This document shows, piece after piece, positions 1 to 64,000 of a stretch of 64,000 bases of DNA (within the stretch, counting starts at the first letter, position 1; the number at the start of each line of letters is the position of its first letter). Both the position numbers and the translations under genes were made by a program. This DNA comes from a virus (lineage: Duplodnaviria; Heunggongvirae; Uroviricota; Caudoviricetes): IMG/VR virus record IMGVR_UViG_3300019487_000021, one strand, 5' to 3'. Under the pieces are notes generated by a model, which saw only the letters and a list, made by a program, of their open reading frames with translations, had not been told where the DNA came from and made no database searches.

Positions 1-84
1 AAAAACAAGTAACGTCCGGTGCTTTCTGTTTGATGGGATACGGCTGGACTAAAAATGGAATGAATGTTTCGAGTAGACGATAAC

Positions 85-159
85 TGGACCGTAGCTCAGC
101 GGCAGAGCAGTGTGTTGATAACGCATTGGTCGGTGGTTCGATCCCACCCGGTCCAACCA
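85..159 (+). tRNA. tRNA-Ile (anticodon GAU, tentative)
   Basis: Manual cloverleaf: acceptor TGGACCG/CGGTCCA, D-arm GCTC..GAGC, anticodon loop TTGATAA, T-arm GGTGG-TTCGATC-CCACC, encoded ACCA. Confidence 0.8.
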
Positions 160-233
160 ATGTTGACAAAGCAGCAACAATCAGTGACGGTTAGAACCCA
201 GTGGTAAATAATCGCTTGGGTCAAAAGAAAACT

Positions 234-590
234 ATGTCAAGGTTACTTGCCGTGTTGCTGTTCTTTCCGGGCTTAGCATTTGCTGAGCAAATGACAGTAT
301 TCTACTGTCACAATGTTCTCATTCCTAAAGTTCAAATCACACACCACGCGCTAGCTGAGAAAATTCCTCGAACTGCGATTGTTGATCGAATTATTGATCG
401 ATTTTACAGTCACCGATTCTTTACGGATGCGCAAGCTACAGCAGTTAACGAAGCAATTGATCTTGCCATCAACATTGAAGTGTTAATTCCGTCGACTCTT
501 ACTTTGGAACAAGCAGACGCTTGGATCGATTCGTATATCCGATCCACGACTTGCACAACAGCAAAAGAAAGTCCGACGTATGGAGGATAA
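234..590 (+). CDS. secreted hypothetical protein (N-terminal signal peptide MSRLLAVLLFFPGLAFA)
   Basis: ORF with hydrophobic signal-like N-terminus; start chosen at first ATG inside the GTG-initiated ORF. Confidence 0.45.
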   Translation: MSRLLAVLLFFPGLAFAEQMTVFYCHNVLIPKVQITHHALAEKIPRTAIVDRIIDRFYSHRFFTDAQATAVNEAIDLAINIEVLIPSTLTLEQADAWIDSYIRSTTCTTAKESPTYGG

Positions 591-591
591 A

Positions 592-1008
592 ATGAAGAAA
601 CTCTTGTTTGCACTCACACTTGTATCTGGTCTGGCTCTTGGGCACGAAGGAACACCTCAGTCTGCTAATCCTGAAGAAGATCGAGCGATCATGTATTGCA
701 TGACTCACAGTGCTCGTGCGGCATGGGGAGCAAAAGCTCGCTTTTTTGGAGCTCCTGCAAAGTTCATCTATGTTCCGATGGAAAAAGTCAAAGCAATGAT
801 GCTTGGACAGACTGAAATCTTAAACGACGGGATCTACATCGCAGAAGAACTAACGCTCGACCAACGCAAAGACTACGAAGTCTCCGCATTCTTTGGCTGG
901 AAGCAAGCCGATCAGTGGGTTCAGAAAAACCTTAAACCGTTGGACAGTCATGAGCTGACTGCTAAGTTTTACCAGCACTGTCGTGAGCAAACCAAAAACG
1001 TAAAGTGA
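592..1008 (+). CDS. secreted hypothetical protein
   Basis: ATG preceded by GGAGGATAAA; signal-peptide-like MKKLLFALTLVSGLALG. Confidence 0.55.
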   Translation: MKKLLFALTLVSGLALGHEGTPQSANPEEDRAIMYCMTHSARAAWGAKARFFGAPAKFIYVPMEKVKAMMLGQTEILNDGIYIAEELTLDQRKDYEVSAFFGWKQADQWVQKNLKPLDSHELTAKFYQHCREQTKNVK

Positions 1009-1528
1009 GAACGGTATTTTAATCTTTCTAGACACAGAGTTCACTGATTTCATCGATTGTGAGCTGATCAGCATTGGAATGATCAGTTCAGGTGGGCATG
1101 AATTCTACTATGAACGAAACGACTTTGATGTTAGCAAGTGTAGTGAATTCGTGAAGGAAGGGATTCTACCGATGCTTTATAAGCAGCCAAATGTTGGAAG
1201 CAAACAAGACTGCGCCGATGCGGTAAGGGAATGGTTAAACGGTTTACCATACGAGCAAATCGTGTTTGTAATCGATTACTATGGTGACATTCAGCTGCTT
1301 GATGATCTGATGGATGGCGATTATGGGTCAAAAGTGAAAGATGGATATGCTGCACCCATTTCCTACATCCAAGTGATTGCTGCAGAAGTTGATGCTGAGC
1401 GCGAATGTGTGCTAGAATCCGAGATGTGGTATGAACGAAATAACGGTCAACGACATCATGCTCTTGACGATGCCAAGGCGAACAGAGCAGGTTGGATTGC
1501 TGTAATGCATAAGGCTGGAGTGTTTTAA
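1004..1528 (+). CDS. DEDDh 3'-5' exonuclease (DnaQ/DexA-like); start codon unresolved
   Basis: Motif III HHALDDAKA and motif II IVFVIDYYGDIQLLDDL lie in ORF 1079-1528. Exo I motif ILIFLDTEFTDF is in the same frame upstream (1022-1057), after a TAA at 1001, with no ATG/GTG/TTG available. Confidence 0.6.
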   Translation, partial: SENGILIFLDTEFTDFIDCELISIGMISSGGHEFYYERNDFDVSKCSEFVKEGILPMLYKQPNVGSKQDCADAVREWLNGLPYEQIVFVIDYYGDIQLLDDLMDGDYGSKVKDGYAAPISYIQVIAAEVDAERECVLESEMWYERNNGQRHHALDDAKANRAGWIAVMHKAGVF

Positions 1529-1639
1529 TGAAGCAGTGTGCAAAATGCACAGAAACGTCCGTTACCTCGCTTGCCGAATGCTTCAACACTAAATAATGTT
1601 GTATGTTTGAGTGTCACTGCCGAAGACATTCGAGCTTTT

Positions 1640-1710
1640 GCCCCTGCCATCGGATGGAGCCGGGACTTCTAATCTCAGCATTGCAGGTTCGAATCCTGCC
1701 AGGGGTACCA
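1640..1710 (+). ncRNA. tRNA-like RNA with canonical acceptor stem, T-arm and encoded CCA but no foldable anticodon arm
   Basis: Acceptor GCCCCTG/CAGGGGT, T-arm GCAGG-TTCGAAT-CCTGC, discriminator A plus CCA. The 36-nt middle segment forms only the mini-hairpin CCAT-CGG-ATGG and carries a loop-like UUCUAAU. Confidence 0.5.
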
Positions 1711-1728
1711 AATCGTTGTGGCACAAAG

Positions 1729-1760
1729 CAGACCCTAGTAAGGTCTGTTTTCCTTTTTGG
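1729..1760 (+). terminator. rho-independent terminator after the tRNA-like RNA
   Basis: CAGACC-ctagtaa-GGTCTG followed by a T-rich run. Confidence 0.55.
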
Positions 1761-1769
1761 GAGACAAAA

Positions 1770-2129
1770 ATGTCCAAAGCGTGGGGGTGGCATCTGATTC
1801 TTGACTGCGCACATTGCAACGACAATGTGAAGGACGCAGAAGCACTTCGTATGTTCGTCAAAGGTCTTGTTCTAGAAATCGACATGAAAGCGTATGGTGA
1901 ACCGGTTGTTGAACACTTTGCGACTCACGATCCAAACAAGGGCGGTTTTTCCTTAGTTCAACTGATTGAGACGAGTGCTATCACAGGCCACTTTGTCGAT
2001 CTGACAGGCGACGCATACCTTGATGTGTTCTCCTGCAAGGAGATTCCTGTCGAAAAGGCAGTTGCCTATGTCAACAAGTGGTGGAATCCTAAGTCGATTA
2101 AGGTCCATTTCTTGACGAGGCAAGCATGA
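1770..2129 (+). CDS. speD: S-adenosylmethionine decarboxylase proenzyme (small SpeH/SpeD class)
   Basis: GGFSLVQLIETSAITGHFVDLTGDAYLDVFSC matches the AdoMetDC self-processing region (ESH-SIHT-PE...DVFTC); RBS GGGAGA. Confidence 0.7.
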   Translation: MSKAWGWHLILDCAHCNDNVKDAEALRMFVKGLVLEIDMKAYGEPVVEHFATHDPNKGGFSLVQLIETSAITGHFVDLTGDAYLDVFSCKEIPVEKAVAYVNKWWNPKSIKVHFLTRQA

Positions 2130-2171
2130 AATTCATTTGTGTTACGAAGAACTCAAAAGGAAATATGGGTA

Positions 2172-2861
2172 ATGGCTCTAGCCTCTGTGACAATCACAGG
2201 AATTGATGAACGGACCGACTTGCAACAACTCCTGGAATTACAAGACAGGTATCCAAACATTGAATGGGGAGTGTTGTACAGTTTCAATCGACAAGGACAA
2301 CATCCACGCTACCCATCACAAGAGTGGATCAACAAATTACTTGTTCATATGAAGAACAAACGACTTCGTTGTGCCCTTCACATTTGTGGCTCAGCAGTTG
2401 GAGATTTCCTTGAAGGCAATGGCTACATTGTGATGCTTGCTGACAACTTCCCGCGAGTGCAGTTGAATTTCAATATAGGACGATTTGATATAAGCACGAT
2501 CCGGATAGGAATTCAACGCGCAAAAAATCGTCAAGTAATTACGCAGCACAATGAGAAGAACACGGAGCTGTGGAAAGATCTTACGATGTGCAACAATCAC
2601 GCTGTATTGTTTGACCAGTCAGGTGGCTATGGTATTGCACCACGAGAGTGGCCTAAACACTTGAAAGTGATCTCATGTGGTTATGCAGGTGGTCTTGGCC
2701 CCGACAATCTTGCTGAACAGTTGCCGATGATTGACAACGCTTCTGAAGGCAATCGGTATTGGGTTGATATGGAAACAAAAGTAAGGGACAATGACGACTA
2801 CCTTGACCTAAATAAGGTCAGGCAATGTCTACGACTCGTCGATGAGTTTGTAGGAAAGTAG
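2172..2861 (+). CDS. phosphoribosylanthranilate-isomerase (TrpF)-like TIM-barrel protein
   Basis: C-terminal LFDQSGGYGIAPREW...GYAGGLGPDNLAE resembles TrpF LLDS-GG-G-FDW...AGGL-P-NV; RBS AAGGAAA. Confidence 0.45.
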   Translation: MALASVTITGIDERTDLQQLLELQDRYPNIEWGVLYSFNRQGQHPRYPSQEWINKLLVHMKNKRLRCALHICGSAVGDFLEGNGYIVMLADNFPRVQLNFNIGRFDISTIRIGIQRAKNRQVITQHNEKNTELWKDLTMCNNHAVLFDQSGGYGIAPREWPKHLKVISCGYAGGLGPDNLAEQLPMIDNASEGNRYWVDMETKVRDNDDYLDLNKVRQCLRLVDEFVGK

Positions 2862-2873
2862 AGGAGCTTTGAA

Positions 2874-3073
2874 ATGAAATTCATTGTTGAAATCCACGCA
2901 GCAGAAGGTGGTGACGATAGCAAGTTGTTCGTCAAAGATCTCGCACAAGCATATCTCAAACTTTCAACTCGCAAGGGTTGAACAGCTCGCATTGTGCTAG
3001 ATGTGGCCGATGAGATCCGTGTTGAAGTGACGGGTCAAGACCTAGCACAATTGATGAATGAACCTGGCGGTCC
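2874..3073 (+). pseudogene. 5' fragment of a class-I release-factor paralogue (copy 1), with in-frame TGA at 2988-2990
   Basis: MKFIVEIHAAEGGDDSKLFVKDLAQAY aligns to the intact copy at 3618. Same GAGGAG RBS. Reading through the TGA continues as RF-like EVTGQDL...EPGG, then decays and is overlapped antisense by the HNH gene. Confidence 0.5.
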
Positions 3074-3547
3074 TTACTCACTGATCAGTTTCGATAGAGA
3101 TTCAACGAGCGTTCGCAGTTCTTGTAATGATGCATCGTGTTTGATCGCATTACAACGGTGGCAGCAAAGAACTACGTTGAAGGATGTATATCCTTCAGAA
3201 GGAATTAATCGATCGATGCTGGGTGAGCCGCGATGGTCTTTTCGTGTCCCATGCAAATTAAACGGATTGTGGCAATATACACAGCTGCTTTGTTGTTCAT
3301 GGAATTTTGATCGAATTTCTTCTCGTGTCAGTGTAAATGGGATGCTTCTTTTTGAAGAGCGTCGTGAAGCATCACCTACAGCAATAGTGAGCCATCGTTC
3401 CAGCGGTTCTTTGCCTTTGTAGCGACGCTGACTGTTTGAACTCTGACACCTTTTGCAGATGAAGTACAGTCCGTTGGCGTCGCGTCCTTTTGGGAAATCA
3501 GATGCGATTTTGGTGAGATTGCATTGTCTGCAAACTTTTGTAATCAT
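3074..3547 (-). CDS. HNH homing endonuclease
   Basis: CVYCHNPF...HGTRKDHRGSPSIDRLIPSEGYTSFNVVLCCHRCNAIKHD HNH motif; sits between two release-factor 5' copies. Confidence 0.8.
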   Translation of the reverse strand: MITKVCRQCNLTKIASDFPKGRDANGLYFICKRCQSSNSQRRYKGKEPLERWLTIAVGDASRRSSKRSIPFTLTREEIRSKFHEQQSSCVYCHNPFNLHGTRKDHRGSPSIDRLIPSEGYTSFNVVLCCHRCNAIKHDASLQELRTLVESLSKLISE

Positions 3548-3617
3548 GGTGAGTCTCCTCCTTGAGTGTTATTTATGGGGGACACCATTGAAGTTACTCC
3601 CACCGAGGAGAATGAAC

Positions 3618-4313
3618 ATGAAGAAAGTACACTTTGAAATTCACGCTGCCGCTGGCGGCGATGACGCGAAATTGTTTGTGGGCGAACTAGCAAAAGCATA
3701 CGAGCATATGTTCGTGCGTATGGCTTGGAAGTATCGCTGACTGCACACAGCACAATCGGCCGTGGGATACGCGTCGATTGTGTTTGAAGTGACGGGGAAT
3801 GTAGATATGTTGTTTAACGAATGCGGACTTGTCTCCTTGCAACGAGTTCCACCTACAGAGCGAAAAGGAAGAGTACACACATCGACCGTTACGGTTGCTG
3901 TGATTGATCTCGACAAGTATGTCAAACCAGACTACTCGTCAATCAGCACAAACGACCTGAAAGTTGAATGGTACTCCGGTAGTGGTGCCGGTGGGCAGCA
4001 TCGCAACAAGCATCAGAACAGTTGTCGCTTGACGCACCTTCCAAGTGGATGGACTGAGACGGCTCAGTGTCGCAGCCGAGATGCGTCATACAAGCAGGCA
4101 CTTGGACAGATGCAACGTGTGCTACAAAACAAAGGCAACTACCAAGTTGAACGTGCTCAATCCGTTGACCGGAAAGCACAAATGGGTTCTGGAATGCGTG
4201 GTGATAAGATTCGCACGTATCGTTTTCAAGACGATGTTGCAACTGACCACCGCACAGGAAGGAAAGTGAACTTGACAAAGGTAATGAACGGGAACTTCAA
4301 CCTGTTCTGGTAA
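3618..4313 (+). CDS. class-I peptide chain release factor lacking domain 1 (RF1/PrfH-like; PPT codon-recognition motif, GGQ); contains an in-frame TGA at 3738-3740
   Basis: AAGGDDAKLF...RVPPTERKGRVHTSTVTVAV...SGSGAGGQHRNKHQNSCRLTHLPSG aligns to RF1 domains 2-4. ORFs 3453-3740 and 3762-4313 are in the same frame, separated only by TGA, which sits at a normally coding position. RBS GAGGAG. Confidence 0.75.
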
Positions 4314-4317
4314 ACGT

Positions 4318-4923
4318 ATGTTGCAATACCCAAGTATACCAAGCTGGCGATACGTCGAACACGGACGACCATGCACAGCGTTTTACAAGTATGACGGATC
4401 GAATCTTCGATTCGAGTGGTCGTGGAAGCGTGGTTGGTACAAGTTCGGCACACGGACACAAATGATGGATGAAAACACACCGATTTATGGTGCGGCAATT
4501 CCTTTGTTCAAACAAACGATGGCTGAGTGGATCGCTCAGCGCTGTCAACATACTTTTGGTAAGAAGCTGGAACGCATCGTTGCGTTTGCAGAGTGGTTTG
4601 GACCATCAAGCTTTGCCGGTTGGCATGATGAGAATGAGAAGAAGCAACTCGTTCTCCTTGATGTGTCAATCTTCAAGAAAGGTGTTCTACCACCAGATCA
4701 GTTCTTGAAGTTCTTCGAGCGGGCAGATTTTTGCCCGAAAGTGATCTACAAGGGTGTGATGGATCAGCGGTTCATCGACAACGTTCGTGAGGGTCGGTAT
4801 CCAGTGTACGAAGGAGTTGTGTGCAAAGGAGTCGATTGGAACGCAAAAATCAAAACGGTCGAGTATCTCGACCGTTTGAAGAAGGAAAACACTGAAGCGT
4901 GGGAATTGATGAAGGACGAGTAA
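4318..4923 (+). CDS. small ATP-dependent RNA/DNA ligase (nucleotidyltransferase domain)
   Basis: Motif I FYKYDGSN (KxDG) and motif IV/V-like EGVVCKG. Confidence 0.55.
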   Translation: MLQYPSIPSWRYVEHGRPCTAFYKYDGSNLRFEWSWKRGWYKFGTRTQMMDENTPIYGAAIPLFKQTMAEWIAQRCQHTFGKKLERIVAFAEWFGPSSFAGWHDENEKKQLVLLDVSIFKKGVLPPDQFLKFFERADFCPKVIYKGVMDQRFIDNVREGRYPVYEGVVCKGVDWNAKIKTVEYLDRLKKENTEAWELMKDE

Positions 4924-5181
4924 TTACGCTTTGTCACCAATCTTTTCGAGATGGGCCTGAATCTTAGCAAGACCACGGCGAACACGAGAACGGTGCTTTT
5001 CACGCTCTTTCGGGTCCTTCAGCTTTTTAACAATCTGGAGGGCCCGTTTTGCTGCATCGAGCATTTTCTCGACATGCTCCTGACTTGCACCGGCCGGGAT
5101 CTCAACAGCTTCGTCAAGGATCGACAAATCGTCGTTTTTCTGGCCAAGTCCAGCAAGTTTTCTCATCTCGTTGATGTTCAT
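4924..5181 (-). CDS. hypothetical protein
   Basis: Minus-strand ORF with AGAGGA RBS; the overlapping plus ORF lacks signals. Confidence 0.5.
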   Translation of the reverse strand: MNINEMRKLAGLGQKNDDLSILDEAVEIPAGASQEHVEKMLDAAKRALQIVKKLKDPKEREKHRSRVRRGLAKIQAHLEKIGDKA

Positions 5182-5237
5182 TTCAGAATCCTCTAAGGTT
5201 GATGGGTATTTATGACCTATTGACTATTGGGACTAAA

Positions 5238-5630
5238 TACACAAAAGGAGGACATATGAAATACCTTCTGTTACTGTTGATTCTAGTTGTCACATCGAGC
5301 TTTGCCGGCGGCCCGTCAGAAGAATGTAGTATCTATGGCCGACTTGCTGGTGTAACAATGATGCACAAGAACAAAGCACGATGCCACGATTCTGAAGATG
5401 TGCAGAAATGTCAAGAACAATCTCGTCAGTATGTCACTTCATCCCTTCGAGAATTCCTGCAAGGAGAGCAACATTCAGAACAACTAATTACTAAGTTAGT
5501 TGAGTTTGTTGGAAGAGTGCACGACACGGAAGTTGATATGCTACCACGACACGCAGACGAGAAGTACTTTTTCGAGTGTTTTGATCGTTTTATTAAAGAA
5601 CGTGACCGAGAGCCAAACAAATCAAAGTGA
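5238..5630 (+). CDS. secreted hypothetical protein
   Basis: RBS AAAGGAGGAC; signal peptide MKYLLLLLILVVTSSFA. Confidence 0.5.
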   Translation, partial: YTKGGHMKYLLLLLILVVTSSFAGGPSEECSIYGRLAGVTMMHKNKARCHDSEDVQKCQEQSRQYVTSSLREFLQGEQHSEQLITKLVEFVGRVHDTEVDMLPRHADEKYFFECFDRFIKERDREPNKSK

Positions 5631-5690
5631 TCCTGGTAATTGGTCGGAATTTGGCAACAAACAACCCGGTAAGTTCTGTAGGAGATTTAC

Positions 5691-6182
5691 ATGAAAAGAT
5701 TACTCGTGCTATTGGTGTTTTCACCTACACTAGCTCTTGCTGATCATTGCCCAGTCCTAACAGGCACATACACGTGTCCAATGCAAGATCCCGACACAGG
5801 AGAAATCACGACGATTCTTGTGAAGATTACAACTGATGATCACAAATACACTGTCGTCCTTGGTGATGACCAGCCAGTTGAGTTTACGGACGGACATTCC
5901 GTTTCCGACATGGTGCCTGCTTCAGAAGGTGTGTACAGCTTGTATACTCGTTATTCCTGTACAGCTGACAAGAAGCTGGAAGTAAACTACCGCAATGCAT
6001 GGTACCACGATGGTCGGCCATACGAAGGTGAAGTTCCAACGTTTGAAGAGACGATGCAACAGTTTTATTCGCTTGACGAACAAGGCAATCTTGCTGAGTC
6101 CACGACACGGCAGCGCACTCAGCTTGGACGACAGGTCGGTCCACCGAAGTCAAAGTTTCGTATATGTGCTAAACAACAATAA
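5691..6182 (+). CDS. secreted hypothetical protein
   Basis: Signal peptide MKRLLVLLVFSPTLALA. Confidence 0.5.
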   Translation: MKRLLVLLVFSPTLALADHCPVLTGTYTCPMQDPDTGEITTILVKITTDDHKYTVVLGDDQPVEFTDGHSVSDMVPASEGVYSLYTRYSCTADKKLEVNYRNAWYHDGRPYEGEVPTFEETMQQFYSLDEQGNLAESTTRQRTQLGRQVGPPKSKFRICAKQQ

Positions 6183-6329
6183 CACTATATGATCAATGGT
6201 AGTCGGCGCTGGAGCGCGGCGGTGTCTTATAAACACTGGAGATCGGCTAGATTGGCTGGAACGGGAGGGATCGTAACCCTCGGCTACTACCAACGAATAT
6301 AGTGATAGAACCATATAATAAGGATATAA

Positions 6330-7400
6330 ATGATTTACCACAAGAACGTTGCGGTGATTGGTTACGGCCGAATCGGCCAAGCCATCAAACAATATCTCAA
6401 GCAAGAAGGCTTCAACGTAATGGCTTACGACGCGAAGCCAGTCGAAGGCGCAACGATTCTTGGTAAAGATGGCGACGGCCAGATCGACTATAAACCTGCT
6501 GTAAGCAACGCCGATTGTGTAATCGCTGCAACACCATTTTCTTCGAACATCTACATTGCTCACCAATGTCTTGAACATCAAAAAGCGTACTTTGATCTTA
6601 CTGAAGACGTGCTGATTGCACAGTTCATTCGTGACGACTCAATTCCGTATGTACGAGCAGGCAAGTTGGCTTGGATCTCTCCTCAGTGTGGACTTGCACC
6701 AGGAGCTGTTGGCATGGTTGCAAATCACTTAATTGATACATTTCAGGAAATTCGCGACGTTCGACTACGAGTCGGTGCTTTACCGCAGTTCGCCTCGAAC
6801 AAAATGAAGTACTACCTGACATGGTCAAGTGAAGGCCTTGTGAACGAATACTGCAACCCATGTCGAGTGTTGGTTGACGGAATCGAGTATGACGTTCCTG
6901 CATTGGACGGTTATGAACTGATTCAAATTGACGGTGATGAATACGAAGCATTTAACACCTCTGGTGGAATTGGATCACTAATTGAAACCGTTACGCGAAA
7001 TCATCCGAGTGTTCGAAATATCAACTACAAAACCCTTCGATATAAAGGCCACCGTGAGTTGCTAAGCTTCGCGCTTGACGATCTTGGTCTACGAAATAAC
7101 CAAAAGGTGCTTGTTGATCTATTCAATGCTAACGTTCCTCGGACAACGAGCGACTTTGTAGTAATCTACGTAGAAGTGACAGGCGTCAAGGACGGGTTGC
7201 TGAAAACCGAAACTTACAGCCGTAAGATTTACGGCGATGATAAGTTTACAGCAATCCAACGAACGACCGCTGCTGGTGTTTGCGCAATGGTTTATTATTG
7301 GGCCACGAGCAGTTATCCCCAACGAAACGGATACGTTCCTTGTGAAGATGTTGCAGTCACATCTCTCAACGGCAACCCGTTTTGGGACATCTTTCGTTGA
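6330..7400 (+). CDS. saccharopine-dehydrogenase-like NAD(P)-binding oxidoreductase (possible carboxy(nor)spermidine dehydrogenase or homospermidine synthase)
   Basis: N-terminal Rossmann VAVIGYGRIGQAI; the polyamine link is inferred only from the SpeD neighbour. Confidence 0.45.
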   Translation: MIYHKNVAVIGYGRIGQAIKQYLKQEGFNVMAYDAKPVEGATILGKDGDGQIDYKPAVSNADCVIAATPFSSNIYIAHQCLEHQKAYFDLTEDVLIAQFIRDDSIPYVRAGKLAWISPQCGLAPGAVGMVANHLIDTFQEIRDVRLRVGALPQFASNKMKYYLTWSSEGLVNEYCNPCRVLVDGIEYDVPALDGYELIQIDGDEYEAFNTSGGIGSLIETVTRNHPSVRNINYKTLRYKGHRELLSFALDDLGLRNNQKVLVDLFNANVPRTTSDFVVIYVEVTGVKDGLLKTETYSRKIYGDDKFTAIQRTTAAGVCAMVYYWATSSYPQRNGYVPCEDVAVTSLNGNPFWDIFR

Positions 7401-7459
7401 CCGATGATTAGGTATAGGGTACAATGTAGTTTCCTGTGACTCCTCTTTTAGGTGTAATC

Positions 7460-7927
7460 ATGTTTCGAGCTCTCATTCTCGCTCTACTGATCACGATTGC
7501 CGCTCCTGTGAATGCCGTTGATCTGACGGTTGATCTCGGAAAAGGTTGGATGCAACCTGACTCTGCGCGAATTGGCCTGTCATTTCCGGTCAAGTCATGG
7601 TTGAATCTCGAAACTGGCGTTCTCGGAACGAACGATGGTACTATCGTCGACGTAACGCCGATGCTTCACTATGGCAAGCGGTGGTATGTGGAAGGCGGGA
7701 TCGGTCTGTCACTCGCAACCGCCCGTGACCTTGGTGAGCTCGATCAGTCATCGTACTTGAACTTCCGAGATGTTCTTGGAGTTGGCTATCACTTCCCCAA
7801 CGGCAAATGGACGGCCGGCGTTCGATACGTTCATTACAGCAATGGTGGACGACTTAACCCGATTTTCGGAACGGACGATAATCACGGCTACGACTGGTTC
7901 GTCCTACACGTTCGTTACAAGTTCTGA
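7460..7927 (+). CDS. outer-membrane beta-barrel protein (PagL / acyloxyacyl-hydrolase-like)
   Basis: Signal peptide, alternating beta-strand pattern, HYSNG motif, terminal aromatic (YKF). Confidence 0.35.
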   Translation: MFRALILALLITIAAPVNAVDLTVDLGKGWMQPDSARIGLSFPVKSWLNLETGVLGTNDGTIVDVTPMLHYGKRWYVEGGIGLSLATARDLGELDQSSYLNFRDVLGVGYHFPNGKWTAGVRYVHYSNGGRLNPIFGTDDNHGYDWFVLHVRYKF

Positions 7928-7959
7928 GTTGTTTTACCCACATCAGCATTGTATACTGA

Positions 7960-7990
7960 GTGAACCCCCTTTATTGATAAAGGGGTTCAC
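7960..7990. repeat. near-perfect 14-bp inverted repeat (GTGAACCCCCTTTAT / ATAAAGGGGTTCAC)
   Basis: Read directly in the intergenic region between 7927 and 8006. Confidence 0.6.
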
Positions 7991-8005
7991 TGTTGGAGAA
8001 AAACA

Positions 8006-8644
8006 ATGCAACGTCTAATCCTTTTGGCACTTGCTGCCGTTCCGGTAATTGCAGGTGCTGTTAAAACCGATGCGTATGTTCTGGATCGTTTCGAAAATCT
8101 TGTTCGTGATAGCCAGAAACGCTGCATCCGAACTGGCACGTGGGCTCCCGAGAAAGCTTTACCAGAATGTGGTGATGTGGCCGCTCCTGCAGTTGAACCA
8201 ACGATGCAACCACTTCCTGGCGAAGTGAGTGCTCCAAAAATCGAAGAACCGGAAACAGCAACATCCGAGCCAAATGTAGAAATGAATGCAATGGCGTTGC
8301 CTTCTGAGAACGTGTTTTTTCATTTTGATAAAAGTGAGTTGACGCCAGACGCCAAAGTCGCCCTTGATGACTTAGCTGATCGAATCAACAAGGCAAATTA
8401 CAACATGGTTCTCATTAGTGGATATGCCGACATTATCGGAACAGCACCTTACAACGCTGTCCTTTCGCAAAAGCGGGCTTACAAAGTTGCTGAGTACCTC
8501 GATTCAAAGGGAGTCACGATCCCAATGGCCTACATCGGGCGGGGTGAATTGGCTCGCAATGAGGAAAACTGCACTGGTCTGGTTGGTGATACTCTTAAAC
8601 ACTGCTATCGCGGCGATCGACGCGCAACAATTGAGATTCAGTGA
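8006..8644 (+). CDS. OmpA/MotB-like peptidoglycan-binding protein
   Basis: FFHFDKSELTPDAK...ISGYADIIGTAPYNAVLSQKRAYKVAEYL...RRATIEI. Confidence 0.7.
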   Translation: MQRLILLALAAVPVIAGAVKTDAYVLDRFENLVRDSQKRCIRTGTWAPEKALPECGDVAAPAVEPTMQPLPGEVSAPKIEEPETATSEPNVEMNAMALPSENVFFHFDKSELTPDAKVALDDLADRINKANYNMVLISGYADIIGTAPYNAVLSQKRAYKVAEYLDSKGVTIPMAYIGRGELARNEENCTGLVGDTLKHCYRGDRRATIEIQ

Positions 8645-9024
8645 TGAATCTCTTTCAGCGTAAAGACTTTGTCCTCCATAGCGGAGGCGTTGCACACTAC
8701 AAAATAGAGTGCAATGCCTTAACCGACGAGGATCTCGAGACACTTGCTTGGATTGTAGCACAGAAAGGACCTTTCTGTGCTGTGTATGGTGTTCCAACAG
8801 GTGGAGTTCGTTTTGCTCAGGCGTTGGAAAAACATATCTCCAATCGCGGCGTGCGATTGATCGTTGATGATGTATTGACAACAGGAATGTCAATGGAGCA
8901 AGCAAAGGAACAACTCCTTTGGCACGATGCAGTCGGTGTTGTAATTTTCGCCCGAGGACCAGCACCTTCGTGGGTGAAGCCCTTGTTTCAAATGCACTGG
9001 ATCAACACAAAGGATACATTATGA
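8641..9024 (+). CDS. small phosphoribosyltransferase-domain protein
   Basis: PRPP-binding motif RLIVDDVLTTGMSM. Confidence 0.5.
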   Translation: MMNLFQRKDFVLHSGGVAHYKIECNALTDEDLETLAWIVAQKGPFCAVYGVPTGGVRFAQALEKHISNRGVRLIVDDVLTTGMSMEQAKEQLLWHDAVGVVIFARGPAPSWVKPLFQMHWINTKDTL

Positions 9025-9275
9025 AAATCTTTCAATACACGTACACGGAACCTGAGCTAGTTGAGTTCGCAAATCAAGTTCGTCGGTGTGTTGTTCGTGC
9101 GCTTCAGCACGAACAGGCATTAACGGCAGAACAAGCGACGAATTTTAACGACACGCATATTGTTGTTATAGCGGAACCGTGGCGATGGTTCCCTTGGTTC
9201 AAGAATCGTAAAAAAGGGGTGCGAATGACCGTTGTTAAGCTTCTTGAACGAATCAACGACGAACCGTACGAATGA
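9021..9275 (+). CDS. hypothetical protein
   Basis: ATG with AAGGA RBS; overlaps the previous stop. Confidence 0.4.
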   Translation: MKIFQYTYTEPELVEFANQVRRCVVRALQHEQALTAEQATNFNDTHIVVIAEPWRWFPWFKNRKKGVRMTVVKLLERINDEPYE

Positions 9276-9554
9276 TCACATACAGAATTGTTGCGCATGG
9301 AGTAGAATTACCCTCTATCATGCAAGAACTGTTGTCTTTGTAGAGAACTCTCATATATACTCTTCGAACTGTTGTTGCGTAGTTTTGGGTTACTTCATTT
9401 CCAGAAAACACCTAAAACGTCATTTGACTCAGCGGTCAGATTATAGAAGATTTGTGTGTTGCGTAGTCAAGGGTTACTTCATACTTGATATGGCGGCTCC
9501 CAATGCAGGGAGCCATTTCCCTCAACGAATAAACTCACACGATCGATATGGAAA

Positions 9555-9593
9555 AGCCCTGCTGACGTTTACGACGGCAGGGCTTTTTTTGTT
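9555..9593 (+). terminator. rho-independent terminator upstream of rsr
   Basis: AGCCCTGC...GGCAGGGCT followed by a run of seven T. Confidence 0.6.
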
Positions 9594-9637
9594 TGCAGTA
9601 CCATAATAACTTAACCCTCTCACAAGGAGATGCGAAA

Positions 9638-11370
9638 ATGTCAAAGCTCAACGCTCAGGGCAAGCGCCCAGTAAAGTCTACGTCTAACCATCGTTACGTA
9701 GCACCAGGAGTCCGTCACGTTCCTGTCGAAACTACTCTTGCTATTCCGGTAACGGAAACCGTCAGTGGAACAAAGAACCACTGCAGCACCTGTACGAACT
9801 TGCCGTGTCAACACTACTTGGTAAGGACACGTTCTACCGCACTAGCGACACACTTGTAAAGAATATGAAGACCAAGCTGAATGAAGCCGTTTCCATGGGT
9901 GCGTTTGACTTCGTTGCAAACGTTGCAATCCACGCTCGTGTGCAGATGGGCATCCGCTCACTGCCGATCATGTTGGTTGTCGAATTTGCAAAGATCCTCG
10001 CTGACTATCGTGCTCCGTACACGCAACAGCTGAACGACCTCCGTACACAACTCGCAAAGGCTCGCAGCGTAGCCAAAAAGCTTGAACTTGGTGACGAGAT
10101 TGCTCGTGTTCAGGCAATTGCGGAATCGTTCAACTACGAGAACATGCGCCGTTTGGTGTGTGATGTAATTCAGCGCGCCGACCAGATCACTGACCTCTAC
10201 GCTTATGCCCTTGAAGTGTTCGGTGGTAAGGGCAAGGTGCCGATGGCTGTGAAGCGTGGTGTAGCTGATGCTTTCAACAAGTTCAACGAATATCACTTCG
10301 GCAAGTACGACCGTGCTGGCTCGGTGAAATTCCGTGATGTACTGCGCATTGTTCATCCAACAGCTAAAAACGAGAAGCAAGGCGTGTTGTTTGAAAAGAT
10401 CATGAAGGAAACTCTAGCTACTCCGTACACTTGGGAAACCGAGCTTTCGAAGAATGGCCAGCTTCCGAAGGAAGAACGCCGTTCCGAGGCTCAAGTGTGG
10501 ACAGACTTGCTGGAGTCAGGCAAGCTTGGTTACATGGCTCTTCGTTCGAACGTTCGTAATATCATCAAGGCTGGTGTTGATGATGAAGTGATCGGTGTAT
10601 ACGTTGCAAGTGTGTTGGCTGATCCGAAGCGAGTTGTAGAAAGCAAGCAGTTCCCATTCAGCTTCATCCAGGCCCGCAATGCGATCCAGGAGGTTGGTGG
10701 TAACACGAAGATCCGTAACGCACTGGACAAGGCACTTGAGCTTTCATGCCGCAACATCCCAATGTTGGGCAAGAAGCTTGCTCTGATCATCGACAAGTCG
10801 GGATCGATGGTACAAGGCGTTTCAACGATGCCAGGCTTCACTCCGTTCGACCAGGCTGTAACACTAGCTGCAATGGTCGTAAAGGCACATGCAGATGCTG
10901 ATGACCTTGCCGTAATCGTGTTTGGTTCGGCCGCCGAAACACTAACAGACATCAACCCGAATGACAGCATCAACTCAATCGCGAACCGTATTCGCCAGTC
11001 AAAGGCTGGCGGTGGTACTCAATTCGATGTTGCGTTGCACGCGTTGAACCAGCTGGGATTCAAACCAGATGCCGTGCTTGTTATGACGGACGGTGAAATC
11101 AACAAGCTGTGGATCCAAGGCACGCGCCAGCTGGCTAGCATTCCATCGAGCACGTTGAAAGTTGTTGTCAACTTCCAGGCAGCAAACACAACTCCATTCC
11201 CAATCCGTGAAGGTTGGTATCCGATTGCAGGTTGGTCGGACAAGGTGTTCAAGTGGATTCCTGCGATCCACCAGAAAGTGACAGTTGTGGATGCGCTGTG
11301 TGCTCCATATGCGGGTGCAGAAGCAATGAAGGCTGCAATTCGCGCTGAAGCTGAAGAAACAGAAGAGTAA
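9638..11370 (+). CDS. rsr: Ro60/Rsr orthologue (TROVE plus vWA domains) with an apparent -1 frameshift near 9770-9800
   Basis: KFRDVLRIVHPTAKN matches the Ro60 motif SHKDLLRLSHLKPSS. vWA MIDAS LALIIDKSGSM...GGGTQ. RBS AAGGAG at ATG 9638 (frame 2); the body is in frame 1 from 9688 and has no ATG of its own. Confidence 0.7.
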
Positions 11371-11596
11371 AGCAAAGAAGAGTAAAGCAATGATCTACGT
11401 TGTGATAATTGGAATTTAAGACGTTCAAATTGAATGGTACATGAAAAATCAACGTTCAGAAGAGGCTTTCTTCGAGGTTCAAGAAGTTAACGAACTGTAG
11501 GGTCATCGTAAGCTGTTGACTTCATAAAGCTTTAATGTAAAGTGTTTTGTGTCACTTGCAAGTGGCAAATAACTAGAACTATATTAGGAGAAAGAC

Positions 11597-11794
11597 ATGT
11601 CCAAGCCTGCAAATTATGTCGGCAAATCGCTGACAATCAAAAAGGGTGCTTATGTTACGAGCGGCGGTAAGCTGACCCGTATCGTCAAGAACCCAACCAT
11701 CGTTACAATCCTTGCACAAGAGCCTGCCAAGAATGGAAAGACCCGTGTGTTCTGGAAGTCGATGGGTTACAAGGTTGCAACTCTGGTCAAGTAA
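11597..11794 (+). CDS. small hypothetical protein
   Basis: RBS AGGAGAAAG; TTGACT...TAAAGT promoter-like and CACTTGCAAGTG palindrome upstream. Confidence 0.5.
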   Translation: MSKPANYVGKSLTIKKGAYVTSGGKLTRIVKNPTIVTILAQEPAKNGKTRVFWKSMGYKVATLVK

Positions 11795-11822
11795 TTCTTG
11801 ACAGACCCTGCGCAGAAAAAGA

Positions 11823-11851
11823 AGAGGGAAGCAATTCCCTCTTTTTGTTTT
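11823..11851 (+). terminator. rho-independent terminator
   Basis: AGAGGGAA-gcaa-TTCCCTCT followed by TTTTTGTTTT. Confidence 0.6.
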
Positions 11852-12066
11852 ATGCTCCGAACCTGCACATCTAAGTATCATGAGGGCAATCGTCAAGTAT
11901 CCGTTACAGAATTCACTCGTGATAAAGAATCGTGACGGTCGTAGTTCGCCTCTTGCTGAAATCTTACAAGTTGCTGCTGTGGCGATTGCGTGTCTTGAAC
12001 GATATGGTTGTAACGGTTCGGCGGTTGCCACAAATGATCTGCCAGAATCTTCTCAGGTAGCCGCAA

Positions 12067-12543
12067 ATGGCCAAAGAGATTGAACGCAAATTCCTCGTCG
12101 ATAAAAAAGCTTGGAGACAAGCAAAAGACAACATCGTTCGTTCATATGTGATGACGCAGGGGTATCTTTCAAAGGCTCCGACCCATAATGTTCGTGTTCG
12201 TGTTTATCCTCACAAAGCCGAACTGACAATCAAAGGAAAGATGGTTGGCATTACACGTCCAGAATTCAATTACGAAATACCTGTCTCTGACGGTGATGAG
12301 CTATTAAAGATGTGTGATACAACCGTTAAAAAGACGCGACATTTTATCCAAATCGGTGATCATACGTGGACGGTCGACGAATTTTTTGGCGTGAATAAAG
12401 GTTTGCTTTTGGCTGAGATTGAACTGTCCGCAGAAAACGAGAAGTTTGAGCTGCCAGGGTGGATTAGTATGGAGGTAACCTACGATAGACGTTACACAAA
12501 CGCTTACTTAACCGCCCACAAAGTTGCTCATTCTCCGTCTTGA
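12067..12543 (+). CDS. CYTH-domain protein (class IV adenylyl cyclase / triphosphatase family)
   Basis: N-terminal EIERKFLV signature. Confidence 0.6.
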   Translation: MAKEIERKFLVDKKAWRQAKDNIVRSYVMTQGYLSKAPTHNVRVRVYPHKAELTIKGKMVGITRPEFNYEIPVSDGDELLKMCDTTVKKTRHFIQIGDHTWTVDEFFGVNKGLLLAEIELSAENEKFELPGWISMEVTYDRRYTNAYLTAHKVAHSPS

Positions 12544-12698
12544 ACCTCTTTGCGAAGTTTCTGTTTTTCTCTCGCACGGTCAAAATCTTTCTTCGACTTG
12601 TGTCCACCGGCTTTCTTAGCCACTAGCGCAGCATTCAGCGCAGCTGGAATTTGTGCAGGACGTTTCTTCTTACTCTCCAATAGTTGCGCAAGTTTCAT
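12528..12698 (-). CDS. small lysine-rich hypothetical protein (57 aa)
   Basis: Strong RBS GGAGGAAAAG before the minus-strand ATG; convergent overlap with the CYTH gene; absent from the ORF track because it is under 60 aa. Confidence 0.4.
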   Translation of the reverse strand: MKLAQLLESKKKRPAQIPAALNAALVAKKAGGHKSKKDFDRAREKQKLRKEVQDGE

Positions 12699-12797
12699 CT
12701 TTTCCTCCGGTGTTGATTTGACCCAACCTCCGACGTAGCCTTGTGAAGGATTCCTTAATCCGCTGGGGTAAAGGGGTATTTATAACTGGAGAAAGAC

Positions 12798-12989
12798 ATG
12801 CTAGCTTCTATCGGGGTGGTTGCGTTGCTATATCTGGCGATCGGCATTCTCGTTACGCTTGGCTTGCTCATTTTCGATCAGGATCTTCGACAAGAGTTCT
12901 CAGGCCACAAAACCTATGAAAACCTCGGTCTTGTAGCTGTGATCGTGATGGTGTGGCCATTGGCTGTGTACATATACGTGAAACAGTGA
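12798..12989 (+). CDS. small membrane protein
   Basis: Two hydrophobic helices. Confidence 0.45.
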   Translation: MLASIGVVALLYLAIGILVTLGLLIFDQDLRQEFSGHKTYENLGLVAVIVMVWPLAVYIYVKQ

Positions 12990-12990
12990 T

Positions 12991-13902
12991 ATGAAATTCC
13001 TAATGTGCCCACCTCATCACTACGGTGTTGAGTATGTGATTAACCCTTGGATGGAAGGGAACATTGGAAAAGTCGATCGCACACTTGCAACGAAGCAATG
13101 GGAAGATCTCTACAACGCTGTGTCGGAACACGCGACGGTTGAACTAATCGAACCACACCGTTCAATGCCAGATATGGTGTTCACAGCCAACGCTGGTGTT
13201 GTTATTCCGTGGCGAGATTTGTTCGTTGTCAGCTACATGTCAAAGCCTCAACGTCAACAAGAGCAACACTTATTTGGCGCTTGGTTCGAGCGGCGAGGTT
13301 ATTACGTGCGCTACCTCGACAACGAACTCAACATCAACAACTTTTTCGAAGGTGAGGGCGACTGTCTAATCGGTGAGCGAGGTGGGACACACTACAGCTA
13401 TAAAACGTGGGCTCACTTTGGTTACAAGAAGCGTTCGACATATGCTGGCACAAGAGAAGCATATGGAGCAATGTTCGATAACCCGCTTCATTTTTACTCA
13501 GTACCACATTCGTGTATTGATGATCAGCTTTCTCTTCCGATGTTGTCATACGAACTACAAACTGATCAGTTCTACCATCTCGACACATGTTTGGCAGTCC
13601 TAAAAGAGAAAAGAGTGCTGTATGACGCGGCGCTTTTTGCGACGTCTGCGCAATCTACCATTCCAATTGCTTTTAGCATTTTCGACGAAGAAGCGGACCT
13701 GCATGTTAGCGAAGAAGATGCAAATCAATTTGCGTGCAACATGATTGTCGTTGGTCGTCAGATTATCATGCCGGTCAGCTCGCCAGAATTAAAAGCCCAG
13801 CTTAAATCGTTGGGATATCAAGTCACTCAGCTCGACATGAGTGAGTTCATCAAAGCAGGCGGCGCCTGCAAGTGTCTGGTTCTAACGTTGGGAGGAGATT
13901 AA
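12991..13902 (+). CDS. pentein-fold amidinotransferase-superfamily enzyme (arginine/agmatine deiminase or DDAH-like)
   Basis: FTANAGVV, FYHLDTCL, C-terminal catalytic-Cys motif GGACKCL. Confidence 0.55.
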   Translation: MKFLMCPPHHYGVEYVINPWMEGNIGKVDRTLATKQWEDLYNAVSEHATVELIEPHRSMPDMVFTANAGVVIPWRDLFVVSYMSKPQRQQEQHLFGAWFERRGYYVRYLDNELNINNFFEGEGDCLIGERGGTHYSYKTWAHFGYKKRSTYAGTREAYGAMFDNPLHFYSVPHSCIDDQLSLPMLSYELQTDQFYHLDTCLAVLKEKRVLYDAALFATSAQSTIPIAFSIFDEEADLHVSEEDANQFACNMIVVGRQIIMPVSSPELKAQLKSLGYQVTQLDMSEFIKAGGACKCLVLTLGGD

Positions 13903-13905
13903 AAA

Positions 13906-14339
13906 TGCCTGTCTCAAAACATTTTTGGCTCGCTATAATGGTTGTGATTCTGCTTTGTTGGTTGTTGGGATGTGCTTCATCTCACGCAGCCGGGTTTGAT
14001 CCAAAAGATTGGGATGAAATTGCGTCTAACGATCAAGGACAATCATTTGCTCTTTCCAAGAAGGTACCAATCGAGTATGACAAGGATCACAACATAATTC
14101 GTGCATTCATTCTTACCGCTGATCGAACAGACCGTGAAACACCATTTACCATTCGAGAAAACATGGTGTACTGTTCGCAAAAACAGTTCATCATCATAAG
14201 CGAAGAATCATTTGGACCATACGGTACCTTTGTTCAAAAGATTACGAATCGTAAACGTCCTAGTGACTTCGCAAAAGGATCACTTCTCGATAATCTTTGC
14301 ATTGGCGTTCGTAGCACTGTCACACGGAAACTGATTTAG
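13906..14339 (+). CDS. lipoprotein
   Basis: RBS GGAGGAG; lipobox LLGC. Confidence 0.55.
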
Positions 14340-14423
14340 TGTTGTCTTGACCCTAGCAAAACGAGTACTTTGTACTCGCCTTCATCATTTTGATGGGGTC
14401 TTTCTTTTCGAAAAGGAAAATTC

Positions 14424-15290
14424 ATGAATTACAAACTCTCTTTTGTAGCAATCGTTGCAGCGTTTGCCACAACTGCTGTTTCTGCCGCTGACATCAATTG
14501 TAACGGTGGCTTCAGTGCAAACTGCAACAACAGCAACTTTGGTACAACTAACCAAGGCGGTCAAGGCGGTCAAGGCGGTCAAGGCGGTCAAGGCGGTCAA
14601 GGCGGTGTTGGAGTTGGGGTCGGGATTGGCAAGGGCGGTAACGTCGACAACAATATCGGAAACGGTATTGGCAACTTTTCGTCTTCTGCAAAGATCGAGC
14701 GTGGTGCAGTCGATGTTGACGTCGACAACACCAACGTCAACGTAAATGCCAACACAAACAAGCAAAAGCAAGGTCAGCTGCAAGGTCAGATTCAAGGTCA
14801 AGGACAGAAGCAAAAAGCTGAAGCTAACAACGAAGGCAACACTCAGGAAGTGAACCAGAACTACGAAGCACAAGCTCGTAACCCTGTGGCAACTGCCTAC
14901 GCTGCCCCGCTTGTTGCATCACCTGACACTTGTATGGGTTCAACCAGCGTTGGTGGTCAAGGGATTACGTTTGGTCTGTCAGTCGCTACTACATGGACGG
15001 ACGACAATTGCGTACGCCTGAAAAACAGCCGTGAGCTGCGTGCTTCGAACAAGCATGTTGCTGCTGATGCCCTGCTGTGCATGAACAGCGACGTTCGTGA
15101 AGCCATGAAGGTTGCTGGTACACCGTGCCCACAAGACACTGCTCCGAAGGCTGCAACTGGTCCTGCTCCTGTCAAGACCGTGTCTGATGACACCGTCCGA
15201 GCTGGTGGAACGATCAAGGCTCTGCCGCAAACTGCTCCGGTGAAGAGCCCTGCATTTCAGCCAGCTCTGAGCCGTCCAGGCCGTTCGTAA
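14424..15290 (+). CDS. secreted low-complexity Gly/Gln/Asn-rich protein
   Basis: Signal peptide; QGG repeats. Confidence 0.55.
   Translation: MNYKLSFVAIVAAFATTAVSAADINCNGGFSANCNNSNFGTTNQGGQGGQGGQGGQGGQGGVGVGVGIGKGGNVDNNIGNGIGNFSSSAKIERGAVDVDVDNTNVNVNANTNKQKQGQLQGQIQGQGQKQKAEANNEGNTQEVNQNYEAQARNPVATAYAAPLVASPDTCMGSTSVGGQGITFGLSVATTWTDDNCVRLKNSRELRASNKHVAADALLCMNSDVREAMKVAGTPCPQDTAPKAATGPAPVKTVSDDTVRAGGTIKALPQTAPVKSPAFQPALSRPGRS
14553..14606 (+). repeat. tandem repeat (CAAGGCGGT)x6 encoding QGG repeats
   Basis: Read directly. Confidence 0.85.
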
Positions 15291-15322
15291 CTCTTACGGT
15301 CGAACTAGTCGGAAAAGTAAAA

Positions 15323-15353
15323 GAGGCGTCTAAGGACGCCTCTTTTTGTTTGT
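15323..15353 (+). terminator. rho-independent terminator
   Basis: AGAGGCGTC-taag-GACGCCTCT followed by TTTTTGTTT. Confidence 0.6.
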
Positions 15354-15403
15354 GGAATCGTTTAACCCTACTATACTAAATACGCCGAGAAGAGGAGTAG
15401 CTG

Positions 15404-15880
15404 ATGGACGCATTGTATAAGTGGTGGTTCATTTTCTGTTCATGTTTAGTTGGTTCAATGTTTGTCCAAGGATTCGGTCTTTGGACCGCTCTTTGGCACG
15501 CAGACGCAACGAAAATTTCATTCGCGGTGATTGCTCTCTTCCTTGGCGTCACTTGTTACATTGGATACCAAATCAAACAAGTCAAAAAGTCTGCTTTTAA
15601 CATTCCTAAAGTCAACCTAGAATTGCCAGGCTTGTGGAACGCAACGGAGCAAATGAATGCACTTGGCATGATTGGAACGCTCGGCGGCTTCTTGATTATG
15701 TTGAATTTAGCATTCGGAGGCGACATTAACGTCAGTGATTCTGATGCAGCTCGTAAGTTAATCGCTTCGGCTGCTTTAGGTCTATCAACGTCTGCTTGTG
15801 CAACACTTGTCGGTCTGGTTTGTGCAACGCTCACAAAGCTTCAACTTGTAATTCTCGAGAAGTTCATCAATGAACAATAA
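15404..15880 (+). CDS. MotA/TolQ/ExbB-like small membrane protein
   Basis: LGMIGTLGGFLIMLNLAFGG resembles the ExbB/MotA channel motif; 3-4 TM helices. Confidence 0.45.
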   Translation: MDALYKWWFIFCSCLVGSMFVQGFGLWTALWHADATKISFAVIALFLGVTCYIGYQIKQVKKSAFNIPKVNLELPGLWNATEQMNALGMIGTLGGFLIMLNLAFGGDINVSDSDAARKLIASAALGLSTSACATLVGLVCATLTKLQLVILEKFINEQ

Positions 15881-16550
15881 CGACAATCCGAAGTACAAGC
15901 AGCAGATTGCTTGGATTGACCTCGTTTTCAATATGATGATGGCTTTCGCGTTCCTGTTTGTTTTGTCGTTTGTTCAAATTGCTGTTGCGAAAAAAGACGC
16001 ACAAAAGATCGACCCAAAAGCTGAAATGATGATTCAGATGACGTGGCCGGATAATGCAGTAGAAGACATCGATTTGTGGTTGCGATTGCCTGATGGAACG
16101 ATCGTTAGCTTCAAAAACAAAAGCGGCGGTCTTGCAAACCTTGAAAGAGATGATCGTGGCACGTATGGCGACCAAGTTGAAACACCAACTGGACCAGTAC
16201 ACAACCCCATCAACAAGGAAGTGATCATGATTCGTGGCCTTGTCCCTGGCACGTATACAGTCAACGTGATCTTCTATTCAGACATGAAAAATTACCCACA
16301 CATCGTTATGGGGCACATCATACCAGACGAGCCAAATCTACCAAAGCCTCCTTACAAGGTGAAGGTTGAGCTAAGTAAACTCAACCCTTCTTATAAAGAG
16401 ATCGCAATGAATGAAGTGGTAATATCGACGCCAAACGAAGAACGCACAGCGTTCTCGTTTACGATCACAGAAACGGGTGCGGTTGTTGACATCAACAAAT
16501 TTGATCGGCCATTTGGAGCAGCATCAAGCCTGCAAGACGGAGCGTACTAA
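15870..16550 (+). CDS. membrane-anchored hypothetical protein
   Basis: N-terminal TM helix; overlaps the upstream gene. Confidence 0.4.
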   Translation: MNNNDNPKYKQQIAWIDLVFNMMMAFAFLFVLSFVQIAVAKKDAQKIDPKAEMMIQMTWPDNAVEDIDLWLRLPDGTIVSFKNKSGGLANLERDDRGTYGDQVETPTGPVHNPINKEVIMIRGLVPGTYTVNVIFYSDMKNYPHIVMGHIIPDEPNLPKPPYKVKVELSKLNPSYKEIAMNEVVISTPNEERTAFSFTITETGAVVDINKFDRPFGAASSLQDGAY

Positions 16551-17023
16551 TGGATTTCGCTTTGTTCAAGTTGATGAGTCCGCTGCTGATTTTATTCAGC
16601 ACTGTTGTTGCTTTTTACACTTACTTGCTGATTAAAGTTCCGAACCGATACATTTTCAAGTGGGTTGGTATTCCTCTATTGCTGCTCGGTAGTTACTTCT
16701 CGTACATCGAATATGGAAAATCACTTGGTTATCCTCTTCCAATTGTTCCCGAAGGACGGTTCGTTTATCTTGCACACCATACAACTGGAAACGACATCAT
16801 CGAGCTATGGGTTCTTCAAGCTAACGGCCGATCACGTCTTTTTCTGATTCCTCGAACAGCACTGCTTGAAGGTTATTTGGAAGATGCTCGAGGACGTAAC
16901 GCGAAAGGGATCATCCAGTTTGGTCAACTAAAACGACGCAGCAACGGTAATGGCGAATGGGATTGGGATGAATCAACATTTGACAGCGTGCCAATCGAAC
17001 AGATGTATCCAAAAAAGCCGTAA
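16550..17023 (+). CDS. membrane hypothetical protein
   Basis: Two N-terminal TM helices; ATGA overlap. Confidence 0.4.
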   Translation: MDFALFKLMSPLLILFSTVVAFYTYLLIKVPNRYIFKWVGIPLLLLGSYFSYIEYGKSLGYPLPIVPEGRFVYLAHHTTGNDIIELWVLQANGRSRLFLIPRTALLEGYLEDARGRNAKGIIQFGQLKRRSNGNGEWDWDESTFDSVPIEQMYPKKP

Positions 17024-17326
17024 TTTGTTGATCTTCTTTTGACCCGCGGGTACGCTGATTGTCTTGTTAAAAGATTCAATCATGATTCGTAACCTATTCG
17101 CTACACTTATCCTGTTGTTCAGCACATCTGTGTTAGCTTAACAGGTTGTTCCATCGAGAGGCGTGACTGCATCATTCGATACCGTTGACAATGGGTTCAA
17201 AAATGATGACAATGGATTCAGTGGTAGCAACGACAATGGATTTAGCAGTTCCGACGACAACCGACTATAAGCAATATTAAGTGCGTGCCACTGTAATGTG
17301 CCACGCACTCCATTTGGAGACAAGTA

Positions 17327-17614
17327 ATGAGCACTTTCGCAGTCAAAGCTACTCGCATTCGTTCTATCGAGCCGATCGAAGGCGCCGACATGATTGAACT
17401 TGCTGTTGTCGGTGATTACCGTTCTGTGGTTCGGAAAGGTGATTACAAATCCGGTCAACTTGCTGTCTACATCCCTGAAGGGGCTGTACTACCTGAGTGG
17501 CTTATTGAGCGAATGGGCCTTACTGGCAAACTCGCAGGCAAACAAAAGAATCGTGTCAAGGCTGTTCGTCTTCGTGGTTGCTTGTCACAAGGTCTACTGT
17601 ATCCAGTCGATTGA
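17327..17614 (+). CDS. RNA-ligase N-terminal OB-like domain protein (Rnl5/DraRnl-family N-domain)
   Basis: 95-aa ORF whose stop overlaps the downstream ATG by one base (TGATG). Confidence 0.5.
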   Translation: MSTFAVKATRIRSIEPIEGADMIELAVVGDYRSVVRKGDYKSGQLAVYIPEGAVLPEWLIERMGLTGKLAGKQKNRVKAVRLRGCLSQGLLYPVD

Positions 17615-18492
17615 TGGCAGGACAAACGGCACATGACTATGAAGTTCCAACGGTTGCAACTCTCGACAATCGGGTTCTTGCAACGGAGGACAAAGACGTC
17701 GCCGAAGCTCTCGGCATTATCAAGTACGAGCCACCGATTCCTGCTTACATGAGCGGTGAAGTATATGCTGCTGGTCTCGATGTCACTGTCAAATATGACA
17801 TTGACAACTTCAAGGCTTTCCCGGACGTACTTGTCGATGGGGAACAAGTATCGTTTACGGAAAAACTTCATGGTACATTCTGCGGCATTGGCATTCTGCC
17901 GACTAGCCACTGGGATGACAAACACGTTCGTCGGAAGTTCGTTGTGTTCAGCAAAGGTCTTGGTGGTCAAGGGCATTGTTTCAAAGACACTGAACGTAAC
18001 TGGGGCAACGTATACTTTCGTGCGCTTACGGCTTCTGGCGTTTTCGAAAGACTCGAGACTCTAGTTGATCCTGCAGAAGAGTTCGACGATAAATTCTGGA
18101 ATACGCCAGTGTTTATTCTTGGCGAAGTCTACGGTAAGGGCATTCAGGATCTGGCCTACGGGATGAACGACATCAAGTTTCGAGTGTTTGACATCGCTTA
18201 CGGATATCGGAGTGAACTGAAATATGTCTGCCCGAAGTACATGCGTTTTGTTTGTGAGAATTTTGGCCTTGATTCTGTTCCAGTTCTTTACGAAGGCCCC
18301 TTCAGCAAGGAAGTCATGCTGCAGCATACAAAGGGGTGGGAGACTGTGTCAGGTGGGTCGGCGAATATTCGTGAAGGGATCGTTATTCGACCCACCCAGG
18401 AACGGTACGATCCAACTCTTGGTCGAGTGATCCTGAAAAGTGTAAGCGATGATTACTTGCTGCGCAAGGGCGAGATTACGGAGTACCAATGA
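17614..18492 (+). CDS. ATP-dependent RNA ligase nucleotidyltransferase domain (Rnl2/Rnl5-like)
   Basis: Motif I FTEKLHGT (KxHG). Confidence 0.6.
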   Translation: MAGQTAHDYEVPTVATLDNRVLATEDKDVAEALGIIKYEPPIPAYMSGEVYAAGLDVTVKYDIDNFKAFPDVLVDGEQVSFTEKLHGTFCGIGILPTSHWDDKHVRRKFVVFSKGLGGQGHCFKDTERNWGNVYFRALTASGVFERLETLVDPAEEFDDKFWNTPVFILGEVYGKGIQDLAYGMNDIKFRVFDIAYGYRSELKYVCPKYMRFVCENFGLDSVPVLYEGPFSKEVMLQHTKGWETVSGGSANIREGIVIRPTQERYDPTLGRVILKSVSDDYLLRKGEITEYQ

Positions 18493-18806
18493 AGATCAAT
18501 CGCACGCATCTTCTTATCGCAACTGTAGCCGGATTGGTAGGAGTGCTGATCCCGATGCTGCCAGTTCCTTTCTCGAACGTGAGATCAGCCCAGTCGTGTG
18601 CCATAGAACGTCAAATGACCGAGCTTTCTCGCTATGGATACGTCAAAGTTCACTACAACTCAATGTTCGATTCCGATTGGACAGCTAAATTTAGTAAAGT
18701 GGACGATGGTGTTTACTTGACCGTATCCGTCGTTAAAGACAGTCTGTGTGACGCAGTTGACGAGCTGTATTACAAAGTGTTGGAGCACCCTTTGTCACCA
18801 AACTAG
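18489..18806 (+). CDS. secreted hypothetical protein
   Basis: Signal peptide; ATGA overlap. Confidence 0.45.
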   Translation: MKINRTHLLIATVAGLVGVLIPMLPVPFSNVRSAQSCAIERQMTELSRYGYVKVHYNSMFDSDWTAKFSKVDDGVYLTVSVVKDSLCDAVDELYYKVLEHPLSPN

Positions 18807-18818
18807 GAGGTTAATGTA

Positions 18819-18950
18819 TGGATTCGAGCACGTACCAAACGCTGATTTTTCTATTCAGCATTGCATTCCAACATTACCTCGGCTACGGAATGGAACCTTT
18901 GTCTGAAGGCTGGATCGTTTCGACTTCAAAAGGAGTTTCTCGGGAATGAA
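18819..18950 (+). CDS. small hypothetical protein (43 aa)
   Basis: Strong RBS TAGGAGGTTAATGT. Confidence 0.4.
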
Positions 18951-19316
18951 CGCATATTACAAATGCGGTGACTGCACCGCGATCTCCAAAAAAAGGCTGG
19001 ATGTCTCAACGCTGAATGTCATCTATTCGGGTGGTATAGCTTTGGAGCGGGAGAAACTGTTGTCTACCTGTCTGACATGTTTGAACCAACTGATCTCTTC
19101 ACTGATCCGTACGCTCAAAGCGTGTATATCCACGAAGCAACGCATTACCTTCAAGACAAGTTCGGCGCGTTGAGAGAGACGTGTCCAGAGCAATGGGAAA
19201 TAGAACGAAACGCCTACAACACGCAGTTCAAATATCTTGCAATGAAACATTATGCAAACAAGATCGTGTTGCCTACTGCTGCCCAGGTGTGTGGTCCAGA
19301 AGACGAGAAACGATGA
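18946..19316 (+). CDS. Zn-metalloprotease-like protein (HExxH) interrupted by a frame change at an A7 run (18988-18994)
   Basis: ATG 18946 in frame 1 encodes MNAYYKCGDCTAISKK. Frame 0 continues as ...LFGWYSFGAGETVVYLSDMFEPTDLF...IHEATHYLQ with no internal start of its own. Confidence 0.45.
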
Positions 19317-19377
19317 TAATTGACATTAAGTGAATTTGGGGTACAGTCACCAAACTTCATAACTGTCGGAGATTCAA

Positions 19378-19653
19378 ATGCTGCTTTGCAAAACCTTGCG
19401 TCAAGCCCAAATGGGCTACGTCCAATTCGACCCAACCGACCGTAACCATTTGGTGGCGTTCCAAACACTGTGTTTGGGCATCGACGAAGGGAACGGCGTG
19501 ACGAATCGTCAACACTCCACATTGCGTTTTGAACTCGAGGAAGGATTCGCTGACATTCGGACGATGATGTTCCACAAAGTCGGTCAACAGTACCTCAACC
19601 TCGTCGAGCCGCGACTGGAACCGATGCCGATCGAAGCTCTGCTGAACAGCTGA
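19378..19653 (+). CDS. hypothetical protein
   Basis: RBS GGAGA; followed by hairpin GGGAGGC-tggt-GCCTCCC. Confidence 0.4.
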   Translation: MLLCKTLRQAQMGYVQFDPTDRNHLVAFQTLCLGIDEGNGVTNRQHSTLRFELEEGFADIRTMMFHKVGQQYLNLVEPRLEPMPIEALLNS

Positions 19654-19693
19654 CAACTTCTATGGAGGGAGGCTGGTGCCTCCCTAGTTGGAA

Positions 19694-19993
19694 ATGTACG
19701 ACCCGTCTGATACATGTTGCGTTTGTTCCCGTCCACTCGGTGAGCTTCTGATCGAAGAACACCACCTGATTCCTCGAACATTCAAAGGGAAGGTCAAGGT
19801 GCCGGTTCACAAAATGTGCCATCAGAAGTTGCACGCCACATTCACTGAACGTGAGATGGCAAACTGGTATCACACACCTGAACGGATGTTGGAACATAAG
19901 CAAATTCAGAAGTATGTCACTTGGATTCAAAAGCGGCCGCTAGACTTCTATGACAAAAACAAAGATACTAAGGAACGGAAGCGTCGACGCTGA
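19694..19993 (+). CDS. small HNH endonuclease
   Basis: CCVC...EEHHLIPRTF...HKMCHQKLH. Confidence 0.7.
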   Translation: MYDPSDTCCVCSRPLGELLIEEHHLIPRTFKGKVKVPVHKMCHQKLHATFTEREMANWYHTPERMLEHKQIQKYVTWIQKRPLDFYDKNKDTKERKRRR

Positions 19994-20213
19994 CCCTTTT
20001 TGCCAGTATAAATACGTGATGTCAGAAGAAAAACAACTTCAAAAACAAATAGATGACCTCGCAGCACAAGTGAGAGGCGTTCAACGAGCCCTGCAGGTGC
20101 TGCAGAATGCAGTTCAGCAACTCAAGCAAGAAAATCGTCACTTGAAAGCGCGCGTTGAAGCACAGAACCACACGATAACAAACGTGGCAAGAATGCTGCG
20201 AAAGGATACGTAA

Positions 20214-20726
20214 ATGAAAGCGAATTTGAGATATCTCCGACCGTCGCAGCGTCCTGCGAAGCAGCGCGGCTTTCTCCCCGTGGGCCTGCTCGCCGGAGGC
20301 GCCATGAAGCTGCTCCCGTATCTCGCTGTTCTGCTGATCGTTCTTGGTGGTTGGTTATACTACAAACACCTCGTGAACACGATCGAACGCCAAAAGACCG
20401 AAATCGTTCAACTTGAAGCTCGTGTGAAAGAACTCGAAACTCAATTGAGTGATTGTCATCAAGCAAACGAGAAGTATCAAGCTGCAATACAAGAAATCAA
20501 TGCCACCGTTGATCGATTGATCACTGTTTCCGAGCAACAGCAACGAACAATGGCCATTCTCAAAGGTCAAATCACAAAGGAACGTGCTGACAAGCAGAAG
20601 CTTGTTGGCGAATTGGAAGATCTCAAATCACGACCACTTGCTGAAACATGCGAGGCGGCAATCGAAGAACTTGTAAACGCTCCTAAGGATTTCACATCAT
20701 TAACTCCAACTGAGTCGCCACAATGA
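20214..20726 (+). CDS. i-spanin (Rz-like: N-terminal TM plus coiled coil)
   Basis: RBS GAAAGGA; TM segment LLPYLAVLLIVLGGWLYY; coiled-coil remainder; overlaps the next gene. Confidence 0.55.
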   Translation: MKANLRYLRPSQRPAKQRGFLPVGLLAGGAMKLLPYLAVLLIVLGGWLYYKHLVNTIERQKTEIVQLEARVKELETQLSDCHQANEKYQAAIQEINATVDRLITVSEQQQRTMAILKGQITKERADKQKLVGELEDLKSRPLAETCEAAIEELVNAPKDFTSLTPTESPQ

Positions 20727-21133
20727 AAAAAATTCTGGCTATCGGAATTGCACTTCTTCTGACGGGATGTGCTGCACAACAAAAATACATCGTGAAGCCA
20801 GAAATCGTTACGGTTAAGTATCCAGTCCCGTACTGTCCAGCGATCACAGAAATTGTACCATTTCCACCAATTGAACTAGAAACCCTCAAGCTAACACCTC
20901 AGGACGCGAAAGATCCAGGCAAAGTTGCACGAGCGTATCACATCGATATGATCAACCTGACACAACGGTTGAGTGAACTGCAGCGAATTGAAGCCCAGCG
21001 CGCTAAAGATGCAGACGTCATAAAAGGAAAGCTAGAAGAGTACCAAGCTGAGGTACAACGCGTTCATGATGAAAACATGCAGAAGGTCCAAGAACACGTG
21101 CTTCGCAAACAACAAGAGCTGAACAAGAAGTGA
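20723..21133 (+). CDS. o-spanin (Rz1-like outer-membrane lipoprotein)
   Basis: Lipobox LLTGC; proline-rich then coiled coil. Confidence 0.55.
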   Translation: MKKILAIGIALLLTGCAAQQKYIVKPEIVTVKYPVPYCPAITEIVPFPPIELETLKLTPQDAKDPGKVARAYHIDMINLTQRLSELQRIEAQRAKDADVIKGKLEEYQAEVQRVHDENMQKVQEHVLRKQQELNKK

Positions 21134-21165
21134 TATAAATACTCCCTGCAAACAGGGAGATTGCT

Positions 21166-21540
21166 GTGAAAACAACAGTTTGGCAAGGGATTCTGCTCGG
21201 AAAACCTCACAGAGCAACCATCGAAAAGCAAGATGGCCACTATCGTCTTGTTCTTGAAGAGATTATCGAAGAAGGGTCTCTCACAGATCTCGTTAAAGGC
21301 GGAGTAAGCTTTGCCAAAGCAAATCCGGTTCTGACAGGATTCATGACTTCTTGGGCAAGTCAAGCACTTACTCAATACACAAAGAACAAGAAGGAAACGA
21401 TGCGTTTGTACGCACCGACGCCTGCAGACCGTTCGAAGTATCTCAAATTAGTTCAGGAACTAAAGCGGATTGGGTGGACTGTTGTTCGTTCCCGCTACTT
21501 GAGTGGATCAGGATATGAATGGGAGCTGAAACAACGATGA
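21166..21540 (+). CDS. hypothetical protein
   Basis: ORF only. Confidence 0.4.
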   Translation: MKTTVWQGILLGKPHRATIEKQDGHYRLVLEEIIEEGSLTDLVKGGVSFAKANPVLTGFMTSWASQALTQYTKNKKETMRLYAPTPADRSKYLKLVQELKRIGWTVVRSRYLSGSGYEWELKQR

Positions 21541-21820
21541 TGTCATTCAAGGAATATCTACTCACAGAAGGTCGGGTTAACTTTGAAAGCTTAATAGCGA
21601 ACAAGATTCCCCTCGAACCGGAAGAACGTGAACGAGCAATGAAGGCAGGAGCTGTTTGGCATCCGGCTAACCATGATAAACCAACATGCGCGATTTGGAA
21701 ATCCAAAAAAGCAAACGGCAAGATTGTATATGGATGCCATACTCATCGAGTCTTTCAAGTTGCGGACACACTAGCAGGTGCAATCAAGAAGTTTCATAAG
21801 GTTGTCAAGGATACGGCATA

Positions 21821-22732
21821 ATGAATCACCTTGAAGAATTCTATCCAGCAAAACCAAACGATTTCGCGAAGGGTGCACCGGAGGTGAAGATCCCTTTGCA
21901 GATGGATCCAAAATATCGTGATATCGGAGCGAGGACAAAGATCGTGAAGCGACGGGCTACAATCAAAAGCACAAATACGACTGGTCCGGTAAAGTACTAC
22001 ACTTTTCGTGCATTCATGACTAAAGAGAATTTAGAACCTGAAGCACCAAAATCTCCTCTGAAGAACATTCAAGCAATTTTGGAGACAGACGACTTCTCTG
22101 AATGGCCGCAAGAGATTCTAGATGAAATCAGAAAGATGATGCGCAAGGGTGTTAATCCTGGTAAGAAGGAACTTGAACAGTACCAGCAGATGCACGGTAC
22201 TGCTGAGATGCCAAAGTGGAAGAACGCTCTCGAATTACTTGATACCGCACTTCACGTGCTCGGTCTTAAATCACCAGATGTTGGAACAAAGTCGTGGAAA
22301 CAGTACACAGACATGATTCCTTACGCAGTTTCACTACTGTCGAAGAAGTATGGCCTTGGTGGACCGGATGCTCATTGGCGTGTAACACATCCACTTGTTG
22401 TTGAACGAATCGATCGAGATAGCCTGCTTTCGCAGCTTATGCCGTTTGAGAAAAATCCCAAACAACAGCAACCTAAAGATGAGTTGAAACCACCTCCTGG
22501 CTATGAACCATCTCATATTGGCAACAAGCGATTTTTCGTTCAGATTCCAGGTGCAGGTGAGATTGAGATTGATGCAAAGAACATCGATGAGGTTATCGAA
22601 AGCCTTGCCAACAAGATGCGTCGTCATGGCGTAAAAGTCCGCATCGAAACCAGAACGAAAGAGGCAGCAGTTTTGACATTCTGGTATCAGGACGTCAAGC
22701 GAGAGAAGATCACTATTCGTCAGGTGGGATAA
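21821..22732 (+). CDS. hypothetical protein
   Basis: ORF, ATGA overlap with the upstream gene. Confidence 0.45.
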   Translation: MNHLEEFYPAKPNDFAKGAPEVKIPLQMDPKYRDIGARTKIVKRRATIKSTNTTGPVKYYTFRAFMTKENLEPEAPKSPLKNIQAILETDDFSEWPQEILDEIRKMMRKGVNPGKKELEQYQQMHGTAEMPKWKNALELLDTALHVLGLKSPDVGTKSWKQYTDMIPYAVSLLSKKYGLGGPDAHWRVTHPLVVERIDRDSLLSQLMPFEKNPKQQQPKDELKPPPGYEPSHIGNKRFFVQIPGAGEIEIDAKNIDEVIESLANKMRRHGVKVRIETRTKEAAVLTFWYQDVKREKITIRQVG

Positions 22733-22996
22733 TGAAACTTGACAGAGAAGCAGATCCAGATTCTCGGGCGACTGCGGCCGCCCAATGTTTGGGACAATGT
22801 CAGCAAAAAAAGTGGCATACGATCACGAAGCACTTGCAATGTGGTTTAACTATGCTAAGTAAGCTCAGCTGTCGCAAGCAATTCGTGAAGTGAATAACAT
22901 CGCATTACTTCTTGGACGGAACATCAATTCCAGCTCAGTCGTTGACAATCGACTCCATTTGCAGTACTGTTCCCCTACACAAGAAGGATAATAACA

Positions 22997-23283
22997 TGTG
23001 GAAACTCTTGAAGTGGGTGGCGTCTTTTCTTTACCTAATTGCCACCCTTCTGATGTTCAGTCCAAAAATCGCAGCGACATCAACGATCCCGTGGACAGCG
23101 TACCTGCTTGCAAACCTTGTTTGGACTGCTGATAGTTATCACACCAAGAACTGGGCGTGGGTTGTCATTGCAATCGTGTTCGTTCTGTTGGATGCAACCT
23201 TGATTTGGGCGAGACTGGTTGGTTTCGACATTACACCATACATTCAACCTTTAATAACCTTCATGGAGTCATTCTATGAATAA
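22997..23283 (+). CDS. small membrane protein
   Basis: RBS AAGGATAAT; three hydrophobic helices. Confidence 0.45.
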
Positions 23284-24094
23284 GAATTTTGCCGTTGAAG
23301 ATGATCCAGAATTCTGCATCATCACCCCAACTGCTTACCTCGAATACGCTACTCAATCGTCCAAACACCTTGTTTTAGCTCATCTGGTTGCAACTGACGA
23401 GGAGTACGCAAACTTCTACCGCACTCGGTCAGAAGCTGGGGACGGAATCATCATGGACAACGGTGCGTTTGAACTTGGACGCAGTTACGAGCCGGAAAAG
23501 CTTCTTATGATCGCGAAGAAATGTGCCGCCGATGTGATCGTTCTTCCTGACTACCCATTCCAAAGAGCTCAAGAGACAATTGACGCAGCGGAAAAGTTCG
23601 CTCCAATATTCAAAGCCGAAGGATTCAAGACGATGTTTGTTCCGCAATCAGAAGTTGGTGATTTCGATGACTTCATCAATGCATACATGTGGGCAGCAGA
23701 TAATGTTGTGATTGACGTCATCGGAATGTCAATCCTCAACATTCCAAATGCAATGCCGCATATTCCGGCTGCTTATGCTCGAGTTGTGATGAGTGAGATT
23801 CTTACCGACCGAGGCGTGTTTGCAGATTGGAAGTACCATCACTATCTTGGTTTGAATGCAGGACCAGCGCTTGAAATTCCAGCACTGATCAAAACAAAGG
23901 TGTTGAACTCGTGTGACAGTTCTGGTCCAGTATGGGCTGGTATTCTTGGTCATGAATACACTCTTAATGCCGACAGCTACTTGGCAACCAAGAAGGTGAA
24001 GGCACACGTTGAGTTTCACTATCCATACGTAAGCGATCCAGAGACGCACAGACGGATTCAACATAATTTAGACCTGACATTAGACCTTTTTTAG
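23276..24094 (+). CDS. hypothetical protein, weakly TGT/DpdA-like (tRNA-guanine-transglycosylase fold)
   Basis: IITPTAY resembles the TGT ETPVFMPVGT region, and GIIMDNGAFELG resembles DSGGFQ; weak motif-level similarity only. Confidence 0.3.
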   Translation: MNKNFAVEDDPEFCIITPTAYLEYATQSSKHLVLAHLVATDEEYANFYRTRSEAGDGIIMDNGAFELGRSYEPEKLLMIAKKCAADVIVLPDYPFQRAQETIDAAEKFAPIFKAEGFKTMFVPQSEVGDFDDFINAYMWAADNVVIDVIGMSILNIPNAMPHIPAAYARVVMSEILTDRGVFADWKYHHYLGLNAGPALEIPALIKTKVLNSCDSSGPVWAGILGHEYTLNADSYLATKKVKAHVEFHYPYVSDPETHRRIQHNLDLTLDLF

Positions 24095-24124
24095 ACGAGA
24101 AATTAGACGCGAAGGTAAGGCTTC

Positions 24125-24862
24125 ATGGCATGTAGCAATGAAGAGTTCCTTAGGAATACATCAATGACACAAGAACAAGAACTGACACAACGTCAGCAAG
24201 CAAGAGCGAAATTTGAGGCAACGATTATCGAATTGGAATCGTACCACGTTTTGACCCGGGAGATGCTCCGCCACTATCGTACGTATCTAGCGGAAAACGA
24301 GAAATATGGTGAGACGGACACATCGAAGATGCAATGGGATCCATTGTACAATCATCGTGCTAAAGCCGGTGATCAATCTGCAATTGAAGGCACGCGCAAT
24401 GAAATGATCGTCAGTGCAGTCTTAGGAGTGTTGCACGATGCTCCGGTCCACATCGAGACTGACAAAACGATGCAAATGTACGGGCGCGACCTTATCCAAG
24501 GAAAGCGTTCATACTCGGTCAAGCATCGTGAACATGAAGCACTGGCTCCAGGCGGATTCCTACTTCGTCTCGAAAAGAGTGACTTCAAGCCAGGCCAATT
24601 CCGAGTAACGAAAATCGTTTATGTTGACGATTCGTGGATCACGTTCATTAACTATCGACCATTGGCAAGATTTTGCACGACGATCGTGAACAACATTCCT
24701 GTCGAAGTAAACAAATCAAGCCTGTACACAAAAGAGTTCGAAACGAAGTTTCCGAGCGACATCGCAATATTCTCTCTGCAAAATGTGTGGGAAGCGTGGT
24801 CTGAAGTTTGGAATCATGAACACGGACTAATCAGGGATTTGATCTATGACAAGAATCATTGA
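24125..24862 (+). CDS. hypothetical protein
   Basis: ORF; TTAGAC repeats upstream. Confidence 0.4.
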   Translation: MACSNEEFLRNTSMTQEQELTQRQQARAKFEATIIELESYHVLTREMLRHYRTYLAENEKYGETDTSKMQWDPLYNHRAKAGDQSAIEGTRNEMIVSAVLGVLHDAPVHIETDKTMQMYGRDLIQGKRSYSVKHREHEALAPGGFLLRLEKSDFKPGQFRVTKIVYVDDSWITFINYRPLARFCTTIVNNIPVEVNKSSLYTKEFETKFPSDIAIFSLQNVWEAWSEVWNHEHGLIRDLIYDKNH

Positions 24863-25949
24863 AGATGTGAAGTTCGACTTCCAGGACGTTCTGCTGATGC
24901 CGAAACGTTCTGGATTGTCGAGCCGTTCCGAAGTGAACCTGTTTCGTGATTACAAGTTCAAGCACTCGAAGACAGAATACCACGGCATTCCGATCATAGT
25001 TGCTAACATGGATCACACAGGCACGATGAAGATGCACGATGCTGTAGCACCGCATGGGTTGAGTGTCGCTCTCCACAAGTTTTACGAACCGACGAACCTG
25101 ATTGACTTCTTCAGTTTCTCCCAAGGCGCAATCTACACAATGGGTGTGACTGATGAGGATTATACAAAGTTCAAAGAAGTATGGTTCGGTTTGACGGAAA
25201 CGTATCGTCCGAAGGTGGTGTGTATTGATGTTGCAAATGGATATTCACATAACCTCGCACGAATGGTTGGTCGAATGCGAGAACAGTACCACAATCTTGT
25301 CATCATGGCTGGTAATGTTGTAACAGGGGATATGGTATATGATCTTCTCGAAAAGGGGGCGAACATTGTCAAAGTGGGGATTGGTCCTGGCTCTCTGTGT
25401 ACTACCAGGCGGGTTACCGGTGTTGGTTATCCTCAACTGTCGGCGATTATGGAATGCGCTGATGCGGCACATGGGCGAGAAAAAGGCCTCATCTGCGCGG
25501 ACGGAGGAATAACTTGTCCAGGCGACATCGCAAAAGCATTTGCAGCAGGTGCTGATTTTGTAATGTGTGGTGCACTGTTCGCAGGCCACCAGGAATGTGA
25601 AGGTGAGATTCTTTACAAGAGTTTTCCAGAGATGCCTGCAATTCGATTACCGGAAAAGCTTCTGCCAAAAATAGAAGCAGTTGACATTCCATATGCCATG
25701 AAGTTTCATGGAATGTCATCACGAGAGGCAATGTTGCAACACTATGGAGAACAAGCGGGGTATCGTGCAGCGGAAGGAAAAGAAGTTGAAGTGCCATACA
25801 AGGGTCCGGTTGAGAACACTGTTCGTGAAATTCTTGGTGGATTGCGTTCTGCTTGTACGTATGTTGGTGCTACGCAACTTAAACATCTTCCAAAATGTGC
25901 GACATTTGTAAAAGTAAACCGACAATTAAATGAAAGTCTAGGAAAATGA
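24846..25949 (+). CDS. guaC: GMP reductase (IMPDH/GuaC family without CBS domains)
   Basis: FDFQDVLLMP, catalytic loop GIGPGSLCTTR, 367 aa. Confidence 0.75.
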   Translation: MTRIIEDVKFDFQDVLLMPKRSGLSSRSEVNLFRDYKFKHSKTEYHGIPIIVANMDHTGTMKMHDAVAPHGLSVALHKFYEPTNLIDFFSFSQGAIYTMGVTDEDYTKFKEVWFGLTETYRPKVVCIDVANGYSHNLARMVGRMREQYHNLVIMAGNVVTGDMVYDLLEKGANIVKVGIGPGSLCTTRRVTGVGYPQLSAIMECADAAHGREKGLICADGGITCPGDIAKAFAAGADFVMCGALFAGHQECEGEILYKSFPEMPAIRLPEKLLPKIEAVDIPYAMKFHGMSSREAMLQHYGEQAGYRAAEGKEVEVPYKGPVENTVREILGGLRSACTYVGATQLKHLPKCATFVKVNRQLNESLGK

Positions 25950-26383
25950 ACATACTAGATCAATTGTATGAAGCAGGTTCAACAGGTCTTGATCTATCAC
26001 CTGGAGATCCCCTTTGCCTCGAAGCAGCGAAGGAAATTGAACGGCTGCTTGATGTTTTAACATTTTACGCTGATCCCGAAATATACTTTGCAATTGGATT
26101 CTTTCCTGATCGACCCTGCGGAGATTTCATAAACGACTTTGACGAGACCCATCTTGGCTACAAACCTGGTAAAAAAGCTCGAGACGCGTTAGAGGAAAGC
26201 GGTGAAGTTAAAAGAACACAAACATGGAATGAGGTGAATACACTTTTAGCACTGTTGCGAGACTTCAACACCATCGACTTGATCGACAATCATTTTCAGC
26301 GATTTGACAATCCGGCACCAGCAACGTTGTTAGCTGATCAAATAGATCGTGTTCAACATCTTCTTGATAAGGACTCTCTTTGA
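25946..26383 (+). CDS. hypothetical protein
   Basis: ORF, overlap with guaC stop. Confidence 0.4.
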   Translation: MNILDQLYEAGSTGLDLSPGDPLCLEAAKEIERLLDVLTFYADPEIYFAIGFFPDRPCGDFINDFDETHLGYKPGKKARDALEESGEVKRTQTWNEVNTLLALLRDFNTIDLIDNHFQRFDNPAPATLLADQIDRVQHLLDKDSL

Positions 26384-26518
26384 TGGATCGTGAAGATTTC
26401 AATTGGAGACATCAAAGGTTCGCTACCATTATTCAATAGATGGTACAGAGGGCACTTACCCTTCAATTAAGAGTATCATTCACATGTTCGAAGAACACAA
26501 AAATAAGGAGAACAACAA

Positions 26519-26670
26519 TGGAAATAGCACCGATTGACCAAACATGGGATCAATGGTATCTCGTTGGTGGCGTCAAAGTCAATCCTGCCGACATGGATGC
26601 GATGAGGAAGATTGCTGCCGTTGCTGTACGTTGTATGGAGACTTATGGACCACTTCGCCGCAAGGTATAG
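26519..26670 (+). CDS. small hypothetical protein sharing its first 12 codons and RBS with the dCMP deaminase
   Basis: Start region duplicated (see repeat 26500/26895). Confidence 0.4.
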
Positions 26671-26673
26671 TCA

Positions 26674-26928
26674 ATGCCCAAACGTATCCCAATCAAAGCA
26701 GCAAAAGATGTAGCAAAACAATACGATTTATTACAGGTAATACTGCTAGCTTGGGATGGAGAGCAGACGCACGTTGTAACATACGGTACAACGTTGAAGG
26801 ATTGTGGACAGGCTGCTATTGGTGGCAATAAAATAAAACGCTGGATGAACTGGCCAGAGGAACTGTGTCAGACAAAACCAGCAAGAATAAGAAAAAAGGA
26901 GAACAACAATGGAAATAGCACCGATTGA
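26674..26928 (+). CDS. hypothetical protein
   Basis: ORF with AAGGTA RBS. Confidence 0.35.
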   Translation: MPKRIPIKAAKDVAKQYDLLQVILLAWDGEQTHVVTYGTTLKDCGQAAIGGNKIKRWMNWPEELCQTKPARIRKKENNNGNSTD

Positions 26929-27370
26929 CCAAATATGGGATCAATGGTATCTTGGTCTCGCAAAATATGTCTCAACAAAGTCAAAAGATCCATCAACAAA
27001 AACAGGAGCAGTGATCGTCCGTCCTGATAAGAGTTTGTGTTCAGTTGGCTTCAACGGTTTCCCTCAGAAGATGCCTGATCTTCCTGAGCTGTATGCTAAT
27101 AGAGAAGAGAAATATTCGAGGATCATCCATTGTGAGATGAACGCTTTGCTGTTTTCAAGAGATCAAACACTTGAAGATTACACACTTTACACATATCCTT
27201 TTATGAGTTGCGATCGTTGCTTCGAGCACATGGTTCAGAAGGGGATTATACGGTTCGTATATCCAAAGGCAACACCAGACCAACTGACACGATGGGGAGA
27301 CACTTTCGAACGCGTCCTCAGGTATGCTGAAGAGACTGGTGTTGAGATGGTTGAGTTAGAGATGGAGTAA
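26909..27370 (+). CDS. dCMP deaminase (zinc-dependent cytidine/deoxycytidylate deaminase)
   Basis: HCEMNAL and SCDRC zinc ligands; RBS AAGGAG. Confidence 0.8.
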   Translation: MEIAPIDQIWDQWYLGLAKYVSTKSKDPSTKTGAVIVRPDKSLCSVGFNGFPQKMPDLPELYANREEKYSRIIHCEMNALLFSRDQTLEDYTLYTYPFMSCDRCFEHMVQKGIIRFVYPKATPDQLTRWGDTFERVLRYAEETGVEMVELEME

Positions 27371-27868
27371 TGCGGTTATTGCAGTGCAGCTGAGAGGATT
27401 GTGAATACAATGCTCATCTAACCATTGTTGAATGAACACTTCTCCTCTTGATCGTTTGCACTTTGAGCAACCCGTTCCGTGCACATGATTGTTCGCTGTC
27501 ATTTCGAAAGACCCGTGTAACGGACACACTATAGTAACGCGCTTCATTTGTCCCAAATATTCAGTATTGCTACAATCGTAAAAATCACCGTGTCGCTTCC
27601 GTGCTTTTTCAATAAACTGATCTTTAGTGTGTCTATTTTTTGAATATTGCACTTGTTCTCGCTGTTCACGTGCACATTGGGGACAGCCGCTGCCGGTCAC
27701 ATGTGTACGCGCTTTCTGTTTGAAGATGCCGTGCTTTGAGCACCCAATATCAATCCAATCTTTGTAGGTAAAGGACAACGGTAGACCATTGTAATCATAC
27801 CTTTTAGTGTGAATTTCTGTTGCCCGTTTCAGAAATATTGCTCTATAATTGCTCATAAGCTTCTCCAT
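27356..27868 (-). CDS. Cys-rich zinc-finger protein, possibly homing-endonuclease-related
   Basis: Duplicated HG...GCPQC / HG..GCSKC modules; free-standing on the opposite strand between nucleotide-metabolism genes. Confidence 0.4.
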   Translation of the reverse strand: MEKLMSNYRAIFLKRATEIHTKRYDYNGLPLSFTYKDWIDIGCSKHGIFKQKARTHVTGSGCPQCAREQREQVQYSKNRHTKDQFIEKARKRHGDFYDCSNTEYLGQMKRVTIVCPLHGSFEMTANNHVHGTGCSKCKRSRGEVFIQQWLDEHCIHNPLSCTAITALLHL

Positions 27869-27921
27869 TGCAAGTAAAGACAGCTGCAATAGGTCTATAT
27901 AACAACAAGAAAGGTACACAC

Positions 27922-28641
27922 ATGTTTATTTCGCCGCTCGAAGCAATTCAACAAGGATGGATTACACACCCTCAATGTAAAACTATAGACGAATGGAAAC
28001 ACAGAAAGCTCGTAAGCCCAAACGCCATTGATTTTACACTAGATCGAGTATATGAAATCGGCAATAATTTGGCTCGTATTACTGAAACGCAGAAGAATAT
28101 GCGTCGAATGGAATCGTTGCCTCTCTTGACTTCCTTGCCAAATCCGTTCTGGAAACTTGAAGGACAGAAAGTTTATGATGGAACGAGTGATGTATACGTT
28201 GAAGTTCCAGAAGATGTTGCAGCCGTTCTCTGGACTCGTTCAACATTCGCTCGCAACGGCGTGTTTATCATGAGTGGCTTGTACGATACGGGATTCAAAG
28301 GCAATATCGGATTCACAATCTACACAATTGGTGGTCAGATTGAAATCGAGCCTGGAACACGTATTGGTCAGATTGGCTTCATTGCTGCCGCGAGCGCAGG
28401 GCTTTATGCTGGCGAATACAACCACAAGGAAGGCACGCATTGGAACTCTTCACTTGTCAACAAACAAGGTCCAACGAATCTGATTATCGAACAAGCTCCT
28501 CCTACCCCACAAATTGACGGGCAAGTCGATCCCTTGGTCGGAGCATCTGCAAAATCAACCCTTGCACAAGACTTACAAACAACATCCAAGTGGGATAGCG
28601 ATCAATCGAGTCCTCCTGCTGGTACAAAGACATTTATCTAA
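27922..28641 (+). CDS. dCTP deaminase / dUTPase-superfamily protein
   Basis: GLYDTGFKGNIGFTIYTIGGQIEIEPGTRIGQI resembles the dCTP deaminase beta-barrel motifs. Confidence 0.6.
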   Translation: MFISPLEAIQQGWITHPQCKTIDEWKHRKLVSPNAIDFTLDRVYEIGNNLARITETQKNMRRMESLPLLTSLPNPFWKLEGQKVYDGTSDVYVEVPEDVAAVLWTRSTFARNGVFIMSGLYDTGFKGNIGFTIYTIGGQIEIEPGTRIGQIGFIAAASAGLYAGEYNHKEGTHWNSSLVNKQGPTNLIIEQAPPTPQIDGQVDPLVGASAKSTLAQDLQTTSKWDSDQSSPPAGTKTFI

Positions 28642-28650
28642 GGAGATATC

Positions 28651-28944
28651 ATGGAGGAAGTAAAAGTAGATGCACGGCGTGTTTTTGGCCGCCAACTTCA
28701 GGCTTATCAAGATGGTACTCTGCGACCTGATCTGTCAATGCTTAACGGAACAGTTAAAGACTTCTTCGGTGAACTATTTGTTGAAGGCGATCGAGTTCTC
28801 GTTATGGAGGTCTATGACCTTGCCAACGTTCTCCATCGCCTTCTGTTCAATATGAAGTCGGAAGAGAAATTGTGGAAGCACATGGAATTCATTGAGATGT
28901 TTGGCAACACGCCACGGTTCAAAGTTCTTGTTGACCCCAAATAG
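28651..28944 (+). CDS. hypothetical protein
   Basis: ORF. Confidence 0.4.
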   Translation: MEEVKVDARRVFGRQLQAYQDGTLRPDLSMLNGTVKDFFGELFVEGDRVLVMEVYDLANVLHRLLFNMKSEEKLWKHMEFIEMFGNTPRFKVLVDPK

Positions 28945-29074
28945 TAAACGGTAGCTCTCCTCACGAGCAAAAACCTTGTATGACAAATACCGCACAGCTG
29001 ATTGGCGAAAGATCGTTGCTGTTATCAACGGGAAAGAATACGACCTGAAATCATACTAAGAAGGAGAACAGGTA

Positions 29075-29566
29075 ATGACTGACAAGTTTCACGAGAGCTG
29101 GTTGAAACCAGAGTACAACGAAATTCACAACGCATGTTATGAGGCTGCTGAGCTAATGAAGGTTTTTGCTTGGCGGTTTGATCGAATCATCGCTATCCAA
29201 CGTGGTGGGATGCTTCCAGCGCTAATTCTTTCTCACCTGTTGAACGACATTCCTGTTACGGTGATCTCATATTCGTCAAAACATGGACAGGGCGATGACA
29301 AACAACACACAAACGAACTTCCTAAAGTGTTCTCCGAGGAGCGAGTGTTGATCGTTGATGATATTTGTGACAGTGGGAATACGTTGTATGAGGTCAAGTC
29401 ACACTGTGAATCAAATGGCCAATTTGCGTATGTTTTTGCTTTGTACTACAAACGCCGTGCAACACCGATTATCATTCCAGACTTCAAATGGCGCGTGATT
29501 CCAGAAGATGCTGGTTGGGTGAACTTTCCTTATGAACGTAACGAACGATTAAGTCACAATGTATAA
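29075..29566 (+). CDS. purine phosphoribosyltransferase-like (type I PRTase)
   Basis: PRPP motif VLIVDDICDSGNTL. Confidence 0.6.
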   Translation: MTDKFHESWLKPEYNEIHNACYEAAELMKVFAWRFDRIIAIQRGGMLPALILSHLLNDIPVTVISYSSKHGQGDDKQHTNELPKVFSEERVLIVDDICDSGNTLYEVKSHCESNGQFAYVFALYYKRRATPIIIPDFKWRVIPEDAGWVNFPYERNERLSHNV

Positions 29567-29762
29567 CTGGTGGCAAGCGCTCAAGGACTGGATTACAGGT
29601 GACCTCAAATGTGTAACGGAACAGGTTGCCGCCTCCCGTTTGGACATTTGTAAGAAGTGTGAAGCGTTTGATCCTCAGCTAAACATTTGTACAGTATGTG
29701 CATGTTACATGCCGATCAAAGTTAAGCTCGAGAAGGCTGAATGCCCAATGGAGAAATGGTAG
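29559..29762 (+). CDS. small Cys-rich protein
   Basis: CxxC...CxxC pattern. Confidence 0.4.
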   Translation: MYNWWQALKDWITGDLKCVTEQVAASRLDICKKCEAFDPQLNICTVCACYMPIKVKLEKAECPMEKW

Positions 29763-29828
29763 GTTGACCCTATTAGAATGTTGATGTAATATTCGTGTCC
29801 AGTGATTCCCGAAAAAGGAGATATCAAC

Positions 29829-30041
29829 ATGAGCAACGTCAATCTACCGCCGCACATTGTTGAAGAGATCGAAGAAGTGTTCGGTCCAGCAGGTGTGCAA
29901 GAAGCTGTTGAGAAGCTTAACGATTCGGTTTATGCATTGAGGGGACTCGAAGACGATGTTCTTCAGTATTTCAGTCTCCATCCGAGGGCGCCGATGGCAC
30001 TGTATGCACCACTGTACAATACCTCCGTGGCGATACACTGA
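29829..30041 (+). CDS. hypothetical protein
   Basis: RBS AAAGGAG. Confidence 0.4.
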   Translation: MSNVNLPPHIVEEIEEVFGPAGVQEAVEKLNDSVYALRGLEDDVLQYFSLHPRAPMALYAPLYNTSVAIH

Positions 30042-30448
30042 TGGCTAATATCTACCTTCCTCTCATCGAAGTCGTCCATGTTGATGGCTTCAACATTCCG
30101 CCTGTATGTTTCAATCTCACGCTTCGGTATGGTCTGATGAGCGTGTGGGCGAAAGACGATCCGGCTGGTTCGGAAGTCAGTTTTGCTCGGATTCCTAATG
30201 GCGATATCGTTGGTTGGTGCCTCATTGTTGAAAACGGTCCGCCAGTTTACAATATCGCTGTATACACTCGGGAAGATTACCGCCAGTGTGGGGTTGGAAG
30301 ACTTGTTCTTCGACACAATCTTTACCATTTGGCACAAAGAGCTCCTTGTGCTCAAGTATGGTACGGATCAACTCACTGCTATCCGTTCAATCCAGTGTTT
30401 GATCAAGAAATCAAATCTGTGGGTTTGGTCCCTGAACATCGATATTAG
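30041..30448 (+). CDS. GNAT-family acetyltransferase
   Basis: Motif A QCGVGRLVL. Confidence 0.55.
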   Translation: MANIYLPLIEVVHVDGFNIPPVCFNLTLRYGLMSVWAKDDPAGSEVSFARIPNGDIVGWCLIVENGPPVYNIAVYTREDYRQCGVGRLVLRHNLYHLAQRAPCAQVWYGSTHCYPFNPVFDQEIKSVGLVPEHRY

Positions 30449-30550
30449 GGTCCAACCAAAATGGATTCGGAGGGTAAGTTGACCTCTTTCGGCTTCTTAC
30501 GTAACCTAAGCTCAACTAACCTTTGTGGTTAGGGTAACTGGAGACATCTA

Positions 30551-31114
30551 ATGTCAAAGCACACAACTCTTTCATGGGCGCAGCGATTTGCTCTGATCGA
30601 AAAGTACAGTCCCACAGACGAGCAGATTTGCAACGTCTTTGGCCTGTCAAACGATGAGCTGAGCACCGCTCGTAGCCTGCATACAGCTGGTCGGTTTGGG
30701 AGCGATACGCAGTTCGATGCCGCTTCCTACGTCAATCCATTCAACGCAACAGCTTCTGCTAGTGCAGCGCCTGCGCAGAAGAAAGCTCGTAATAGCAAGG
30801 CGACTGTTCACACGAAGCCTGCTACAACTGATGGTACTCCGGAAACGGCAACCAGGCGCTCGAAGGTTCCTCAGAAGCGTGGCCGCAAAGGTGACAAGAT
30901 TCAACGCGCGCTGCTTGCTGTTCCAACTACTCCGATTTCTGTCGATCAGTTCTGTCAGGACCACAGCGTGTCAATCGCAGTTCTCCGTCAGTCTCGTCGC
31001 TTCATCAAGAAGATGGACAAAGTTGTTCGTGACCAGATCGGCGAGGTAAAAGTTCGTCAGGACAAGACCAGCAAACAGCTGATGATCTGGCGTGAGGTTG
31101 GTACAATCAACTAA
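30551..31114 (+). CDS. hypothetical protein
   Basis: ORF with Ala-rich linker. Confidence 0.45.
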   Translation: MSKHTTLSWAQRFALIEKYSPTDEQICNVFGLSNDELSTARSLHTAGRFGSDTQFDAASYVNPFNATASASAAPAQKKARNSKATVHTKPATTDGTPETATRRSKVPQKRGRKGDKIQRALLAVPTTPISVDQFCQDHSVSIAVLRQSRRFIKKMDKVVRDQIGEVKVRQDKTSKQLMIWREVGTIN

Positions 31115-31138
31115 AGTGGTAAGAACAAGGAGATTCAC

Positions 31139-31417
31139 ATGCTAGTACTTCAACTAATTGAATATGTGGCGATTGTGCTGTTTCTGGTTGTATTGGTTGT
31201 CGAGGTGATCTGGCCACTGTTTAACGATCGTCCTATCTTCCCGCACTTTACTAAGCAGCGCAAAATCGAAAATCAGATTTCTGCCACAAAGCAGGAACTG
31301 ATCTCTGCCGACATGGAAGTGGAACTTCGCGATCGACAGAACGAACTTGTTGCTCGTCGTGCAGAACTAACCCCACAAGCAGACCCGAAACCAACTCAAG
31401 GAGAACCAAATGCTTAA
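31139..31417 (+). CDS. small membrane protein (possible NfeD-like partner of the SPFH protein)
   Basis: N-terminal TM helix; overlaps the SPFH gene. Confidence 0.4.
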   Translation: MLVLQLIEYVAIVLFLVVLVVEVIWPLFNDRPIFPHFTKQRKIENQISATKQELISADMEVELRDRQNELVARRAELTPQADPKPTQGEPNA

Positions 31418-32633
31418 CTTGAATAAATTCGGCATCGTATCAATTGCGATTGCCACTCTCTCAGCTCTCTCGGCAATTATTTTGATTCCGAACTGCTGGG
31501 AAAACCTCGATGCCCATGAATTGATGGTCATCCAAAGTCCTGTTAGCGGTGAACTAACTGTTCACACCGATCCAGGTTGGAAGTGGCAAGGATTCGGTAA
31601 GGTCACCAAGTACCCACGTCGAGCACTATACGCTTTCATGGCTGTTGATGTTGCCAATCCTGGCACATCGAAGCGCTTGCGTTTCAACGATGGTGGACAC
31701 GCAAATCTGTCTGGCTCTGTATCGTGGGAAATGCCGCTCGATCCAGGCAGCATTGTTAACATTCACAAAACGTTCGGTAATGCAGAAGGTGTGGAGCAAC
31801 AAGCTGTAGCGAAGATGATCGACAGTGCCGTGTATCTCGCAGGTCCGCTGATGAGCTCAACCGAATCGTCTGGCGAACGTCGTTCTGAACTGGTTCAGTT
31901 CATCAACGATCAAGCAGAAAATGGCGTGTACGTGACACAAGTCCGTGAGAAGGAAGTCATCGATCCAATTACCAGCTCAAAGAAGACGGTTGCTGTGACT
32001 GAAATCGTCAAAGATGCTAACAGTGGATTGCCACGGCGTCAACAAGGCTCAATTTTGGCTGAGTTTAAAATCAAGTTGCTTCCAATGAGCATCACTGAAC
32101 TGAAGTATGACGAAGTTGTCGAAGGTCAGATCAAACAACGTCAAGAAGCTACCACACAGGTTCAGATCGCTCAGGCAAATGCCAAGCGAGCTGAGCAAGA
32201 TGCTATCACGATCGCGAAGCAGGGTGAAGCAGCAGCTGCGAAGACGAAGTGGGAACAGGAAGCTATCAAGGCCCAAAAGGTTACAGAAGCCCAACAGAAA
32301 CTGGAAGTTGCAACACTTGCTGCAAAGGAAGCTGAAATGTACAAGCGTGAACAGATTCTGCGTGGTGAAGGTGATGCAGAACGTAAGCGTCTTGTCATGA
32401 ATGCTGACGGTGCTTTGGAACCGAAGTTACAAGCTATGATCCAAATGAACAAGGATCAGTGGGCAGCTATCGCTACATACGGTGGTCAATGGGTTCCATC
32501 AGTTGTGATGGGCCAGAATGGCCCTAGCACAAATGGTGCTCAAACACTAGTTGATCTTCTGACGACGAAAACGGCTCGTGATCTTGGTCTTGACCTGACA
32601 GTCGGTGGCAAGGCAAACACAGCCAAGAAGTGA
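31410..32633 (+). CDS. SPFH/band-7 (stomatin/prohibitin/HflK-C-like) membrane protein
   Basis: N-terminal TM, SPFH core, long Ala/Glu/Lys coiled coil. Confidence 0.65.
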   Translation: MLNLNKFGIVSIAIATLSALSAIILIPNCWENLDAHELMVIQSPVSGELTVHTDPGWKWQGFGKVTKYPRRALYAFMAVDVANPGTSKRLRFNDGGHANLSGSVSWEMPLDPGSIVNIHKTFGNAEGVEQQAVAKMIDSAVYLAGPLMSSTESSGERRSELVQFINDQAENGVYVTQVREKEVIDPITSSKKTVAVTEIVKDANSGLPRRQQGSILAEFKIKLLPMSITELKYDEVVEGQIKQRQEATTQVQIAQANAKRAEQDAITIAKQGEAAAAKTKWEQEAIKAQKVTEAQQKLEVATLAAKEAEMYKREQILRGEGDAERKRLVMNADGALEPKLQAMIQMNKDQWAAIATYGGQWVPSVVMGQNGPSTNGAQTLVDLLTTKTARDLGLDLTVGGKANTAKK

Positions 32634-32691
32634 ACCACGCCTAGAGATTTGCTCTGACGGCGCCTACAACCAGCAACTCCGAACGTGCAGA

Positions 32692-32722
32692 AAGGGTGAG
32701 ACAAGCTCACCCTTTCTTTTGG
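32692..32722 (+). terminator. rho-independent terminator
   Basis: AAGGGTGAG-acaag-CTCACCCTT followed by TCTTTT. Confidence 0.6.
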
Positions 32723-33352
32723 GAGATTGTTTGGTTCTATCAATAAATGAAAGGAGCTAAAGGTGAAAAAACAAGGATGTGGTAAAAAGTACGGAGCAAT
32801 CAAAGAAGTCGATCAATACATCGTAAACAATTACGCTGCGTCACGCACAGTGAATGCAGCAAAACGATACGAAGTGCAAACAAAGACAGGAACAGTTAAG
32901 CGTTTCACTAAGCCCGAACTTTTGTGATTAGCAATATGTCAAAAGTTGTAACTATTGACCCTGCTCCTGCACCAGCGACTATAGTTGCTCACGGTCGAGC
33001 TTATACTCTACGAAAGTAAGGGCTTCGTTCAGTCCTTATGTGCGGTTCTCGCAAACAACAGTGAATGCTAACCCTGAAGGTCGGTTCGCTGCAACAGTAC
33101 GGTTGCACTACCCTTCTTTCCGAGCAAAACCCAATCTTCTGCAAATCCAGTTGAACTTGTAAAAACTAGTGCTACTGCAACAAGTAGTTTCTTCATTGTA
33201 CTCTCCTATTCGTTCCTATTTACAAGATGGTTGAGCAACGATAGGCATGAATGTATAATTTCAATATTGAACCAAGAAGGGGACTCTAATGCAGCGATAT
33301 TCAATGTCACAGTTGTTGGGACCAGCACACCTGTAACTAATCGAGGATATCT

Positions 33353-34168
33353 GTGGATCTCATCAACCCTGTAGAGTACGACGCCGTCGTAAACAAGTTA
33401 CGCACATTCTTTCGTGAGCGTTCATTCCTCGAAGTTCCTGTCCAGCACCGATTGAGTATCCTTGCGGCCTGTGAAGATCCACGAACCATCGGCACGTTCA
33501 GCTACGCAGGTGCGATGTGGCCGCTTCCACAGACTGGTCAGATGTGGTTAGAGTATGAACTACTTCACAATCCGTCCGCTAAAGGTTTTTACTGCATCAG
33601 CACCAGTTACCGCAATGAGCCAAATCCAATTCCTGGACGGCACGATTTGATCTTTCCGATGTTTGAATTCGAGACGCGAGGACAGCTAGAGGATCTCGAG
33701 CAACTTGAAATCGAACTGATCGCATATCTTGGTATTGCAAGACCCAGCGCCGTGCAGCGACTTGAGTATGCAAGAATTGCGGAATATTACAACACACAGA
33801 TTCTAACTGCTGAGCACGAGATCGAGATGCAGAGGGACTTTGGCCCTGCGATCTTACTCAAGAACTTCCCGCAGTACACGTCACCTTTCTGGAACATGCG
33901 AAAGGTCGGTGACAAAGCCAATAAGATTGACGTTCTACTGTACGGAATGGAAACAATCGGCTCTGCGGAGCGTAGTACCGACCCCGACGAGATGCGACAC
34001 TTGTTCCACACAATCTCCGATGGCATGTACGCAGACATTCTGTATTCACAGTTTGGCAAGGCACGGGTTGAGAAGGAACTCGAGGAATTTCTCTCGTTCG
34101 ACTTCTTCCCTAGATTCGGCGGTGGAATAGGTGTAACACGAATGATTCGTGCAATGAGGGCTGCTTGA
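33353..34168 (+). CDS. class II aminoacyl-tRNA-synthetase catalytic-core paralogue (EpmA/PoxA- or AsnA-like)
   Basis: Motif 2 YRNEPNPIPGRHDLIFPMFEFE; motif 3 FGGGIGVTRMIRAM; 271 aa with no anticodon-binding domain. Confidence 0.5.
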   Translation: MDLINPVEYDAVVNKLRTFFRERSFLEVPVQHRLSILAACEDPRTIGTFSYAGAMWPLPQTGQMWLEYELLHNPSAKGFYCISTSYRNEPNPIPGRHDLIFPMFEFETRGQLEDLEQLEIELIAYLGIARPSAVQRLEYARIAEYYNTQILTAEHEIEMQRDFGPAILLKNFPQYTSPFWNMRKVGDKANKIDVLLYGMETIGSAERSTDPDEMRHLFHTISDGMYADILYSQFGKARVEKELEEFLSFDFFPRFGGGIGVTRMIRAMRAA

Positions 34169-34330
34169 AATGGGCGCTGCTCGTGAAGGGTTTGATCTAT
34201 TCAACAAAAATGGACGACGAACATTTTGGAGCCATTTGAAGCGCGGTCGTTTCAACTCTTACGTATGGGGTGATACATTTAGTCAGCTGTGGTGTTGTAG
34301 GACACAATGTATACAATGCTGGTATAGCAG

Positions 34331-34558
34331 GTGAAAATGAACCCGGTGTGGTTGTTCGGACAGGTACTGGTACGTACACAACTCGAACAATTGCCGCATG
34401 TCGGCGCTGTCATCACTTCCTACTCAGACGTTGAACTTGGAGATTGTCCCATGTGTGCAGGCTACGGAGACGTAGCTGGCGGTCGCCGTAAATGCTATGA
34501 CTGTGATGGTACAGGGGAAGTTCAAGGTAAACAGTTCGAGTTGAACTTCCCTAAATAG
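34331..34558 (+). CDS. small DnaJ-type zinc-finger protein
   Basis: CPMCAGYG...CYDCDGTG. Confidence 0.45.
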   Translation: MKMNPVWLFGQVLVRTQLEQLPHVGAVITSYSDVELGDCPMCAGYGDVAGGRRKCYDCDGTGEVQGKQFELNFPK

Positions 34559-34644
34559 TGCTCTATGATTCAGCACTTGATGATTACGGAAGCAAGCTTC
34601 CCAGCTGAATAACCCCACTGATCATCCAACTATAGGAGCTAACT

Positions 34645-36153
34645 ATGTTTGGAATGAATTCCATAGTGGGTAAGAAATACTTCAAAGACGCACCGAAGGA
34701 TAGTCTGTTAGTCACATCTCGTTTTTTCACAATTCAAGGCGAGGGAATTTACCGCGGAATGCCGAGCTACTTCGTACGTTTAGCGAAATGCAATCTCGCA
34801 TGTTCATTCTGTTTTGTTGGCAACACAGAAATAGCAATGTCAAATAAACCACGCAAGAAAATCAAAGATGTCGTCGTTGGAGATGTTGTTGTCGCATATG
34901 ACGAAACAACTGGAACATTCGAGCCAGGAACCGTGTCACGTTTGTACCAATCTCAAACAGACGAACTCGTGTATATTCGCACAGCAACGGATCGAATCTA
35001 CTGCACGCCTGAACATCCGTTTTACGTTCGTGGTAAGGGTTGGATTAAAGCAATTGATTTACAACCGAGCGATGTTCTTCTACAAGCAGAATTTATTCAT
35101 AACGGTGAAATGGTCCATACCGTTGAGCGAATAGTGAAAGGCTCGGCTGCTTGGGTGCAACTTGCAGGATCAAAAGATGCTGCCTGTACAGTTTATAATT
35201 TTGAAGTTGATAAGTACCACAGCTATGTAGCGAACGGAAAGGTTGTACACAACTGCGACACGTACTTCGACTCTGGTGAGTATCAAACATACGACCAGAT
35301 CTTTGCCGACTGTGACAAAGAGATCGAAGCCTTCTATGCAAGGCGTAACATGAAAGTTCCAGCGTGGGCAAAGCATTGTGACGGATATTGGGAACCTACA
35401 GGAATAGATAATGCAATTGGCACTCCTCCAGAGGAATGGGTCGCTGAATCGAAACGTAAGGTTGTCCTAGTAATCACAGGCGGTGAACCAACACTTCAAA
35501 CGAACCTCACCGAATTCCTCGAACGAGCAAATAAGATTTTCTTTCACACACAAATCGAGAGTAACGGAACAGATCCTTTAACGTTACCAGATGCAACCAC
35601 GCTTGTGTGTTCACCAAAGTGTCTCGAGAAGAAGCAAGGCATGCAGAAAATCCCCGTGACGGCCTACTTCAGCGGCAACGATGAGCGTGGAGAAGGGATG
35701 TCAGGCCGGCCCTCATACGTTACGTACCACGAAGAGCCACGATACGTTGCCGTTCGATATCTTGAACCAAAGAAAGAGATGCTTGAACGTGCTGACTGTT
35801 TGAAGTTTGTTATGTGTGCTCCTGACGATGACCAAAGCCAGTTCACGCCATACAGTGAAGTTCCTCAGTGGGCACATGACTGGGCTGCAAACACTGGCAA
35901 GCCTGTGTTCGTATCGCCGATGAACATCTACCTGCAAGAGCCACAAAAGGCTAAGAACCTTCGTGCGCAAAAGCAGAGTGGTGAAATCACAATCGAAGAA
36001 CGGTCGACGGTCGACGAAGTCATTTCGTGGTGGGAAAACGATCTCCTTGATATGAAAAAGAATCACCGCAATCATGAATACGCAGCTGAATACTGCATGA
36101 GGCATGGATTTATCTTTCAAGTTCAACTACATTTGTTTGCGAGTCTTGCCTAA
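34645..36153 (+). CDS. queE: 7-carboxy-7-deazaguanine synthase QueE (radical SAM) interrupted by a mini-intein
   Basis: FTIQGEG, CNLACSF[intein]CDTYF, VLVITGGEPTL. Splicing would restore CNLACSFC (CxxxCxxC). Confidence 0.8.
   Translation: MFGMNSIVGKKYFKDAPKDSLLVTSRFFTIQGEGIYRGMPSYFVRLAKCNLACSFCFVGNTEIAMSNKPRKKIKDVVVGDVVVAYDETTGTFEPGTVSRLYQSQTDELVYIRTATDRIYCTPEHPFYVRGKGWIKAIDLQPSDVLLQAEFIHNGEMVHTVERIVKGSAAWVQLAGSKDAACTVYNFEVDKYHSYVANGKVVHNCDTYFDSGEYQTYDQIFADCDKEIEAFYARRNMKVPAWAKHCDGYWEPTGIDNAIGTPPEEWVAESKRKVVLVITGGEPTLQTNLTEFLERANKIFFHTQIESNGTDPLTLPDATTLVCSPKCLEKKQGMQKIPVTAYFSGNDERGEGMSGRPSYVTYHEEPRYVAVRYLEPKKEMLERADCLKFVMCAPDDDQSQFTPYSEVPQWAHDWAANTGKPVFVSPMNIYLQEPQKAKNLRAQKQSGEITIEERSTVDEVISWWENDLLDMKKNHRNHEYAAEYCMRHGFIFQVQLHLFASLA
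34810..35253 (+). mobile_element. mini-intein (148 aa, no endonuclease domain) in QueE
   Basis: Begins with Cys, block B TPEHPF, ends VVHN followed by a +1 Cys. Confidence 0.75.
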
Positions 36154-36155
36154 CA

Positions 36156-36682
36156 TGAAAATTGTTGCCAAGGCGCGAAACCGACGACTCGCCCGAGATG
36201 AGCGTAACTGGTATGAGTTTCTTAATGAGAACACGCTCCCGAGCGATTGTCAACTTGTGTCGGCAGTTAATGCTCATTACTATTTGACAGGAAAGAAAAT
36301 CAGACCGCTGTTCCCGCAGACCGAGGCGATGGAGCAGTACAACGAACTTGCTAAATTGGCAGGGTGCGAAGCAGGACCGGCAGTTTCGATTGAGAAAGTC
36401 TATGATAAACTTGGTTTGGTTGTGGTTCAAGCAGAACGACACATGTCATTTTGCGATTTGCCAGATGAACGACCCGTCGAGGCGACCATTTATCATCAGC
36501 GGTATGGTGCGCACTCCGTGCTGATTATCGACAAAGAACCGAAAACGGAAGCGGTGCAGGTTTTGAACTTCAAGTACGGAACAACAACGATGGGTTGGAT
36601 CTTTATGGAAGAATTCAGCATCTTTGCTCACCATCACGCATTGGCAATGTGGAAAGTATTTGATCTTCGTCGGACGCGTTAA
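36156..36682 (+). CDS. hypothetical protein
   Basis: ORF. Confidence 0.4.
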
Positions 36683-36712
36683 CTTCTGTACGGTGTGTAT
36701 TTGACTGCAAGT

Positions 36713-37102
36713 TTAACGTGACATCGACGTAGCGAGAAGTAAAGAAGTCACTCTTTCGTGATGTTGGCAAAAGAACAAGATCTGGACTGCCAGGCACTGG
36801 TTCACCACGGATCTTCTCTGGATCGACATCCCGATTACCTTCTTCTGCATCGGATCAACGACACCGATGAGTTTGACTTTAGATGTATCATGAACGAACC
36901 ATTGGTAGTTAGAGCCGCCAGGCATTGATTTCAAAAGCCCAAGTTGGGAAGCCTTTGCGTAGGCATTACTTAACTCTTGGCGCTGTTCTGCGTACAGTTC
37001 AGTCTTTGGAACAAAGTTCACTCTACTCAGTGCGGAGTACAGACTGTTAAAGTCTCCTGAATATGCGGTGGAGGATAGAGAGTTCATTTCTTTGAGTTTC
37101 AT
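36713..37102 (-). CDS. hypothetical protein
   Basis: Minus ORF, ATGA-coupled to the next gene. Confidence 0.4.
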   Translation of the reverse strand: MKLKEMNSLSSTAYSGDFNSLYSALSRVNFVPKTELYAEQRQELSNAYAKASQLGLLKSMPGGSNYQWFVHDTSKVKLIGVVDPMQKKVIGMSIQRRSVVNQCLAVQILFFCQHHERVTSLLLATSMSR

Positions 37103-37464
37103 CTATCACCTCGCGCCTCGGCAACAGTTCGATTTATTCGTTCTGTTACGTCTCTTAGTTGTCTTATCTTGGAGAAGTTCTCATACACATAGAAGTTACT
37201 CATCTTCACCAATTTGTCGTGTATGGATCTTGCACTGGCCTCTGGATTGCCATATGTATTCACTACCATCAACTTGATTTGTGGTGAAACACGGTCAACA
37301 TTGCCCCACGGAATACCTGTCGTATCCAAATACTCTTGTGTCATGGCGTTGTGGAGTTCATTAAACATAGTGTAAAGATGCTCAATCCGATGACACAACG
37401 CCCTACGTCGCTGTTCGGATCCATACTTGATAGCACTTTTCGGGTTGAGTAGCGTTCTATTCAT
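37099..37464 (-). CDS. hypothetical protein
   Basis: Minus ORF. Confidence 0.4.
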   Translation of the reverse strand: MNRTLLNPKSAIKYGSEQRRRALCHRIEHLYTMFNELHNAMTQEYLDTTGIPWGNVDRVSPQIKLMVVNTYGNPEASARSIHDKLVKMSNFYVYENFSKIRQLRDVTERINRTVAEARGDR

Positions 37465-37530
37465 GCGAATATTTACGCGTTGAAGAACCCTTTCAACAAA
37501 ATATATACTTCTACTATAAGGAGAAATTTA

Positions 37531-37626
37531 GTGGGACAGCAAAAGAAGCTAGTTTATCGTGCAGGACTGATTCCGTACGTTGTCGAAGGAGGCAATGTTC
37601 GGATGATGTTTATGCGTCCGTCGAAC
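37531..37626 (+). pseudogene. 5' fragment of a NUDIX gene (VGQQKKLVYRAGLIPYVVEGGNVRMMFMRPS)
   Basis: About 70% identical to the N-terminus of the NUDIX gene at 38452; lies on the other side of the GIY-YIG gene. Confidence 0.5.
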
Positions 37627-38423
37627 TAGATCGCTAAATACTTCCACACAAATCCGCCTGCAGTTTTAGAACGTCCTTTGCAACACTCTAAAAGAGTGTT
37701 TGGATGCTTATTAACACTTTTTGCTGCTTGCACCATCGATGGAAATGTTGCAACATAGACACCGTCTTTGGTGTATTGCAGCACCGGTCGAAAATTTTTA
37801 CCTTTGTGTGGATTTGTCCATGTTTTCTTCGTTGGATTCCAACTGTGCAGGGATACATCTTTCCATGTCCATCGAAATCCACTAACGGAGCGAATTTTAT
37901 TGTTGACACATCTAGAAAGAGAACCTGTGTCGATACCTTTAATTGTGTCTCGTACTTGTTGGAGAGTACTGAAGGAACACACATATTGTCCACTAAGAGT
38001 ATATTGGTCATATCCTCTCGAATGATTGATCTGTCGTCGTCGGCTTTGTTCTCGCCATTGTTCAGAACGAATGTGACCAGAAACTCCCTCACCCCCATCA
38101 GTCATGTTACATAGTATTCCTGTTTTGTTATCTCTTCGTCCATATCGTCTTATTAAAGCCTTTTCAATGTCAAAGGCTTGTTGTTCACTACGACACACGT
38201 AACGTTGTATGTGAACTTTGCCCGCAGTTCGAAGCACCTTTCTGATTTTATTCTTTAACAGTTGATTATTATGAGTTGTCGTTTCATATAGCCTATCATG
38301 ATACCAAACGTGTTGATACATTCGATCGCCTGTTCCCTTACCAACATAAAATGGTTGATTCATAGTTGGATCGATGAGTTTGTACACATAGAAGCGACGA
38401 GTTGAGGGTAACACAATATTCAT
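37626..38423 (-). CDS. GIY-YIG homing endonuclease with C-terminal NUMOD-like repeats
   Basis: YVYKLIDPTMNQPFYVGKGTGDR...R..Y...NMTDGGEG; GFRW and GFVWKY repeats. Confidence 0.8.
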   Translation of the reverse strand: MNIVLPSTRRFYVYKLIDPTMNQPFYVGKGTGDRMYQHVWYHDRLYETTTHNNQLLKNKIRKVLRTAGKVHIQRYVCRSEQQAFDIEKALIRRYGRRDNKTGILCNMTDGGEGVSGHIRSEQWREQSRRRQINHSRGYDQYTLSGQYVCSFSTLQQVRDTIKGIDTGSLSRCVNNKIRSVSGFRWTWKDVSLHSWNPTKKTWTNPHKGKNFRPVLQYTKDGVYVATFPSMVQAAKSVNKHPNTLLECCKGRSKTAGGFVWKYLAI

Positions 38424-38451
38424 ATATACTCCAGCTCGGAGGTATCTATTT

Positions 38452-38878
38452 ATGCAGAAAAAGTTAGTATATCGTGCTGGCTTAATTCCTTACTATGTGG
38501 AGTCAGATGGCACAATAATGATGATGTTCATGAAACCAAGCAACCCTCTTTATGGAGGTTTTTTTTTTAATTCAGCTAGCGAAAGGTAAGGTGGAAGAAG
38601 GTGAGACCAATCTTTCTGCAGCGTTACGCGAAGCGCAAGAAGAAATTGGCCTCTTCCGAGGCAATGTATTGCGAACGGAAGAGGTTGGGACATTCATGGG
38701 AAGAACAACCGTGTTTGTGTCGAAGATTCGAGACAAAGGTATGTTTGGAGAACCGAGTTTCGAAACTGCCGGAACCTGTTGGCTTTCTGCTGAAGAGTTT
38801 GATCAGATTGGTCGAGATTTGCACAGACCCGTCGTCAGGGCCGCCTACAAGAAAATAGTCGAGCTAGAAGATGAGTGA
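38452..38878 (+). CDS. NUDIX hydrolase interrupted by a +1 frame change in a T10 run (38558-38567)
   Basis: MQKKLVYRAGLIPYY..NPLYGGFFF in frame 1, then LAKGKVEEGETNLSAALREAQEEIGL (Nudix box) in frame 2. Confidence 0.55.
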
Positions 38879-39287
38879 GAACTTTCAGTTGTGTTTACCT
38901 GCAGAGGAACTGGAGTTCTACTTTCGTTTACGAATTCAACAAGTACTCATCGATGTGCGTGACGCACATCGTGACATAGCACAATCTCATCTACTACCAG
39001 TGTTTGCGAGCACTGTTGAAAACTTCGTTTCTCAAGCTATAAGCAACGGTGTAATTTCAGAAGGCCGGGTTGGCACGTTCCAGCTCGAACAAAAGAGATA
39101 TCATTACAGCAAGTTCACTTTTGATAATGGCTTCCACGTGTATAGTGGAAGCCATCAACACATGAGCGATGATTGGTCAACGAACGAGCCTCACAACTAC
39201 TTACAGGTTAAATACCGTATCCGAGAACATTTCCCGGAAGGTGAAATCACTTCAATACAGGATGGGAGTGGAATTACTAATGAGTGA
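38871..39287 (+). CDS. hypothetical protein
   Basis: ORF. Confidence 0.4.
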   Translation: MSENFQLCLPAEELEFYFRLRIQQVLIDVRDAHRDIAQSHLLPVFASTVENFVSQAISNGVISEGRVGTFQLEQKRYHYSKFTFDNGFHVYSGSHQHMSDDWSTNEPHNYLQVKYRIREHFPEGEITSIQDGSGITNE

Positions 39288-39711
39288 AAACAAACTAGCG
39301 GGATTGATTCCGTATCGAGTGAAGGAAAACGGTACCATCAAGATGCTATTCATGCGCCCTGAAGAGCCAAATCCAAACTACAATCGTGGTGACAAATACG
39401 AGATCGCGAAAGGTAGTGTTGAGGAGGGTGAAAGTCTGGAACAAGCTGCAATTCGTGAAGCAACCGAAGAGCTTGGATTGTTCAAGGGCAACATCATCAA
39501 AATCGAGGAGCTTGGACAGTTTCCAATCAACCTGACTGTGTTCATTGCCAAAATCAAGGACAAAGACTTGTTCGGCGACTACGACGAAGATGAGGTTGAC
39601 AAAACGAAGTGGATGACAGCAGAAGATTTCGAGACGAAAGGAATCGTGTTGCAACGAACTATTGTTCTGGCCGCTCAACGGAAGATTCGGAAGCTGGAAG
39701 ATTTGACTTAG
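39286..39711 (+). CDS. NUDIX hydrolase (intact paralogue)
   Basis: Nudix box GSVEEGESLEQAAIREATEELGL. Confidence 0.75.
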   Translation, partial: ENKLAGLIPYRVKENGTIKMLFMRPEEPNPNYNRGDKYEIAKGSVEEGESLEQAAIREATEELGLFKGNIIKIEELGQFPINLTVFIAKIKDKDLFGDYDEDEVDKTKWMTAEDFETKGIVLQRTIVLAAQRKIRKLEDLT

Positions 39712-39953
39712 TTCGAATACGAAACAGTCTGTCCCGCACCTCTGAGCGTTTTGCGAAAGGAGTCGTATTTTTCTGATGGCATAACATTGACCCAATAGCC
39801 AGCTGAATCGGCCTTTGATACCAAGTGTGACCGTAACAGTAGAATAGATTTTACAAGCAGGCGCATTTCTGCTCGTAGTTCCTCAAGTCGAATCACGTCA
39901 GGATGATCTAGAGGCGGATTTGGTGCTGTTTCGATGACTTGAGTGAGTTTCAT
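39708..39953 (-). CDS. hypothetical protein
   Basis: Minus ORF convergent with the NUDIX gene. Confidence 0.35.
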   Translation of the reverse strand: MKLTQVIETAPNPPLDHPDVIRLEELRAEMRLLVKSILLLRSHLVSKADSAGYWVNVMPSEKYDSFRKTLRGAGQTVSYSN

Positions 39954-40007
39954 AGGACTATTTACCTCGCGAATCGATAAATAGCTCCAACGATTAAGGA
40001 GTTACCT

Positions 40008-40643
40008 ATGAACATCGATCTGTGGCGCAAACTAGCTGGTATCACCGAACGTGTCAATGACGACGATGACGAAGACATGTCTTCCGCTGAACGTGCATTG
40101 GCACAGAAAGCAGACACAGATCTTAGGAAGCGTGGTATCAACGTTGAGAAGGATCTAGCTGCTGCAGAGAAGAAAGAAGAAGCAAAGAAAAAGAAGGTTG
40201 CAGCAGCAAAACCAGCTGCAAAGCAGGAACCTAAAGAGGAATCTAAAGAGGAACCGAAGCAAAAAGGTTCTGCTAAGAAGCGTCCTCAAGCACTCGCTTG
40301 GCTCAAAAGTCATCCAAGTGCAACGCGTGGTGAGTTCATGAAAGCTGCTGAGGGTTGGGGCATGTCACGCGCCTATGCCGGTTCTCATTACTACCTACTT
40401 CGTAAACGCGCTCGTGGTTCAGATGTAAAAGAAGCATGGATGTTGTTCCATCCTTCAGTTCCTCGTTTCGCTCTTGCAGAAAACCGTCAGTTCAATCGCT
40501 ACCAATGGATCAGTTTGGAAGATGGTAAGGGTTTGGAACCTTTGTGTTTCTTCAACGAACAGGAAGCACTTGACGTTGCAAAGTACATGAGTGAATATCA
40601 AAGCCAAGTTGCTGTTGTCGAGAGATTAGACGCCGACGTATAA
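40008..40643 (+). CDS. hypothetical Lys/Glu-rich protein
   Basis: ORF, RBS AGGAG. Confidence 0.45.
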   Translation: MNIDLWRKLAGITERVNDDDDEDMSSAERALAQKADTDLRKRGINVEKDLAAAEKKEEAKKKKVAAAKPAAKQEPKEESKEEPKQKGSAKKRPQALAWLKSHPSATRGEFMKAAEGWGMSRAYAGSHYYLLRKRARGSDVKEAWMLFHPSVPRFALAENRQFNRYQWISLEDGKGLEPLCFFNEQEALDVAKYMSEYQSQVAVVERLDADV

Positions 40644-40711
40644 TTCTCTTGATGTGGCCTAGGCTCGCCCCACAATAAAACTCCGCGCCCCCAACGACAA
40701 GGAGAATAATA

Positions 40712-41179
40712 ATGGGCAAGAAATTCGTTTCCACAAAAACTTACAAAGAGATTGCACCAGTTGCTTATCGTCAATGGCGCGACGATGGAAACTGTCAATG
40801 GGTTCATGGTTACGCTCTATCGTTTCACTTTGAATTTGAATGTGATGACCTTGACGCTCGCAACTGGTGCGTCGATTTCGGTGGTTTGCGTCCTCTGAAA
40901 GACTTACTCGAGGAGTGGTTCGATCACAAACTTCTCGTCGCTCAAGATGATCCTCATCGTGAGGCATTACTCAACCTAGACAAGCTAGGAATTGCCCAAG
41001 TAACGGAAGTTGAAAAGACTGGTTGCGAGGGTCTATCTGAGTTCTTGTACAACTACGTCAATGATTGTTTCCTAAAAGATTATGGCTGGAGCAATCGTGT
41101 GTGGTGTTGCAAGGTTGAAGTTCGTGAAAACGAAAAGAACAGTGCAATGCGCGTTGGACATCGTCCAGAGGCAGAATAA
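40712..41179 (+). CDS. queD: 6-carboxy-5,6,7,8-tetrahydropterin synthase (QueD/PTPS family)
   Basis: CQWVHGYALSFHFEFE (Cx3HGH-type zinc and catalytic site). Confidence 0.7.
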   Translation: MGKKFVSTKTYKEIAPVAYRQWRDDGNCQWVHGYALSFHFEFECDDLDARNWCVDFGGLRPLKDLLEEWFDHKLLVAQDDPHREALLNLDKLGIAQVTEVEKTGCEGLSEFLYNYVNDCFLKDYGWSNRVWCCKVEVRENEKNSAMRVGHRPEAE

Positions 41180-41511
41180 ATGGAACTTCACTCTTCCCTC
41201 ATGCAACGTACAATCGGTGTGAATGGTGTGGAACTCGTCGAGACGGTCTACTATTCGAACAAATTCATACAACACCACCCGAAGGTGACAACATGTTATG
41301 ATCTCAAAACAATGCGGTGCAACAATGGGACATTATGAATGGGTTTGTCGGCACTGTTTTGCTGTGTTGGCAAATCCAGCGTTTGATCATAGCCAAGAGA
41401 TCATCAACTCGTGTAAGGATAAAAAGTGTCCGCACATAAGTCAGAAGACAGTGAAGACTCGGCAGCAAGCTTGGAAAGGTATAAATACTCCTAAATCATA
41501 GGAGATTACCC

Positions 41512-42852
41512 ATGAGTTTCGGTCTGATTGCAAAAGCGATCTTCCTGACGGAAGTTGCTGATCAAGAAAAAGCGCGCATTCTTCAGAAAGTGCAACACAA
41601 GTTGATGCATCAGTACAGCATCGATGCTTCTCTCCGCGCCCTTTATGACTTTTTTGTCGGCATGGATCCATATGCCGGCTCCGCTTCTTCCCGTCTGCCT
41701 GTCGAAGATGAACGCGAGTTCCTCCAAGACATGGTTGCTCATGGTTATGATCTTCATGGTGGCTATGCGGAGAATACAAAGTTCTGGAATGGTGTTCTGA
41801 CGCCACAGGAGTATTCTATCATCACAAGCCACCCTGCTCGCTCAGAAGAAAATGAAGAAGAAGCTGATGGGTGGCGAACGAACATCCGTCACCGTGCTCA
41901 CGATCTTGTTACGCAACGATTCCAACGAGACCAAGAAGGTGAAGAGTACGAAGAAGATACAGAAGCATTCGAACCAGAAAGTCATCCACTATATCCTGAC
42001 CTCGACAAGACCAAAGACCTTCCACCAGAAATACGTCGAGACGACCCAAAGTTCAATGAAGTCCCATATGCTTCTCTGGAGCAAGAAGAACAAGCTGTCA
42101 CCCCTCATGACTATCAAAAGTGGATGCGTGTAATGCATGAAGAAGGGGCTGCACGTGGCATTAACATCAACAACAAACGCAGCTTCGAAGACCTAGCATT
42201 TGAAATGCTTGACAATGACCCTAAGATGGATTCAATCGGTTCAGATGAGCGAACAAAGTCGAACATTGTCAACATCCTTTGGCAGCAGCATCGTGCAATG
42301 ATTGCCCAACAAAAAGCTCAACAATCATTCAAGAGCATGATGCGTCCGGAAGAGAATGAAGAATACGAAGAGGTTAGTGGTGCCTTCCAACAAGCACAAG
42401 ACGCGTGTCTCGATCACTGGCGTGGTACGGTTAAGGGCACTCCAAAAAATCCATATGCAAAAGGAACGAAGCGTCATGCAGACTGGGAGAAGGGATGGGA
42501 AGCAGCTGAACACGGCGTTTGGGACAAGCGACATGTCTCAGCATCAGAAGATGAGGAAAGTGAGTTTGGTCAACACTTCCGAATGAGCCAAGGCTTGCCA
42601 CCAAGCTATGAGAACGAAGAAGCGATCAGCCCACTGGTGAAGCTTAAGCCTGTTCAGCGAATGTTCAAGCTGATTTGGAAGAACGGTCGAGAAGAAACGA
42701 TCTCTGGTAATGATATTGCAGATGCGTTTTCAAAGGCTGGTTATGGTGCACGAGCAATTGCTTCACTAGATCACTATCAAGAAGTTTACAATCAGACAGG
42801 GAAGGTACAACGACCTGCACCCCTAGGGCGAAACGTTGACACAATGGCATAA
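41512..42852 (+). CDS. acidic hypothetical protein (446 aa)
   Basis: Long ORF. Confidence 0.45.
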   Translation: MSFGLIAKAIFLTEVADQEKARILQKVQHKLMHQYSIDASLRALYDFFVGMDPYAGSASSRLPVEDEREFLQDMVAHGYDLHGGYAENTKFWNGVLTPQEYSIITSHPARSEENEEEADGWRTNIRHRAHDLVTQRFQRDQEGEEYEEDTEAFEPESHPLYPDLDKTKDLPPEIRRDDPKFNEVPYASLEQEEQAVTPHDYQKWMRVMHEEGAARGININNKRSFEDLAFEMLDNDPKMDSIGSDERTKSNIVNILWQQHRAMIAQQKAQQSFKSMMRPEENEEYEEVSGAFQQAQDACLDHWRGTVKGTPKNPYAKGTKRHADWEKGWEAAEHGVWDKRHVSASEDEESEFGQHFRMSQGLPPSYENEEAISPLVKLKPVQRMFKLIWKNGREETISGNDIADAFSKAGYGARAIASLDHYQEVYNQTGKVQRPAPLGRNVDTMA

Positions 42853-43118
42853 AGGGAAGGACGATGTCTACTAGTAAACATTGGCAGGTGGATAATGAAA
42901 ACCAATGGAGAGCAGCTAGTTAATGACATCTCGCTCTACATCGCCAAGGGTGCAATCCCTCACCCAGTCGTTTACTTTGAGTTTTTGACCCAGCTCAATG
43001 AAATGGCAAAGAGGGAGAGAGCGTCTATGGTACCTCTTGCAATGCTTGAATACTTCACGTTGCGTGTGAATCGAAAGATACAAGTAACGATTCAACGAAA
43101 GATGAAGAAGGCGGCTTA

Positions 43119-43481
43119 ATGGAACGACAACTGGAAGTTCAGGACGTCATCAACAAAGTCGGCCGTCTCACAATGAATGGAGACGCGTACTACGACCATC
43201 TTGAGAATGGAACAGTTGAAGAGTATTACCTTGAAATGTTGATGACGATTGTCACGGAAATGACGGTGTTGCCTGTAGAGCGAGGATTTGCAGGGCTTGA
43301 ACCGATTGACGATCCGAAAGAGATTTCCAAAGCGTTTCAAGAGATGACGGCGATGGTCGCCACGCTGTTTGGCAAGCAGCAGCGGCACGTCGAAGAGGAT
43401 CTGATTCGCGTGATGCATGACTATCCTGTTGACGAAGTAAGGTTTGCCCAATATCTCCGTCATAAGAACAGGTTAATGTAA
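43119..43481 (+). CDS. hypothetical protein
   Basis: ORF. Confidence 0.4.
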   Translation: MERQLEVQDVINKVGRLTMNGDAYYDHLENGTVEEYYLEMLMTIVTEMTVLPVERGFAGLEPIDDPKEISKAFQEMTAMVATLFGKQQRHVEEDLIRVMHDYPVDEVRFAQYLRHKNRLM

Positions 43482-44076
43482 CGGAAACCCAAATGAAACT
43501 CAACCACCAACTCGATTTGTTTCTACCAAACCCGACCGAAGAAGACCTTGCTCACTTCAAAGGCAAGATCATTAAGCCTGGCGTTGAGCTATTGAACGCG
43601 CCGTGGTGGAATGCAAAAGAAGGCCGTTGGGAAGGACTGGCCAATGTTGGTGGTGCTTTGTGCATCGTCGAACTCTCTATTAAAACTCTTTGTTGACCCT
43701 ATTTGATTCTGTGTGATGATGAACCACAATTCTACCTGGCTCTTGAACTAGCTCATCAACTTCATGACGAGCTTTCCCAAATCCTGTCCGACCCTGCCCA
43801 AGACGACTAAATATCTCGTGTTCTATCGGAGATATTGATGCGGCTTGACGAGATCGTTGAATCGACCAAAAAACCCACAAGAATCAGCGGGGCGGATAAA
43901 TACCGTCAAACGTTGATCGACGGCGTAAACGATATCGTTAACTATCGTGACGCTCAGTACGTTCCTATGCCAAAGAAGCGCAAAAAGCGTAATCGGACGA
44001 CCGATGTGGCACAGAACTCGATCATTAACACACTTTGGCACTACCAAAGTGCAGACGCTTCGTAAGGGAGAGACAC

Positions 44077-44400
44077 ATGCCAGCGGTAAGCAAAGCTCAA
44101 CAACATATGTTCGGAATGGTTCATGCTTTGAAGAAGGGTACGCTAAAGCTAGCAAAGCTTCCAGCCAGCTTGCGTAAGAAGATTCAAAAAGCAGCTGCTC
44201 ATGTTTCCGCCAAAGTCGCAAAAAAGTTCGCAAAGACTAAGACGAAAAATCTTCCAAAACATGTCAAAGAAGGAACAGAGAAGAACTCGTTAGTTCTTCC
44301 TGACATGACGTTCAAAGAGTATCTCATATTTGAACACGTGCTGTTGCAAGAGATGACGGAAGAGGAAGCGCTCGTCGTTGAGAAACTTCTCAAGGAGTAG
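44077..44400 (+). CDS. basic hypothetical protein
   Basis: RBS AAGGGAGAGA. Confidence 0.4.
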   Translation: MPAVSKAQQHMFGMVHALKKGTLKLAKLPASLRKKIQKAAAHVSAKVAKKFAKTKTKNLPKHVKEGTEKNSLVLPDMTFKEYLIFEHVLLQEMTEEEALVVEKLLKE

Positions 44401-44403
44401 TGA

Positions 44404-45156
44404 GTGAAGCTTGATCAAATTGTTACAGAAGGTCCTTTGGACTTTATGCGCGGGGCTGCGGGTGAAGTTGGTCGGATGGTTGCTCGTTCAGCACCCGTTC
44501 GAGCAGCACGTAACATCATCGGCGCTGGACAAGCCGCTTCTCATGCTGCCGACTATCGTCGTTCGTTGAATGATCTTGTTGCTCGTTTTGTTCAAATTCA
44601 TAGCCAGCTTGTCAAGCTCACTGGCCAGTTTCCAACACCTCCAAAACCACCTGTTGCTCAAACGCGAGTAACGGCAAGACCAGCTCCAAAACCACAACAA
44701 CCACCGTCACCAATTCCTGATGCATTCCGCACTGCAACTCCAGCAAAGATGACTCCCGGCCAGTATGGTCCAATGTACCAGTTTTCAGATTTCTTGAAAG
44801 ACTATGACGGTCTGATGTTGCAGGAAGCACCAATCGACTTTGCTCGTGGCGTCGCTCGTCATGGTGTCGATGCGCTTGGAAGATATGTTAAAGATCGTCT
44901 TCCAATGATGTCAAAATTCCAGCAGGCGTTCGATGTAGGAATGGTTGCTTCACGTACCGCAGATGAACGTCGTGCAAAGATTATGAGAGTTAAGCTTCGT
45001 CAAGAACTTGCAACGGTTGTTGAACAGCTTCGTCAAATCACAACGAACAATCCTGCTGTGTGGCAACAGATTCGACAGCTCCTTCGTCAAATGACGAAAG
45101 ACCCGCGTACTGTTGAGCACGCAATGCGCCAATCAGTCATGAGGACACCAGTATGA
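44404..45156 (+). CDS. hypothetical protein
   Basis: ORF. Confidence 0.4.
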   Translation: MKLDQIVTEGPLDFMRGAAGEVGRMVARSAPVRAARNIIGAGQAASHAADYRRSLNDLVARFVQIHSQLVKLTGQFPTPPKPPVAQTRVTARPAPKPQQPPSPIPDAFRTATPAKMTPGQYGPMYQFSDFLKDYDGLMLQEAPIDFARGVARHGVDALGRYVKDRLPMMSKFQQAFDVGMVASRTADERRAKIMRVKLRQELATVVEQLRQITTNNPAVWQQIRQLLRQMTKDPRTVEHAMRQSVMRTPV

Positions 45157-46052
45157 CAATTTTGCAAGAACTAATGCAGCTTACAGAAGCTAAGAAGAAA
45201 AAGGTATCGAAAAAGATGGCTCGTCGTGTGTACCATCGTGATTACGAGAAGACAAAAAACAAGCCATACCGTAAGTACGATCCAAAGAAAAGTGAACATC
45301 GAGCGTTGTCTGAAATGGAACATCCAATGATGACGGCGGACGAAATGTCAAAGCTATCCACATTTATGACTCGCAGCGCACGTGACGACAAAGCCCGTCA
45401 ACTTCGATTTGACTTACACTTGCTACGCATGATTAGTCACGAAACACAGCCAAACGAAACGGAAGTTGCAACAGAGAATGGTCAGAAGGTTGTTCGTTTC
45501 TTCTATCCGTTGCGCAAATCACCATCTGAAATCTTCGCGAAATACAAAGAGATGTTTGGTCCGCCTATCAATCGATCTCATGATGTAAATGAAGTAATGG
45601 CTCGTTTCAAAGATAAGCTAACGGGGTCGGTCGTTACATTACGTTACAGTCCTACTTCGAAGTATTTTGTGGCTGAATATCCTCTTCACGCAACAGGCGT
45701 TTCAGAAGGAACAATCAATCACAAGGATGTGTTCCTAATGTTGGTTGAGACGCCTGGGATTGGTGCGCCCTATGGTGGAGCAGCCGGCGCTGATCGAAAT
45801 AACGGAACAGCTGACCTTCGGAAGGACGTTTCAGGCATGACAGACCAAGTTCTGTTCCTTCGCGGTGCTCTTGGGAAACATCTCAAGGCTGATCATCACG
45901 ATTGGACCTACTTTGAGAATGCTGCCTCTGTCGAGGATGCTGCTAACCGCCTCGTCCAAATCATGCGTAAGCTGCCCGAAGCGGTTGGTGCTTCGCCAGA
46001 TGCTGTTCGCGAAACAGCTGAACAAGTAGCTCGCGTCTACTGGGGACAGTAA
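45153..46052 (+). CDS. hypothetical protein
   Basis: ORF. Confidence 0.4.
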   Translation: MTILQELMQLTEAKKKKVSKKMARRVYHRDYEKTKNKPYRKYDPKKSEHRALSEMEHPMMTADEMSKLSTFMTRSARDDKARQLRFDLHLLRMISHETQPNETEVATENGQKVVRFFYPLRKSPSEIFAKYKEMFGPPINRSHDVNEVMARFKDKLTGSVVTLRYSPTSKYFVAEYPLHATGVSEGTINHKDVFLMLVETPGIGAPYGGAAGADRNNGTADLRKDVSGMTDQVLFLRGALGKHLKADHHDWTYFENAASVEDAANRLVQIMRKLPEAVGASPDAVRETAEQVARVYWGQ

Positions 46053-46111
46053 CCTCTTGTTGTCTTTTTGACCCTTCTAGTTGATCATGTATCAACTTTC
46101 AGGAGGGTTAA

Positions 46112-46372
46112 ATGAAATTGTTCAAAGTTTCCAAAGATGTTCCGGGTCGTTTGATCAATTCACAAGACAAAACGGAAAGGCCGTTTCTTACCCGACGCGA
46201 GTTCATCTTTGGACGCGAGGATATTGCCCTCGATCCTGTGACTGTGTACAATCAATCTCGTACGGTGATTCATGAGTACGGGTTTGTTTACGGCACTCCT
46301 GAACAACGTGAAAAGTATGTGCTGATCATTCCAGCACAGTTCGTTGAGATGATCCTTCCCGAGGACGACTGA
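46112..46372 (+). CDS. hypothetical protein
   Basis: ORF, ATGA overlap with cca. Confidence 0.4.
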
Positions 46373-47412
46373 TGAAAGTTTATCAAGTTGGTGGTTGCGT
46401 CCGAGACCGATTGCTCGGCCGAACACCCAAAGACATCGACTACGTTGTGGTCGGCTCCACACCTGAAGAAATGCTCGCATTGGGGTTTCAACAGGTCGGT
46501 GCATCATTCCCAGTCTTTCTAAAAGATGGCAGTGAATACGCACTAGCTCGTACCGAACGCAAAACTGGTGTTGGTTACACTGGTTTCACAACAAGTCACG
46601 ATCCTTCCGTTACGTTGGAGGAAGACCTCCGCCGTCGCGACTTGACAATTAACTCCATGGCGTGGGACGAAGAGACGAACGCGTTGATTGATCCGTTCTT
46701 GGGCCAAGTAGACCTAGAGATGAAGGTGCTGCGTCATACGAGCAAAGCGTTTGCCGAAGATCCAGTTCGCGTGTTGCGTACAGCACGATTTGCTGCACGA
46801 TACAATTTCCAAATCTTTGCAGACACGCAGGAAATGATGGCTGCAGTTGCGCATGAACTCGATTACGTTCCTCAAGAACGGATTTGGGCTGAAATTGAAA
46901 AGGGTCTAATGGAGCGTTATCCGGACAATATGTTCCTGTGGCTCAAACACTGTAAGGTGTTCGATAAGTGTGGCGCACTTAAGCCATATGCTTCATTCGA
47001 TTGCGTACGACTAGCAAATGCTGTTGATGCTGATCTCGTTACACGATTCGTATTCGTTTCTGTTAATTTTACCGCGGACGATTACGCGATTTGTCGTGTG
47101 CCGACTGAACCGGCGGAAGTCGCACAAATGTTCCACAGCAACTTCAGTAGCTTTGAAAAGTACTTGTCGTTCAACACATCAAAGTGTTTGGATCTGTTGT
47201 ACAAGATGCGTGCATTCAGTGGCGGCAGCAAGACGTTTCTCAAGTGTATGGAAGTTTTGAGTCATTATCCGGAGCTTGAGATGCAACGCTCAATGCTTCT
47301 TGCAGATTACAACAACGCAAAGAACATTGACACAGCTGCAATCGCCGCGAAACACACTAGCGGTACTCAGATCAAGGAAGCGATCTATTTTGCACGATTG
47401 GCTGAACTTTAG
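46372..47412 (+). CDS. cca: tRNA nucleotidyltransferase (CCA-adding enzyme, head domain)
   Basis: [21 protein letters not shown] (GGxVRD...DxD) plus downstream RRDLTIN. Confidence 0.75.
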
Positions 47413-47761
47413 GAGGAACTATGCAGCTGATAAAGAAAGGTGATGCAATCATCGTTACGATCGATTATGGTGTTATCAACGTTGTTGATGGAATGTTCGC
47501 TTCGTACGATGTGTCTGAGGAAGATATGCGTTGTCCAAACGCAATTATGAACACCAAGCACGCAAACAACAAGTTCGCGTGGGCGTTGACGCCAAACGAT
47601 CTGTTTCTTCGTCGGATCAAAGACGACGATTTTGACAATTTGCCCGAGTTTGGTCCCTTCGTCAAGGTGATGTTGAGAGCTCTAAAAGACGGATACTGTT
47701 GGGAATTGAAGTGCAAGATCGTTCGTCCACGTCGTTTAAGGTAAGGTAACTAGCAGTACAA

Positions 47762-47790
47762 AGAGCCCGCAAGCGGGCTCTTTCCCTTTC
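47762..47790 (+). terminator. rho-independent terminator
   Basis: AGAGCCCGC-aag-GCGGGCTCT followed by TTCCCTTTCC. Confidence 0.55.
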
Positions 47791-47836
47791 CAAACCCTGT
47801 AAATACACTACACTTTCCTGTAAAAAGGAGACGGTA

Positions 47837-49159
47837 GTGTTTGAAGCAAGAGCGATGTACATAGCAGTAGCTATGGGTAAGAAAATCGCCAAGGCCATTG
47901 AGCGTGACAGAACAGTCCCGAAATCGTTTAAGAGAAAGGACTACATCCTAGCGAACAATGAAATCGATCTTGCGACCGTTCTTACATTTCTAGACCGCTT
48001 AAAGCAAGCAGACCCAACACCAAACCACCAATACCTACAATGGATCGCAAAACGGTATTGTGAAAATGACTTCTTGTTAGAAGACTTGAGAAGAGTCAAC
48101 AACGAACTTCAATCGTTCGAAAAATACAAACCTCGCCTTCGTCGTGACGGTAAACCAACCGACATCAACCAATATACAACCACCGCACAAGTATTCGCTG
48201 TAATCAACGAATACAAAACCGGTAACGTTGCACCATCACAAAAAGAAGCTGCCCGTCGCGAAGAGGATGAGATGATTCTCACAGGCAGAGCGTACTGGTG
48301 GTTTCAAGGCGATCGGATTAAAGTCGTTGTTCCAACGACGATGGAAGCGGCGATTCATTTTGGTAAAGGCACGCGTTGGTGTACGGCAGCAACATCATCG
48401 ACAAACTACTTTCAAAACTATGCACGTCAAGGTCCGTTGTACATTATTATGACGCCTTCAGGCAAGTATCAGTTTCATTTTGAATCGCACCAGTTCATGA
48501 CTGCTCTCGATCAGCCATGCTCTGTTGTTGCTCTAATAAAGGAATATCCTGAGCTGAAACAAGCGTTCGATTCCGTAGCACAGGCAATTGGATTTATCCC
48601 GTTGATGGTTACTGTAACGACTGAGGGATTTTACAATGCTCTCAAGGCATCAATGGGTGCTCGTCACGAACAGTATGATGATTCTCAGTATGTGTCTGTT
48701 GCTGACCTATTGGAAAGCGTTGATAGGAGCGTGCAGGACGAAAAGATTGCGCTTTTGATCATTCAGCACAACCCGAGCTTAGCGGTTCGTCTGATTCGAC
48801 CCGACCTTCAGCAGTTGCCTTCTTTTGAACGGGCAATGATTGAACGCCGGCCTGAGCTGTTGCAGGCAGCAGACCCCAAAGTTCAAACGCTTGAACTTGT
48901 TACAGCCGTTCTCCGTCGTGCACCAACCATGCTACAATATGTCAGGCACGACTTGATGCAGAAAGGACTATTGCTTGAAGTCATTCAGCGAACACCGCAA
49001 GTTCTCGGGCAAGTACCACCCGAGAAACAGGACCTTGATATCATTAAGTGTGCGCTCAAAGCTACAGACAATAAGATGACGAAAAGGAATCTCGTAAATA
49101 TGGTTCATAACAAGGAACTCAAAAAGTACCTCCAGGAGGCGTTGAAGCAAGCATCATGA
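47837..49159 (+). CDS. hypothetical protein (440 aa)
   Basis: GTG start with RBS AAAAGGAG. Confidence 0.45.
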   Translation: MFEARAMYIAVAMGKKIAKAIERDRTVPKSFKRKDYILANNEIDLATVLTFLDRLKQADPTPNHQYLQWIAKRYCENDFLLEDLRRVNNELQSFEKYKPRLRRDGKPTDINQYTTTAQVFAVINEYKTGNVAPSQKEAARREEDEMILTGRAYWWFQGDRIKVVVPTTMEAAIHFGKGTRWCTAATSSTNYFQNYARQGPLYIIMTPSGKYQFHFESHQFMTALDQPCSVVALIKEYPELKQAFDSVAQAIGFIPLMVTVTTEGFYNALKASMGARHEQYDDSQYVSVADLLESVDRSVQDEKIALLIIQHNPSLAVRLIRPDLQQLPSFERAMIERRPELLQAADPKVQTLELVTAVLRRAPTMLQYVRHDLMQKGLLLEVIQRTPQVLGQVPPEKQDLDIIKCALKATDNKMTKRNLVNMVHNKELKKYLQEALKQAS

Positions 49160-49470
49160 TCAATCTTACTTCCGCAGCAGAAACACACATTCGAAAAGCC
49201 TTATTAAAACAAGGAGCTATTGGAATCCGGTTTGGTGTAAAGCAAGTCGGCTGTTCCGGGTATGCATACACAACTGAATACATCACCGAACCAATTAGTG
49301 CCGTAGAGCAACAGTTTGCGGGCTTTTCGGTGTTCATCAAAGAAGAAGACCGAAAGTACTTGACCGGACTCACCGTTGACTTCGTGCGTAAGGGTTTCCA
49401 AGAAAGCTTCCAGTTCATCAATCCGAACGAGAAAGCCCGTTGCGGTTGTGGCGAGTCTTTTGCAGTGTGA
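49156..49470 (+). CDS. IscA/HesB-type iron-sulfur cluster insertion protein
   Basis: C-terminal CGCGESF and conserved VKQVGCSGY. Confidence 0.65.
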   Translation: MINLTSAAETHIRKALLKQGAIGIRFGVKQVGCSGYAYTTEYITEPISAVEQQFAGFSVFIKEEDRKYLTGLTVDFVRKGFQESFQFINPNEKARCGCGESFAV

Positions 49471-49645
49471 ATAAGAGATTCCATTACTGGCAAGGCTGGT
49501 GGGCGTTTCATCAATTGGACGCTATTGAAGATTGTCCGTATGTGCTCGAGTATCAATTTGAAGAACGTAGGGATTGGCGAGCTGGTTGGATTGACGCCGC
49601 TCGAGAGGTCGAGAGTGCATAAATAGGCAGATCTAGGAGAAAAAC

Positions 49646-50422
49646 ATGGTAGCCACCGTTGGAACACCTGATTATTTCGTCGTCACGGGCACGGTCGCAG
49701 CAATTGCAACATTCAATGCTGCGGTTGAGGCACAAATCCTGCTCGGATATGCTCCGGTTGGCATTCCGTACACTGATGGAACAGACATTGAACAAGTGAT
49801 GTTCAAAGGCAACACAAGTTCATTTGTTGCTGAATACCCAATTATTGCTGTCTCGTTGGCAGCAACAGCTGGGTTCCACATTGCTAACGTTGGTGGAGCA
49901 GTAGTTGGTGCAACAGCGACGGGTCTTGCAAACGATGCAACTGTGTACACCGCATCGGTGATTGTTGATGGCGGTAATCCTCAACAGCTTTCTGTCGTTG
50001 GAAGTGCTGCACAAACATACACAACATTGCTCGCCGAACTCAATACAGATACAGATGGTGCGACGTGGGCTTTGAGCGGTGGCAACGTTCGATGCATTTC
50101 AGACATGACAGGACTTGATTCGGGTGTTATGATTACAGATGGAACATTGTTCGATGCGCTAACACTATTCACAGCATTCTTCTCGCCTGTTCTTGGAGTT
50201 AAGAACACTGTAACGGTTGATCTTGACTATGTGGATGATTTCCAAGCTGGATATCGCTTCACGATTACTGGTTCAACCGGCAATGATGGTCTTTATACCG
50301 TTGCTCCAGGCGGTTCGGTACTTACTACTGGTGATACAGTTATCTCCACTGTTGAAACGCTGCCTAGTGCAGTGGCAGACGGTTTTGTAGTTGCGTACGG
50401 CCCATCGGCTAACCAAGGATAA
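49646..50422 (+). CDS. Thr/Gly/Val-rich hypothetical protein (possibly structural)
   Basis: Composition only. Confidence 0.35.
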   Translation: MVATVGTPDYFVVTGTVAAIATFNAAVEAQILLGYAPVGIPYTDGTDIEQVMFKGNTSSFVAEYPIIAVSLAATAGFHIANVGGAVVGATATGLANDATVYTASVIVDGGNPQQLSVVGSAAQTYTTLLAELNTDTDGATWALSGGNVRCISDMTGLDSGVMITDGTLFDALTLFTAFFSPVLGVKNTVTVDLDYVDDFQAGYRFTITGSTGNDGLYTVAPGGSVLTTGDTVISTVETLPSAVADGFVVAYGPSANQG

Positions 50423-51232
50423 GGAGTAAACATGGCAACAGCAACGTACGATTTCGAGCCTGGTCAATCAGTTTGGTGTATCACAAGCCAACCACCATAT
50501 GTTCTCCAGGCTGTCGTCAAGAAAGTAACGATTACAGCGGTTCTTCCAACAGTTGCCCCGACAACCCAGTACGAAGTTCAGTATACAGGCTCTCCAATCT
50601 CTGGCAGCGATGTCATTCCTGAAGGAAATATCTTCGGTGATGTTGACACAGCATTGACAGAATATCGTGCAAGAATTACGAATCCACAAGGACAATAAAT
50701 GAAACGTTTTCTATTGGTCGTGTTACTTGGTGTCGTTGGTTACGTAGCAACAAGTTGGCTTGCGGTACAAGCGGCTCCTTTTCATCAACCCGTGTGTGAA
50801 CACGAAGTAATTGCCCAATATCGTCACGTGGAAAAGTCCTCTTGGATCGAAATTGTTGACGTCGCCGAATCAATTGGTCAAATTACGAAGGAACATGCTC
50901 AGTCACTTCGTGCGATCATTGAAGAAGCGTATCTAATCGATCGAAACGATCGTACTGGTTTGACAGAATGGGTCGTAAGGAACTGCGGAGTCAAGAGTGA
51001 GACTTGATGAGCTTATTCAACAGCCGAACCCAAAGGATCTTTTGGCTCAGGCGGTGATTAAGCGTTTGTCAGCCGAAGATTTGAACTACACTACTGATGA
51101 TGCTCTGCATAGTCGCATTGAAGCACTTATGTCCGAGCTCGCCCCTTACTATGGACAATCATCCGGACCATCGCTTGATGATGTGTATCATCAAGTAATG
51201 CAATGGTACGTATCTCAAAAACCATTTTAATC

Positions 51233-51781
51233 ATGAAACTATCCGAATTCCTTTACGAAGACACTCCAACATTTGTTGTGTATAAGGTGTCATCGCCAAA
51301 CACCGACAAGGTGTACTATGGCTACAGCCAAGACGAAGACGTTAAGAAGAATTTCTTCTCGCATGCCGACGAGGGCGACCCAGATCGCGGCGATGTTAGA
51401 ATGATCTACGCAGCAGGCGGTAAAGAGAATCTTGAATTCTCAGTCGTTGACGTGGCAATGGATGAACAGGAGGCGTTTGAAAAACGCAACACAGAACGTG
51501 ATCACGACGCTATGTCAATTACGCCATCATCACAATTCCCAGGTCGTTTGTATCGTCGTACACAAGAAACAAACCCAGCTTTGATTGCACAGTGGAAGAG
51601 TCTTGCTCAACTGAAGAAGATGACGGGCCGTCAAGCAATGTCTCATCCTGATTCAGGATACAAGCACGCCGACCTTCAGAAGCTTGTTGCTACAGATCCA
51701 TTAAAGCGAGCTAGCATGATGCAGGATCTCGACGCGCTTTCTCATTCAGCATTCAAAGCGAAATACTTCGGACAAGCATGA
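51233..51781 (+). CDS. hypothetical protein
   Basis: ORF. Confidence 0.4.
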   Translation: MKLSEFLYEDTPTFVVYKVSSPNTDKVYYGYSQDEDVKKNFFSHADEGDPDRGDVRMIYAAGGKENLEFSVVDVAMDEQEAFEKRNTERDHDAMSITPSSQFPGRLYRRTQETNPALIAQWKSLAQLKKMTGRQAMSHPDSGYKHADLQKLVATDPLKRASMMQDLDALSHSAFKAKYFGQA

Positions 51782-52244
51782 TGGAGATGTTACGCATTTT
51801 TGAAGCAAGCATGTTTGTCAAGGGCACAAACTGTGCAAATTGTAAGTACGGTGACACAGATCGATCTAAGCCTCTTGCGAAGGAAGAACAGAACGGTCAA
51901 GGCGGTTTAGATCCCACTGGAAAAGATCTTACTCTAGCTGAGAAAGGTGACTTGATTACGCTTCCTGGCAAATCAACAGCTACAAAGAAATTCCCATGCA
52001 CACACTCTGAGATCAAACAGGACGTCACAGAACGTATGTGTTGTGCTTATTGGGATGCTGACGGGTCCATTAGAGCATGGAAGTAAGCAAATAAAACACT
52101 TTCTAGTGGCTGTTAAGACGGTTTTTCGTGTACAACGTCCCTTTTACTGACCGTTAAACAATTCTGTTGATTTTCGAAATGAAACCATATATAGTGTACA
52201 AGTTGTTTTTGAAATCGTGGTTCGATTCCAAGAAACGACACGAT

Positions 52245-52323
52245 GCGATTGTAGCTCAGCGCCAGAGCGCCCCGCCTTCGCCGGAGGGGAGGCCGTGTGG
52301 TTTAAGTCCCGCCAATCGCTCCA
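52245..52323 (+). ncRNA. tRNA-like RNA: perfect tRNA 5' half and acceptor 3' strand plus CCA, but no canonical T-arm
   Basis: GCGATTG-TA-GCTC-AGCGCCA-GAGC, then CCCCGCC-TTCG-CCGGAGGGG helix, then CAATCGC-T-CCA. Upstream at 52214-52232 is a T-loop-like GGTTCGATTCC. Confidence 0.45.
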
Positions 52324-52328
52324 ATTTT

Positions 52329-52378
52329 GCTGCTTCGGTTTCGAAGCAGCCTACGGTGGAACAGGTGCGCCTGTTCCC
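52329..52378 (+). promoter_or_regulatory. two perfect hairpins immediately 3' of the tRNA-like RNA
   Basis: GCTGCTTCG-gtt-CGAAGCAGC and GGAACAGG-tgcg-CCTGTTCC. Confidence 0.6.
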
Positions 52379-52396
52379 TACTCAAAGGAGATAAAG

Positions 52397-52468
52397 ATGT
52401 TTGCAGTCATTACGATCAATGCGACAACCAATGCGGTGAAAAATCCGCAGGGGGGACTTGCGTCGTAG
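52397..52468 (+). CDS. 23-codon micro-ORF (MFAVITINATTNAVKNPQGGLAS)
   Basis: RBS AAGGAG seven nt upstream; followed by a terminator. Confidence 0.35.
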   Translation: MFAVITINATTNAVKNPQGGLAS

Positions 52469-52489
52469 GCTAACAAAGGTAAACGACAA

Positions 52490-52526
52490 AAGCTCTCCTG
52501 GGAAACCTTGAGAGCTTTTTTCTTTT
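52490..52526 (+). terminator. rho-independent terminator
   Basis: AAGCTCTC...GAGAGCTT followed by TTTTTCTTTT. Confidence 0.6.
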
Positions 52527-52555
52527 CCGGGTTCCAAAACGTGAATGGAGAAGAT

Positions 52556-52975
52556 ATGGGACGACGAGCACTACCACCAGAAGAGAGACGAAAACGGATT
52601 GTAGCCTACACAAATAAGTGGGCAAAGAACAATCCCGAGAAAGTCAAGAAGCATCGACAAAGTCCGATGCGAGCTCGCATCGGTGGTATACGAAGTCGTG
52701 CAAAGCGTAAAGGATTAGAGTTTGATTTAACGGAGAAATTTTTAATTGAGTTGTCGGAACGAACATTGATATGTCCCCTAACAGACATTCCTCTTCGGTA
52801 CGACAATCAAAATCGTCTTGCAGATGATCACGCTGAATTGGATCGAAAAGATAACACGAAAGGCTACATCAAGGATAATGTGTGGTTCATAAGCAAGCGT
52901 GCTAATCGGATCAAAACAGACTCGACACCTGACGAGATGATTCAAGTAGCACAACGATTGAAGCAACTTTTATAA
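52556..52975 (+). CDS. HNH-family endonuclease-like protein
   Basis: RBS GGAGAAG; ICPLTDIPL...HAELDRKDNTKGYIKDNVWFISKRANRIK. Confidence 0.5.
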   Translation: MGRRALPPEERRKRIVAYTNKWAKNNPEKVKKHRQSPMRARIGGIRSRAKRKGLEFDLTEKFLIELSERTLICPLTDIPLRYDNQNRLADDHAELDRKDNTKGYIKDNVWFISKRANRIKTDSTPDEMIQVAQRLKQLL

Positions 52976-53069
52976 TACGTGTGATGAGAAACGAGGTCTC
53001 ACTGGACACGTAAACTCCAGTTTAACGGGCGGCACTAGGGATGAATTGGTTCAGTAAAATCTAGTCATT

Positions 53070-53141
53070 GGGTTCATGATGTAACGGCTAGCATAGGAGG
53101 CTTTTACCCTCTCTGTCAGAGTTCGAATCTCTGTGAACCTA
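53070..53141 (+). tRNA. tRNA-Lys (anticodon UUU)
   Basis: Acceptor GGGTTCA/TGAACCT, D-arm ATGT..GCAT, anticodon arm GGAGG-CTTTTAC-CCTCT, T-arm CAGAG-TTCGAAT-CTCTG. Confidence 0.8.
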
Positions 53142-53487
53142 CTTAGGATTTTACAGAATGACAAGTTTACTTGGTTCCACGACTAACCAAACATTAAACT
53201 GTCTTAGCCTTAGCAACCAAGTCACATGCGGCACAGCCGCCCCCCAGAAGGTCAAGTTACTTGGTGGACCAAATCGATGTTGTAATCGATGTATTATTAC
53301 CTTGTGCATAGTCGGTGACGTAATAGAAGCGCCATATTGACCACCCAAGTGACCACCCAAGGTATGATGGTCGAGCGGAAGGTGAAGATAATCAGCGAGA
53401 TCTGCTGCGAAGTCACCGAGACTATCCAAATCACCTAGGTCGTTTGTAATTTCGAAAAGTTTCATGTAGTTATTTAGTGTTCTTTGT

Positions 53488-53550
53488 TCCGGGAGAGGCG
53501 TCGTGGTGACAGCCGCGATGACGGTGGTTCAAATCCAGCCGCCAGGACCA
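53488..53550 (+). pseudogene. degenerate tRNA paralogue (cannot form an acceptor stem)
   Basis: Shares GGGAGAGGCG with the adjacent tRNA-Asn and has the T-loop-like GGTGGTTCAAATCCAGCC, but no complementary 3' acceptor strand. Confidence 0.45.
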
Positions 53551-53552
53551 AT

Positions 53553-53630
53553 TGTGGGAGAGGCGCCAGGGTGGCAACCGCTCCGCTGTTAACGGAGACT
53601 AGACAGGTTCGATTCCTGTTCCCACAGCCA
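53553..53630 (+). tRNA. tRNA-Asn (anticodon GUU), irregular D region
   Basis: Acceptor TGTGGGA/TCCCACA, anticodon arm CTCCG-CTGTTAA-CGGAG, T-arm ACAGG-TTCGATT-CCTGT, G plus CCA. Confidence 0.65.
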
Positions 53631-53812
53631 TATTTTATGGCTCCTAATTTCAATAGGAGCCATATTGGAGTACGAAGACAGGTCGAAAACGAAAGTATCA
53701 TGGGAATATTTATAAGAGCCTATGCTCGCGGCCCATTGATACTTCGCGTTGTGGTTGCCGACTGCAGGTTTGTTCACATTCATGAGTGGCTCCTTGAAGA
53801 ACGCACCTTACC

Positions 53813-54052
53813 CTAGTTATCTTGATTTGGCAACTTGAATGAGATATCGTATGATGCAAACGAAGCACGAATCCGCTCCAGCGCCTCGGAGGGCCAGTCT
53901 TTTGTTGCTTGTTCCAAAGCGATGGCTAGCCGGGCTAACTTAAGCCCACTGCACCTTGCTTTCTCTATCTCGTTTTGAATGCAATTCGGATGGTTGCACT
54001 CACGGATATTGTTGACGGCAGTAGCGATCAGCACGTCGAACCATCTTTCCAT
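53813..54052 (-). CDS. small hypothetical protein
   Basis: Minus-strand ATG preceded by GGGAGGTGTCG. Confidence 0.45.
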   Translation of the reverse strand: MERWFDVLIATAVNNIRECNHPNCIQNEIEKARCSGLKLARLAIALEQATKDWPSEALERIRASFASYDISFKLPNQDN

Positions 54053-54087
54053 CGACACCTCCCGCGGAAACCCACGAGAGGTATTTA

Positions 54088-54180
54088 GGGTTATTCTTCG
54101 GAATCGCGATAAAGAGCATCGAACGTTTTGTCGTCGAACGTTTAATCAGGTTGATCAGGGTTCGAGTCCCTGGCGACCCA
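54088..54180 (+). ncRNA. tRNA-like remnant (T-arm plus acceptor-like 3' end; 5' part does not fold)
   Basis: CAGGG-TTCGAGT-CCCTG then GCGACCC-A. Candidate 5' strand GGGTTAT lies 93 nt upstream. Internal direct repeats CGAACGTTT x2 and ATCAGG x2. Confidence 0.3.
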
Positions 54181-54279
54181 CAACTCGAGGAGATGCAATA
54201 AATAATGATATGATACTCCAAGAAATTTTCCAACAAATCAGTGATGTGTGGGCTAATTGGAAACGTAAGTGTCCGTTTT

Positions 54280-54351
54280 GCTCCAACGGCGCAGAGGAAG
54301 CGCACTCGCTTGGTAAGCGAGCGGTCCTAAGTTCGAGTCTTAGTTGGAGCA
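54280..54351 (+). tRNA. tRNA-Thr (anticodon GGU)
   Basis: GCTCCAA/TTGGAGC, D GCGC..GCGC, CTCGC-TTGGTAA-GCGAG, CTAAG-TTCGAGT-CTTAG. Confidence 0.75.
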
Positions 54352-54445
54352 CATACAATGCTTGGATAGTTCAGTCTGCTTTACTGCCCCCTGGGTTTGG
54401 TTGGATTGATACGTTTTTCACCTCACCCGCGGAGCAAAGATTTAT

Positions 54446-54522
54446 CCTAGAGTAGTTCAGCCTGGCAGAACGCTCGCCCGATTAGCGAGATGTCGGTGGT
54501 TCAAATCCATCCTCTAGGACCA
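54446..54522 (+). tRNA. tRNA with anticodon loop CCGAUUA (GAU/Ile if canonical positions; C33 unusual)
   Basis: CCTAGAG/CTCTAGG, D GTTC..GAAC, CTCGC-CCGATTA-GCGAG, GGTGG-TTCAAAT-CCATC, A plus CCA. Confidence 0.6.
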
Positions 54523-54531
54523 AGATTCAAT

Positions 54532-54604
54532 TGTTCCGTATTTTAATTGGCAGACTGCATGCTTGATAGGCGTGTCGGTGTAGGTTCGAGTCCTACCGGA
54601 ACAA
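54532..54604 (+). tRNA. tRNA, anticodon loop UUGAUAG (GAU/Ile?), irregular D-arm
   Basis: TGTTCCG/CGGAACA, CATGC-TTGATAG-GCGTG, GTAGG-TTCGAGT-CCTAC. Confidence 0.5.
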
Positions 54605-54722
54605 CATAAATACAAGTTTATGGTAGTGAAAATTTTGTAAAGGAAATTCTCAAGATGTTTGGATGGACACTACAGGTGGTCCGAGATCACGAAGCTCGGC
54701 ATCGGCAAGAACATCCACCAAC

Positions 54723-54796
54723 GGACCGCAAGCATTAAGGTGATGCAGTAGGCTCTTAACCTACAGAACACGGGCCAGTACCGTGGCGGTCTACCA
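54723..54796 (+). tRNA. tRNA-Lys (anticodon CUU) with a non-canonical T-loop GCCAGUA
   Basis: GGACCGC/GCGGTCT, D GCAT..ATGC, GTAGG-CTCTTAA-CCTAC, CACGG-GCCAGTA-CCGTG, A plus CCA. Confidence 0.6.
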
Positions 54797-54804
54797 AAAT
54801 TCTT

Positions 54805-54879
54805 GCTTCGTAAACTTTGACGGTGAAGCCCACTCCTGTAAAGTGGCGGAAGTAGGTTCGAATCCTACACGGAGCTCCA
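54805..54879 (+). tRNA. tRNA-Thr (anticodon UGU; C33)
   Basis: GCTTCGT/ACGGAGC, CCACT-CCTGTAA-AGTGG, GTAGG-TTCGAAT-CCTAC, T plus CCA. Confidence 0.6.
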
Positions 54880-54979
54880 AGTTGTTGCGAAGGACACTAC
54901 GGTTACTTCATTCACTTTGCGTAATGGCTGGAGGCGGAAGCCTCCGTTTCCGTATCCGACTTTTAACTCAACTTTGATT

Positions 54980-55057
54980 GGGGCATTAGCTCAGCTTTGG
55001 GAGAGCGCTACGTTTGCACCGTAGAGGTCGTCGGTTCGATCCCGACATGCTCCACCA
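54980..55057 (+). tRNA. tRNA-Ala (anticodon UGC)
   Basis: GGGGCAT/ATGCTCC, D GCTC..GAGC, CTACG-TTTGCAC-CGTAG, GTCGG-TTCGATC-CCGAC, A plus CCA. Confidence 0.8.
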
Positions 55058-55572
55058 ATCTAAACAAGGAGACGACCATGCTTAAGGAAGGAGTTTGCAG
55101 CAATTTGTGACTAACACAGATGAATCTGGTCGTTTCATGTGATGTTGGACGAAGTAACTATGTGTGGGATAATGTTTCATTTTGGAGAATGAACCATGTA
55201 TAACCAATGTGTATCATTGCTTTTGTGCTTGTTCGGTTCATCAGTAGCACGCTATTGCTGTGTCACTGGATGACAGAGAAAGGATGGCTTAAACCATCGT
55301 AACATCTCAACGAACTGGTCGTAGATAGTCGTAGATACTCGTAGATACTCAATTCGTAAAAGTGAAGCCTGGATCTTTCTCGACAAGAAAGACACGGGCT
55401 ACATCTTTTGTGACGAGACGGACAACTTCCCACGAGCGCTTGTGGTTGATCTTGCCCACACTCTGTTTCACATGATACGAAAGGATAATCGTTTCAATGA
55501 ACCTGATGATGTTTTGAGAGCACTTGCTCGTGCTCGTTTGCAAGATCAAGCTGTAAACATCATCGACAATTT

Positions 55573-55646
55573 GCTCCCATAGTTCAGTGGTAGAATGCGA
55601 TCTTGGTAGGATTGAGACACAGGTTTGATTCCTGTTAGGAGCACCA
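55573..55646 (+). tRNA. tRNA-Thr (anticodon GGU), second copy
   Basis: GCTCCCA/TAGGAGC (one mismatch), CGATC-TTGGTAG-GATTG, ACAGG-TTTGATT-CCTGT, A plus CCA. Confidence 0.6.
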
Positions 55647-55810
55647 TGAAAGTAATCGAGCCAGGCCACGTGTATGAACTCCAACACCTTGAGAGTGAAG
55701 GCGTTGAACGTTTGACGTTTATCAAACGATCGTCAGGTGCAGTTGACTATGGCGATCAAGAAGTGAATACGAAATTGAACTTCTTCCGACTGGTCGGGAC
55801 GGACATGTGA
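55646..55810 (+). CDS. small hypothetical protein (54 aa)
   Basis: ATG overlaps the tRNA CCA end; RBS AGGAG lies inside the tRNA 3' end. Confidence 0.35.
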   Translation: MKVIEPGHVYELQHLESEGVERLTFIKRSSGAVDYGDQEVNTKLNFFRLVGTDM

Positions 55811-55814
55811 TTGT

Positions 55815-56030
55815 ATGACACTCAAAGAAAAGATTGCAATGTACGAGGGGCTGCTTCACGACATCCAAATGTATCGTGAGGTTACGCTTGACGGCGAGAA
55901 AGTGAAACAGCTGCTCGATAACATTGGCGCTTGGAGTTACGCGCATCGTGTTGGCAATGGAATGCTAACAGATCGCCAACAGAAGCGGTTGATTACTGCT
56001 AAGTTCAAAAAGTTGCGAGAAGTGACCTAA
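55815..56030 (+). CDS. hypothetical protein
   Basis: ORF. Confidence 0.4.
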   Translation: MTLKEKIAMYEGLLHDIQMYREVTLDGEKVKQLLDNIGAWSYAHRVGNGMLTDRQQKRLITAKFKKLREVT

Positions 56031-56059
56031 GTGATTTTTCCACGATAGAGGTATCGAAA

Positions 56060-56410
56060 ATGGCAAAGTTTAACCGCAGTAAGATTCAGGTGTATCAGTA
56101 TGATCATCTTTCAACATCAGATTTTGAGAGCATCTCTCTGGATGATATGATCGCAAAGTTGCAGAAGCTTCGCGATAGGCATGGCGGCGAAGGTAGGTTC
56201 AATCTTGAGATTGAGTATTACGACAACACCGACGTCAAAATTGAGGTGTCATCCTATCGAGAAGAAACAGACGAGGAACTCTTGCATCGCGTGACGGTGC
56301 ACAAGGCTTTAGAAAAGCACAAGCGTGATGATGCGAAGGCGCGTAAGGCCTTCCGTGAGGAACACGATCGTAAGGAATTTGAGCGTCTTTCGAAGAAGTT
56401 CGGAAAATAA
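56060..56410 (+). CDS. hypothetical protein
   Basis: RBS GAGGTATCGAAA. Confidence 0.45.
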   Translation: MAKFNRSKIQVYQYDHLSTSDFESISLDDMIAKLQKLRDRHGGEGRFNLEIEYYDNTDVKIEVSSYREETDEELLHRVTVHKALEKHKRDDAKARKAFREEHDRKEFERLSKKFGK

Positions 56411-56415
56411 TTAAC

Positions 56416-56489
56416 GGGTCTGTGATGTAATGGTAGCCTGCGGCTCTTACAAGGCTGATGCGACAGTTCGATTCTGTCCGGACCTACCA
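56416..56489 (+). tRNA. tRNA-Val (anticodon UAC), irregular D-arm
   Basis: GGGTCTG/CGGACCT (two GU pairs), CGGCT-CTTACAA-GGCTG, GACAG-TTCGATT-CTGTC, A plus CCA. Confidence 0.5.
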
Positions 56490-56499
56490 TGGAGGTTGT

Positions 56500-56652
56500 A
56501 TGCGCGATGACCGAGACTTTCCTTTGCTACTCACTTGCTGGGATCTGAATCAGCAGCGCGAAGTAGATTACGTGCCGTACATACGGTGGTGTTCCCACAT
56601 CATTCTCTTTGTCGGCAACCAGTGGTACCGTCTGGACAAATCTGCTCTGTAG
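56500..56652 (+). CDS. small hypothetical protein
   Basis: RBS GGAGG. Confidence 0.35.
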   Translation: MRDDRDFPLLLTCWDLNQQREVDYVPYIRWCSHIILFVGNQWYRLDKSAL

Positions 56653-56653
56653 T

Positions 56654-56727
56654 GCCCCTTTAGTTTAGTGGTAGAACACAACTCTCGTAAAGTTGGGACG
56701 TCAGTTCGATTCTGACATGGGGCTCCA
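56654..56727 (+). tRNA. tRNA-Thr (anticodon CGU)
   Basis: GCCCCTT/ATGGGGC (one mismatch), GTTT..GAAC, CAACT-CTCGTAA-AGTTG, GTCAG-TTCGATT-CTGAC, T plus CCA. Confidence 0.65.
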
Positions 56728-56829
56728 ACTTGTATGCACAATACACCACTTCAATTAAAGCGTCAATATCTGTTGCCCCTAAAGAAAGAATATAAGACAA
56801 TGCTCTCTTTCGTATGAAAGGAGATAACA

Positions 56830-57099
56830 ATGCCACAAATCAAACAAGAATGTGAACATTGCGGTGGTACTGGACTTTACAGCGGCTTTGCTGAACCGAG
56901 GGGAACGGCGGTCGTTTGTTTAGGATGTACAGGTCGTGGTTGGAACATTCTCACATACAAAGAGTTTACGCACCGGAAGCACAAAAAGGGAATCAAAACG
57001 ATTTCGATTTCCCGTGGTGGATTTTTGGCATCAGGTGTTGGAGCTGTTCCCAAAACAGAAATGACGTACGAAGAGTTTGAAAAGAAATATCCGAGTTGA
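56830..57099 (+). CDS. hypothetical Cys-containing protein
   Basis: RBS AAAGGAGATAACA; CEHCGGTG...CLGCTGRG. Confidence 0.45.
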   Translation: MPQIKQECEHCGGTGLYSGFAEPRGTAVVCLGCTGRGWNILTYKEFTHRKHKKGIKTISISRGGFLASGVGAVPKTEMTYEEFEKKYPS

Positions 57100-57187
57100 C
57101 TTTCTGACCCTTTTGTTAGAAGGTGTTGGTTGACCACGATGAGGTCGCCCAGTGGGCTATCAGTGATGAGTAGCGTGTCAGGACAAT

Positions 57188-57442
57188 ATGCCCGTGCCTG
57201 ACTATAAAATTCTGTTTGAAGTGACGGGGAATGTAGATATGTTTGAAGTGGCCAAGAAAGCGAAACTTGAATTATTGCTCGAGGATTTGCGTGATCTTCG
57301 AAAAGAGTGGCTCGATGCCACCCACGGAGCCTATTACGGCGAAAGTGCCGAAGAAGCTTCACAGGAAGAAGGCCGAATCAGTGGTAAGATTTCATGTGCT
57401 GATGATCACGATTATTTAATCGAGAAGTATGGCACGAAGTAA
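57188..57442 (+). CDS. hypothetical protein whose 5' end contains a 31-nt exact copy of the release-factor gene
   Basis: tgtttgaagtgacggggaatgtagatatgtt at 57213-57243 is identical to 3779-3809. Confidence 0.35.
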   Translation: MPVPDYKILFEVTGNVDMFEVAKKAKLELLLEDLRDLRKEWLDATHGAYYGESAEEASQEEGRISGKISCADDHDYLIEKYGTK

Positions 57443-57761
57443 CACGAGAGCAGCAACTGGCACTCGAGCCGATCGATACTGCTTGATGCATCAGGTAAGT
57501 CGGTCGGAGAACTTGGAGGTAAGCTCAGCCGCTCAGGGTGACCCGAAAAGGGTGGAGCCGTGACAACAGAGCCGACGCAGCACGGCAGCGTTAGACGTCT
57601 TGGAATAGCATTGGCTTCTGAGAACGTGACGGATTTGATCCCTGCTAGTGCTTTAAGGGCGTACCCAGTACCGCGAGAAGAGTACAGGCATAGAGACCCG
57701 GCTATGACACTTAAATGCAAGGCCTCGGTCGTCCGGTCGACCGAGTTCCAAAAAGGAACAC

Positions 57762-57995
57762 ATGATTTACGTGATTTACTGGACTGAAACCACAGATGGA
57801 CAGTCCGTTCCATGTTCCGAAGGAACAGACGATCTTACGGAAGCACTCAAGATCGCGGAACAGCAACGCAAGATTCAATATGCTGGGGGTAACGTTTCGC
57901 ACGTCACACTCACCAGCGAAAATCCAAACAGTGTTGGAAAATCCGGTGTTGATGTAGTAGGATTTGACTACAACTGGAAAAAGAGACGACCGTGA
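57762..57995 (+). CDS. hypothetical protein
   Basis: RBS AAAGGAACAC. Confidence 0.4.
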   Translation: MIYVIYWTETTDGQSVPCSEGTDDLTEALKIAEQQRKIQYAGGNVSHVTLTSENPNSVGKSGVDVVGFDYNWKKRRP

Positions 57996-58744
57996 ACATA
58001 ACGTACGCTTTACAGCCTCTACCAAAGTCAATCTTCTTGGCAGGTCCGACGCCGAGAAGTGAAGATATTACTTCATGGCGTCCTATAATCTTCATCTTCG
58101 GCGGCGTTGCCAACGCAGGTGTCGAGGGAACGTCGTACTTCAAATGTTAGAGCGAGACGGGGCTAAAAATGAAAGAGATGTGGCTAAATGAAAGAGATGT
58201 GGGAAATCTTAGTGCCGACGCTTCACGCAAACGGGAAGCCGATTAAGACCCGCTATCACAAAGTGTGGGATAAGAAAGTGATTGAGATCACTGGCGGTCT
58301 CACTGTGTTAACAGTTGAGGAGCCTGACCTGTGAAGCGTGTGACATTTGCAAAGAACGGCCCAGGAGTAGTCTTTCATGTATGGGAAGTGGATAATGAAA
58401 GACCAACTGTCTGGCGAGATGGTGATCGGTACCACTTCAACTCAGAATTGATAGGCGTGTACAACTTTACTCATAGAGACCTTGCCGGCTTGTTACAAGG
58501 GGTTAAATGATCGTTCCCGAACGAGCACTTGTTCAAGTGGTCAGCAGCATTCATCAGTAGCTCGGCAGTAGAGCAGGAACTTAATTTATGACGAATCGTG
58601 AACGGATTATAATTTCATGTACTATGTTGTGGTCTTTTCACAACAGCATTGGTATAAAAACATGAAGTTCGTATCGATTCAGATCATTCAACGTCGGTCT
58701 GCTAAGCCTCCTGATGTGCCGGTTGAAATCATCAAGGGGTGATA

Positions 58745-59541
58745 ATGCAGAACGTTGCCGATACACTTACCTCCAAGTACACTTGGAACAAGTTTACTTT
58801 TGATGCCACTCCAGGAACGCCGTTGTGGCGGTTCCGGTATCTGATCTCATGCATCATCGTGGGAGGTAACAATGAAGCTGACACTCTTCGGTGTGATAAA
58901 GAACTGTTTACGCGCTATCCGACTGTGGAGGCGCTTGCCGCAGCAAAATTTCGAGACCTCGCTGACCTCCTTGAAAAGTACGATCTCCAATATGCGGGAA
59001 ATAAAGCCAAGCATATTATTGACACCAGCAGCAAGATCGCTGTACTGGGCGATGTTCCGGACAACCGCGATGCTTTGGAGTGTCTTCCCGGTGTTGTCGT
59101 CACGTTGCTTCTGTCATTCTGGCTACTTGTTTCGGCCAAGACGAGTTTGCTGTGGATATTCACGTCCGTCGCATTGCTAAGCGGATTGGCCTCGTTGACG
59201 AGGATGCTACTGATCGCGCGATTGAAAAAGCAGTGCGCGCAGCTGTACAACCAGATCAATACGGACATTTCAGTAGGTCGTTCGTCGACTTCGGACAAAC
59301 GATCTGTGGCTTCCGCCCCAAATGCGGATCATGTTCGTTGACCCAAACTTGCAAATCGGTGACAGTGTCAACTCGTGACCGATTTGCGCTAACAACTGAC
59401 GCTAAGGCTGGCGCCTATTCGATAGGACAGTACATGATCACCGTTGCAGATGGTTATGCCAAATGCAATTGTATGGCAGGCAAACATGGTCGCAACTGCC
59501 GCCATGTGAAACAAATCGTAACAGGAGAACAGACATGCTGA
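58745..59541 (+). CDS. nth: endonuclease III (HhH-GPD DNA glycosylase with 4Fe-4S cluster) with an apparent -1 frameshift near 59095
   Basis: Frame 2 gives ...DVPDNRDALECLPGV. Frame 1 continues CRHVASVILATCFGQDEFAVDIHVRRIAKRIGL...CGFRPKCGSCSLTQTC. Confidence 0.6.
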
Positions 59542-59720
59542 AATGGATTGCACTGACGGAAGACGAACTGAAACTCGTCACAGACCATATGGGCTACAAC
59601 GAGGAAAGTCTCGTTGACATGCTCCATTATTCTCACAACAACACCGCTCGCGAGAATGCTGCATACCGGGATGAACTCACGCTGACTCGTGGTGTGAAAA
59701 ACAAGTTGGAGAGCGCGTGA
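59536..59720 (+). CDS. small hypothetical protein
   Basis: ATG overlapping the nth stop. Confidence 0.35.
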
Positions 59721-59769
59721 TGCTCTACATCATCCGAGATAAAGTCACTGATCAAACACCAAGCCAACT

Positions 59770-60879
59770 ATGAACATACGTCAAAAACAGCTGTGGGACA
59801 ACCTGTTAGCCCTAACGAAGGCTAACGAGGTGTTCTACCATCAGGAATTCACCCTTGATGGCAAACGGTATTGGATTTTCAACTATCGCTTGGCTTCCTA
59901 TACCGACTTCCTTCAACCCGACGCGTTGGAGTGTCGTGGGCATATGTTCGAAGTTGATCAAAATGATCAACCGGTCCGCCTGGCGGCCTGGCCATGTGAA
60001 AAGTTCTTCAACTTGAACGAAAATCCTTTGACGATTGGCCTTGATCTTACAAAGGTTGTTCGCATCGAGGACAAAGTTGATGGATCGTTGATGTCTACGT
60101 ACATCCACGATGGTGTGCTTCGTCTCAAGTCGCGCGGTTCGTTGTTCTCCGACCAGGCGCTTGCAGCAATGCGCTTTTTGGAAACTGATCGACTTTTGTG
60201 GGAAATGTTGTATAATATCACCGACAAAGGCTATACGGTTAACCTCGAGTGGTGTGCACCCGAACATCGGATTGTAATTGGTTATCCACAAGCTCACTTA
60301 CGTGTGTTGAATGTTCGTTCGACAGCAGATGGCACGTATCAAGATCTGTCACAAGTACCACAGATGAAGAATTACTGGGTACCTATACATGATGTTGTTG
60401 ATCCTGTTGTATTTGTTGCTTCGATCAAGGATATGACTGGTGTCGAGGGTTATGTTGTAACTCTTGAGGGCGGTCTGCGCGTAAAAATCAAGTGCGAATG
60501 GTACATGTCTCTTCATCACACAAAGGATTCAATCAACAATCCACGTCGATTGTTTGAGTCAATCTTAGATGAAGCGATCGACGACCTACGCGCGATGTTC
60601 TACGACGACGTTGTTGCAATGCAAATGATCGACGAGATGGAAAAGAAAGTCGATCAGGTGTATAATGGTATGGTCAACATGGTCGAAGGCTACTACGCTG
60701 AGAACAAGCACTTGTCTCGCAAAGACTATGCTATCAAGGCGCAAACGCATTTCAAGGACACGTTGTATTTTGGACTTGCAATGGGAAAGTACATAGGCCG
60801 CGCTTTCTCGTATAAAACATTCCTTAAATCCAAATGGCGTGATCTGGGTTTGAAGGACACCTCTCTGGAGGAATTATAA
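59770..60879 (+). CDS. T4 Rnl1-like ATP-dependent RNA ligase (tRNA-repair type)
   Basis: Motif I RIEDKVDGSL (KxDGS); 369 aa like T4 Rnl1. Confidence 0.6.
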   Translation: MNIRQKQLWDNLLALTKANEVFYHQEFTLDGKRYWIFNYRLASYTDFLQPDALECRGHMFEVDQNDQPVRLAAWPCEKFFNLNENPLTIGLDLTKVVRIEDKVDGSLMSTYIHDGVLRLKSRGSLFSDQALAAMRFLETDRLLWEMLYNITDKGYTVNLEWCAPEHRIVIGYPQAHLRVLNVRSTADGTYQDLSQVPQMKNYWVPIHDVVDPVVFVASIKDMTGVEGYVVTLEGGLRVKIKCEWYMSLHHTKDSINNPRRLFESILDEAIDDLRAMFYDDVVAMQMIDEMEKKVDQVYNGMVNMVEGYYAENKHLSRKDYAIKAQTHFKDTLYFGLAMGKYIGRAFSYKTFLKSKWRDLGLKDTSLEEL

Positions 60880-61127
60880 TGTTACAACTGCTCACTTTGG
60901 CTGCCTGCATCTACGTATGTAGAAAGTATCTACGCACATGGTCAGCGGCTATTCTTGGCTTTGTTGGACTGATCGTTTTCCTCGTGTGGGCGTTTAGCTA
61001 CTTGACGGGAGACTTGTCCGATGCGGTTGCGTTTGCCAGTATCGTTGCAGTTGTTGCTGTTGTCGTTACAGTAGTGGCAACTGTAGTCATCGTGCTTTTC
61101 CGAACTATCAAGATGAGGCTTTACTGA
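60879..61127 (+). CDS. small membrane protein
   Basis: Two TM helices. Confidence 0.4.
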   Translation: MLQLLTLAACIYVCRKYLRTWSAAILGFVGLIVFLVWAFSYLTGDLSDAVAFASIVAVVAVVVTVVATVVIVLFRTIKMRLY

Positions 61128-61634
61128 AATGCATCCAATGCTCCTTGTCGCATTCAATCGAGATGCTACTCCTGAGCAGAAACTGGAGGCATATCGCGAC
61201 TCAAAAGGCATGTTTGTTCGTGCCTTGATCATCTATGCGATCGTGGCAGTTGCATGCGGCATTTGGTATGCTGTCGATACGTGGCTGGTGTAGTGACATA
61301 TGCGAATGATGATCTTCTGCATTCTTGCTGGTGTGCTTCTTGCATGGGGCATCTCAAAGTACTTCGCCCTGAACGATCCTGACGAGCGTTACAAAGCGTA
61401 CAACACTCCGTACAAGCCGTACAAATAACTGTTGACCCTAATATAGGGTTGATGGATCATCTTCAAACTTTCAACGGAGATGGCCATGAACACTTGGAAT
61501 CAACAACCGACTCCTGAAGAGGAAGAAGACACTCGCGCTGTGTGGGATCAACAAGCGCAAGAAGAGTACGCTCAGTGGTTAAACGAACGCGATCGTGAGC
61601 GGTTCAATGAACTGATGAAACAAGCGGAGGAAGT

Positions 61635-62057
61635 ATGACCAAGATTCTTTCTTTGGGTTGTCTCGTTGCTAGTGTCTGTATCGTTGCTATCAACATGCAC
61701 AACTACGAAGATGGTCAGACGTACGATCTCATGGAAGTGATCCAACCGGAAGTCGTATACGCTCCCACTGGCACGTGTCCGTCACTCACCGCCGGCAGCA
61801 GCGCATGCATTCCTCACTCGCAATTTGATCGCGTGTTTAATCTCGCGAAAGAGAGACTGACACGTGAGACGGAAAAATCCGTTCGCCTGCAAGACGCACT
61901 CATGCGTTTGCAGGCATGTGAAATCATGCTCGATCGTGTTGGCGAGGCAAGTCAAGAAACTCACAAACATGAGGATGTCGGTGTAATTATCGACATCCAG
62001 CAAAACAGTCCAAATGAGCAGATCGAAGCTGTTGACACTGAGGGTCAAAACATCTAA
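61635..62057 (+). CDS. lipoprotein
   Basis: Lipobox LSLGC. Confidence 0.45.
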   Translation: MTKILSLGCLVASVCIVAINMHNYEDGQTYDLMEVIQPEVVYAPTGTCPSLTAGSSACIPHSQFDRVFNLAKERLTRETEKSVRLQDALMRLQACEIMLDRVGEASQETHKHEDVGVIIDIQQNSPNEQIEAVDTEGQNI

Positions 62058-62092
62058 AGTATCGGTTCGATTCAACCACAGCCACCATCACA

Positions 62093-63256
62093 ATGACACA
62101 CCAAAAGACACAAATTGCAGGAGAGATTGAGACAATCTTCACCGAACAGGAACAGGACACCGTCGAGATGTTTGGCGACAAGCTTGTTCGTTGGTACCAG
62201 ATTGCTGCTCGTCATGCCGTTGAACAACACTTGCTTGAAGATCCCTGTGGGCGTATTCTCGTCGTTCTTCCGACGGGCGCGGGAAAGACTCTCACGTCGG
62301 GTTTGATTTTCTCGAGTGGGTTGGTCCGCAAGGCGCTCGGTGTTCACAATCGCAAACTTCGTCTTTTGTTTATCGCACACAAACATCGTTTGCTTACTCA
62401 AGCTGAGCGTGAGTACGCCGATGCGGAAGGTGTTGAGTTCATTCCTCATTCCGCTTTCCAAGACCTGCCTCCCGAACTGTTGAAGGACGGTTGGGACATT
62501 ACGTGCATCGACGAAGCACATCATGAAGCCATGTCAACGATCCAGTACCACTTGGAGAAGCTCGGCGATCACCCGATTATCGGCCTCACTGCAACTCCCA
62601 ATCGTGCAGACGGCTGCCTGATCAAATTCGACCGAATTGTCAATCCTATCAGTCGTGAACAAGCGGTCGCGGAAGGCCACCTGGCTCCGACACACATCCA
62701 CACGTTTGTTGATGTTCCGTCAAAGGAAAAGGTCGACGTGTTGAGCGACATCTTCGAGAACTACTCTCACCAAATGGGCCAAACGATGGTGTTCGTCAAG
62801 ACAAAGAAAGAAGTGCGTGCGATTGTCACCGTCCTGATGAATCTTGGATACGTTGCGGTTGGTATACTTGAACAAAGCGAAGCCGAGCTGAACGGCATTC
62901 TCGACAAGTTCTCGGTTGGTGAGATCCAATTTGTTGTCAACTGCAACAAGATCAACGAAGGTGTCGACGTAAAAGGTTGCACCGATGTGATTCTTGGTCG
63001 CCAGTTTGGCTCGTATCCACAACTCAACCAAGTGATCGGACGTGCTTCGCGACCTGATAGCGATTGTAACGTGTGGGAGTTGATCAATCCGCTTAATGGT
63101 CGGAACCTCGACACAACGGTTGTAGTCGGTACACCGGAATCGCATCGTTTGGTCTCGAAGGAAGGTGGTCGGTGGATTGAACGTCAATTTGACTATGTCA
63201 CGCACCGCACGAATAAGCAGATCGGCGTGGCGAGTGGTATTCGGATTCGTCATTAA
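62093..63256 (+). CDS. SF2 DEAH-box helicase
   Basis: Motif I LPTGAGKT, II DEAH, III LTATP, VI GRASR. Confidence 0.7.
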   Translation: MTHQKTQIAGEIETIFTEQEQDTVEMFGDKLVRWYQIAARHAVEQHLLEDPCGRILVVLPTGAGKTLTSGLIFSSGLVRKALGVHNRKLRLLFIAHKHRLLTQAEREYADAEGVEFIPHSAFQDLPPELLKDGWDITCIDEAHHEAMSTIQYHLEKLGDHPIIGLTATPNRADGCLIKFDRIVNPISREQAVAEGHLAPTHIHTFVDVPSKEKVDVLSDIFENYSHQMGQTMVFVKTKKEVRAIVTVLMNLGYVAVGILEQSEAELNGILDKFSVGEIQFVVNCNKINEGVDVKGCTDVILGRQFGSYPQLNQVIGRASRPDSDCNVWELINPLNGRNLDTTVVVGTPESHRLVSKEGGRWIERQFDYVTHRTNKQIGVASGIRIRH

Positions 63257-63264
63257 GGAGATGT

Positions 63265-63591
63265 GTGATGGGTGCTAAGTGGCAAGTAGTTCACGCAACT
63301 GACAAAGTTGTCGCTCTCGAAGATCGCAGTTTCGAAGCTCGCGGTCACGATGGTAATATGAGCGTGACAAACGACGCCGAACGAGTAATCGGAGCTCTTC
63401 ACCGTTCGTTGCCTGGTGGGTTGAAAGAACGGATTGTGATCTACAAAGACACGATGGGCATGTGGGACGAACTTTGCCACGACGGTCAAGGAAACTTCAC
63501 TGGCTTCAAACCTGTACGCGCTACTACACTCAACGGTGCGTTGATGACGCTTGATCTACCACTGATTTTGACTGGGACTGTCTTCCAATGA
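63265..63591 (+). CDS. hypothetical protein
   Basis: ORF. Confidence 0.4.
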   Translation: MMGAKWQVVHATDKVVALEDRSFEARGHDGNMSVTNDAERVIGALHRSLPGGLKERIVIYKDTMGMWDELCHDGQGNFTGFKPVRATTLNGALMTLDLPLILTGTVFQ

Positions 63592-63755
63592 AGCGCTTGT
63601 TGTGCATACAAGAGCACAACGCAACGCGCGTTGGTGAGCTCGTTCAAACGTGGGACAAGCATACGTTACATGGAGCAAAATAATGTTGCTCACTAACAGA
63701 CTTTTCGTTTAGACTATAAGAATTGAAACTTCGCACAAAGTTTACGGAGTGAAAA

Positions 63756-63992
63756 ATGACCACCATGACCGAGCAAGAACTGCGGCAGGTCGCTTTTCGT
63801 GTTCATCGCGAGGGGGAAGACTTCCTCTTTGACGAGCCACAGCTATTCGAAAGACTGCTCTCTCATTTCTCAAAGGAAATTCCGTATGGTATTGCCACAG
63901 CGAAAACTGGTGATCCGTACATTTGGATCGGTACGAGACTGTTGCTCGAATATAGTCCAGCAGAATTTCGACGACTCGTCCCGACGAATTGA
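63756..63992 (+). CDS. hypothetical protein
   Basis: RBS GGAGTGAAAA. Confidence 0.4.
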   Translation: MTTMTEQELRQVAFRVHREGEDFLFDEPQLFERLLSHFSKEIPYGIATAKTGDPYIWIGTRLLLEYSPAEFRRLVPTN

Positions 63993-64000
63993 TCATTCTC

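Follow-up and report, generated by a model that had tools for sequence, protein, structure and literature searches.

A release-factor gene with a conserved internal stop codon within the RNA-repair and translation gene set of a jumbo phage

The window, a 64,000-nt stretch of DNA from a Caudoviricetes virus record (IMGVR_UViG_3300019487_000021), is a portion of an environmental jumbo phage of about 350 kb. It encodes three RNA-ligase-type enzymes of differing architecture, a CCA-adding-type nucleotidyltransferase, a TROVE-vWA protein, an AsnRS/AspRS-like core, a domain-1-less release factor and a series of tRNAs. The first-pass annotation presented these genes as a coherent toolkit; the genes listed are real, but their coherence is an interpretive step, as they are dispersed through 56 kb with about 80 unrelated ORFs in between. 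Polyamine, nucleotide and 7-deazaguanine (Que) genes are interspersed among them, and homing endonucleases and an intein are also present. The features are as follows.

85-159, forward strand: tRNA-Ile(GAU) with encoded CCA (ARAGORN; Rfam, 63 bits; 3' end read)
2874-3071, forward strand: 66-codon remnant of the 5' portion of a release-factor gene, itself interrupted by an in-frame TGA (2979-2981) and reading MKFIVEIHAAEGGDD...RKG[TGA]TARIVLDVADEIRVEVTGQDLAQLMNEPGG, after which homology ends
3074-3547, reverse strand: HNH/endonuclease VII-type homing endonuclease gene, inserted at the breakpoint (phrog_1035, E=6.7e-28, and several HNH PHROGs; weak Pfam HNH_5)
3618-4313, forward strand: RF1-like release factor, domains 2-4 only (PPT loop, GGQ motif, in-frame TGA at 3738-3740, terminal TAA)
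4318-4923, forward strand: mini-ligase of 201 aa, nucleotidyltransferase domain only (invariant catalytic motifs; fold matches)
6198-6292, forward strand: tRNA-like gene of 95 nt, UAU anticodon, long extra arm (ARAGORN only)
9638-11370, forward strand: Ro60-like TROVE and vWA protein, frameshifted (Pfam TROVE and VWA_2)
12067-12543, forward strand: CYTH (triphosphate tunnel) protein (Pfam CYTH, E=2.9e-12)
17327-17614, forward strand: OB-domain ORF of a split Rnl5 (DraRnl-family) ligase, 95 aa (PF21189, E=5.5e-16; TIGR02306 positions 7-94)
17614-18492, forward strand: nucleotidyltransferase ORF of the same ligase, 292 aa, KLHG motif I (TIGR02306 positions 94-341, 150 bits)
33353-34168, forward strand: class IIb aminoacyl-tRNA-synthetase catalytic core without anticodon-binding domain (Pfam tRNA-synt_2, E=2e-12)
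46372-47412, forward strand: class II tRNA nucleotidyltransferase (CCA-adding type) without HD domain (PolyA_pol and PolyA_pol_RNAbd)
53070-56727, forward strand: tRNA array of Lys, Asn, three Thr, two Ile, Ala and Val, with one Rfam-only tRNA at 54805-54876 (ARAGORN, Rfam)
59770-60879, forward strand: T4 Rnl1-family RNA ligase with the Rnl1 C-terminal domain (TIGR02308, Pfam, PDB 2c5u)

By family classification, all three ligases are RNA ligases and neither DNA ligases nor capping enzymes, although they are not unrelated, as had been claimed, since they represent three families of one nucleotidyltransferase superfamily. The T4 Rnl1-like assignment of 59770 is borne out by a TIGR02308 score of 319 bits (cutoff 242), the Pfam domains RNA_lig_T4_1 and T4_Rnl1_C, and a match to T4 Rnl1 (PDB 2c5u; E=2e-70) that spans residues 6-344 and preserves the KxDGS motif. 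Likewise, the genes at 17327 and 17614, described earlier as an Rnl5/Rnl2-like ligase in two parts, belong to the DRB0094/DraRnl family (Rnl5) and are divided exactly at profile position 94, within a variable linker, by a TGATG stop-start overlap that places the two ORFs in different frames. The 292-aa ORF has an identical record from a JGI contig (P0121), and the other 119 Rnl5 homologues listed are nearly all fused (359-404 aa). The small KxDG ligase at 4318 finds no match in a Pfam search, and its ligase motifs are complete (K24 in KYDGSN, E92, E165-G-V, K170, K177 and K179). Homologues of similar length (about 200 aa) number more than 1000, and the best 23 PDB fold matches of its AF2 model (pLDDT 92.8) are all RNA ligases, in their nucleotidyltransferase domains. 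On its motifs and this structural prediction, it is a ligase-fold enzyme without a flanking domain, and it belongs to a large uncharacterised phage family. Each defined ATP-dependent RNA ligase family, Rnl1 to Rnl6, combines a nucleotidyltransferase domain with a characteristic flanking domain (PMC7261155); the mini-ligase shares the fold and motifs of these families but differs in having no flanking domain at all.

The remaining proteins vary in how well their earlier descriptions hold. The gene at 9638 indeed encodes a TROVE and vWA protein, but its frame is not intact here, as one G is missing near 9740. The gene is intact (577 aa) in three sibling contigs (L005, L006 and L007), and its N-terminus MSKLN is common to the homologue in the related locus L002; the frameshift is thus private to the window copy. 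Another such deletion, again private to the window, lies at 59096. The CYTH gene follows TROVE in L002 and L083 and is found repeatedly near Ro60 in relatives. The CCA-adding enzyme at 46372 was correctly recognised: it matches phrog_2244 (E=4e-94) and positions 1-203 of the Escherichia coli Cca profile (295 bits, versus 101 for PcnB), and retains the head and neck domains only. The gene at 33353, in contrast, is not the EpmA/LysRS-like core proposed previously; profile comparison with the PDB gave AsnRS at 5e-7, AspRS at 1e-5 and LysRS at 0.5, no match was found in a comparison with EpmA, and homologues occur in the cyanophages P-SSM2, P-SSM5 and P-SSM7. The tRNAs number 10 to 12 rather than about 13 (ARAGORN 11, Rfam 10, union 12), and CCA is unencoded in three of ten (starts 53070, 54280 and 54532). 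The tRNA-like gene at 6198-6292 was not detected by the Rfam tRNA model at E<=1, and counterparts of 87-95 nt recur in relatives.

In relatives, the release factor, ligases, PTH2, Ro60 and sometimes tmRNA recur loosely in or beside tRNA arrays. In L002, the release factor, mini-ligase, PTH2, TROVE (Ro60) and Rnl5 genes all lie inside 9 kb. Among the conserved neighbours of the mini-ligase, the release factor ranks first (11 loci) and PTH2 second (7 loci); the release factor lies within 10 kb in 17 of 82 mini-ligase loci. Flanking tRNAs accompany 34 of 60 mini-ligase loci and 67 of 79 release-factor loci, 52 of the latter with at least five. Seen from the release factor, the association is weak: among 80 loci, the mini-ligase is nearby in 4, Rnl1 in 7, Rnl5 in 6 and PTH2 in 9, which could be close to the chance level for single-copy genes in a 350-kb genome, allowing for shared ancestry.

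It was proposed in the first-pass annotation that these genes form a dedicated counter-defence kit that repairs the damage done to tRNA and rRNA by host anticodon nucleases and ribotoxins, with the release factor and mini-ligase as an ATP-dependent analogue of PrfH-RtcB and Rnl1 as the analogue of T4 Rnl1/Pnkp. This reading is tentative at best. The RNA-ligase nature of all three enzymes, the L002 cluster, the proximity of tRNA arrays and the presence of PTH2 and Ro60 nearby in relatives speak for it, as do the 4 nt separating the mini-ligase from the release-factor stop and the recurrence of this adjacency in several diverged lineages (L002, L036, L039 and L083). ATP-dependent ligases, however, cannot seal the 2',3'-cyclic-phosphate/5'-OH ends made by anticodon nucleases, as is known from T4 Pnkp/Rnl1 enzymology. 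As reported earlier, no polynucleotide kinase-phosphatase was found among the approximately 80 window ORFs scanned, nor was any kinase, phosphatase, 2H or HD domain, and outside the window, some 7 kb away, there is only a generic Metallophos gene; typical nuclease damage is therefore not fully repairable with the visible genes. With respect to the T4 defence against PrrC, 59770 is a full-length Rnl1-family member with its C-terminal domain, located 3 kb from a tRNA array containing tRNA-Lys(UUU), but no Pnkp was found in the window, and the genes show family membership and not the two-enzyme system.

The resemblance to RtcB-PrfH operons holds in so far as a domain-1-less release-factor homologue lies directly upstream of an RNA ligase, an adjacency confined to some phage lineages. 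A PrfH-like identity was rejected, as the protein scores 37 bits against TIGR03072 (PrfH; cutoff 167) and retains the PxT-type, stop-codon-reading loop of an RF1-like factor. The phage ligase is also ATP-dependent and requires 3'-OH and 5'-phosphate ends, unlike RtcB. At the 80 release-factor loci the mini-ligase is a rare partner, and the stop-codon control discussed below fits a true termination factor.

The RNA-repair and ribosome-rescue complement was reportedly treated by Burroughs and Aravind in 2016. Alongside that work, Iyer, Anantharaman, Krishnan, Burroughs and Aravind (2021, PMC7824862) read this complement in jumbo phages as counter-defence against host attacks on translation, so the concept itself is an accepted one. 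Their set and the window have in common tRNA arrays, a CCA-adding enzyme, PTH2, a TROVE protein and ATP-dependent ligases, which in their account are of the Rnl1 and Rnl2 types and combine freely. In that account, however, the ligases come with enzymes that heal RNA ends (kinase-HAD, 2H or cRec), of which the window shows none; phage release factors and a 200-aa ligase without flanking domain are not discussed there. Jumbo phages usually have ligases of the ATP-dependent kind (PMC7824862), and construction from such enzymes is consequently no distinction of this phage, contrary to the earlier view.

A second published framework holds that huge phages, which carry RF1/RF2, CCA-adding enzymes, synthetases, tmRNA and Que genes, take over translation (Al-Shayeb et al. 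2020, PMC7162821). The window shares with the Al-Shayeb set and with that of Borges et al. phage RF1/RF2, CCA-adding enzymes, synthetases, tRNAs and Que genes. Applied here in its pure form, in which the tRNAs, CCA enzyme, synthetase-like protein and release factor raise or redirect capacity while the ligases and Ro60 process RNA for unrelated purposes and no damage is repaired, it gains from the location of the release factor within tRNA arrays, the need of three of ten tRNAs for CCA addition, and the Que genes. It nevertheless seems unlikely, as it leaves unexplained both the three different nick-sealing enzymes and the recurrence of ligases with PTH2 and Ro60 near tRNA arrays. To our knowledge, moreover, the sole established biological role of Rnl1 is tRNA repair, as defined in T4.

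On balance, the genes probably constitute a loosely organised set for keeping translation running, neither a single operon nor a dedicated machine against anticodon nucleases. The ligases would reseal nicked tRNA or rRNA already having 3'-OH and 5'-phosphate ends, with tRNA loops as the substrates of Rnl1 and duplex nicks as those of Rnl5, the nucleotidyltransferase would rebuild tRNA 3' ends and mature the phage tRNAs lacking encoded CCA, and the release factor would add termination capacity. Such a set is already known for giant phages and is ordinary, because its counter-defence or translation-support reading has been published for jumbo phages.

The unexpected part is the internal stop codon of the release-factor gene, which is kept in every relative examined. 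The description of 3618 as a domain-1-less release factor is confirmed by the prfA profile, of which only positions 104-332 are covered (184 bits), unbroken through the TGA. This codon is also present in the sibling contig L005, a single in-frame TGA occurs in 69 of 69 distinct IMG/VR release-factor genes, and a wider census of the main subfamily found it in 77 of 77 distinct relatives. It usually occupies a conserved Trp codon, whereas in the window copy it lies four codons 3' of a retained Trp codon; it is directly followed by A in 58 of 77 genes, and 74 of the 77 end in TAA. Over the 35 codons 5' of the TGA, third codon positions account for most between-gene differences (50132, versus 21079 and 14735 at the other two), and this stretch is therefore translated. 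A second subfamily of four genes carries, at the same protein site, GGAGG-GGT-CTT-TGA (TAG in one), with the frame resuming at +1, as in a prfB-like frameshift site.

These patterns suggest a putative termination-sensitive control of the phage release factor. The full protein would be made only if the ribosome reads through the internal UGA, most likely via tRNA-Trp, and its synthesis should therefore rise as host RF2 activity falls; alternatively, the interrupted gene may yield a two-piece protein. Such control would be akin to that of prfB (RF2), likewise broken early by an in-frame stop, and one phage subfamily has the same cassette of Shine-Dalgarno-like GGAGG, 3 nt and CUU-UGA (features compared according to PMC12421855). 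Most of the phage genes differ, however, in putatively using same-frame readthrough instead of a frameshift, and the site lies in domain 2, at a conserved Trp, of a protein without domain 1. From its PPT loop, the factor is predicted to read stop codons as RF1 does (UAA/UAG); it would then fail to recognise the UGA that controls it, and the logic would be no simple copy of prfB. No description of stop-codon control of a phage release factor was found in the literature searched.

The conserved TGA could also be taken as part of a code-switch module in which UGA is reassigned to Trp late in infection, comparable to the 'code change modules' of recoded gut phages. RF1 has been found in TGA-recoded phages, where release-factor genes are reported in standard code (Borges et al., bioRxiv 10.1101/2021.08.26.457843); the frequent Trp position of the internal TGA and the translation of many of these genes with code 4 by gene callers point the same way. 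It is nonetheless very improbable: no UCA-anticodon tRNA occurs among 1412 tRNAs at 172 related loci, ORFs gain as much length on one strand as on the other when TGA is read as sense, and the TGA of the window copy does not replace its Trp codon. TGA, which terminates 10 of 24 domain-supported window genes, is an ordinary stop in this phage, which uses the standard code and differs from the recoded phages in that the release-factor gene itself contains the in-frame stop.

It is still less credible that the interrupted release-factor, Rnl5 and Ro60 genes are pseudogenes in a variable accessory region and their common theme accidental. All three are broken in the window sequence, and the homing endonucleases and intein indicate a region in flux. 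For the release factor and Ro60, decay is largely refuted by the universal retention of the TGA downstream of a translated stretch and by the absence of the Ro60 deletion from the sibling contigs, and Rnl5 is divided cleanly, by a stop-start overlap within its variable linker. Just upstream of the release-factor gene, the homing endonuclease ORF at 3074-3547 abuts position 3071, the end of the release-factor remnant.

The release-factor gene at 3618-4313 encodes domains 2-4 of an RF1-like protein, whose match to RF1 (prfA positions 104-332, 184 bits) runs unbroken across an in-frame TGA at 3738-3740, exceeds that to the RF2 profile (96 bits), and, owing to the missing domain 1, stays under the cutoff of 400 set for full-length RF1. 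The GGQ motif and a PPT (PxT-type) loop are retained, the tripeptide and its flanking RVPPTERKGRVHTS being kept as in RF1. By the tripeptide rule, which is said to go back to Ito et al. in 2000, this loop suggests a factor predicted to read UAA and UAG. The first-pass annotation had likened the gene set to RtcB-PrfH operons, but the release factor is not PrfH-like, as TIGR03072 reaches 37 bits against a cutoff of 167, in the GGQ domain only, and the PPT loop is kept.

The internal TGA is also present in an independent assembly. Exactly one in-frame TGA was found in 69/69 distinct genes from 80 IMG/VR loci, and a wider census, in which 77 distinct genes were examined and 385 gene stretches of the family were counted in IMG/VR, gave the same result for 77/77. 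The stop directly follows codon 35 in 73 of these 77 genes, at the site of a Trp conserved in cellular RF1; the TGA is preceded almost always by GGC or GGT and is followed by A in 58/77. The final stop is TAA in 74/77, though TGA ends approximately 40% of this phage's genes. Within the 35 codons upstream of the TGA, the genes differ from one another mainly at third positions, which indicates that this stretch is translated. Taken together, the independent assembly, the complete conservation, and the translated upstream stretch show that the internal TGA is no accident. Such conservation contradicts the view that the gene set is decaying cargo, the least probable of the explanations considered here. 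Numerous "full-length" database entries for the family were translated with code 4, which masks the TGA, and the internal stop accounts for the splitting or mistranslation of these genes by gene callers. The recoded genes are as follows.

Recoded release-factor genes in the window and in related phage loci (L-numbers)
Window 3738-3740: single in-frame TGA of the release-factor gene
L090-L168, L002, L008-L011, L014, L016, L021, L027, L083, L088: release-factor genes with a single in-frame TGA
L026:10974, L032:8473, L036:9436, L039:9440: prfB-like cassettes of the sister group

An early conserved stop that is translated on both sides is likewise the arrangement of prfB, and all 77 distinct genes of the family have it. 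However, the full prfB cassette, comprising a Shine-Dalgarno (SD)-like element, a 3-nt spacer, CUU-UGA, and a +1 continuation, occurs only in the four-gene sister group (L026, L032, L036, and L039), where GGAGG-GGT-CTT-TGA (TAG in L026) is followed by resumption of the frame at +1, whereas the window's gene carries a same-frame TGA. Within the protein, the sister-group cassette and the main-group TGA coincide in position. A code switch, by which the phage would read TGA as sense, is very improbable, given that no UCA-anticodon (UGA suppressor) tRNA was found among the 1412 tRNAs of related loci and no other recoded genes appear among those in view. Window-wide TGA reassignment was also rejected, as treating TGA as sense lengthens ORFs alike on both strands and TGA ends 10/24 supported genes. 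The absence of a UCA anticodon makes leaky decoding, in which tRNA-Trp competes with RF2 for UGA-A, the most economical mechanism; UGA followed by A is reportedly a leaky context, as described by Engelberg-Kulka in 1981. Such decoding would yield the full-length phage release factor, whose amount would rise as UGA termination weakens. We tentatively propose, giving it slightly less than an even chance, that a large family of domain-1-less release factors is a phage-borne sensor of host termination capacity, operating through an obligatory UGA or a convergent prfB-like +1 cassette, made only when UGA termination fails, and, in part of the family, coupled to a new nucleotidyltransferase-only RNA ligase. 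The recoded gene would be a natural example, and a very widespread one, in which failed UGA termination governs the synthesis of a translation factor, and its readthrough and frameshift versions at one site would offer a simple, reporter-testable system for studying how phages sense or manipulate host termination. The internal stop, its frameshift variant, and the family of 200-aa ligases are not described in two phage papers (PMC7824862 and PMC7162821), a review of release-factor evolution (PMC6514570), or a prfB survey (PMC12421855), nor did full-text searches or a phage recoding study reveal them, an absence that is no proof of novelty.

Upstream of the release-factor gene lies the 5' end of a second one, the homology of which stops just short of the codons for the most conserved loop.

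Remnant and adjoining gene
2874-3071: remnant 5' end of a second release-factor gene, 66 codons, with its own TGA
2874-3547: span of the remnant plus an antisense HNH/endonuclease VII gene, which starts 2 nt beyond the remnant end

The remnant and the HNH gene are probably the scar left when a homing-endonuclease event replaced the gene's 5' portion. In addition, a 35-nt piece of the release-factor gene (3777-3811, coding IVFEVTGNVDML) is repeated at 57209-57243 with 34/35 identity, between a tRNA array and the Rnl1 gene, the similarity being confined to these 35 nt.

The gene that follows the release factor (4318-4923) encodes a 201-aa protein, here termed the mini-ligase, that has no Pfam match. 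Its family numbers more than 1000 proteins, each about 200 aa long (members 195-221 aa), with homologues in huge phages, Xanthomonas phage XacN1, and Lak phages. Motifs I, III, IV, and V are present, and 34 sequences all retain residues K24, E92, E165, K170, K177, and K179. The structural model comprises one nucleotidyltransferase domain (201 aa, pLDDT 92.8), for which Foldseek retrieved TbREL1, T4 Rnl1, NgrRnl, and T4 Rnl2 at E=1e-6 to 2e-4; every one of the 23 best-matching PDB folds is the nucleotidyltransferase domain of an RNA ligase, with DNA ligases showing up solely at E values above 1e-3. Each of the six defined families of RNA ligase possesses a flanking domain, which is C-terminal in Rnl1-4 and Rnl6 and an N-terminal OB domain in Rnl5 (PMC7261155). 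The mini-ligase shares their motifs and fold but, as a single-domain model, lacks any flanking domain, and on this modelled structure it is a ligase-like protein outside every defined RNA-ligase family. Among ligase-fold enzymes of RNA-ligase type it would be the smallest, and, being often found within tRNA arrays, it is a candidate for a tRNA-directed enzyme and might serve as a compact tool.

The release factor and the mini-ligase, 4 nt apart, form the sole adjacent pair among RNA-repair and translation genes otherwise scattered across 56 kb of the window, and a promoter and terminator scan around the pair gave no more sites than shuffled sequence. In relatives, clustering is tighter in places: on one 324-kb contig the release factor, mini-ligase, PTH2, TROVE, and a fused Rnl5 all lie within 9 kb. 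The release factor occurs within 10 kb of the mini-ligase at 17/82 mini-ligase loci; it is the top conserved neighbour, with PTH2 second. From the release-factor side (80 loci), the corresponding counts are 4 for the mini-ligase, 7 for Rnl1, 6 for Rnl5, and 9 for PTH2. tRNA arrays, of up to 39 tRNAs at related loci, usually enclose or adjoin each of the two genes, and tRNAs flank 67/79 release-factor loci. Given the weak counts from the release-factor side and shared ancestry, the arrangement is best described as loose clustering in a "translation island" and not as an operon. In two related phages, tmRNA genes are found inside the tRNA arrays that flank the mini-ligase.

tmRNA genes in related phages
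L014:1270-1596: tmRNA gene
L035:1575-1975: tmRNA gene

Both larger ligases proposed from the sequence were confirmed by family profiles. The product of 59770-60879, suggested to be T4 Rnl1-like, passes the Rnl1-family score (TIGR02308, 319 bits against a cutoff of 242), matches both Rnl1 Pfam domains (PF09511 and PF20819), including the Rnl1-specific C-terminal domain, and aligns with T4 Rnl1 across residues 6-344 (E=2e-70), its motif I KvDGS corresponding to T4 KeDGS. The suggestion of an Rnl5/Rnl2-like ligase in two genes likewise stood and could be narrowed to the DRB0094/DraRnl type: PF21189 matches ORF 17327-17614 (OB) and PF09414 matches ORF 17614-18492 (nucleotidyltransferase), in the domain order of Rnl5, and TIGR02306 spans the two at positions 7-94 and 94-341 (94 + 150 bits, cutoff 151). 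The enzyme is nevertheless not a single polypeptide as in its family, the stop at 17612-17614 and the ATG at 17614-17616 overlapping as TGATG and lying in different frames; of the other 119 homologues among the matches listed, nearly all are fused proteins of 359-404 aa. The break sits within the variable inter-domain linker, and the 292-aa nucleotidyltransferase ORF is also on record from another assembly (protein record P0121, whose length is the one datum on the junction in sibling assemblies), which argues for a real split or a lineage-specific frameshift and not a private error. A PDB sequence search with this ORF gave no match.

The remaining components fared more variably. The putative CCA-adding enzyme (46372-47412) was upheld at the profile level as a class II nucleotidyltransferase with head and neck domains and no HD domain, far nearer to the E. 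coli-type Cca profile (295 bits, positions 1-203) than to PcnB (101 bits), and matching phrog_2244 at E=4e-94. For the Ro60-like gene (9638-11370), the proposed start and the TROVE (PF05731, E=3e-23) and vWA (PF13519, E=1e-13) domain pair of Ro60/Rsr were confirmed, but the window copy is frame-broken by a missing G near 9740; three sibling contigs that have this G carry an intact gene of 577 aa. A second private single-G deletion, at about 59096, disrupts a HhH-GPD glycosylase gene, and both deletions are likely to be assembly errors or a rare variant of the window copy. No Y RNA partner was detected by Rfam at E<=1 in 5900-12200, a search that divergent Y RNAs could escape.

The gene at 33353-34168 had been labelled EpmA/LysRS-core-like, a label that was not sustained: it encodes a class II synthetase core with no NCBIfam EpmA match at E<=0.01 and no EpmA entry in the profile-versus-PDB result, where AsnRS (5e-7) and AspRS (1e-5) precede LysRS (0.5). 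These PDB matches came from a five-sequence profile, the single-sequence search having given none. Cyanophage homologues adjoin tRNA genes, including tRNA-Asn; in P-SSM7 (L170), tRNA-Leu and tRNA-Asn flank the core, which has no anticodon-binding domain. That the enzyme might act on queuosine-bearing tRNAs, by analogy with GluQRS, is only a speculation.

As for the tRNAs themselves, a set is present as reported, numbering 10-12 and not about 13 (ARAGORN 11, Rfam 10, union 12), and encoded CCA is absent from 3/10 Rfam tRNAs. ARAGORN also calls a recurrent tRNA-like gene of 87-95 nt with a UAU anticodon and a long extra arm, the window copy of which (6198-6292) has no match to the Rfam tRNA model.

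Copies of the UAU tRNA-like gene
Window 6198-6292
L002:460-547
L014:8352-8444
L048:6185-6279
L072:3912-4003
L083:13092-13182

Among the arrays of related phages, tRNAs with CUA (amber-reading) anticodons, and in one phage (L030) with a UUA anticodon, occur across L020, L030, L035, L037, L062, L072, L073, L149, and L150, and UCA in none.

Jumbo-phage sets of tRNAs, Rnl1/Rnl2-type ligases, TROVE, CCA-adding enzymes, and PTH2 have been read as counter-defence (PMC7824862), and huge-phage RF1/RF2, CCA enzymes, and synthetases as translation support (PMC7162821). The set is therefore of a known type, a further example of a catalogued jumbo-phage gene complement that in itself changes little, and the components deserving attention are the recoded release factor and the 201-aa ligase. 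The first-pass annotation favoured a dedicated counter-defence kit and reported no polynucleotide kinase-phosphatase. This absence was borne out, as the scan of about 80 window ORFs, including PHROGs and Pfam searches of the large unannotated ones, revealed no kinase, phosphatase, 2H, or HD domains. In contrast to the T4-type Rnl1/Pnkp system, no 5'-kinase/3'-phosphatase partner is found in these ORFs or in the 10 kb downstream, where a Metallophos gene is the sole phosphatase-type candidate.

Genes past the 3' end of the window on the related contig L174
L174:13489-14145: 218-aa DNA-ligase-like nucleotidyltransferase with a KKNGT motif (PF01068, 28 bits), about 1.6 kb past the window
L174:18727-19527: 266-aa calcineurin-like metallophosphoesterase, about 6.8 kb past the window

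The metallophosphoesterase, of a generic type, is the only candidate 3'-end-healing enzyme near the window. The 218-aa protein was rejected as a relative of the mini-ligase, BLASTP similarity being absent. With an end-healing enzyme missing from view, a release factor of canonical nature, and weak gene linkage, the counter-defence kit appears unlikely. A role purely in translation capacity is rated slightly lower still, since it leaves three ligases unexplained. A general translation-maintenance set is the favoured reading, held with modest confidence, in which nick sealing, 3'-end rebuilding, extra tRNAs, and a readthrough-gated termination factor would act together.

The window has no near DNA match among GenBank phages, and a single-protein pattern search of IMG/VR for close relatives gave none. 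By protein, the nearest cultured relatives are the 300-350 kb jumbo phages Xanthomonas Xoo-sp13, Vibrio 2.275.O, and Stenotrophomonas CM1; a 351,809-bp metagenomic contig has recorded products identical to those of the window (P0002 and P0241), and 99.9% identity is seen in sibling contigs assembled by JGI, ENA, and Logan. These relationships indicate that the window comes from a jumbo phage that is uncultured. The + strand carries almost all of the window's genes, and the G+C content is 44-48%. The intervening genes include polyamine-type, outer-membrane, and 7-deazaguanine genes, homing endonucleases, and nucleotide metabolism genes (GMP reductase/IMPDH-like, dCTP and dCMP deaminases, phosphoribosyltransferases, and NUDIX).

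Intervening genes
1611-2129: AdoMet decarboxylase
6330-7400: saccharopine-dehydrogenase-like enzyme
7436-7927: PagL (lipid A deacylase)
8006-8644: OmpA-domain protein, neighbour of PagL
12991-13902: amidinotransferase/DDAH-fold protein
27356-27919, - strand: DUF723/treble-clef zinc-finger protein, mobile-element type
34645-36153: radical-SAM enzyme, probably QueE-like, split by a Hint/intein domain
37626-38423, - strand: GIY-YIG/NUMOD endonuclease, mobile-element type
40712-41179: PTPS/QueD-like gene

The AdoMet decarboxylase, saccharopine-dehydrogenase-like, and amidinotransferase/DDAH-fold genes suggest polyamine metabolism, and the PagL/OmpA pair points to a Gram-negative host and cell-envelope modification. 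Likewise, the QueE-like and PTPS/QueD-like genes suggest a 7-deazaguanine pathway; the synthetase-like core precedes the QueE-like gene by about 480 nt.

What the first reader, a model, noticed from the sequence alone, without database searches (positions are those of the whole stretch)
9638..11370. Phage-encoded Ro60/Rsr orthologue (TROVE plus vWA), split by a -1 frame change
Ro60 binds misfolded and Y RNAs, and in bacteria it sits in RNA-repair operons with RtcB and tRNA-like Y RNAs. Its presence here fits the surrounding RNA-repair content: three RNA ligases, a CCA-adding enzyme, a tRNA island, and two tRNA-like RNAs without an anticodon arm at 1640 and 52245. The gene starts at a strong RBS/ATG (9638) in frame 2, but the conserved body is in frame 1 and has no start of its own. 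The N-terminal piece (LNAQG...RYVAPGV) resembles the Ro60 N-terminus, so this is a frameshift around 9770-9800 and not two genes.
Basis: partly seen in the sequence, partly recalled or inferred. Interest (0 to 1): 0.8.

Follow-up and report, generated by a model that had tools for sequence, protein, structure and literature searches.

The report
Phage Ro60 gene, assembly-specific frame break

Summary
The gene is real. Window 9638-11370 encodes a 577-aa Ro60/Rsr-type protein with a TROVE domain (83 bits), a vWA domain and an intact MIDAS motif. The model's 13 best PDB matches are all Ro60.

The two-frame split is also real in this sequence, but it lies at 9740, not 9770-9800. It is the loss of one G (CTT GGC TAT to CTT GC TAT). 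Four other assemblies of the same phage were read here (99.9-100% identical DNA). All carry the G and encode the uninterrupted protein. There is no slippery site, and all relatives are single-frame. This is therefore not recoding.

It is one of three TTGG-to-TTG single-base losses in this contig. Each breaks a gene that is intact elsewhere. A consensus error is most likely; a recent inactivating mutation is less likely.

The likely Y-RNA partners are not the tRNA-like elements at 1640 and 52245. A covariance model built only from distant phages finds exactly three modules in the window: 9370-9434, 9454-9540 and 54880-54973. The same module occurs 100 times in 47 phage TROVE loci, always on the TROVE strand, with strong covariation.

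The closest precedents are bacterial and phage YrlA/YrlB and Thermus phage phiLo Ro60 with Yrl1/Yrl2. This is a new member of a known kind.

The parts
9332..9361 (+). Sigma-70-like promoter (TTGTCT, 18 nt, TATACT) in front of the two Y-like RNA modules
   Evidence: The consensus scan finds it. The TTGAC...CATATATAC block is conserved in relatives L001, L005 and L007 while the flanks diverge. Function is inferred.
9370..9434 (+). Y-RNA-like module M1. A 5'/3' closing helix (UGUUG/CAGCG) is followed by an internal loop with UUGCGUAG, helix P1, conserved GUUACUUCA, a short loop, and a 3' strand with CGUC-AUUUGACU. It has no tRNA-like domain.
   Evidence: Covariance model R1 was built only from distant phages. 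It scores 41.7 bits, E 5.6e-9. The MFE fold reproduces the helices. The same module is present in relatives L001, L005 and L007.
9454..9540 (+). Y-RNA-like module M2. Closing helix GUGUG/CACAC, UUGCGUAG, P1, GUUACUUCA, a G+C hairpin insert, and a 3' strand with CGAA-UAAACU.
   Evidence: R1 scores 41.9 bits, E 5.1e-9. The closing helix changes in a compensatory way in relatives: UGUUG/CAGCA in L001 and UGUUG/CGACA in L005.
9550..9592 (+). Intrinsic-terminator-like hairpin plus a run of 7 T, ending the Y-like RNA unit about 45 nt before the Ro60 start
   Evidence: The hairpin appears in the RNAalifold consensus, where the pairs are kept through sequence differences among relatives, and in the MFE fold. 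The simple terminator scan missed it because of its long loop.
9624..9629 (+). Shine-Dalgarno sequence AAGGAG of the Ro60 gene
   Evidence: Read directly from the sequence. It is conserved with the ATG in four relatives.
9638..9740 (+). Ro60 gene, 5' segment in frame 2: residues 1-34 and the first base of the Gly35 codon
   Evidence: The translation MSKLNAQGKRPVKSTSNHRYVAPGVRHVPVETTL equals residues 1-34 of P0121 and aligns with P0002-P0007.
9740..9741 (+). Site of the missing G. The window reads CTT G-C TAT; sister assemblies read CTT GGC TAT.
   Evidence: There is a single 1-nt gap in the alignment with relatives. It is the only difference from L022 and L023 over 10.8 and 8.1 kb, and L020 and L021 also carry the G.
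9741..11370 (+). Ro60 gene, 3' segment in frame 1 from codon Tyr36 (9742) to the TAA stop (11368-11370): TROVE HEAT-repeat ring and C-terminal vWA domain with MIDAS residues
   Evidence: Pfam TROVE and VWA_2 hits. The segment is identical to residues 36-577 of P0121. The AlphaFold model has pLDDT 85 and pTM 0.84, and its top 13 PDB matches are all Ro60. D386, S388, S390, T461 and D485 are invariant in 26 homologues.
54880..54973 (+). Y-RNA-like module M3 in the tRNA island. Closing helix AGUUG/CAACU, UUGCGAAG, P1, GUUACUUCA, a G+C hairpin insert, and GAC-UUUUAACU. It lies between a weak tRNA-like element (54805-54876) and tRNA-Ala (54980-55057).
   Evidence: R1 scores 37.8 bits, E 6.6e-8. The sequence was read, and the neighbouring elements come.

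Best explanation
Window 9638-11370 is a single gene of a large phage. It encodes a 577-aa Ro60/Rsr-type protein: a ring of HEAT-like repeats (TROVE) closed by a vWA domain with a complete MIDAS site.

In this contig the gene is interrupted because one G of the Gly35 codon (GGC) is missing at 9740, which moves the reading frame from 2 to 1. This is not a recoding signal. The same phage assembled from other samples has the G and an uninterrupted gene. The loss is most probably a consensus or assembly error (about 0.8). It is one of three TTGG-to-TTG single-base losses in the contig, each breaking a gene that is intact elsewhere. Less probably (about 0.2) it is a very recent inactivating mutation. 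If the break were real, the only products would be a 73-aa peptide and, at best, an N-terminally truncated protein lacking a conserved, structured segment.

Proposed function (inferred). The intact protein binds phage-encoded Y-RNA-like RNAs. Two tandem modules (9370-9434, 9454-9540) are transcribed from their own promoter immediately upstream of the gene, and a third (54880-54973) sits in the tRNA island. Each module is a 5'/3' closing helix, an asymmetric internal loop carrying U(U/G)GCG(U/A)AG, a second helix, and the conserved GUUACUUCA. This is the stem-bulge-stem layout with a CGAA-like motif that defines Ro-binding modules.

Two precedents guide the rest: the bacterial Rsr-Y RNA-PNPase complex, and Thermus phage phiLo Ro60-Yrl-PNPase. 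By analogy, the RNP would dock onto a host 3'-5' exoribonuclease or another effector. It would change the decay or quality control of structured RNAs during infection, alongside the phage's tRNAs, RNA ligases and CCA-adding-type enzyme.

Shown here: gene identity, fold class, the nature of the break, and the existence, structure and TROVE linkage of the RNA modules. Inferred: RNA binding, the effector, and the biological role.
For: Gene identity:
- TROVE scores 83 bits and VWA_2 52 bits.
- 428 homologues were found, and the close ones are single-frame proteins of 527-569 aa starting MSKLN.
- The model has pLDDT 85.2 and pTM 0.84. Its 13 best PDB matches are all Ro60, from Xenopus, human, Deinococcus Rsr and Thermus phage (E 4e-16 to 6e-11, TM-score normalised to the target 0.55-0.70).
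- The MIDAS residues are invariant.

The break:
- A 1-nt gap lies at 9740 in the alignment with relatives.
- P0121 (577 aa) equals the repaired translation. Five contigs carry it; the four read here come from a JGI, an ENA and two Logan assemblies.
- The window differs from L022 and L023 only by that G over 10.8 and 8.1 kb.
- About 57 kb of the window could be compared with the ENA contig. The differences are three single-G losses (9740, 17613, 59096), all TTGG to TTG, plus one SNP and one 9-bp repeat-number change.
- TTGG and CCAA contexts hold only 12% of GG/CC dinucleotides.

RNA partners:
- Model R1 was built from 13 modules of distant phages. It finds exactly three hits in 64 kb on both strands (E 5e-9, 6e-9, 7e-8; the next best is E 0.27).
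- In 47 IMG/VR TROVE loci (365 kb) it finds 100 hits at E<=0.01, all on the TROVE strand and none on the other. By my reading of that table, 34 of the 47 loci have at least one hit, mostly within 1.5 kb upstream of the gene.
- Covariation: 95.9% of cells are paired, against 41-53% when partners are slid, and all 13 pairs show compensatory changes in 91 distinct sequences (seed alignment).
- Many family members carry a T arm, stem-loop and D arm insert, which is the published YrlA topology (PMC4201824; bioRxiv 10.1101/312249).
- Precedent for two Y-like RNAs upstream of a phage Ro60 that bind it and host PNPase: PMC12135203.
Against: - No read-level data are available, so error and real mutation cannot be separated with certainty.
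- Pattern scans of the viral and metagenome collections found no further copy of either allele.
- All three broken genes are repair-type genes (Ro60, RNA ligase, HhH-GPD glycosylase). That could hint at selection rather than error.
- The three window modules lack the tRNA-like domain that defines YrlA. Their loop motif is GCGUAG (M1, M2) or GCGAAG (M3), not the published GNCGAAN0-1G in strict form.
- R1 does not detect the experimentally validated Yrl1/Yrl2 region of phage phiLo. The link to a proven Ro-binding RNA therefore rests on architecture and position, not on sequence homology.
- No binding, expression or effector data exist for this phage.
- The R1 seed modules were picked with a descriptor that required pairing, which inflates the pairing. 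The alignment is fitted to the model.
Confidence: 0.8

Rival explanations
1. The single-G loss is real in the sampled phage population. Under this reading the Ro60 gene is a fresh pseudogene or is expressed only as fragments, together with the RNA ligase and the HhH-GPD glycosylase, each of which has lost a G in the same way.
For: The deleted allele is what the deposited contig carries, and its gene caller produced the truncated 501-aa product P0001. All three broken genes are nucleic-acid repair genes. Genuine strain variation exists between the assemblies, as SNPs and a 9-bp repeat-number change.
Against: Against the ENA contig there are three frameshifting deletions but only one substitution in about 57 kb. 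That is the signature of indel-type consensus error and not of divergence. All three are in the same tetranucleotide context and on the same strand. No other assembly shares any of them.
Confidence: 0.17
2. The gene uses a programmed -1 ribosomal frameshift, or transcriptional slippage, to make full-length Ro60 from two frames.
For: The frame offset is -1. Frame 2 stays open for a further 39 codons past the switch point, so an overlap window exists.
Against: Homology switches frame at 9740, about 30 nt upstream of that motif. The sequence there (ACU ACU CUU GCU AUU) has no X XXY YYZ heptamer and no homopolymer run. Every relative, from 100% to 40% identity, encodes the protein in one frame. 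A shift at A-AAG would replace conserved residues 35-46 (GYSGNGNRQWNK) with unrelated sequence.
Confidence: 0.01
3. There are two separate genes: a small upstream ORF (9638-9859) and a Ro60 gene that starts at GTG 9805 or ATG 9865.
For: The source's gene caller started the protein at ATG 9865 (P0001, 501 aa).
Against: There is no Shine-Dalgarno sequence before either start. The frame-1 sequence upstream of the GTG (YSGNGNRQWNKEPLQHLYELA) is conserved, with nearly invariant residues S37, N41, Q43, K46, L52, Y53 and E54. It is confidently structured in the model (residues 34-58). Residues 1-34 in frame 2 match the relatives' N-termini.
Confidence: 0.02
4. The RNA partners of the phage Ro60 are the free-standing tRNA-like RNAs at 1640 and 52245, rather than the modules at 9370-9540 and 54880.
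For: Both resemble tRNA and encode CCA. YrlA RNAs carry a tRNA-like domain (PMC4201824). The three window modules lack such a domain, so a tRNA mimic supplied in trans is conceivable.
Against: Neither element has the closing helix and internal-loop module. R1 gives no hit there even at E<=5 with filters off. Their topology is a normal, unpermuted cloverleaf, not the T arm, stem-loop, D arm order of YrlA. They lie 8 kb and 42 kb from the gene. No association with TROVE genes was tested or seen.
Confidence: 0.07
5. The conserved structured region 9364-9592 is a cis-acting leader (an attenuator or riboswitch ending in a terminator) that controls Ro60 expression, rather than a set of trans-acting Y-like RNAs.
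For: The layout is promoter, about 225 nt of structured RNA, terminator, then the gene after 45 nt. No separate promoter for the gene is evident.
Against: The same module occurs far from any TROVE gene, inside tRNA arrays (M3 at 54880; L009, L012, L014, L017, L019), and downstream of TROVE genes (L047, L054, L055, L074). In L005 and L007 another gene separates it from the Ro60 gene. Modules come in arrays of about 2 to 8 units, each self-contained.
Confidence: 0.08

Closest known systems
Thermus phage phiLo Ro60 (phiRo60; PDB 9KOP, 9L5Y) with Yrl1 and Yrl2 (Hu et al. 2025, PMC12135203)
   Same: It is a phage-encoded TROVE plus vWA ring protein and the best sequence match in the PDB (E 2e-19). 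It is also a full-length structural match. Two Y-like RNAs are encoded in the non-coding region directly upstream of the gene. Each is a 5'/3' stem flanking an internal loop with a CGAA-type motif.
   Different: Aligned identity is only about 20%. The phiLo upstream region is not detected by model R1, so the RNAs are not demonstrably homologous. Binding to Ro60 and to host PNPase is shown for phiLo and is untested here. The present phage has a third module in its tRNA island.
Bacterial and phage YrlA/YrlB Y RNAs next to rsr (Chen et al. 2014, PMC4201824; YrlA structure, bioRxiv 10.1101/312249)
   Same: The RNAs are encoded within a few hundred nucleotides of the Ro60 gene on the same strand. 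Each has a terminal helix plus a conserved loop motif resembling GNCGAAN0-1G. Many members of the module family found here carry the permuted tRNA-like domain (T arm, stem-loop, D arm) that defines YrlA. More than one Y RNA per locus is usual.
   Different: The three modules in this window have no tRNA-like domain, which makes them YrlB-like. The loop motif is GCGUAG in M1 and M2. The family also has a strongly conserved GUUACUUCA element, which I could not compare with the published models because their alignments were not available. Arrays reach about 8 tandem units in some phages.
Deinococcus radiodurans Rsr, Y RNA and PNPase (the RYPER complex) and Xenopus or human Ro60 with Y RNA or misfolded RNA (PDB 2NVO, 1YVP, 2I91)
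   Same: The predicted fold is the same (TM-score normalised to the target 0.55-0.70), as are the domain order and the MIDAS site. The mechanism proposed here is borrowed from this system.
   Different: Aligned identity is 14-17%. The effector is unknown here. The window does not contain the rtcB/rtcA operon context typical of enterobacterial rsr. Instead the gene sits among T4 Rnl1-like and Rnl-type ligases, a CCA-adding-type enzyme and tRNAs.
Programmed -1 frameshift genes (for example dnaX, IS element transposases, phage tail chaperones G/GT)
   Same: The only shared feature is two overlapping frames with a -1 offset.
   Different: There is no slippery heptamer and no conservation of the two-frame layout. 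The intact one-frame allele exists in the same phage.

Membership tests
Ro60 / Rsr (TROVE2-type RNA-binding ring proteins) | TROVE domain (Pfam PF05731) | tested here: met
   E 3.4e-23, 83 bits against the curated cut-off of 23. PHROG 850 'RNA-binding protein' at E 3.8e-36.
Ro60 / Rsr (TROVE2-type RNA-binding ring proteins) | C-terminal von Willebrand A domain with MIDAS residues (DxSxS ... T ... D) | tested here: met
   VWA_2 scores 52.3 bits against a cut-off of 27. D386-K-S388-G-S390, T461 and D485 are invariant in 26 homologues.
Ro60 / Rsr (TROVE2-type RNA-binding ring proteins) | Closed ring of alpha-helical repeats capped by the vWA domain | tested here: met
   This rests on a prediction only. 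The AlphaFold2 model has pLDDT 85.2 and pTM 0.84. Foldseek ranks 1-13 are all Ro60 structures aligned over their full length. I did not inspect the ring geometry itself.
Ro60 / Rsr (TROVE2-type RNA-binding ring proteins) | Uninterrupted reading frame | tested here: not met
   In this window one G is missing at 9740. The frame is intact in the four other assemblies of the same phage read here (P0121).
Ro60 / Rsr (TROVE2-type RNA-binding ring proteins) | Binds Y RNAs or misfolded RNAs | not testable with these tools
   Only candidate partner RNAs could be identified.
Y RNA / YrlA-YrlB family | Encoded close to the Ro60 gene (within about 4 kb) and on the same strand | tested here: met
   M1 and M2 lie 100-270 nt upstream on the same strand. 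Across 47 phage TROVE loci there are 100 hits, all on the TROVE strand. M3 is 43 kb away and is the exception.
Y RNA / YrlA-YrlB family | 5' and 3' ends form a helix interrupted by a conserved loop or bulge that carries the Ro-binding motif (GNCGAAN0-1G in bacteria) | tested here: inconclusive
   The helix, loop, helix layout is strongly supported by covariation. The motif is U(U/G)GCG(U/A)AG: GCGAAG in M3 and GCGUAG in M1 and M2. This is close to the published consensus but not identical. No Rfam family covers it.
Y RNA / YrlA-YrlB family | YrlA only: a tRNA-like domain in the order T arm, acceptor-like stem-loop, D arm | tested here: not met
   The inserts of M1-M3 are a short loop or a plain G+C hairpin. 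The domain is present in other members of the same module family, for example L067 1358-1488, L072 3203-3334, L030 3280-3411 and CcrColossus L079 1918-2049.
Y RNA / YrlA-YrlB family | Physically bound by the cognate Ro60 | not testable with these tools
   This requires immunoprecipitation or EMSA.
Programmed -1 ribosomal frameshift | Slippery heptamer X XXY YYZ at the point where homology changes frame | tested here: not met
   The sequence at 9731-9745 is ACT ACT CTT GCT ATT.
Programmed -1 ribosomal frameshift | The two-frame arrangement is conserved in relatives | tested here: not met
   All 12 homologues whose sequences were read, and the sister assemblies of the same phage, encode the protein in a single frame.

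The most novel reading that the evidence does not exclude
Phages that carry Ro60 generally encode arrays of minimal and tRNA-like Y RNAs, from 1 to about 8 tandem units. Some of these are embedded in tRNA operons, as at 54880 here, so that they are made and processed together with phage tRNAs. Under this reading the Ro60-Y RNP is a tRNA-centred counter-defence device. It would capture or redirect host exoribonucleases such as PNPase, or decoy tRNA-directed defence nucleases, while the neighbouring Rnl1-type and Rnl-type ligases and the CCA-adding-type enzyme repair cleaved tRNAs. The conserved GUUACUUCA element, which lies outside the known Ro-binding motif, would be the docking site for that unknown effector.
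Probability: 0.15. Interest if true: 0.7.

Novelty: new member of a known kind. Interest (0 to 1): 0.4.

Why it matters
For annotation: the gene should be recorded as one intact 577-aa Ro60 homologue with a probable single-base error, not as a frameshifted or recoded gene. The contig should be treated as carrying context-specific single-base losses, with two further genes broken in the same way.

For biology: phage Ro60 proteins are known but little studied, and only one has been characterised biochemically. This work gives a covariation-supported, searchable definition of the RNA module that accompanies TROVE genes in many uncultured phages and in the cultured Caulobacter phage CcrColossus. 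The module is absent from Rfam. The work also shows that such modules occur in tandem arrays and inside tRNA islands. That makes the question of which RNAs phage Ro60 proteins bind, and which effectors they recruit, directly testable.

Tried and rejected
- Megablast of the region against GenBank phages found no match.
- A look-up of the truncated gene call P0001 in the contig index found nothing on record. The cluster look-up instead revealed the intact sister protein P0121.
- Exact-pattern scans for the break site, accepting either allele, found 0 hits in viral contigs and 0 in metagenome contigs. No independent copy of the deleted allele could be found.
- Rfam at gathering and at permissive thresholds, over the whole window and over 9300-9640, gave only tRNAs and terminator-like noise. 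No Y RNA family matched.
- The supplementary alignments of the YrlA paper are not held, and the Annual Review on bacterial Ro60 is not held. I could therefore not compare the published YrlA models directly.
- Alignment A5 (mixed module subgroups) had a misaligned 3' end. A6 contained a truncated row that I entered by mistake. Neither was used, and the model was built from A7.
- R1 was run against the phiLo locus to tie the family to experimentally validated Yrl RNAs. There was no significant hit, and I saw no similarity by eye.
- The simple terminator scan found nothing at 9550-9592 because it limits the loop to 8 nt. Folding shows the hairpin.
Full report
**1. What is in the sequence**

The ORF list and a three-frame translation show two overlapping reading frames.
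- One ORF in frame 2 starts at ATG 9638, nine bases after AAGGAG (9624-9629), and runs to a stop at 9857-9859.
- A long ORF in frame 1 is open from 9688 and ends at TAA 11368-11370.
- The first possible starts in the frame-1 ORF are GTG 9805 and ATG 9865. Neither has a ribosome-binding site.

The frame-1 product hits Pfam TROVE (E 3.4e-23, 83 bits, cut-off 23) and VWA_2 (52 bits, cut-off 27). It also hits PHROG 850, annotated 'RNA-binding protein'.

**2. Where the frames join**

I searched with a conceptual fusion and found 428 homologues.
- The closest (P0002-P0007, 57-74% identical) are single-frame proteins of 527-569 aa. They begin MSKLN..G.R...Y.AP.V..VP.E and continue ..G.S.NGN.QWNKEPLQHLYEL.VSTLLGKDTFY.
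- The window's frame 2 supplies MSKLNAQGKRPVKSTSNHRYVAPGVRHVPVETTL.
- Frame 1 supplies YSGNGNRQWNKEPLQHLYELAVSTLLGKDTFY.

I aligned the DNA of four relatives with the window. There is exactly one single-base gap, in a Gly codon. Relatives read GGN, and the window reads CTT G-C TAT at 9737-9744.

**3. What the break is**

The source's own gene call (P0001, 501 aa, starting at ATG 9865) shares its 90% cluster with one other protein, P0121.
- P0121 is 577 aa and is identical to the two-frame translation of the window with one Gly restored (...VPVETTLGYSGNGNRQW...).
- Five contigs carry it. The four read here come from independent assemblies: JGI 3300019458, ENA ERZ27251177 (154,123 bp), and Logan SRR7811943 and SRR7811987. 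The longest contig on record is 351,809 bp.

The window is 99.9-100% identical to these contigs. L022 and L023 differ from it over 10.8 and 8.1 kb by that single G and nothing else.

I extended the comparison to about 57 kb of the window. The differences from the ENA contig are:
- three single-G losses, at 9740, 17613 and 59096;
- one substitution, at 59077;
- a copy-number change in a 9-bp repeat at 14553.

All three losses are TTGG to TTG on the + strand. Each breaks a gene that is intact elsewhere: Ro60, a 388-aa PF09414 RNA ligase, and a 265-aa HhH-GPD glycosylase. TTGG and CCAA contexts account for only 12% of GG/CC dinucleotides in the compared sequence.

Three frameshifting indels against one substitution, all in one sequence context, is what a systematic consensus error looks like. 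It is not what divergence looks like. I therefore rate an assembly or sequencing artefact at about 0.8 and a recent real mutation at about 0.2. Without reads I cannot settle it. Scans of the viral and metagenome collections for either allele returned nothing.

**4. Why it is not recoding and not two genes**

- The sequence at the switch (ACT ACT CTT GCT ATT) has no slippery heptamer and no homopolymer run.
- All 12 homologues whose sequences were read, and the sister assemblies, are single-frame.
- The same phage exists with the one-frame allele.
- The A-AAG motif at 9772-9775 lies downstream of where homology changes frame. A slip there would replace conserved residues.
- A start at GTG 9805 or ATG 9865 would delete residues that are nearly invariant in 26 homologues: S37, N41, Q43, K46, L52, Y53 and E54.
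- Those residues form a confidently predicted beta-hairpin and helix (residues 34-58).

**5. The protein**

With the 26-sequence alignment, AlphaFold2 gives pLDDT 85.2 and pTM 0.84. Only residues 1-28, a short loop and the last few residues are disordered.

The 13 best Foldseek matches in the PDB are all Ro60 structures, aligned over their full length. They include Xenopus and human Ro60, with and without RNA, Deinococcus Rsr, and Thermus phage phiLo Ro60 (E 4e-16 to 6e-11).

By sequence the best PDB match is the phiLo protein (9KOP and 9L5Y, E 2e-19). Rsr (2NVO) is weak. The MIDAS residues D386, S388, S390, T461 and D485 are invariant. This is a Ro60-type protein in every feature that can be tested computationally.

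**6. The RNA partners**

Rfam finds no Y RNA in the window.

- 52245-52320 scores 39 bits on the tRNA model. It has a 7-bp acceptor stem, D and T arms and an encoded CCA. Its anticodon arm is a 4-bp stem with a 12-nt loop.
- 1640-1707 scores 25 bits, below the gathering score. It has an anticodon loop CUUCUAA and a degenerate D arm.
- Both are normal, unpermuted cloverleaves without any terminal Ro-binding stem.

The 360-nt non-coding stretch just upstream of the gene turned out to be conserved in relatives, even where another gene separates it from the Ro60 gene. In order, it contains:
- a promoter-like TTGTCT-18-TATACT;
- two similar units, each with UUGCGUAG ... GGGUUACUUCA;
- a terminator hairpin.

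The motif TTGCGTAG-N5-6-RGTTACTTCA occurs in 12 IMG/VR loci. In three of them it sits just upstream of a TROVE gene that is only 30-44% identical to this one.

In 47 further IMG/VR TROVE loci, a relaxed form of the motif occurs 29 times on the TROVE strand and once on the other.

Comparing instances gave this structure: 5' closing helix (5 bp, plus one or two more), loop U(U/G)GCG(U/A)AG, helix P1 (7-8 bp), (G/A)(U/A)UACUUC, variable insert, P1', CGNN plus UUUGACU or UGUUCC, closing helix'.

Many instances have an insert made of a T arm (GGUUCGAnUCC), a stem-loop and a D arm. This is the permuted tRNA-like domain published for YrlA (PMC4201824; the sequence of the crystallised domain is in bioRxiv 10.1101/312249).

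**7. Statistics for the RNA module**

I built covariance model R1 from 13 modules taken only from distant phages. None came from the window or its close relatives.
- With filters off, R1 finds exactly three hits in the 64-kb window on both strands: 9454-9540 (41.9 bits, E 5e-9), 9370-9434 (41.7 bits, E 6e-9) and 54880-54973 (37.8 bits, E 7e-8). The next hit has E 0.27.
- In the 47 TROVE loci it finds 100 hits at E<=0.01, all on the TROVE strand. By my reading of that table, 34 loci are covered and arrays reach about 8 units. Most hits lie within 1.5 kb upstream of the gene, and some lie just downstream.
- On the alignment of those hits, 95.9% of cells pair, against 41-53% when partners are slid. 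All 13 pairs show compensatory changes across 91 distinct sequences.

Two caveats apply. The seed was chosen with a pairing filter, and the large alignment is fitted to the model. The slid-partner control and the strand asymmetry do not depend on either.

The cultured Caulobacter phage CcrColossus has 7-8 such modules in tandem directly upstream of its TROVE gene. One of them overlaps a feature annotated tRNA-Gln.

R1 does not detect the validated Yrl1/Yrl2 region of phage phiLo. The link to a biochemically proven phage Y RNA is therefore by layout only.

**8. How it most likely works**

Shown here:
- one Ro60-type gene;
- three Y-like modules with a conserved helix, loop, helix core;
- tight, strand-specific linkage of this module to TROVE genes in many phages.

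Inferred:
- The protein binds these RNAs through the loop and closing helix, as Xenopus Ro60 binds the bulged helix of Y RNA.
- M1 and M2 are transcribed from the promoter at 9332-9361. The Ro60 gene is either read through the terminator or co-transcribed with them.
- M3 is made with the tRNA cluster and released by tRNA-processing enzymes.

By analogy with Rsr-Y RNA-PNPase and with phiLo Ro60-Yrl-PNPase (PMC12135203), the RNP would engage a host exoribonuclease or another effector. It would alter the turnover of structured RNAs during infection.

The neighbourhood fits an RNA-maintenance theme but proves nothing about mechanism. It contains 11 tRNA genes, a T4 Rnl1-like ligase, a second RNA ligase, a PolyA_pol-head nucleotidyltransferase and a CYTH protein.

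**9. Comparison with what is known, and novelty**

Ro60 homologues and adjacent Y RNAs in phages have been reported in two papers read here. One is Chen et al. 2014, covering 22 phages. The other is Hu et al. 2025, with structure and biochemistry for phiLo.

The gene is a new member of that kind, and the frame break is not a biological feature.

Three things may be new in detail:
- the explicit, covariation-supported module with the GUUACUUCA element;
- its occurrence as arrays and inside tRNA islands;
- the fact that this phage's three copies lack the tRNA-like domain.

Whether these points are already contained in the published YrlA models could not be checked, because the supplementary alignments are not held.

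**10. Verdict**

Interest is moderate (0.4), mainly for the RNA-module result and as an annotation correction.

Noticed in passing
window 17613 (gene about 17319-18492, +): A second single-G loss (ATTGGATGG to ATTGATGG) splits a 388-aa RNA ligase (PF09414 plus PHA02142) into two frames. The gene is intact in L020 and L021.
   Followed up: partly
window 59096 (gene about 58745-59541, +): A third single-G loss (GTGTTGGTCG to GTGTTGTCG) truncates an HhH-GPD glycosylase to 200 aa; it is 265 aa in L075-L077. All three losses in the contig are TTGG to TTG on the + strand. That suggests a context-specific sequencing error, or possibly an effect of DNA modification on base calling.
   Followed up: partly
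window 14553-14600 (inside ORF 14424-15290, +): A 9-bp tandem repeat (CAAGGCGGT)n varies in copy number between assemblies of the same phage. The window has one more copy than L020 and two more than L021, an in-frame change of Gln-Gly-Gly units.
   Followed up: no
window 52245-52320 (+), with flanks 52214-52244 and 52325-52350: This is a tRNA-like gene that ARAGORN does not call (Rfam tRNA 39 bits). It has a perfect 7-bp acceptor stem, D and T arms and an encoded CCA. The anticodon arm is replaced by CCCC-12 nt-GGGG. A hairpin containing GGTTCGATTCC precedes it, and a terminator-like hairpin follows it. Its function is unknown.
   Followed up: partly
window 1640-1707 (+): A weak tRNA-like element (25 bits, below the Rfam gathering score) with anticodon loop CUUCUAA, a degenerate D arm and an encoded CCA. 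It overlaps the start of a mechanical ORF (1611-2129).
   Followed up: partly
window 54805-54876 (+): Another tRNA-like element (Rfam 35 bits) that ARAGORN does not call. It abuts Y-like module M3. In several other phages (L009, L012, L014) the module likewise directly follows a tRNA-like 3' end, which suggests co-processing.
   Followed up: no
window about 2874-4313 (+), with an antisense ORF at 3074-3547: Three separate gene calls carry peptide-chain release factor domains (PCRF and RF-1; 35, 40 and 168 aa in L020 and L021). A 157-aa ORF on the opposite strand lies between them. This looks like a fragmented or interrupted phage release-factor gene, perhaps through an intron or homing-endonuclease insertion, or through recoding.
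   Followed up: no
window 34645-36153 (+) and 40712-41179 (+): The first is a radical-SAM-like protein carrying an intein (Intein_splicing, PT-HINT). The second is a PTPS/QueD-like protein. Together they hint at a 7-deazaguanine-type pathway, which may be relevant to the G-specific sequence errors.
   Followed up: no
L079 (Caulobacter phage CcrColossus, JX100810.1) 1182-2373: Seven to eight tandem Y-like modules lie upstream of the TROVE gene gp139. The annotated 'tRNA-Gln' (locus 1592-1659) falls inside one module (R1 hit 1589-1751). It is probably the tRNA-like domain of a YrlA-type RNA and not a tRNA.
   Followed up: partly
L014 (IMGVR_UViG_3300050158_000039), - strand 1598-3416: Seven module hits are interleaved with tRNAs in a 183-kb phage contig, with no TROVE gene inside the fetched 10 kb. 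Whether the genome has a TROVE gene elsewhere is unknown.
   Followed up: no
window 6198-6292 (+): ARAGORN calls a 95-nt tRNA-Ile (anticodon tat). This is unusually long, and the Rfam tRNA model does not report it. It could be an intron-containing or spurious tRNA.
   Followed up: no

Follow-up and report, generated by a model that had tools for sequence, protein, structure and literature searches.

The queE gene described here lies in a 64,000-nucleotide stretch of viral DNA (IMGVR_UViG_3300019487_000021), the whole of which is referred to as the window. Its open reading frame (ORF) carries an in-frame insert directly before the codon for the third cysteine of a radical-SAM CX3CX2C motif (Table 1). 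Codon 56 is TGT at 34810, codon 203 is AAC at 35251-35253 and codon 204 is TGC at 35254; since codons 56-203 bound the intein, the insert measures exactly 444 nt (148 aa) in frame. On the N-terminal side the translation reads ...YFVRLAKCNLACSF, followed by CFVGNTEIAM...CTPEHPF..., and on the C-terminal side ...HSYVANGKVVHN, followed by CDTYFDSGE, with YVANGKVVHN as the C-terminal stretch of the intein before C204. Alignment to the QueE of Escherichia coli (6nhl, GCPVGCAW) and Bacillus subtilis (5tgs) identified C49 and C53 of the N-extein as the first two Fe-S ligand cysteines. The original prediction had placed a mini-intein at the third cysteine of QueE, with Cys1, a block B reading TPEHPF, a terminal His-Asn and a +1 cysteine; its insert coordinates and the third-cysteine position are correct to the base, and every one of these elements is present in the translation of 34645-36153. 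The gene and up to 5 kb of flanking sequence were identical in four independently assembled contigs (JGI, ENA and two Logan runs), indicating that the intein-bearing gene is not an assembly artefact; population variation for dN/dS is accordingly absent among the four contigs compared. The identical protein was found on six metagenome contigs, one of them of 0.2-1 Mb. An RNA-level intron was ruled out by the continuous ORF and by the folding of the insert as a Hint domain.

Table 1. Features of the intein-bearing queE locus (positions counted from the first nucleotide of the window; intein residues numbered from Cys1)
Feature	Position	Strand	Details and basis
Shine-Dalgarno-like AGGAG	34634..34638	+	6 nt 5' of ATG; direct sequence reading
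queE precursor ORF	34645..36153	+	502 aa, 57.2 kDa; stop codon within coordinates
N-extein	34645..34809	+	55 aa, ending C49-N-L-A-C53-S-F55; alignment to 6nhl and 5tgs
Mini-intein, class-1-type (predicted)	34810..35253	+	148 aa, 16.6 kDa; Pfam, NCBIfam, PDB sequence matches, AF2, Foldseek
Cys1 (block A)	34810..34812	+	Predicted N-S acyl shift nucleophile; invariant in 76/76 QueE inteins
Block B, T66-P-E-H69-P-F	35005..35022	+	T 75/76, H 76/76, P70 76/76
Q92/A93 junction	35083..35088	+	Site of the ~190-aa domain of full-length relatives, putative deletion scar; alignment with P0001, P0002, P0111 and P0004
Blocks F and G, VYNFEVDKYHSYVANGKVVHN	35191..35253	+	N130, H137, penultimate H147 and terminal N148; conservation and NCBIfam intein_Cterm
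Cys+1 (C204)	35254..35256	+	Predicted second splicing nucleophile and, once spliced, third Fe-S ligand; C-D-T after the intein, 76 aligned intein-bearing QueE homologues
C-extein	35254..36150	+	299 aa; remaining QueE radical-SAM barrel with GGEP, QIESNG and later motifs; phrog_2076, PDB QueE matches, P0008
Free-standing HNH homing endonuclease	37626-38423	-	1.5 kb downstream of queE
QueD/PTPS gene	40712-41179		4.5 kb downstream of queE

The surrounding region is rich in nucleotide-metabolism genes, including IMPDH-like, dCMP deaminase, dCTP deaminase, phosphoribosyltransferase and NUDIX genes. No gene for FolE, QueC or DpdA/TGT was recognised in the scanned window ORFs; FolE, QueC and DpdA may lie outside the window. 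A search with the QueE-intein profile revealed no second intein of the QueE-type Hint family in the window.

Conceptual splicing, in which residues 56-203 were removed, yielded a protein of 354 aa reading CNLACSF-CDTYF, with the QueE cluster motif followed by the D-T-x-F/Y signature (CNLACSFCDTYF; aligned to 6nhl, 5tgs and 4njg). The spliced sequence matched phrog_2076, 'QueE-like radical SAM domain', over its whole length (9.3e-44), and its significant PDB matches were restricted to the three solved QueE families (6nhl, 5tgs and 4njg), with an alignment that continued over the splice junction (e.g., CNLACSFCDTY versus GCPVGCAWCDTK). The five best NCBIfam matches were all QueE models, although the best equivalog, TIGR04322, gave 64.7 bits, below its cut-off of 200. 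As judged from the PHROG, PDB and best-match NCBIfam results, the host protein is a divergent phage-type QueE, which agrees with the QueE identity originally proposed, and removal of the insert would regenerate CNLACSFC, as had also been claimed, in a sequence colinear with QueE structures. On the unspliced precursor, the Pfam Radical_SAM match was faint. Megablast of positions 34000-37000 against 50,697 phage records gave no match, indicating that the phage is uncultivated. The best tblastn QueE matches in cultured phages were to Rhizobium phage RHph_I1_18 (46%) and Sinorhizobium phage Phosso (44%); in none of the 106 cultured-phage records with a tblastn match was the intein seen.

The identity of the insert was examined by profile, sequence and fold comparisons. 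A Pfam search, which had been proposed as a check for a Hint domain, matched the 148 aa to both PT-HINT (2.6e-15) and Intein_splicing (1.3e-11), and the NCBIfam models intein_Nterm (28.2 bits) and intein_Cterm (25.9 bits) exceeded their curated cut-offs of 24.5 and 15.6, respectively. PDB sequence matches comprised bacterial intein-like (BIL) domains and the Spl DnaX, NrdJ-1, Pho RadA, Mtu RecA and Ssp DnaB inteins. The AlphaFold (AF2) model of the intein, built on 53 homologues, had a pLDDT of 95.8 and a pTM of 0.88, with the lowest pLDDT (82) at residues 91-100, and Foldseek aligned it to intein and BIL structures with TM scores of 0.80-0.84 (0.80 for the Ssp DnaB intein and 0.84 for the BIL domain 2lwy). 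The Hint resemblance of the insert is far beyond chance. All 148 aa fall within the Hint model and the ~190-aa insert of relatives is missing, in line with the claim that no homing-endonuclease domain is present. At 42.8%, the GC content of the intein was below that of the extein (46.7%) and of the window (46.4%); given a local range of 41-50%, the difference is too small to argue for recent import.

The distribution of the intein was surveyed by a protein search over 5.8 billion proteins, which returned 1,678 matches. Among the best 120 metagenomic homologues, which were inspected, 79 had an insert at the identical site (C-x3-C-x-F/C-F...H-N/C-D-T, with slashes at the junctions), and about 40 were intein-free and colinear, reading CNLACSFCDTYFDSG, thereby providing the comparison with empty alleles that the original prediction had suggested. 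No non-intein insert occurred at the junction in this set: the homologues were either empty or carried a Hint domain with splicing residues, so a collinear domain that is not spliced, named at the outset as the finding that would speak against an intein, is absent. The 76 inteins that could be cleanly delimited among the 79 insert-bearing homologues were used for counts, conservation and correlations. Full-length forms of 316-358 aa accounted for 57/76, and the other 19 were minis of 134-194 aa. The long forms aligned over all 148 residues of the window intein and had, in addition, about 190 residues between Q92 and A93; this central domain, with a weak Pfam DUF559/Vsr-like match (E = 0.14), is probably a homing endonuclease. 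The mini-inteins differed in their deletion end points in the alignment, which indicates several independent losses of the central domain. The queE intein allele is thus common in environmental phages and not unique to the window phage.

The 76 QueE inteins were about 28% to 61% identical to the window intein, and Cys1, N130 and N148 were nevertheless conserved in 76/76 and H137 and H147 in 75/76, indicating purifying selection on the splicing residues. When the intein is aligned with Ssp DnaB and Mtu RecA, N130 would correspond to block F position 4, where Asp is typical of class 1 inteins, though not universal. The Asn of the window intein is probably functional, though not the textbook residue, as it is invariant in the family. 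Overall, the locus combines the hallmarks of class 1 inteins, namely a Hint fold, Cys1, TxxH, a C-terminal His-Asn, Cys+1 and colinear intein-free alleles.

Regarding the mobility of the intein, the four closest exteins in the best-120 set were all intein-free (P0008, 83%; P0014, 79%; P0017, 78%; P0037, 74%), whereas the closest inteins, at about 61% identity, were all full-length (P0002, P0111 and P0001), one of them sitting in an extein merely 45% identical. Extein and intein pairwise identities were weakly correlated over 2,850 pairs (Pearson 0.37, Spearman 0.17). Together, these patterns indicate horizontal movement of the intein. Around the site, the empty P0008 allele is unchanged in its encoded amino acids but differs at 23 of 90 nucleotides, which marks it as a diverged lineage and not a recent excision. 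The exact 24-nt empty-site junction was absent from the metagenome and viral scan collections; this absence is uninformative, since the occupied N-junction used as a control was equally absent, the phage itself not being in those collections. On sequence grounds, the window intein fits a mobile element with a decayed endonuclease. Free-standing endonuclease genes also occur at or close to these loci. In the P0008 locus, one of the GIY-YIG/NUMOD3 type overlaps the queE start, and an HNH endonuclease gene lies close to the window queE, indicating, together with the intein, that mobile elements of more than one kind target queE in these phages.

To place the intein among other Hint domains, an exhaustive HMMER search with the intein was carried out over 1.84 billion representative proteins, giving 10,045 matches at E <= 1e-3, 998 of them at E <= 1e-10; the best 150 were inspected. 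These best 150 included at least 31 further 50%-identity clusters in which a related intein directly follows C-x3-C-x2 at about residue 36-61, with a spliced length of mostly 216-290 aa and with C-D-T/S/A/E after the intein in all clusters except one; the remaining matches were mostly tandem BIL/PT-HINT-like domains. Nine of the 31 clusters were spliced and scanned, and QueE models from different QueE subfamilies scored best in 8/9 (one of the eight reached 197.9 bits, the cut-off for the B. subtilis type being 206.1), whereas P0191, the ninth, belongs to the radical-SAM proteins but is not a QueE. Furthermore, related inteins in IMG/VR contigs interrupted the third cysteine position in Rv2578c-like proteins (L090) and in a CXXX-repeat peptide maturase-like protein (L111 and L112; TIGR04115, 331 bits after splicing), and one Rv2578c-like protein had a second intein at its first cysteine. 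A radical-SAM context was not encountered in the best 80 loci from species-representative cellular genomes, in which the related Hint domains were all BIL-like. The same architecture appears in at least four radical-SAM families, and the third radical-SAM cysteine is, as far as these sequence comparisons indicate, a recurrent viral intein niche. As such, the QueE arrangement is less special than the original prediction implied, given that inteins are found at this site across many QueE clades as well as in further radical-SAM families.

Considering the intein anatomy, its conservation and the empty alleles, the insert is very likely a canonical class-1-type mini-intein of selfish origin, splicing in cis, and located before the third CX3CX2C cysteine of the queE of a large uncultivated phage. 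The anatomy is read directly from the ORF, and from the class 1 mechanism we infer the following reactions. The Hint domain would fold within the 57-kDa precursor, after which Cys1, aided by T66 and H69 of block B, would undergo an N-S acyl shift at the peptide bond between F55 and C56. Trans-thioesterification would then move the N-extein onto Cys+1 (C204), and cyclisation of Asn148, with H147 and H137 assisting, would free the 16.6-kDa intein. Finally, an S-N shift would yield a 40.7-kDa QueE reading CNLACSF-CDTYF, with the triad C49, C53 and C204, in which C204 would serve as the third [4Fe-4S] ligand. The ancestor was probably a full-length intein of the same family that carried the ~190-aa domain, probably a homing endonuclease, and spread among phage queE alleles before that domain was deleted. 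The persistence of the intein would be explained by the essential cysteine triad, which is preserved only if the intein is excised precisely from the protein. The earlier claim that enzyme activity strictly depends on splicing is likewise one that we infer. The precursor is probably inactive, as the 17-kDa domain would lie between the cluster loop and the next barrel helix, over the SAM/cluster site. The AF2 model of the precursor folded both parts confidently (pLDDT 86), and a fold search with the whole precursor returned intein and BIL matches only, with none for the QueE part.

The unspliced precursor still spells CNLACSFC (C49-NLA-C53-SF-C56, that is, C49-x3-C53-x2-C56), with Cys1 in the place of the third cysteine, so that Cys-7, Cys-3 and Cys1 recreate a CX3CX2C triad and four cysteines (-7, -3, 1 and +1) lie near the splicing centre. 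This arrangement could point to conditional splicing, in which a Cys-3/Cys1 disulfide, an Fe-S cluster or a metal sequesters the nucleophile and the oxygen-labile QueE matures only in a reducing, Fe-S-replete cell, a reading compatible with a selfish origin. A precedent is provided by the Pyrococcus abyssi MoaA intein, in which a native Cys-3/Cys1 disulfide blocks splicing until reduced, as demonstrated by experiment (Callahan et al. 2011, summarised in PMC3922620 and PMC10663303). Moreover, none of the examined QueE intein alleles has lost Cys1, Cys+1 or either of the two upstream cysteines, and the repetition of the architecture in the radical-SAM families mentioned above would also agree with such a switch. 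However, the upstream cysteines are conserved for the need of the enzyme, so their presence is no sign of regulation; inteins generally occupy catalytic residues; and many close QueE relatives are intein-free. A redox or Fe-S switch is thus considered unlikely, and its extension, by which the third cysteine would be a dedicated viral niche (in several QueE clades, Rv2578c-like proteins, a CXXX-repeat-maturase-like protein and one unclassified family) where Cys1 mimics the ligand and an Fe-S cluster or a Cys-3/Cys1 disulfide gates splicing, is a decidedly doubtful proposal.

Loss of splicing is a further reading of the same insert, in which a decayed Hint domain either inactivates queE or is tolerated by the barrel as a permanent 17-kDa insertion. 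The endonuclease domain is already gone, block F has Asn instead of the common Asp, and a folded unspliced protein is conceivable in view of the confident precursor model. Decay is nevertheless very improbable, as all splicing residues are intact and virtually invariant across the 76 diverged alleles, the ORF is uninterrupted, the extein is 83% identical to an intein-free homologue with all QueE motifs kept, and the insert would, to go by radical-SAM structures, lie over the SAM/cluster site. That the insert is instead a BIL/PT-HINT domain that cleaves or rearranges its host protein without splicing can hardly be credited, even though PT-HINT was the top Pfam match, the BIL domains 6y75, 6tmm and 2lwy were the top PDB sequence and fold matches and the cellular-genome relatives are tandem BIL-like domains, because the domain interrupts a conserved enzyme at a catalytic position that does not vary, with His-Asn and Cys+1 in place, and the intein-free alleles are exactly colinear over the junction, whereas BIL domains are found in the variable parts of proteins that are not conserved, many of them secreted or toxins, and usually have no +1 nucleophile.

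With a cis-splicing mini-intein as the preferred interpretation, QueE, which catalyses the radical-SAM step of 7-deazaguanine synthesis (leading to preQ0, queuosine, archaeosine and phage DNA modification), would join the known intein hosts. Its full-length, repeatedly miniaturised and empty alleles form a compact natural series for the study of intein invasion, endonuclease decay and persistence. The locus also matters for annotation, as unspliced QueE precursors drop under family cut-offs and are mislabelled, and the small Cys1/Cys+1 mini-inteins of phages represent raw material for protein engineering. If redox or Fe-S gating were true, a phage anti-restriction pathway would be subject to a new form of control after translation, with the host's redox and Fe-S status turning on phage 7-deazaguanine synthesis.

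Among known systems, the BIL domains of Clostridium thermocellum (2lwy) and of Tetrahymena BUBL (BIL2, 6y75) are the closest to the QueE intein in both sequence and fold (E 1e-11, TM 0.83-0.84, 24-30% identity), but they are not located at conserved catalytic sites and regenerate no conserved host protein. The Ssp DnaB (1mi8), Mtu RecA (2in0), Spl DnaX (7cfv) and NrdJ-1 (8ubs) mini-inteins have the same endonuclease-free Hint fold (TM 0.73-0.80) and share Cys1, TxxH, HN and the +1 nucleophile with the QueE intein, whereas their identity is only 18-27% and their hosts are replication or nucleotide-metabolism proteins. In block F, these four presumably carry Asp where the QueE intein has Asn130. 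The spliced extein belongs to the same PHROG (phrog_2076) as the QueE of phage 7-deazaguanine DNA modification and likewise has QueD/PTPS nearby (PMC6884629, PMC10516641), but differs in that its best cultured-phage match is 46% identical and that no DpdA, FolE or QueC gene was recognised in the scanned window ORFs. The P. abyssi MoaA intein resembles the QueE intein in its radical-SAM host, in its Cys-3 and Cys1 and in the oxygen-labile Fe-S enzyme produced; its CxxC spacing is as for insertion at the third CX3CX2C cysteine, a site deduced from the Cys-3/Cys1 description and not from the sequence. Its host is the MoaA of a hyperthermophilic archaeon instead of a phage QueE, and redox control is experimental in MoaA alone.

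An intein at the equivalent third cysteine is already represented by a curated NCBIfam family, NF038136 ('intein-containing Rv2578c family radical SAM protein'). Residues 79-198 of L090 (CPYNCLY/CFPAGT...VVHN/CYANAF) align contiguously to model positions 53-172, from the Cys motif into the intein, and residues 49-86 of the window protein align to positions 69-106; in addition, the Rv2578c-type intein is retrievable with the QueE intein profile. The extein of that family is, however, SplB-like and not QueE, and the window protein, at 21 bits against a cut-off of 700, is no member. No paper describing a QueE intein was found, and the main text of a large intein census (PMC4760082) does not mention radical-SAM proteins. 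In summary, inteins at active-site residues are already known, as are inteins at the third cysteine of MoaA (by the deduced site) and of Rv2578c-type proteins, whereas QueE as an intein host appears undescribed in the searchable literature, yet is abundant in metagenomes.

Among the eleven tRNA genes in the window are tRNA-Asn(GUU), a substrate for queuosine modification, and a 95-nt tRNA-Ile(UAU) call; an RNA-repair set is encoded by the same phage. In view of these tRNA genes and the RNA-repair set, QueE might serve tRNA modification instead of DNA modification. In addition, a class II aminoacyl-tRNA-synthetase-like ORF is located ~480 nt upstream of queE and could encode a ligase for amino acids or ammonia in the deazaguanine pathway, or a tRNA-related protein; its matching family, phrog_29758, is annotated as function unknown.

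At a distance of 1.5 kb downstream of queE, the window carries a free-standing HNH homing-endonuclease gene. The closest queE without an intein is that of P0008; in the phages that have it (L005, L006, and L007), the start codon of queE overlaps with a GIY-YIG/NUMOD3 endonuclease gene, a mobile element of another kind at this gene. NCBI names another homologue without an intein, P0060 (70.6% identity in the extein), as QueE from a 'Candidatus Thorarchaeota archaeon' MAG; the contig probably belongs to a phage and was binned with the archaeon. Compared with its closest homologues, the C-extein of the window protein has two lineage-specific insertions of about 20 and 35 aa, both modelled with low confidence (pLDDT 48-61); the homologous protein P0015 also carries insertions in these two loops.

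Features in the window and in related phages
Feature	Sequence	Position	Strand	Remarks
C-extein insertions	window	about 35377-35448; about 35647-35748		
HNH homing-endonuclease gene, free-standing	window	37626-38423	-	phrog_314, phrog_20162
DUF723 ORF	window	27356-27856	-	flanked by dCMP deaminase and dCTP deaminase genes
GIY-YIG/NUMOD3 endonuclease gene	L005	9349-10017		
	L006	8406-9089		
	L007	9349-10017		
tRNA genes	window	85-159; 6198-6292; 53070-56727		
RNA-repair set	window	9805-11370; 17578-18492; 46372-47412; 59770-60879		Ro/TROVE-VWA protein, Rnl2-like RNA ligase, T4 Rnl1-like RNA ligase, CCA-adding enzyme
Synthetase-like ORF, 271 aa	window	33353-34168	+	Pfam tRNA-synt_2; phrog_29758 (2.5e-107)
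N130 codon	window	35197-35199		intein block F

Related inteins were also detected at the third cysteine of a CXXX-repeat-maturase-like rSAM/SPASM protein in L111 and L112 from IMG/VR (CSLQCTY/C...HN/CYQFNK, slashes marking junctions) and of the unclassified radical-SAM protein P0191 (CNLACDY/C...HN/CSSEMPG). P0153 (...TEDCNLA/CFVAGT) may have an intein at the second cysteine. Moreover, one Rv2578c-like radical-SAM protein, whose ORF in both L123 (IMGVR_UViG_3300031521_000072) and L124 runs from locus position 2278, contains two inteins separated by a 7-residue extein (...DVWDGLV/CIAKGQ...MLVHN/CPFACIY/CFPSDT...), which occupy the first and third cysteines of CX3CX2C, whereas its viral homologue in L090 has an intein at the third cysteine only.

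The block F residue N130 was Asn without exception in the QueE inteins examined (76/76); Ssp DnaB, Mtu RecA, and Npu DnaE have Asp at this position.
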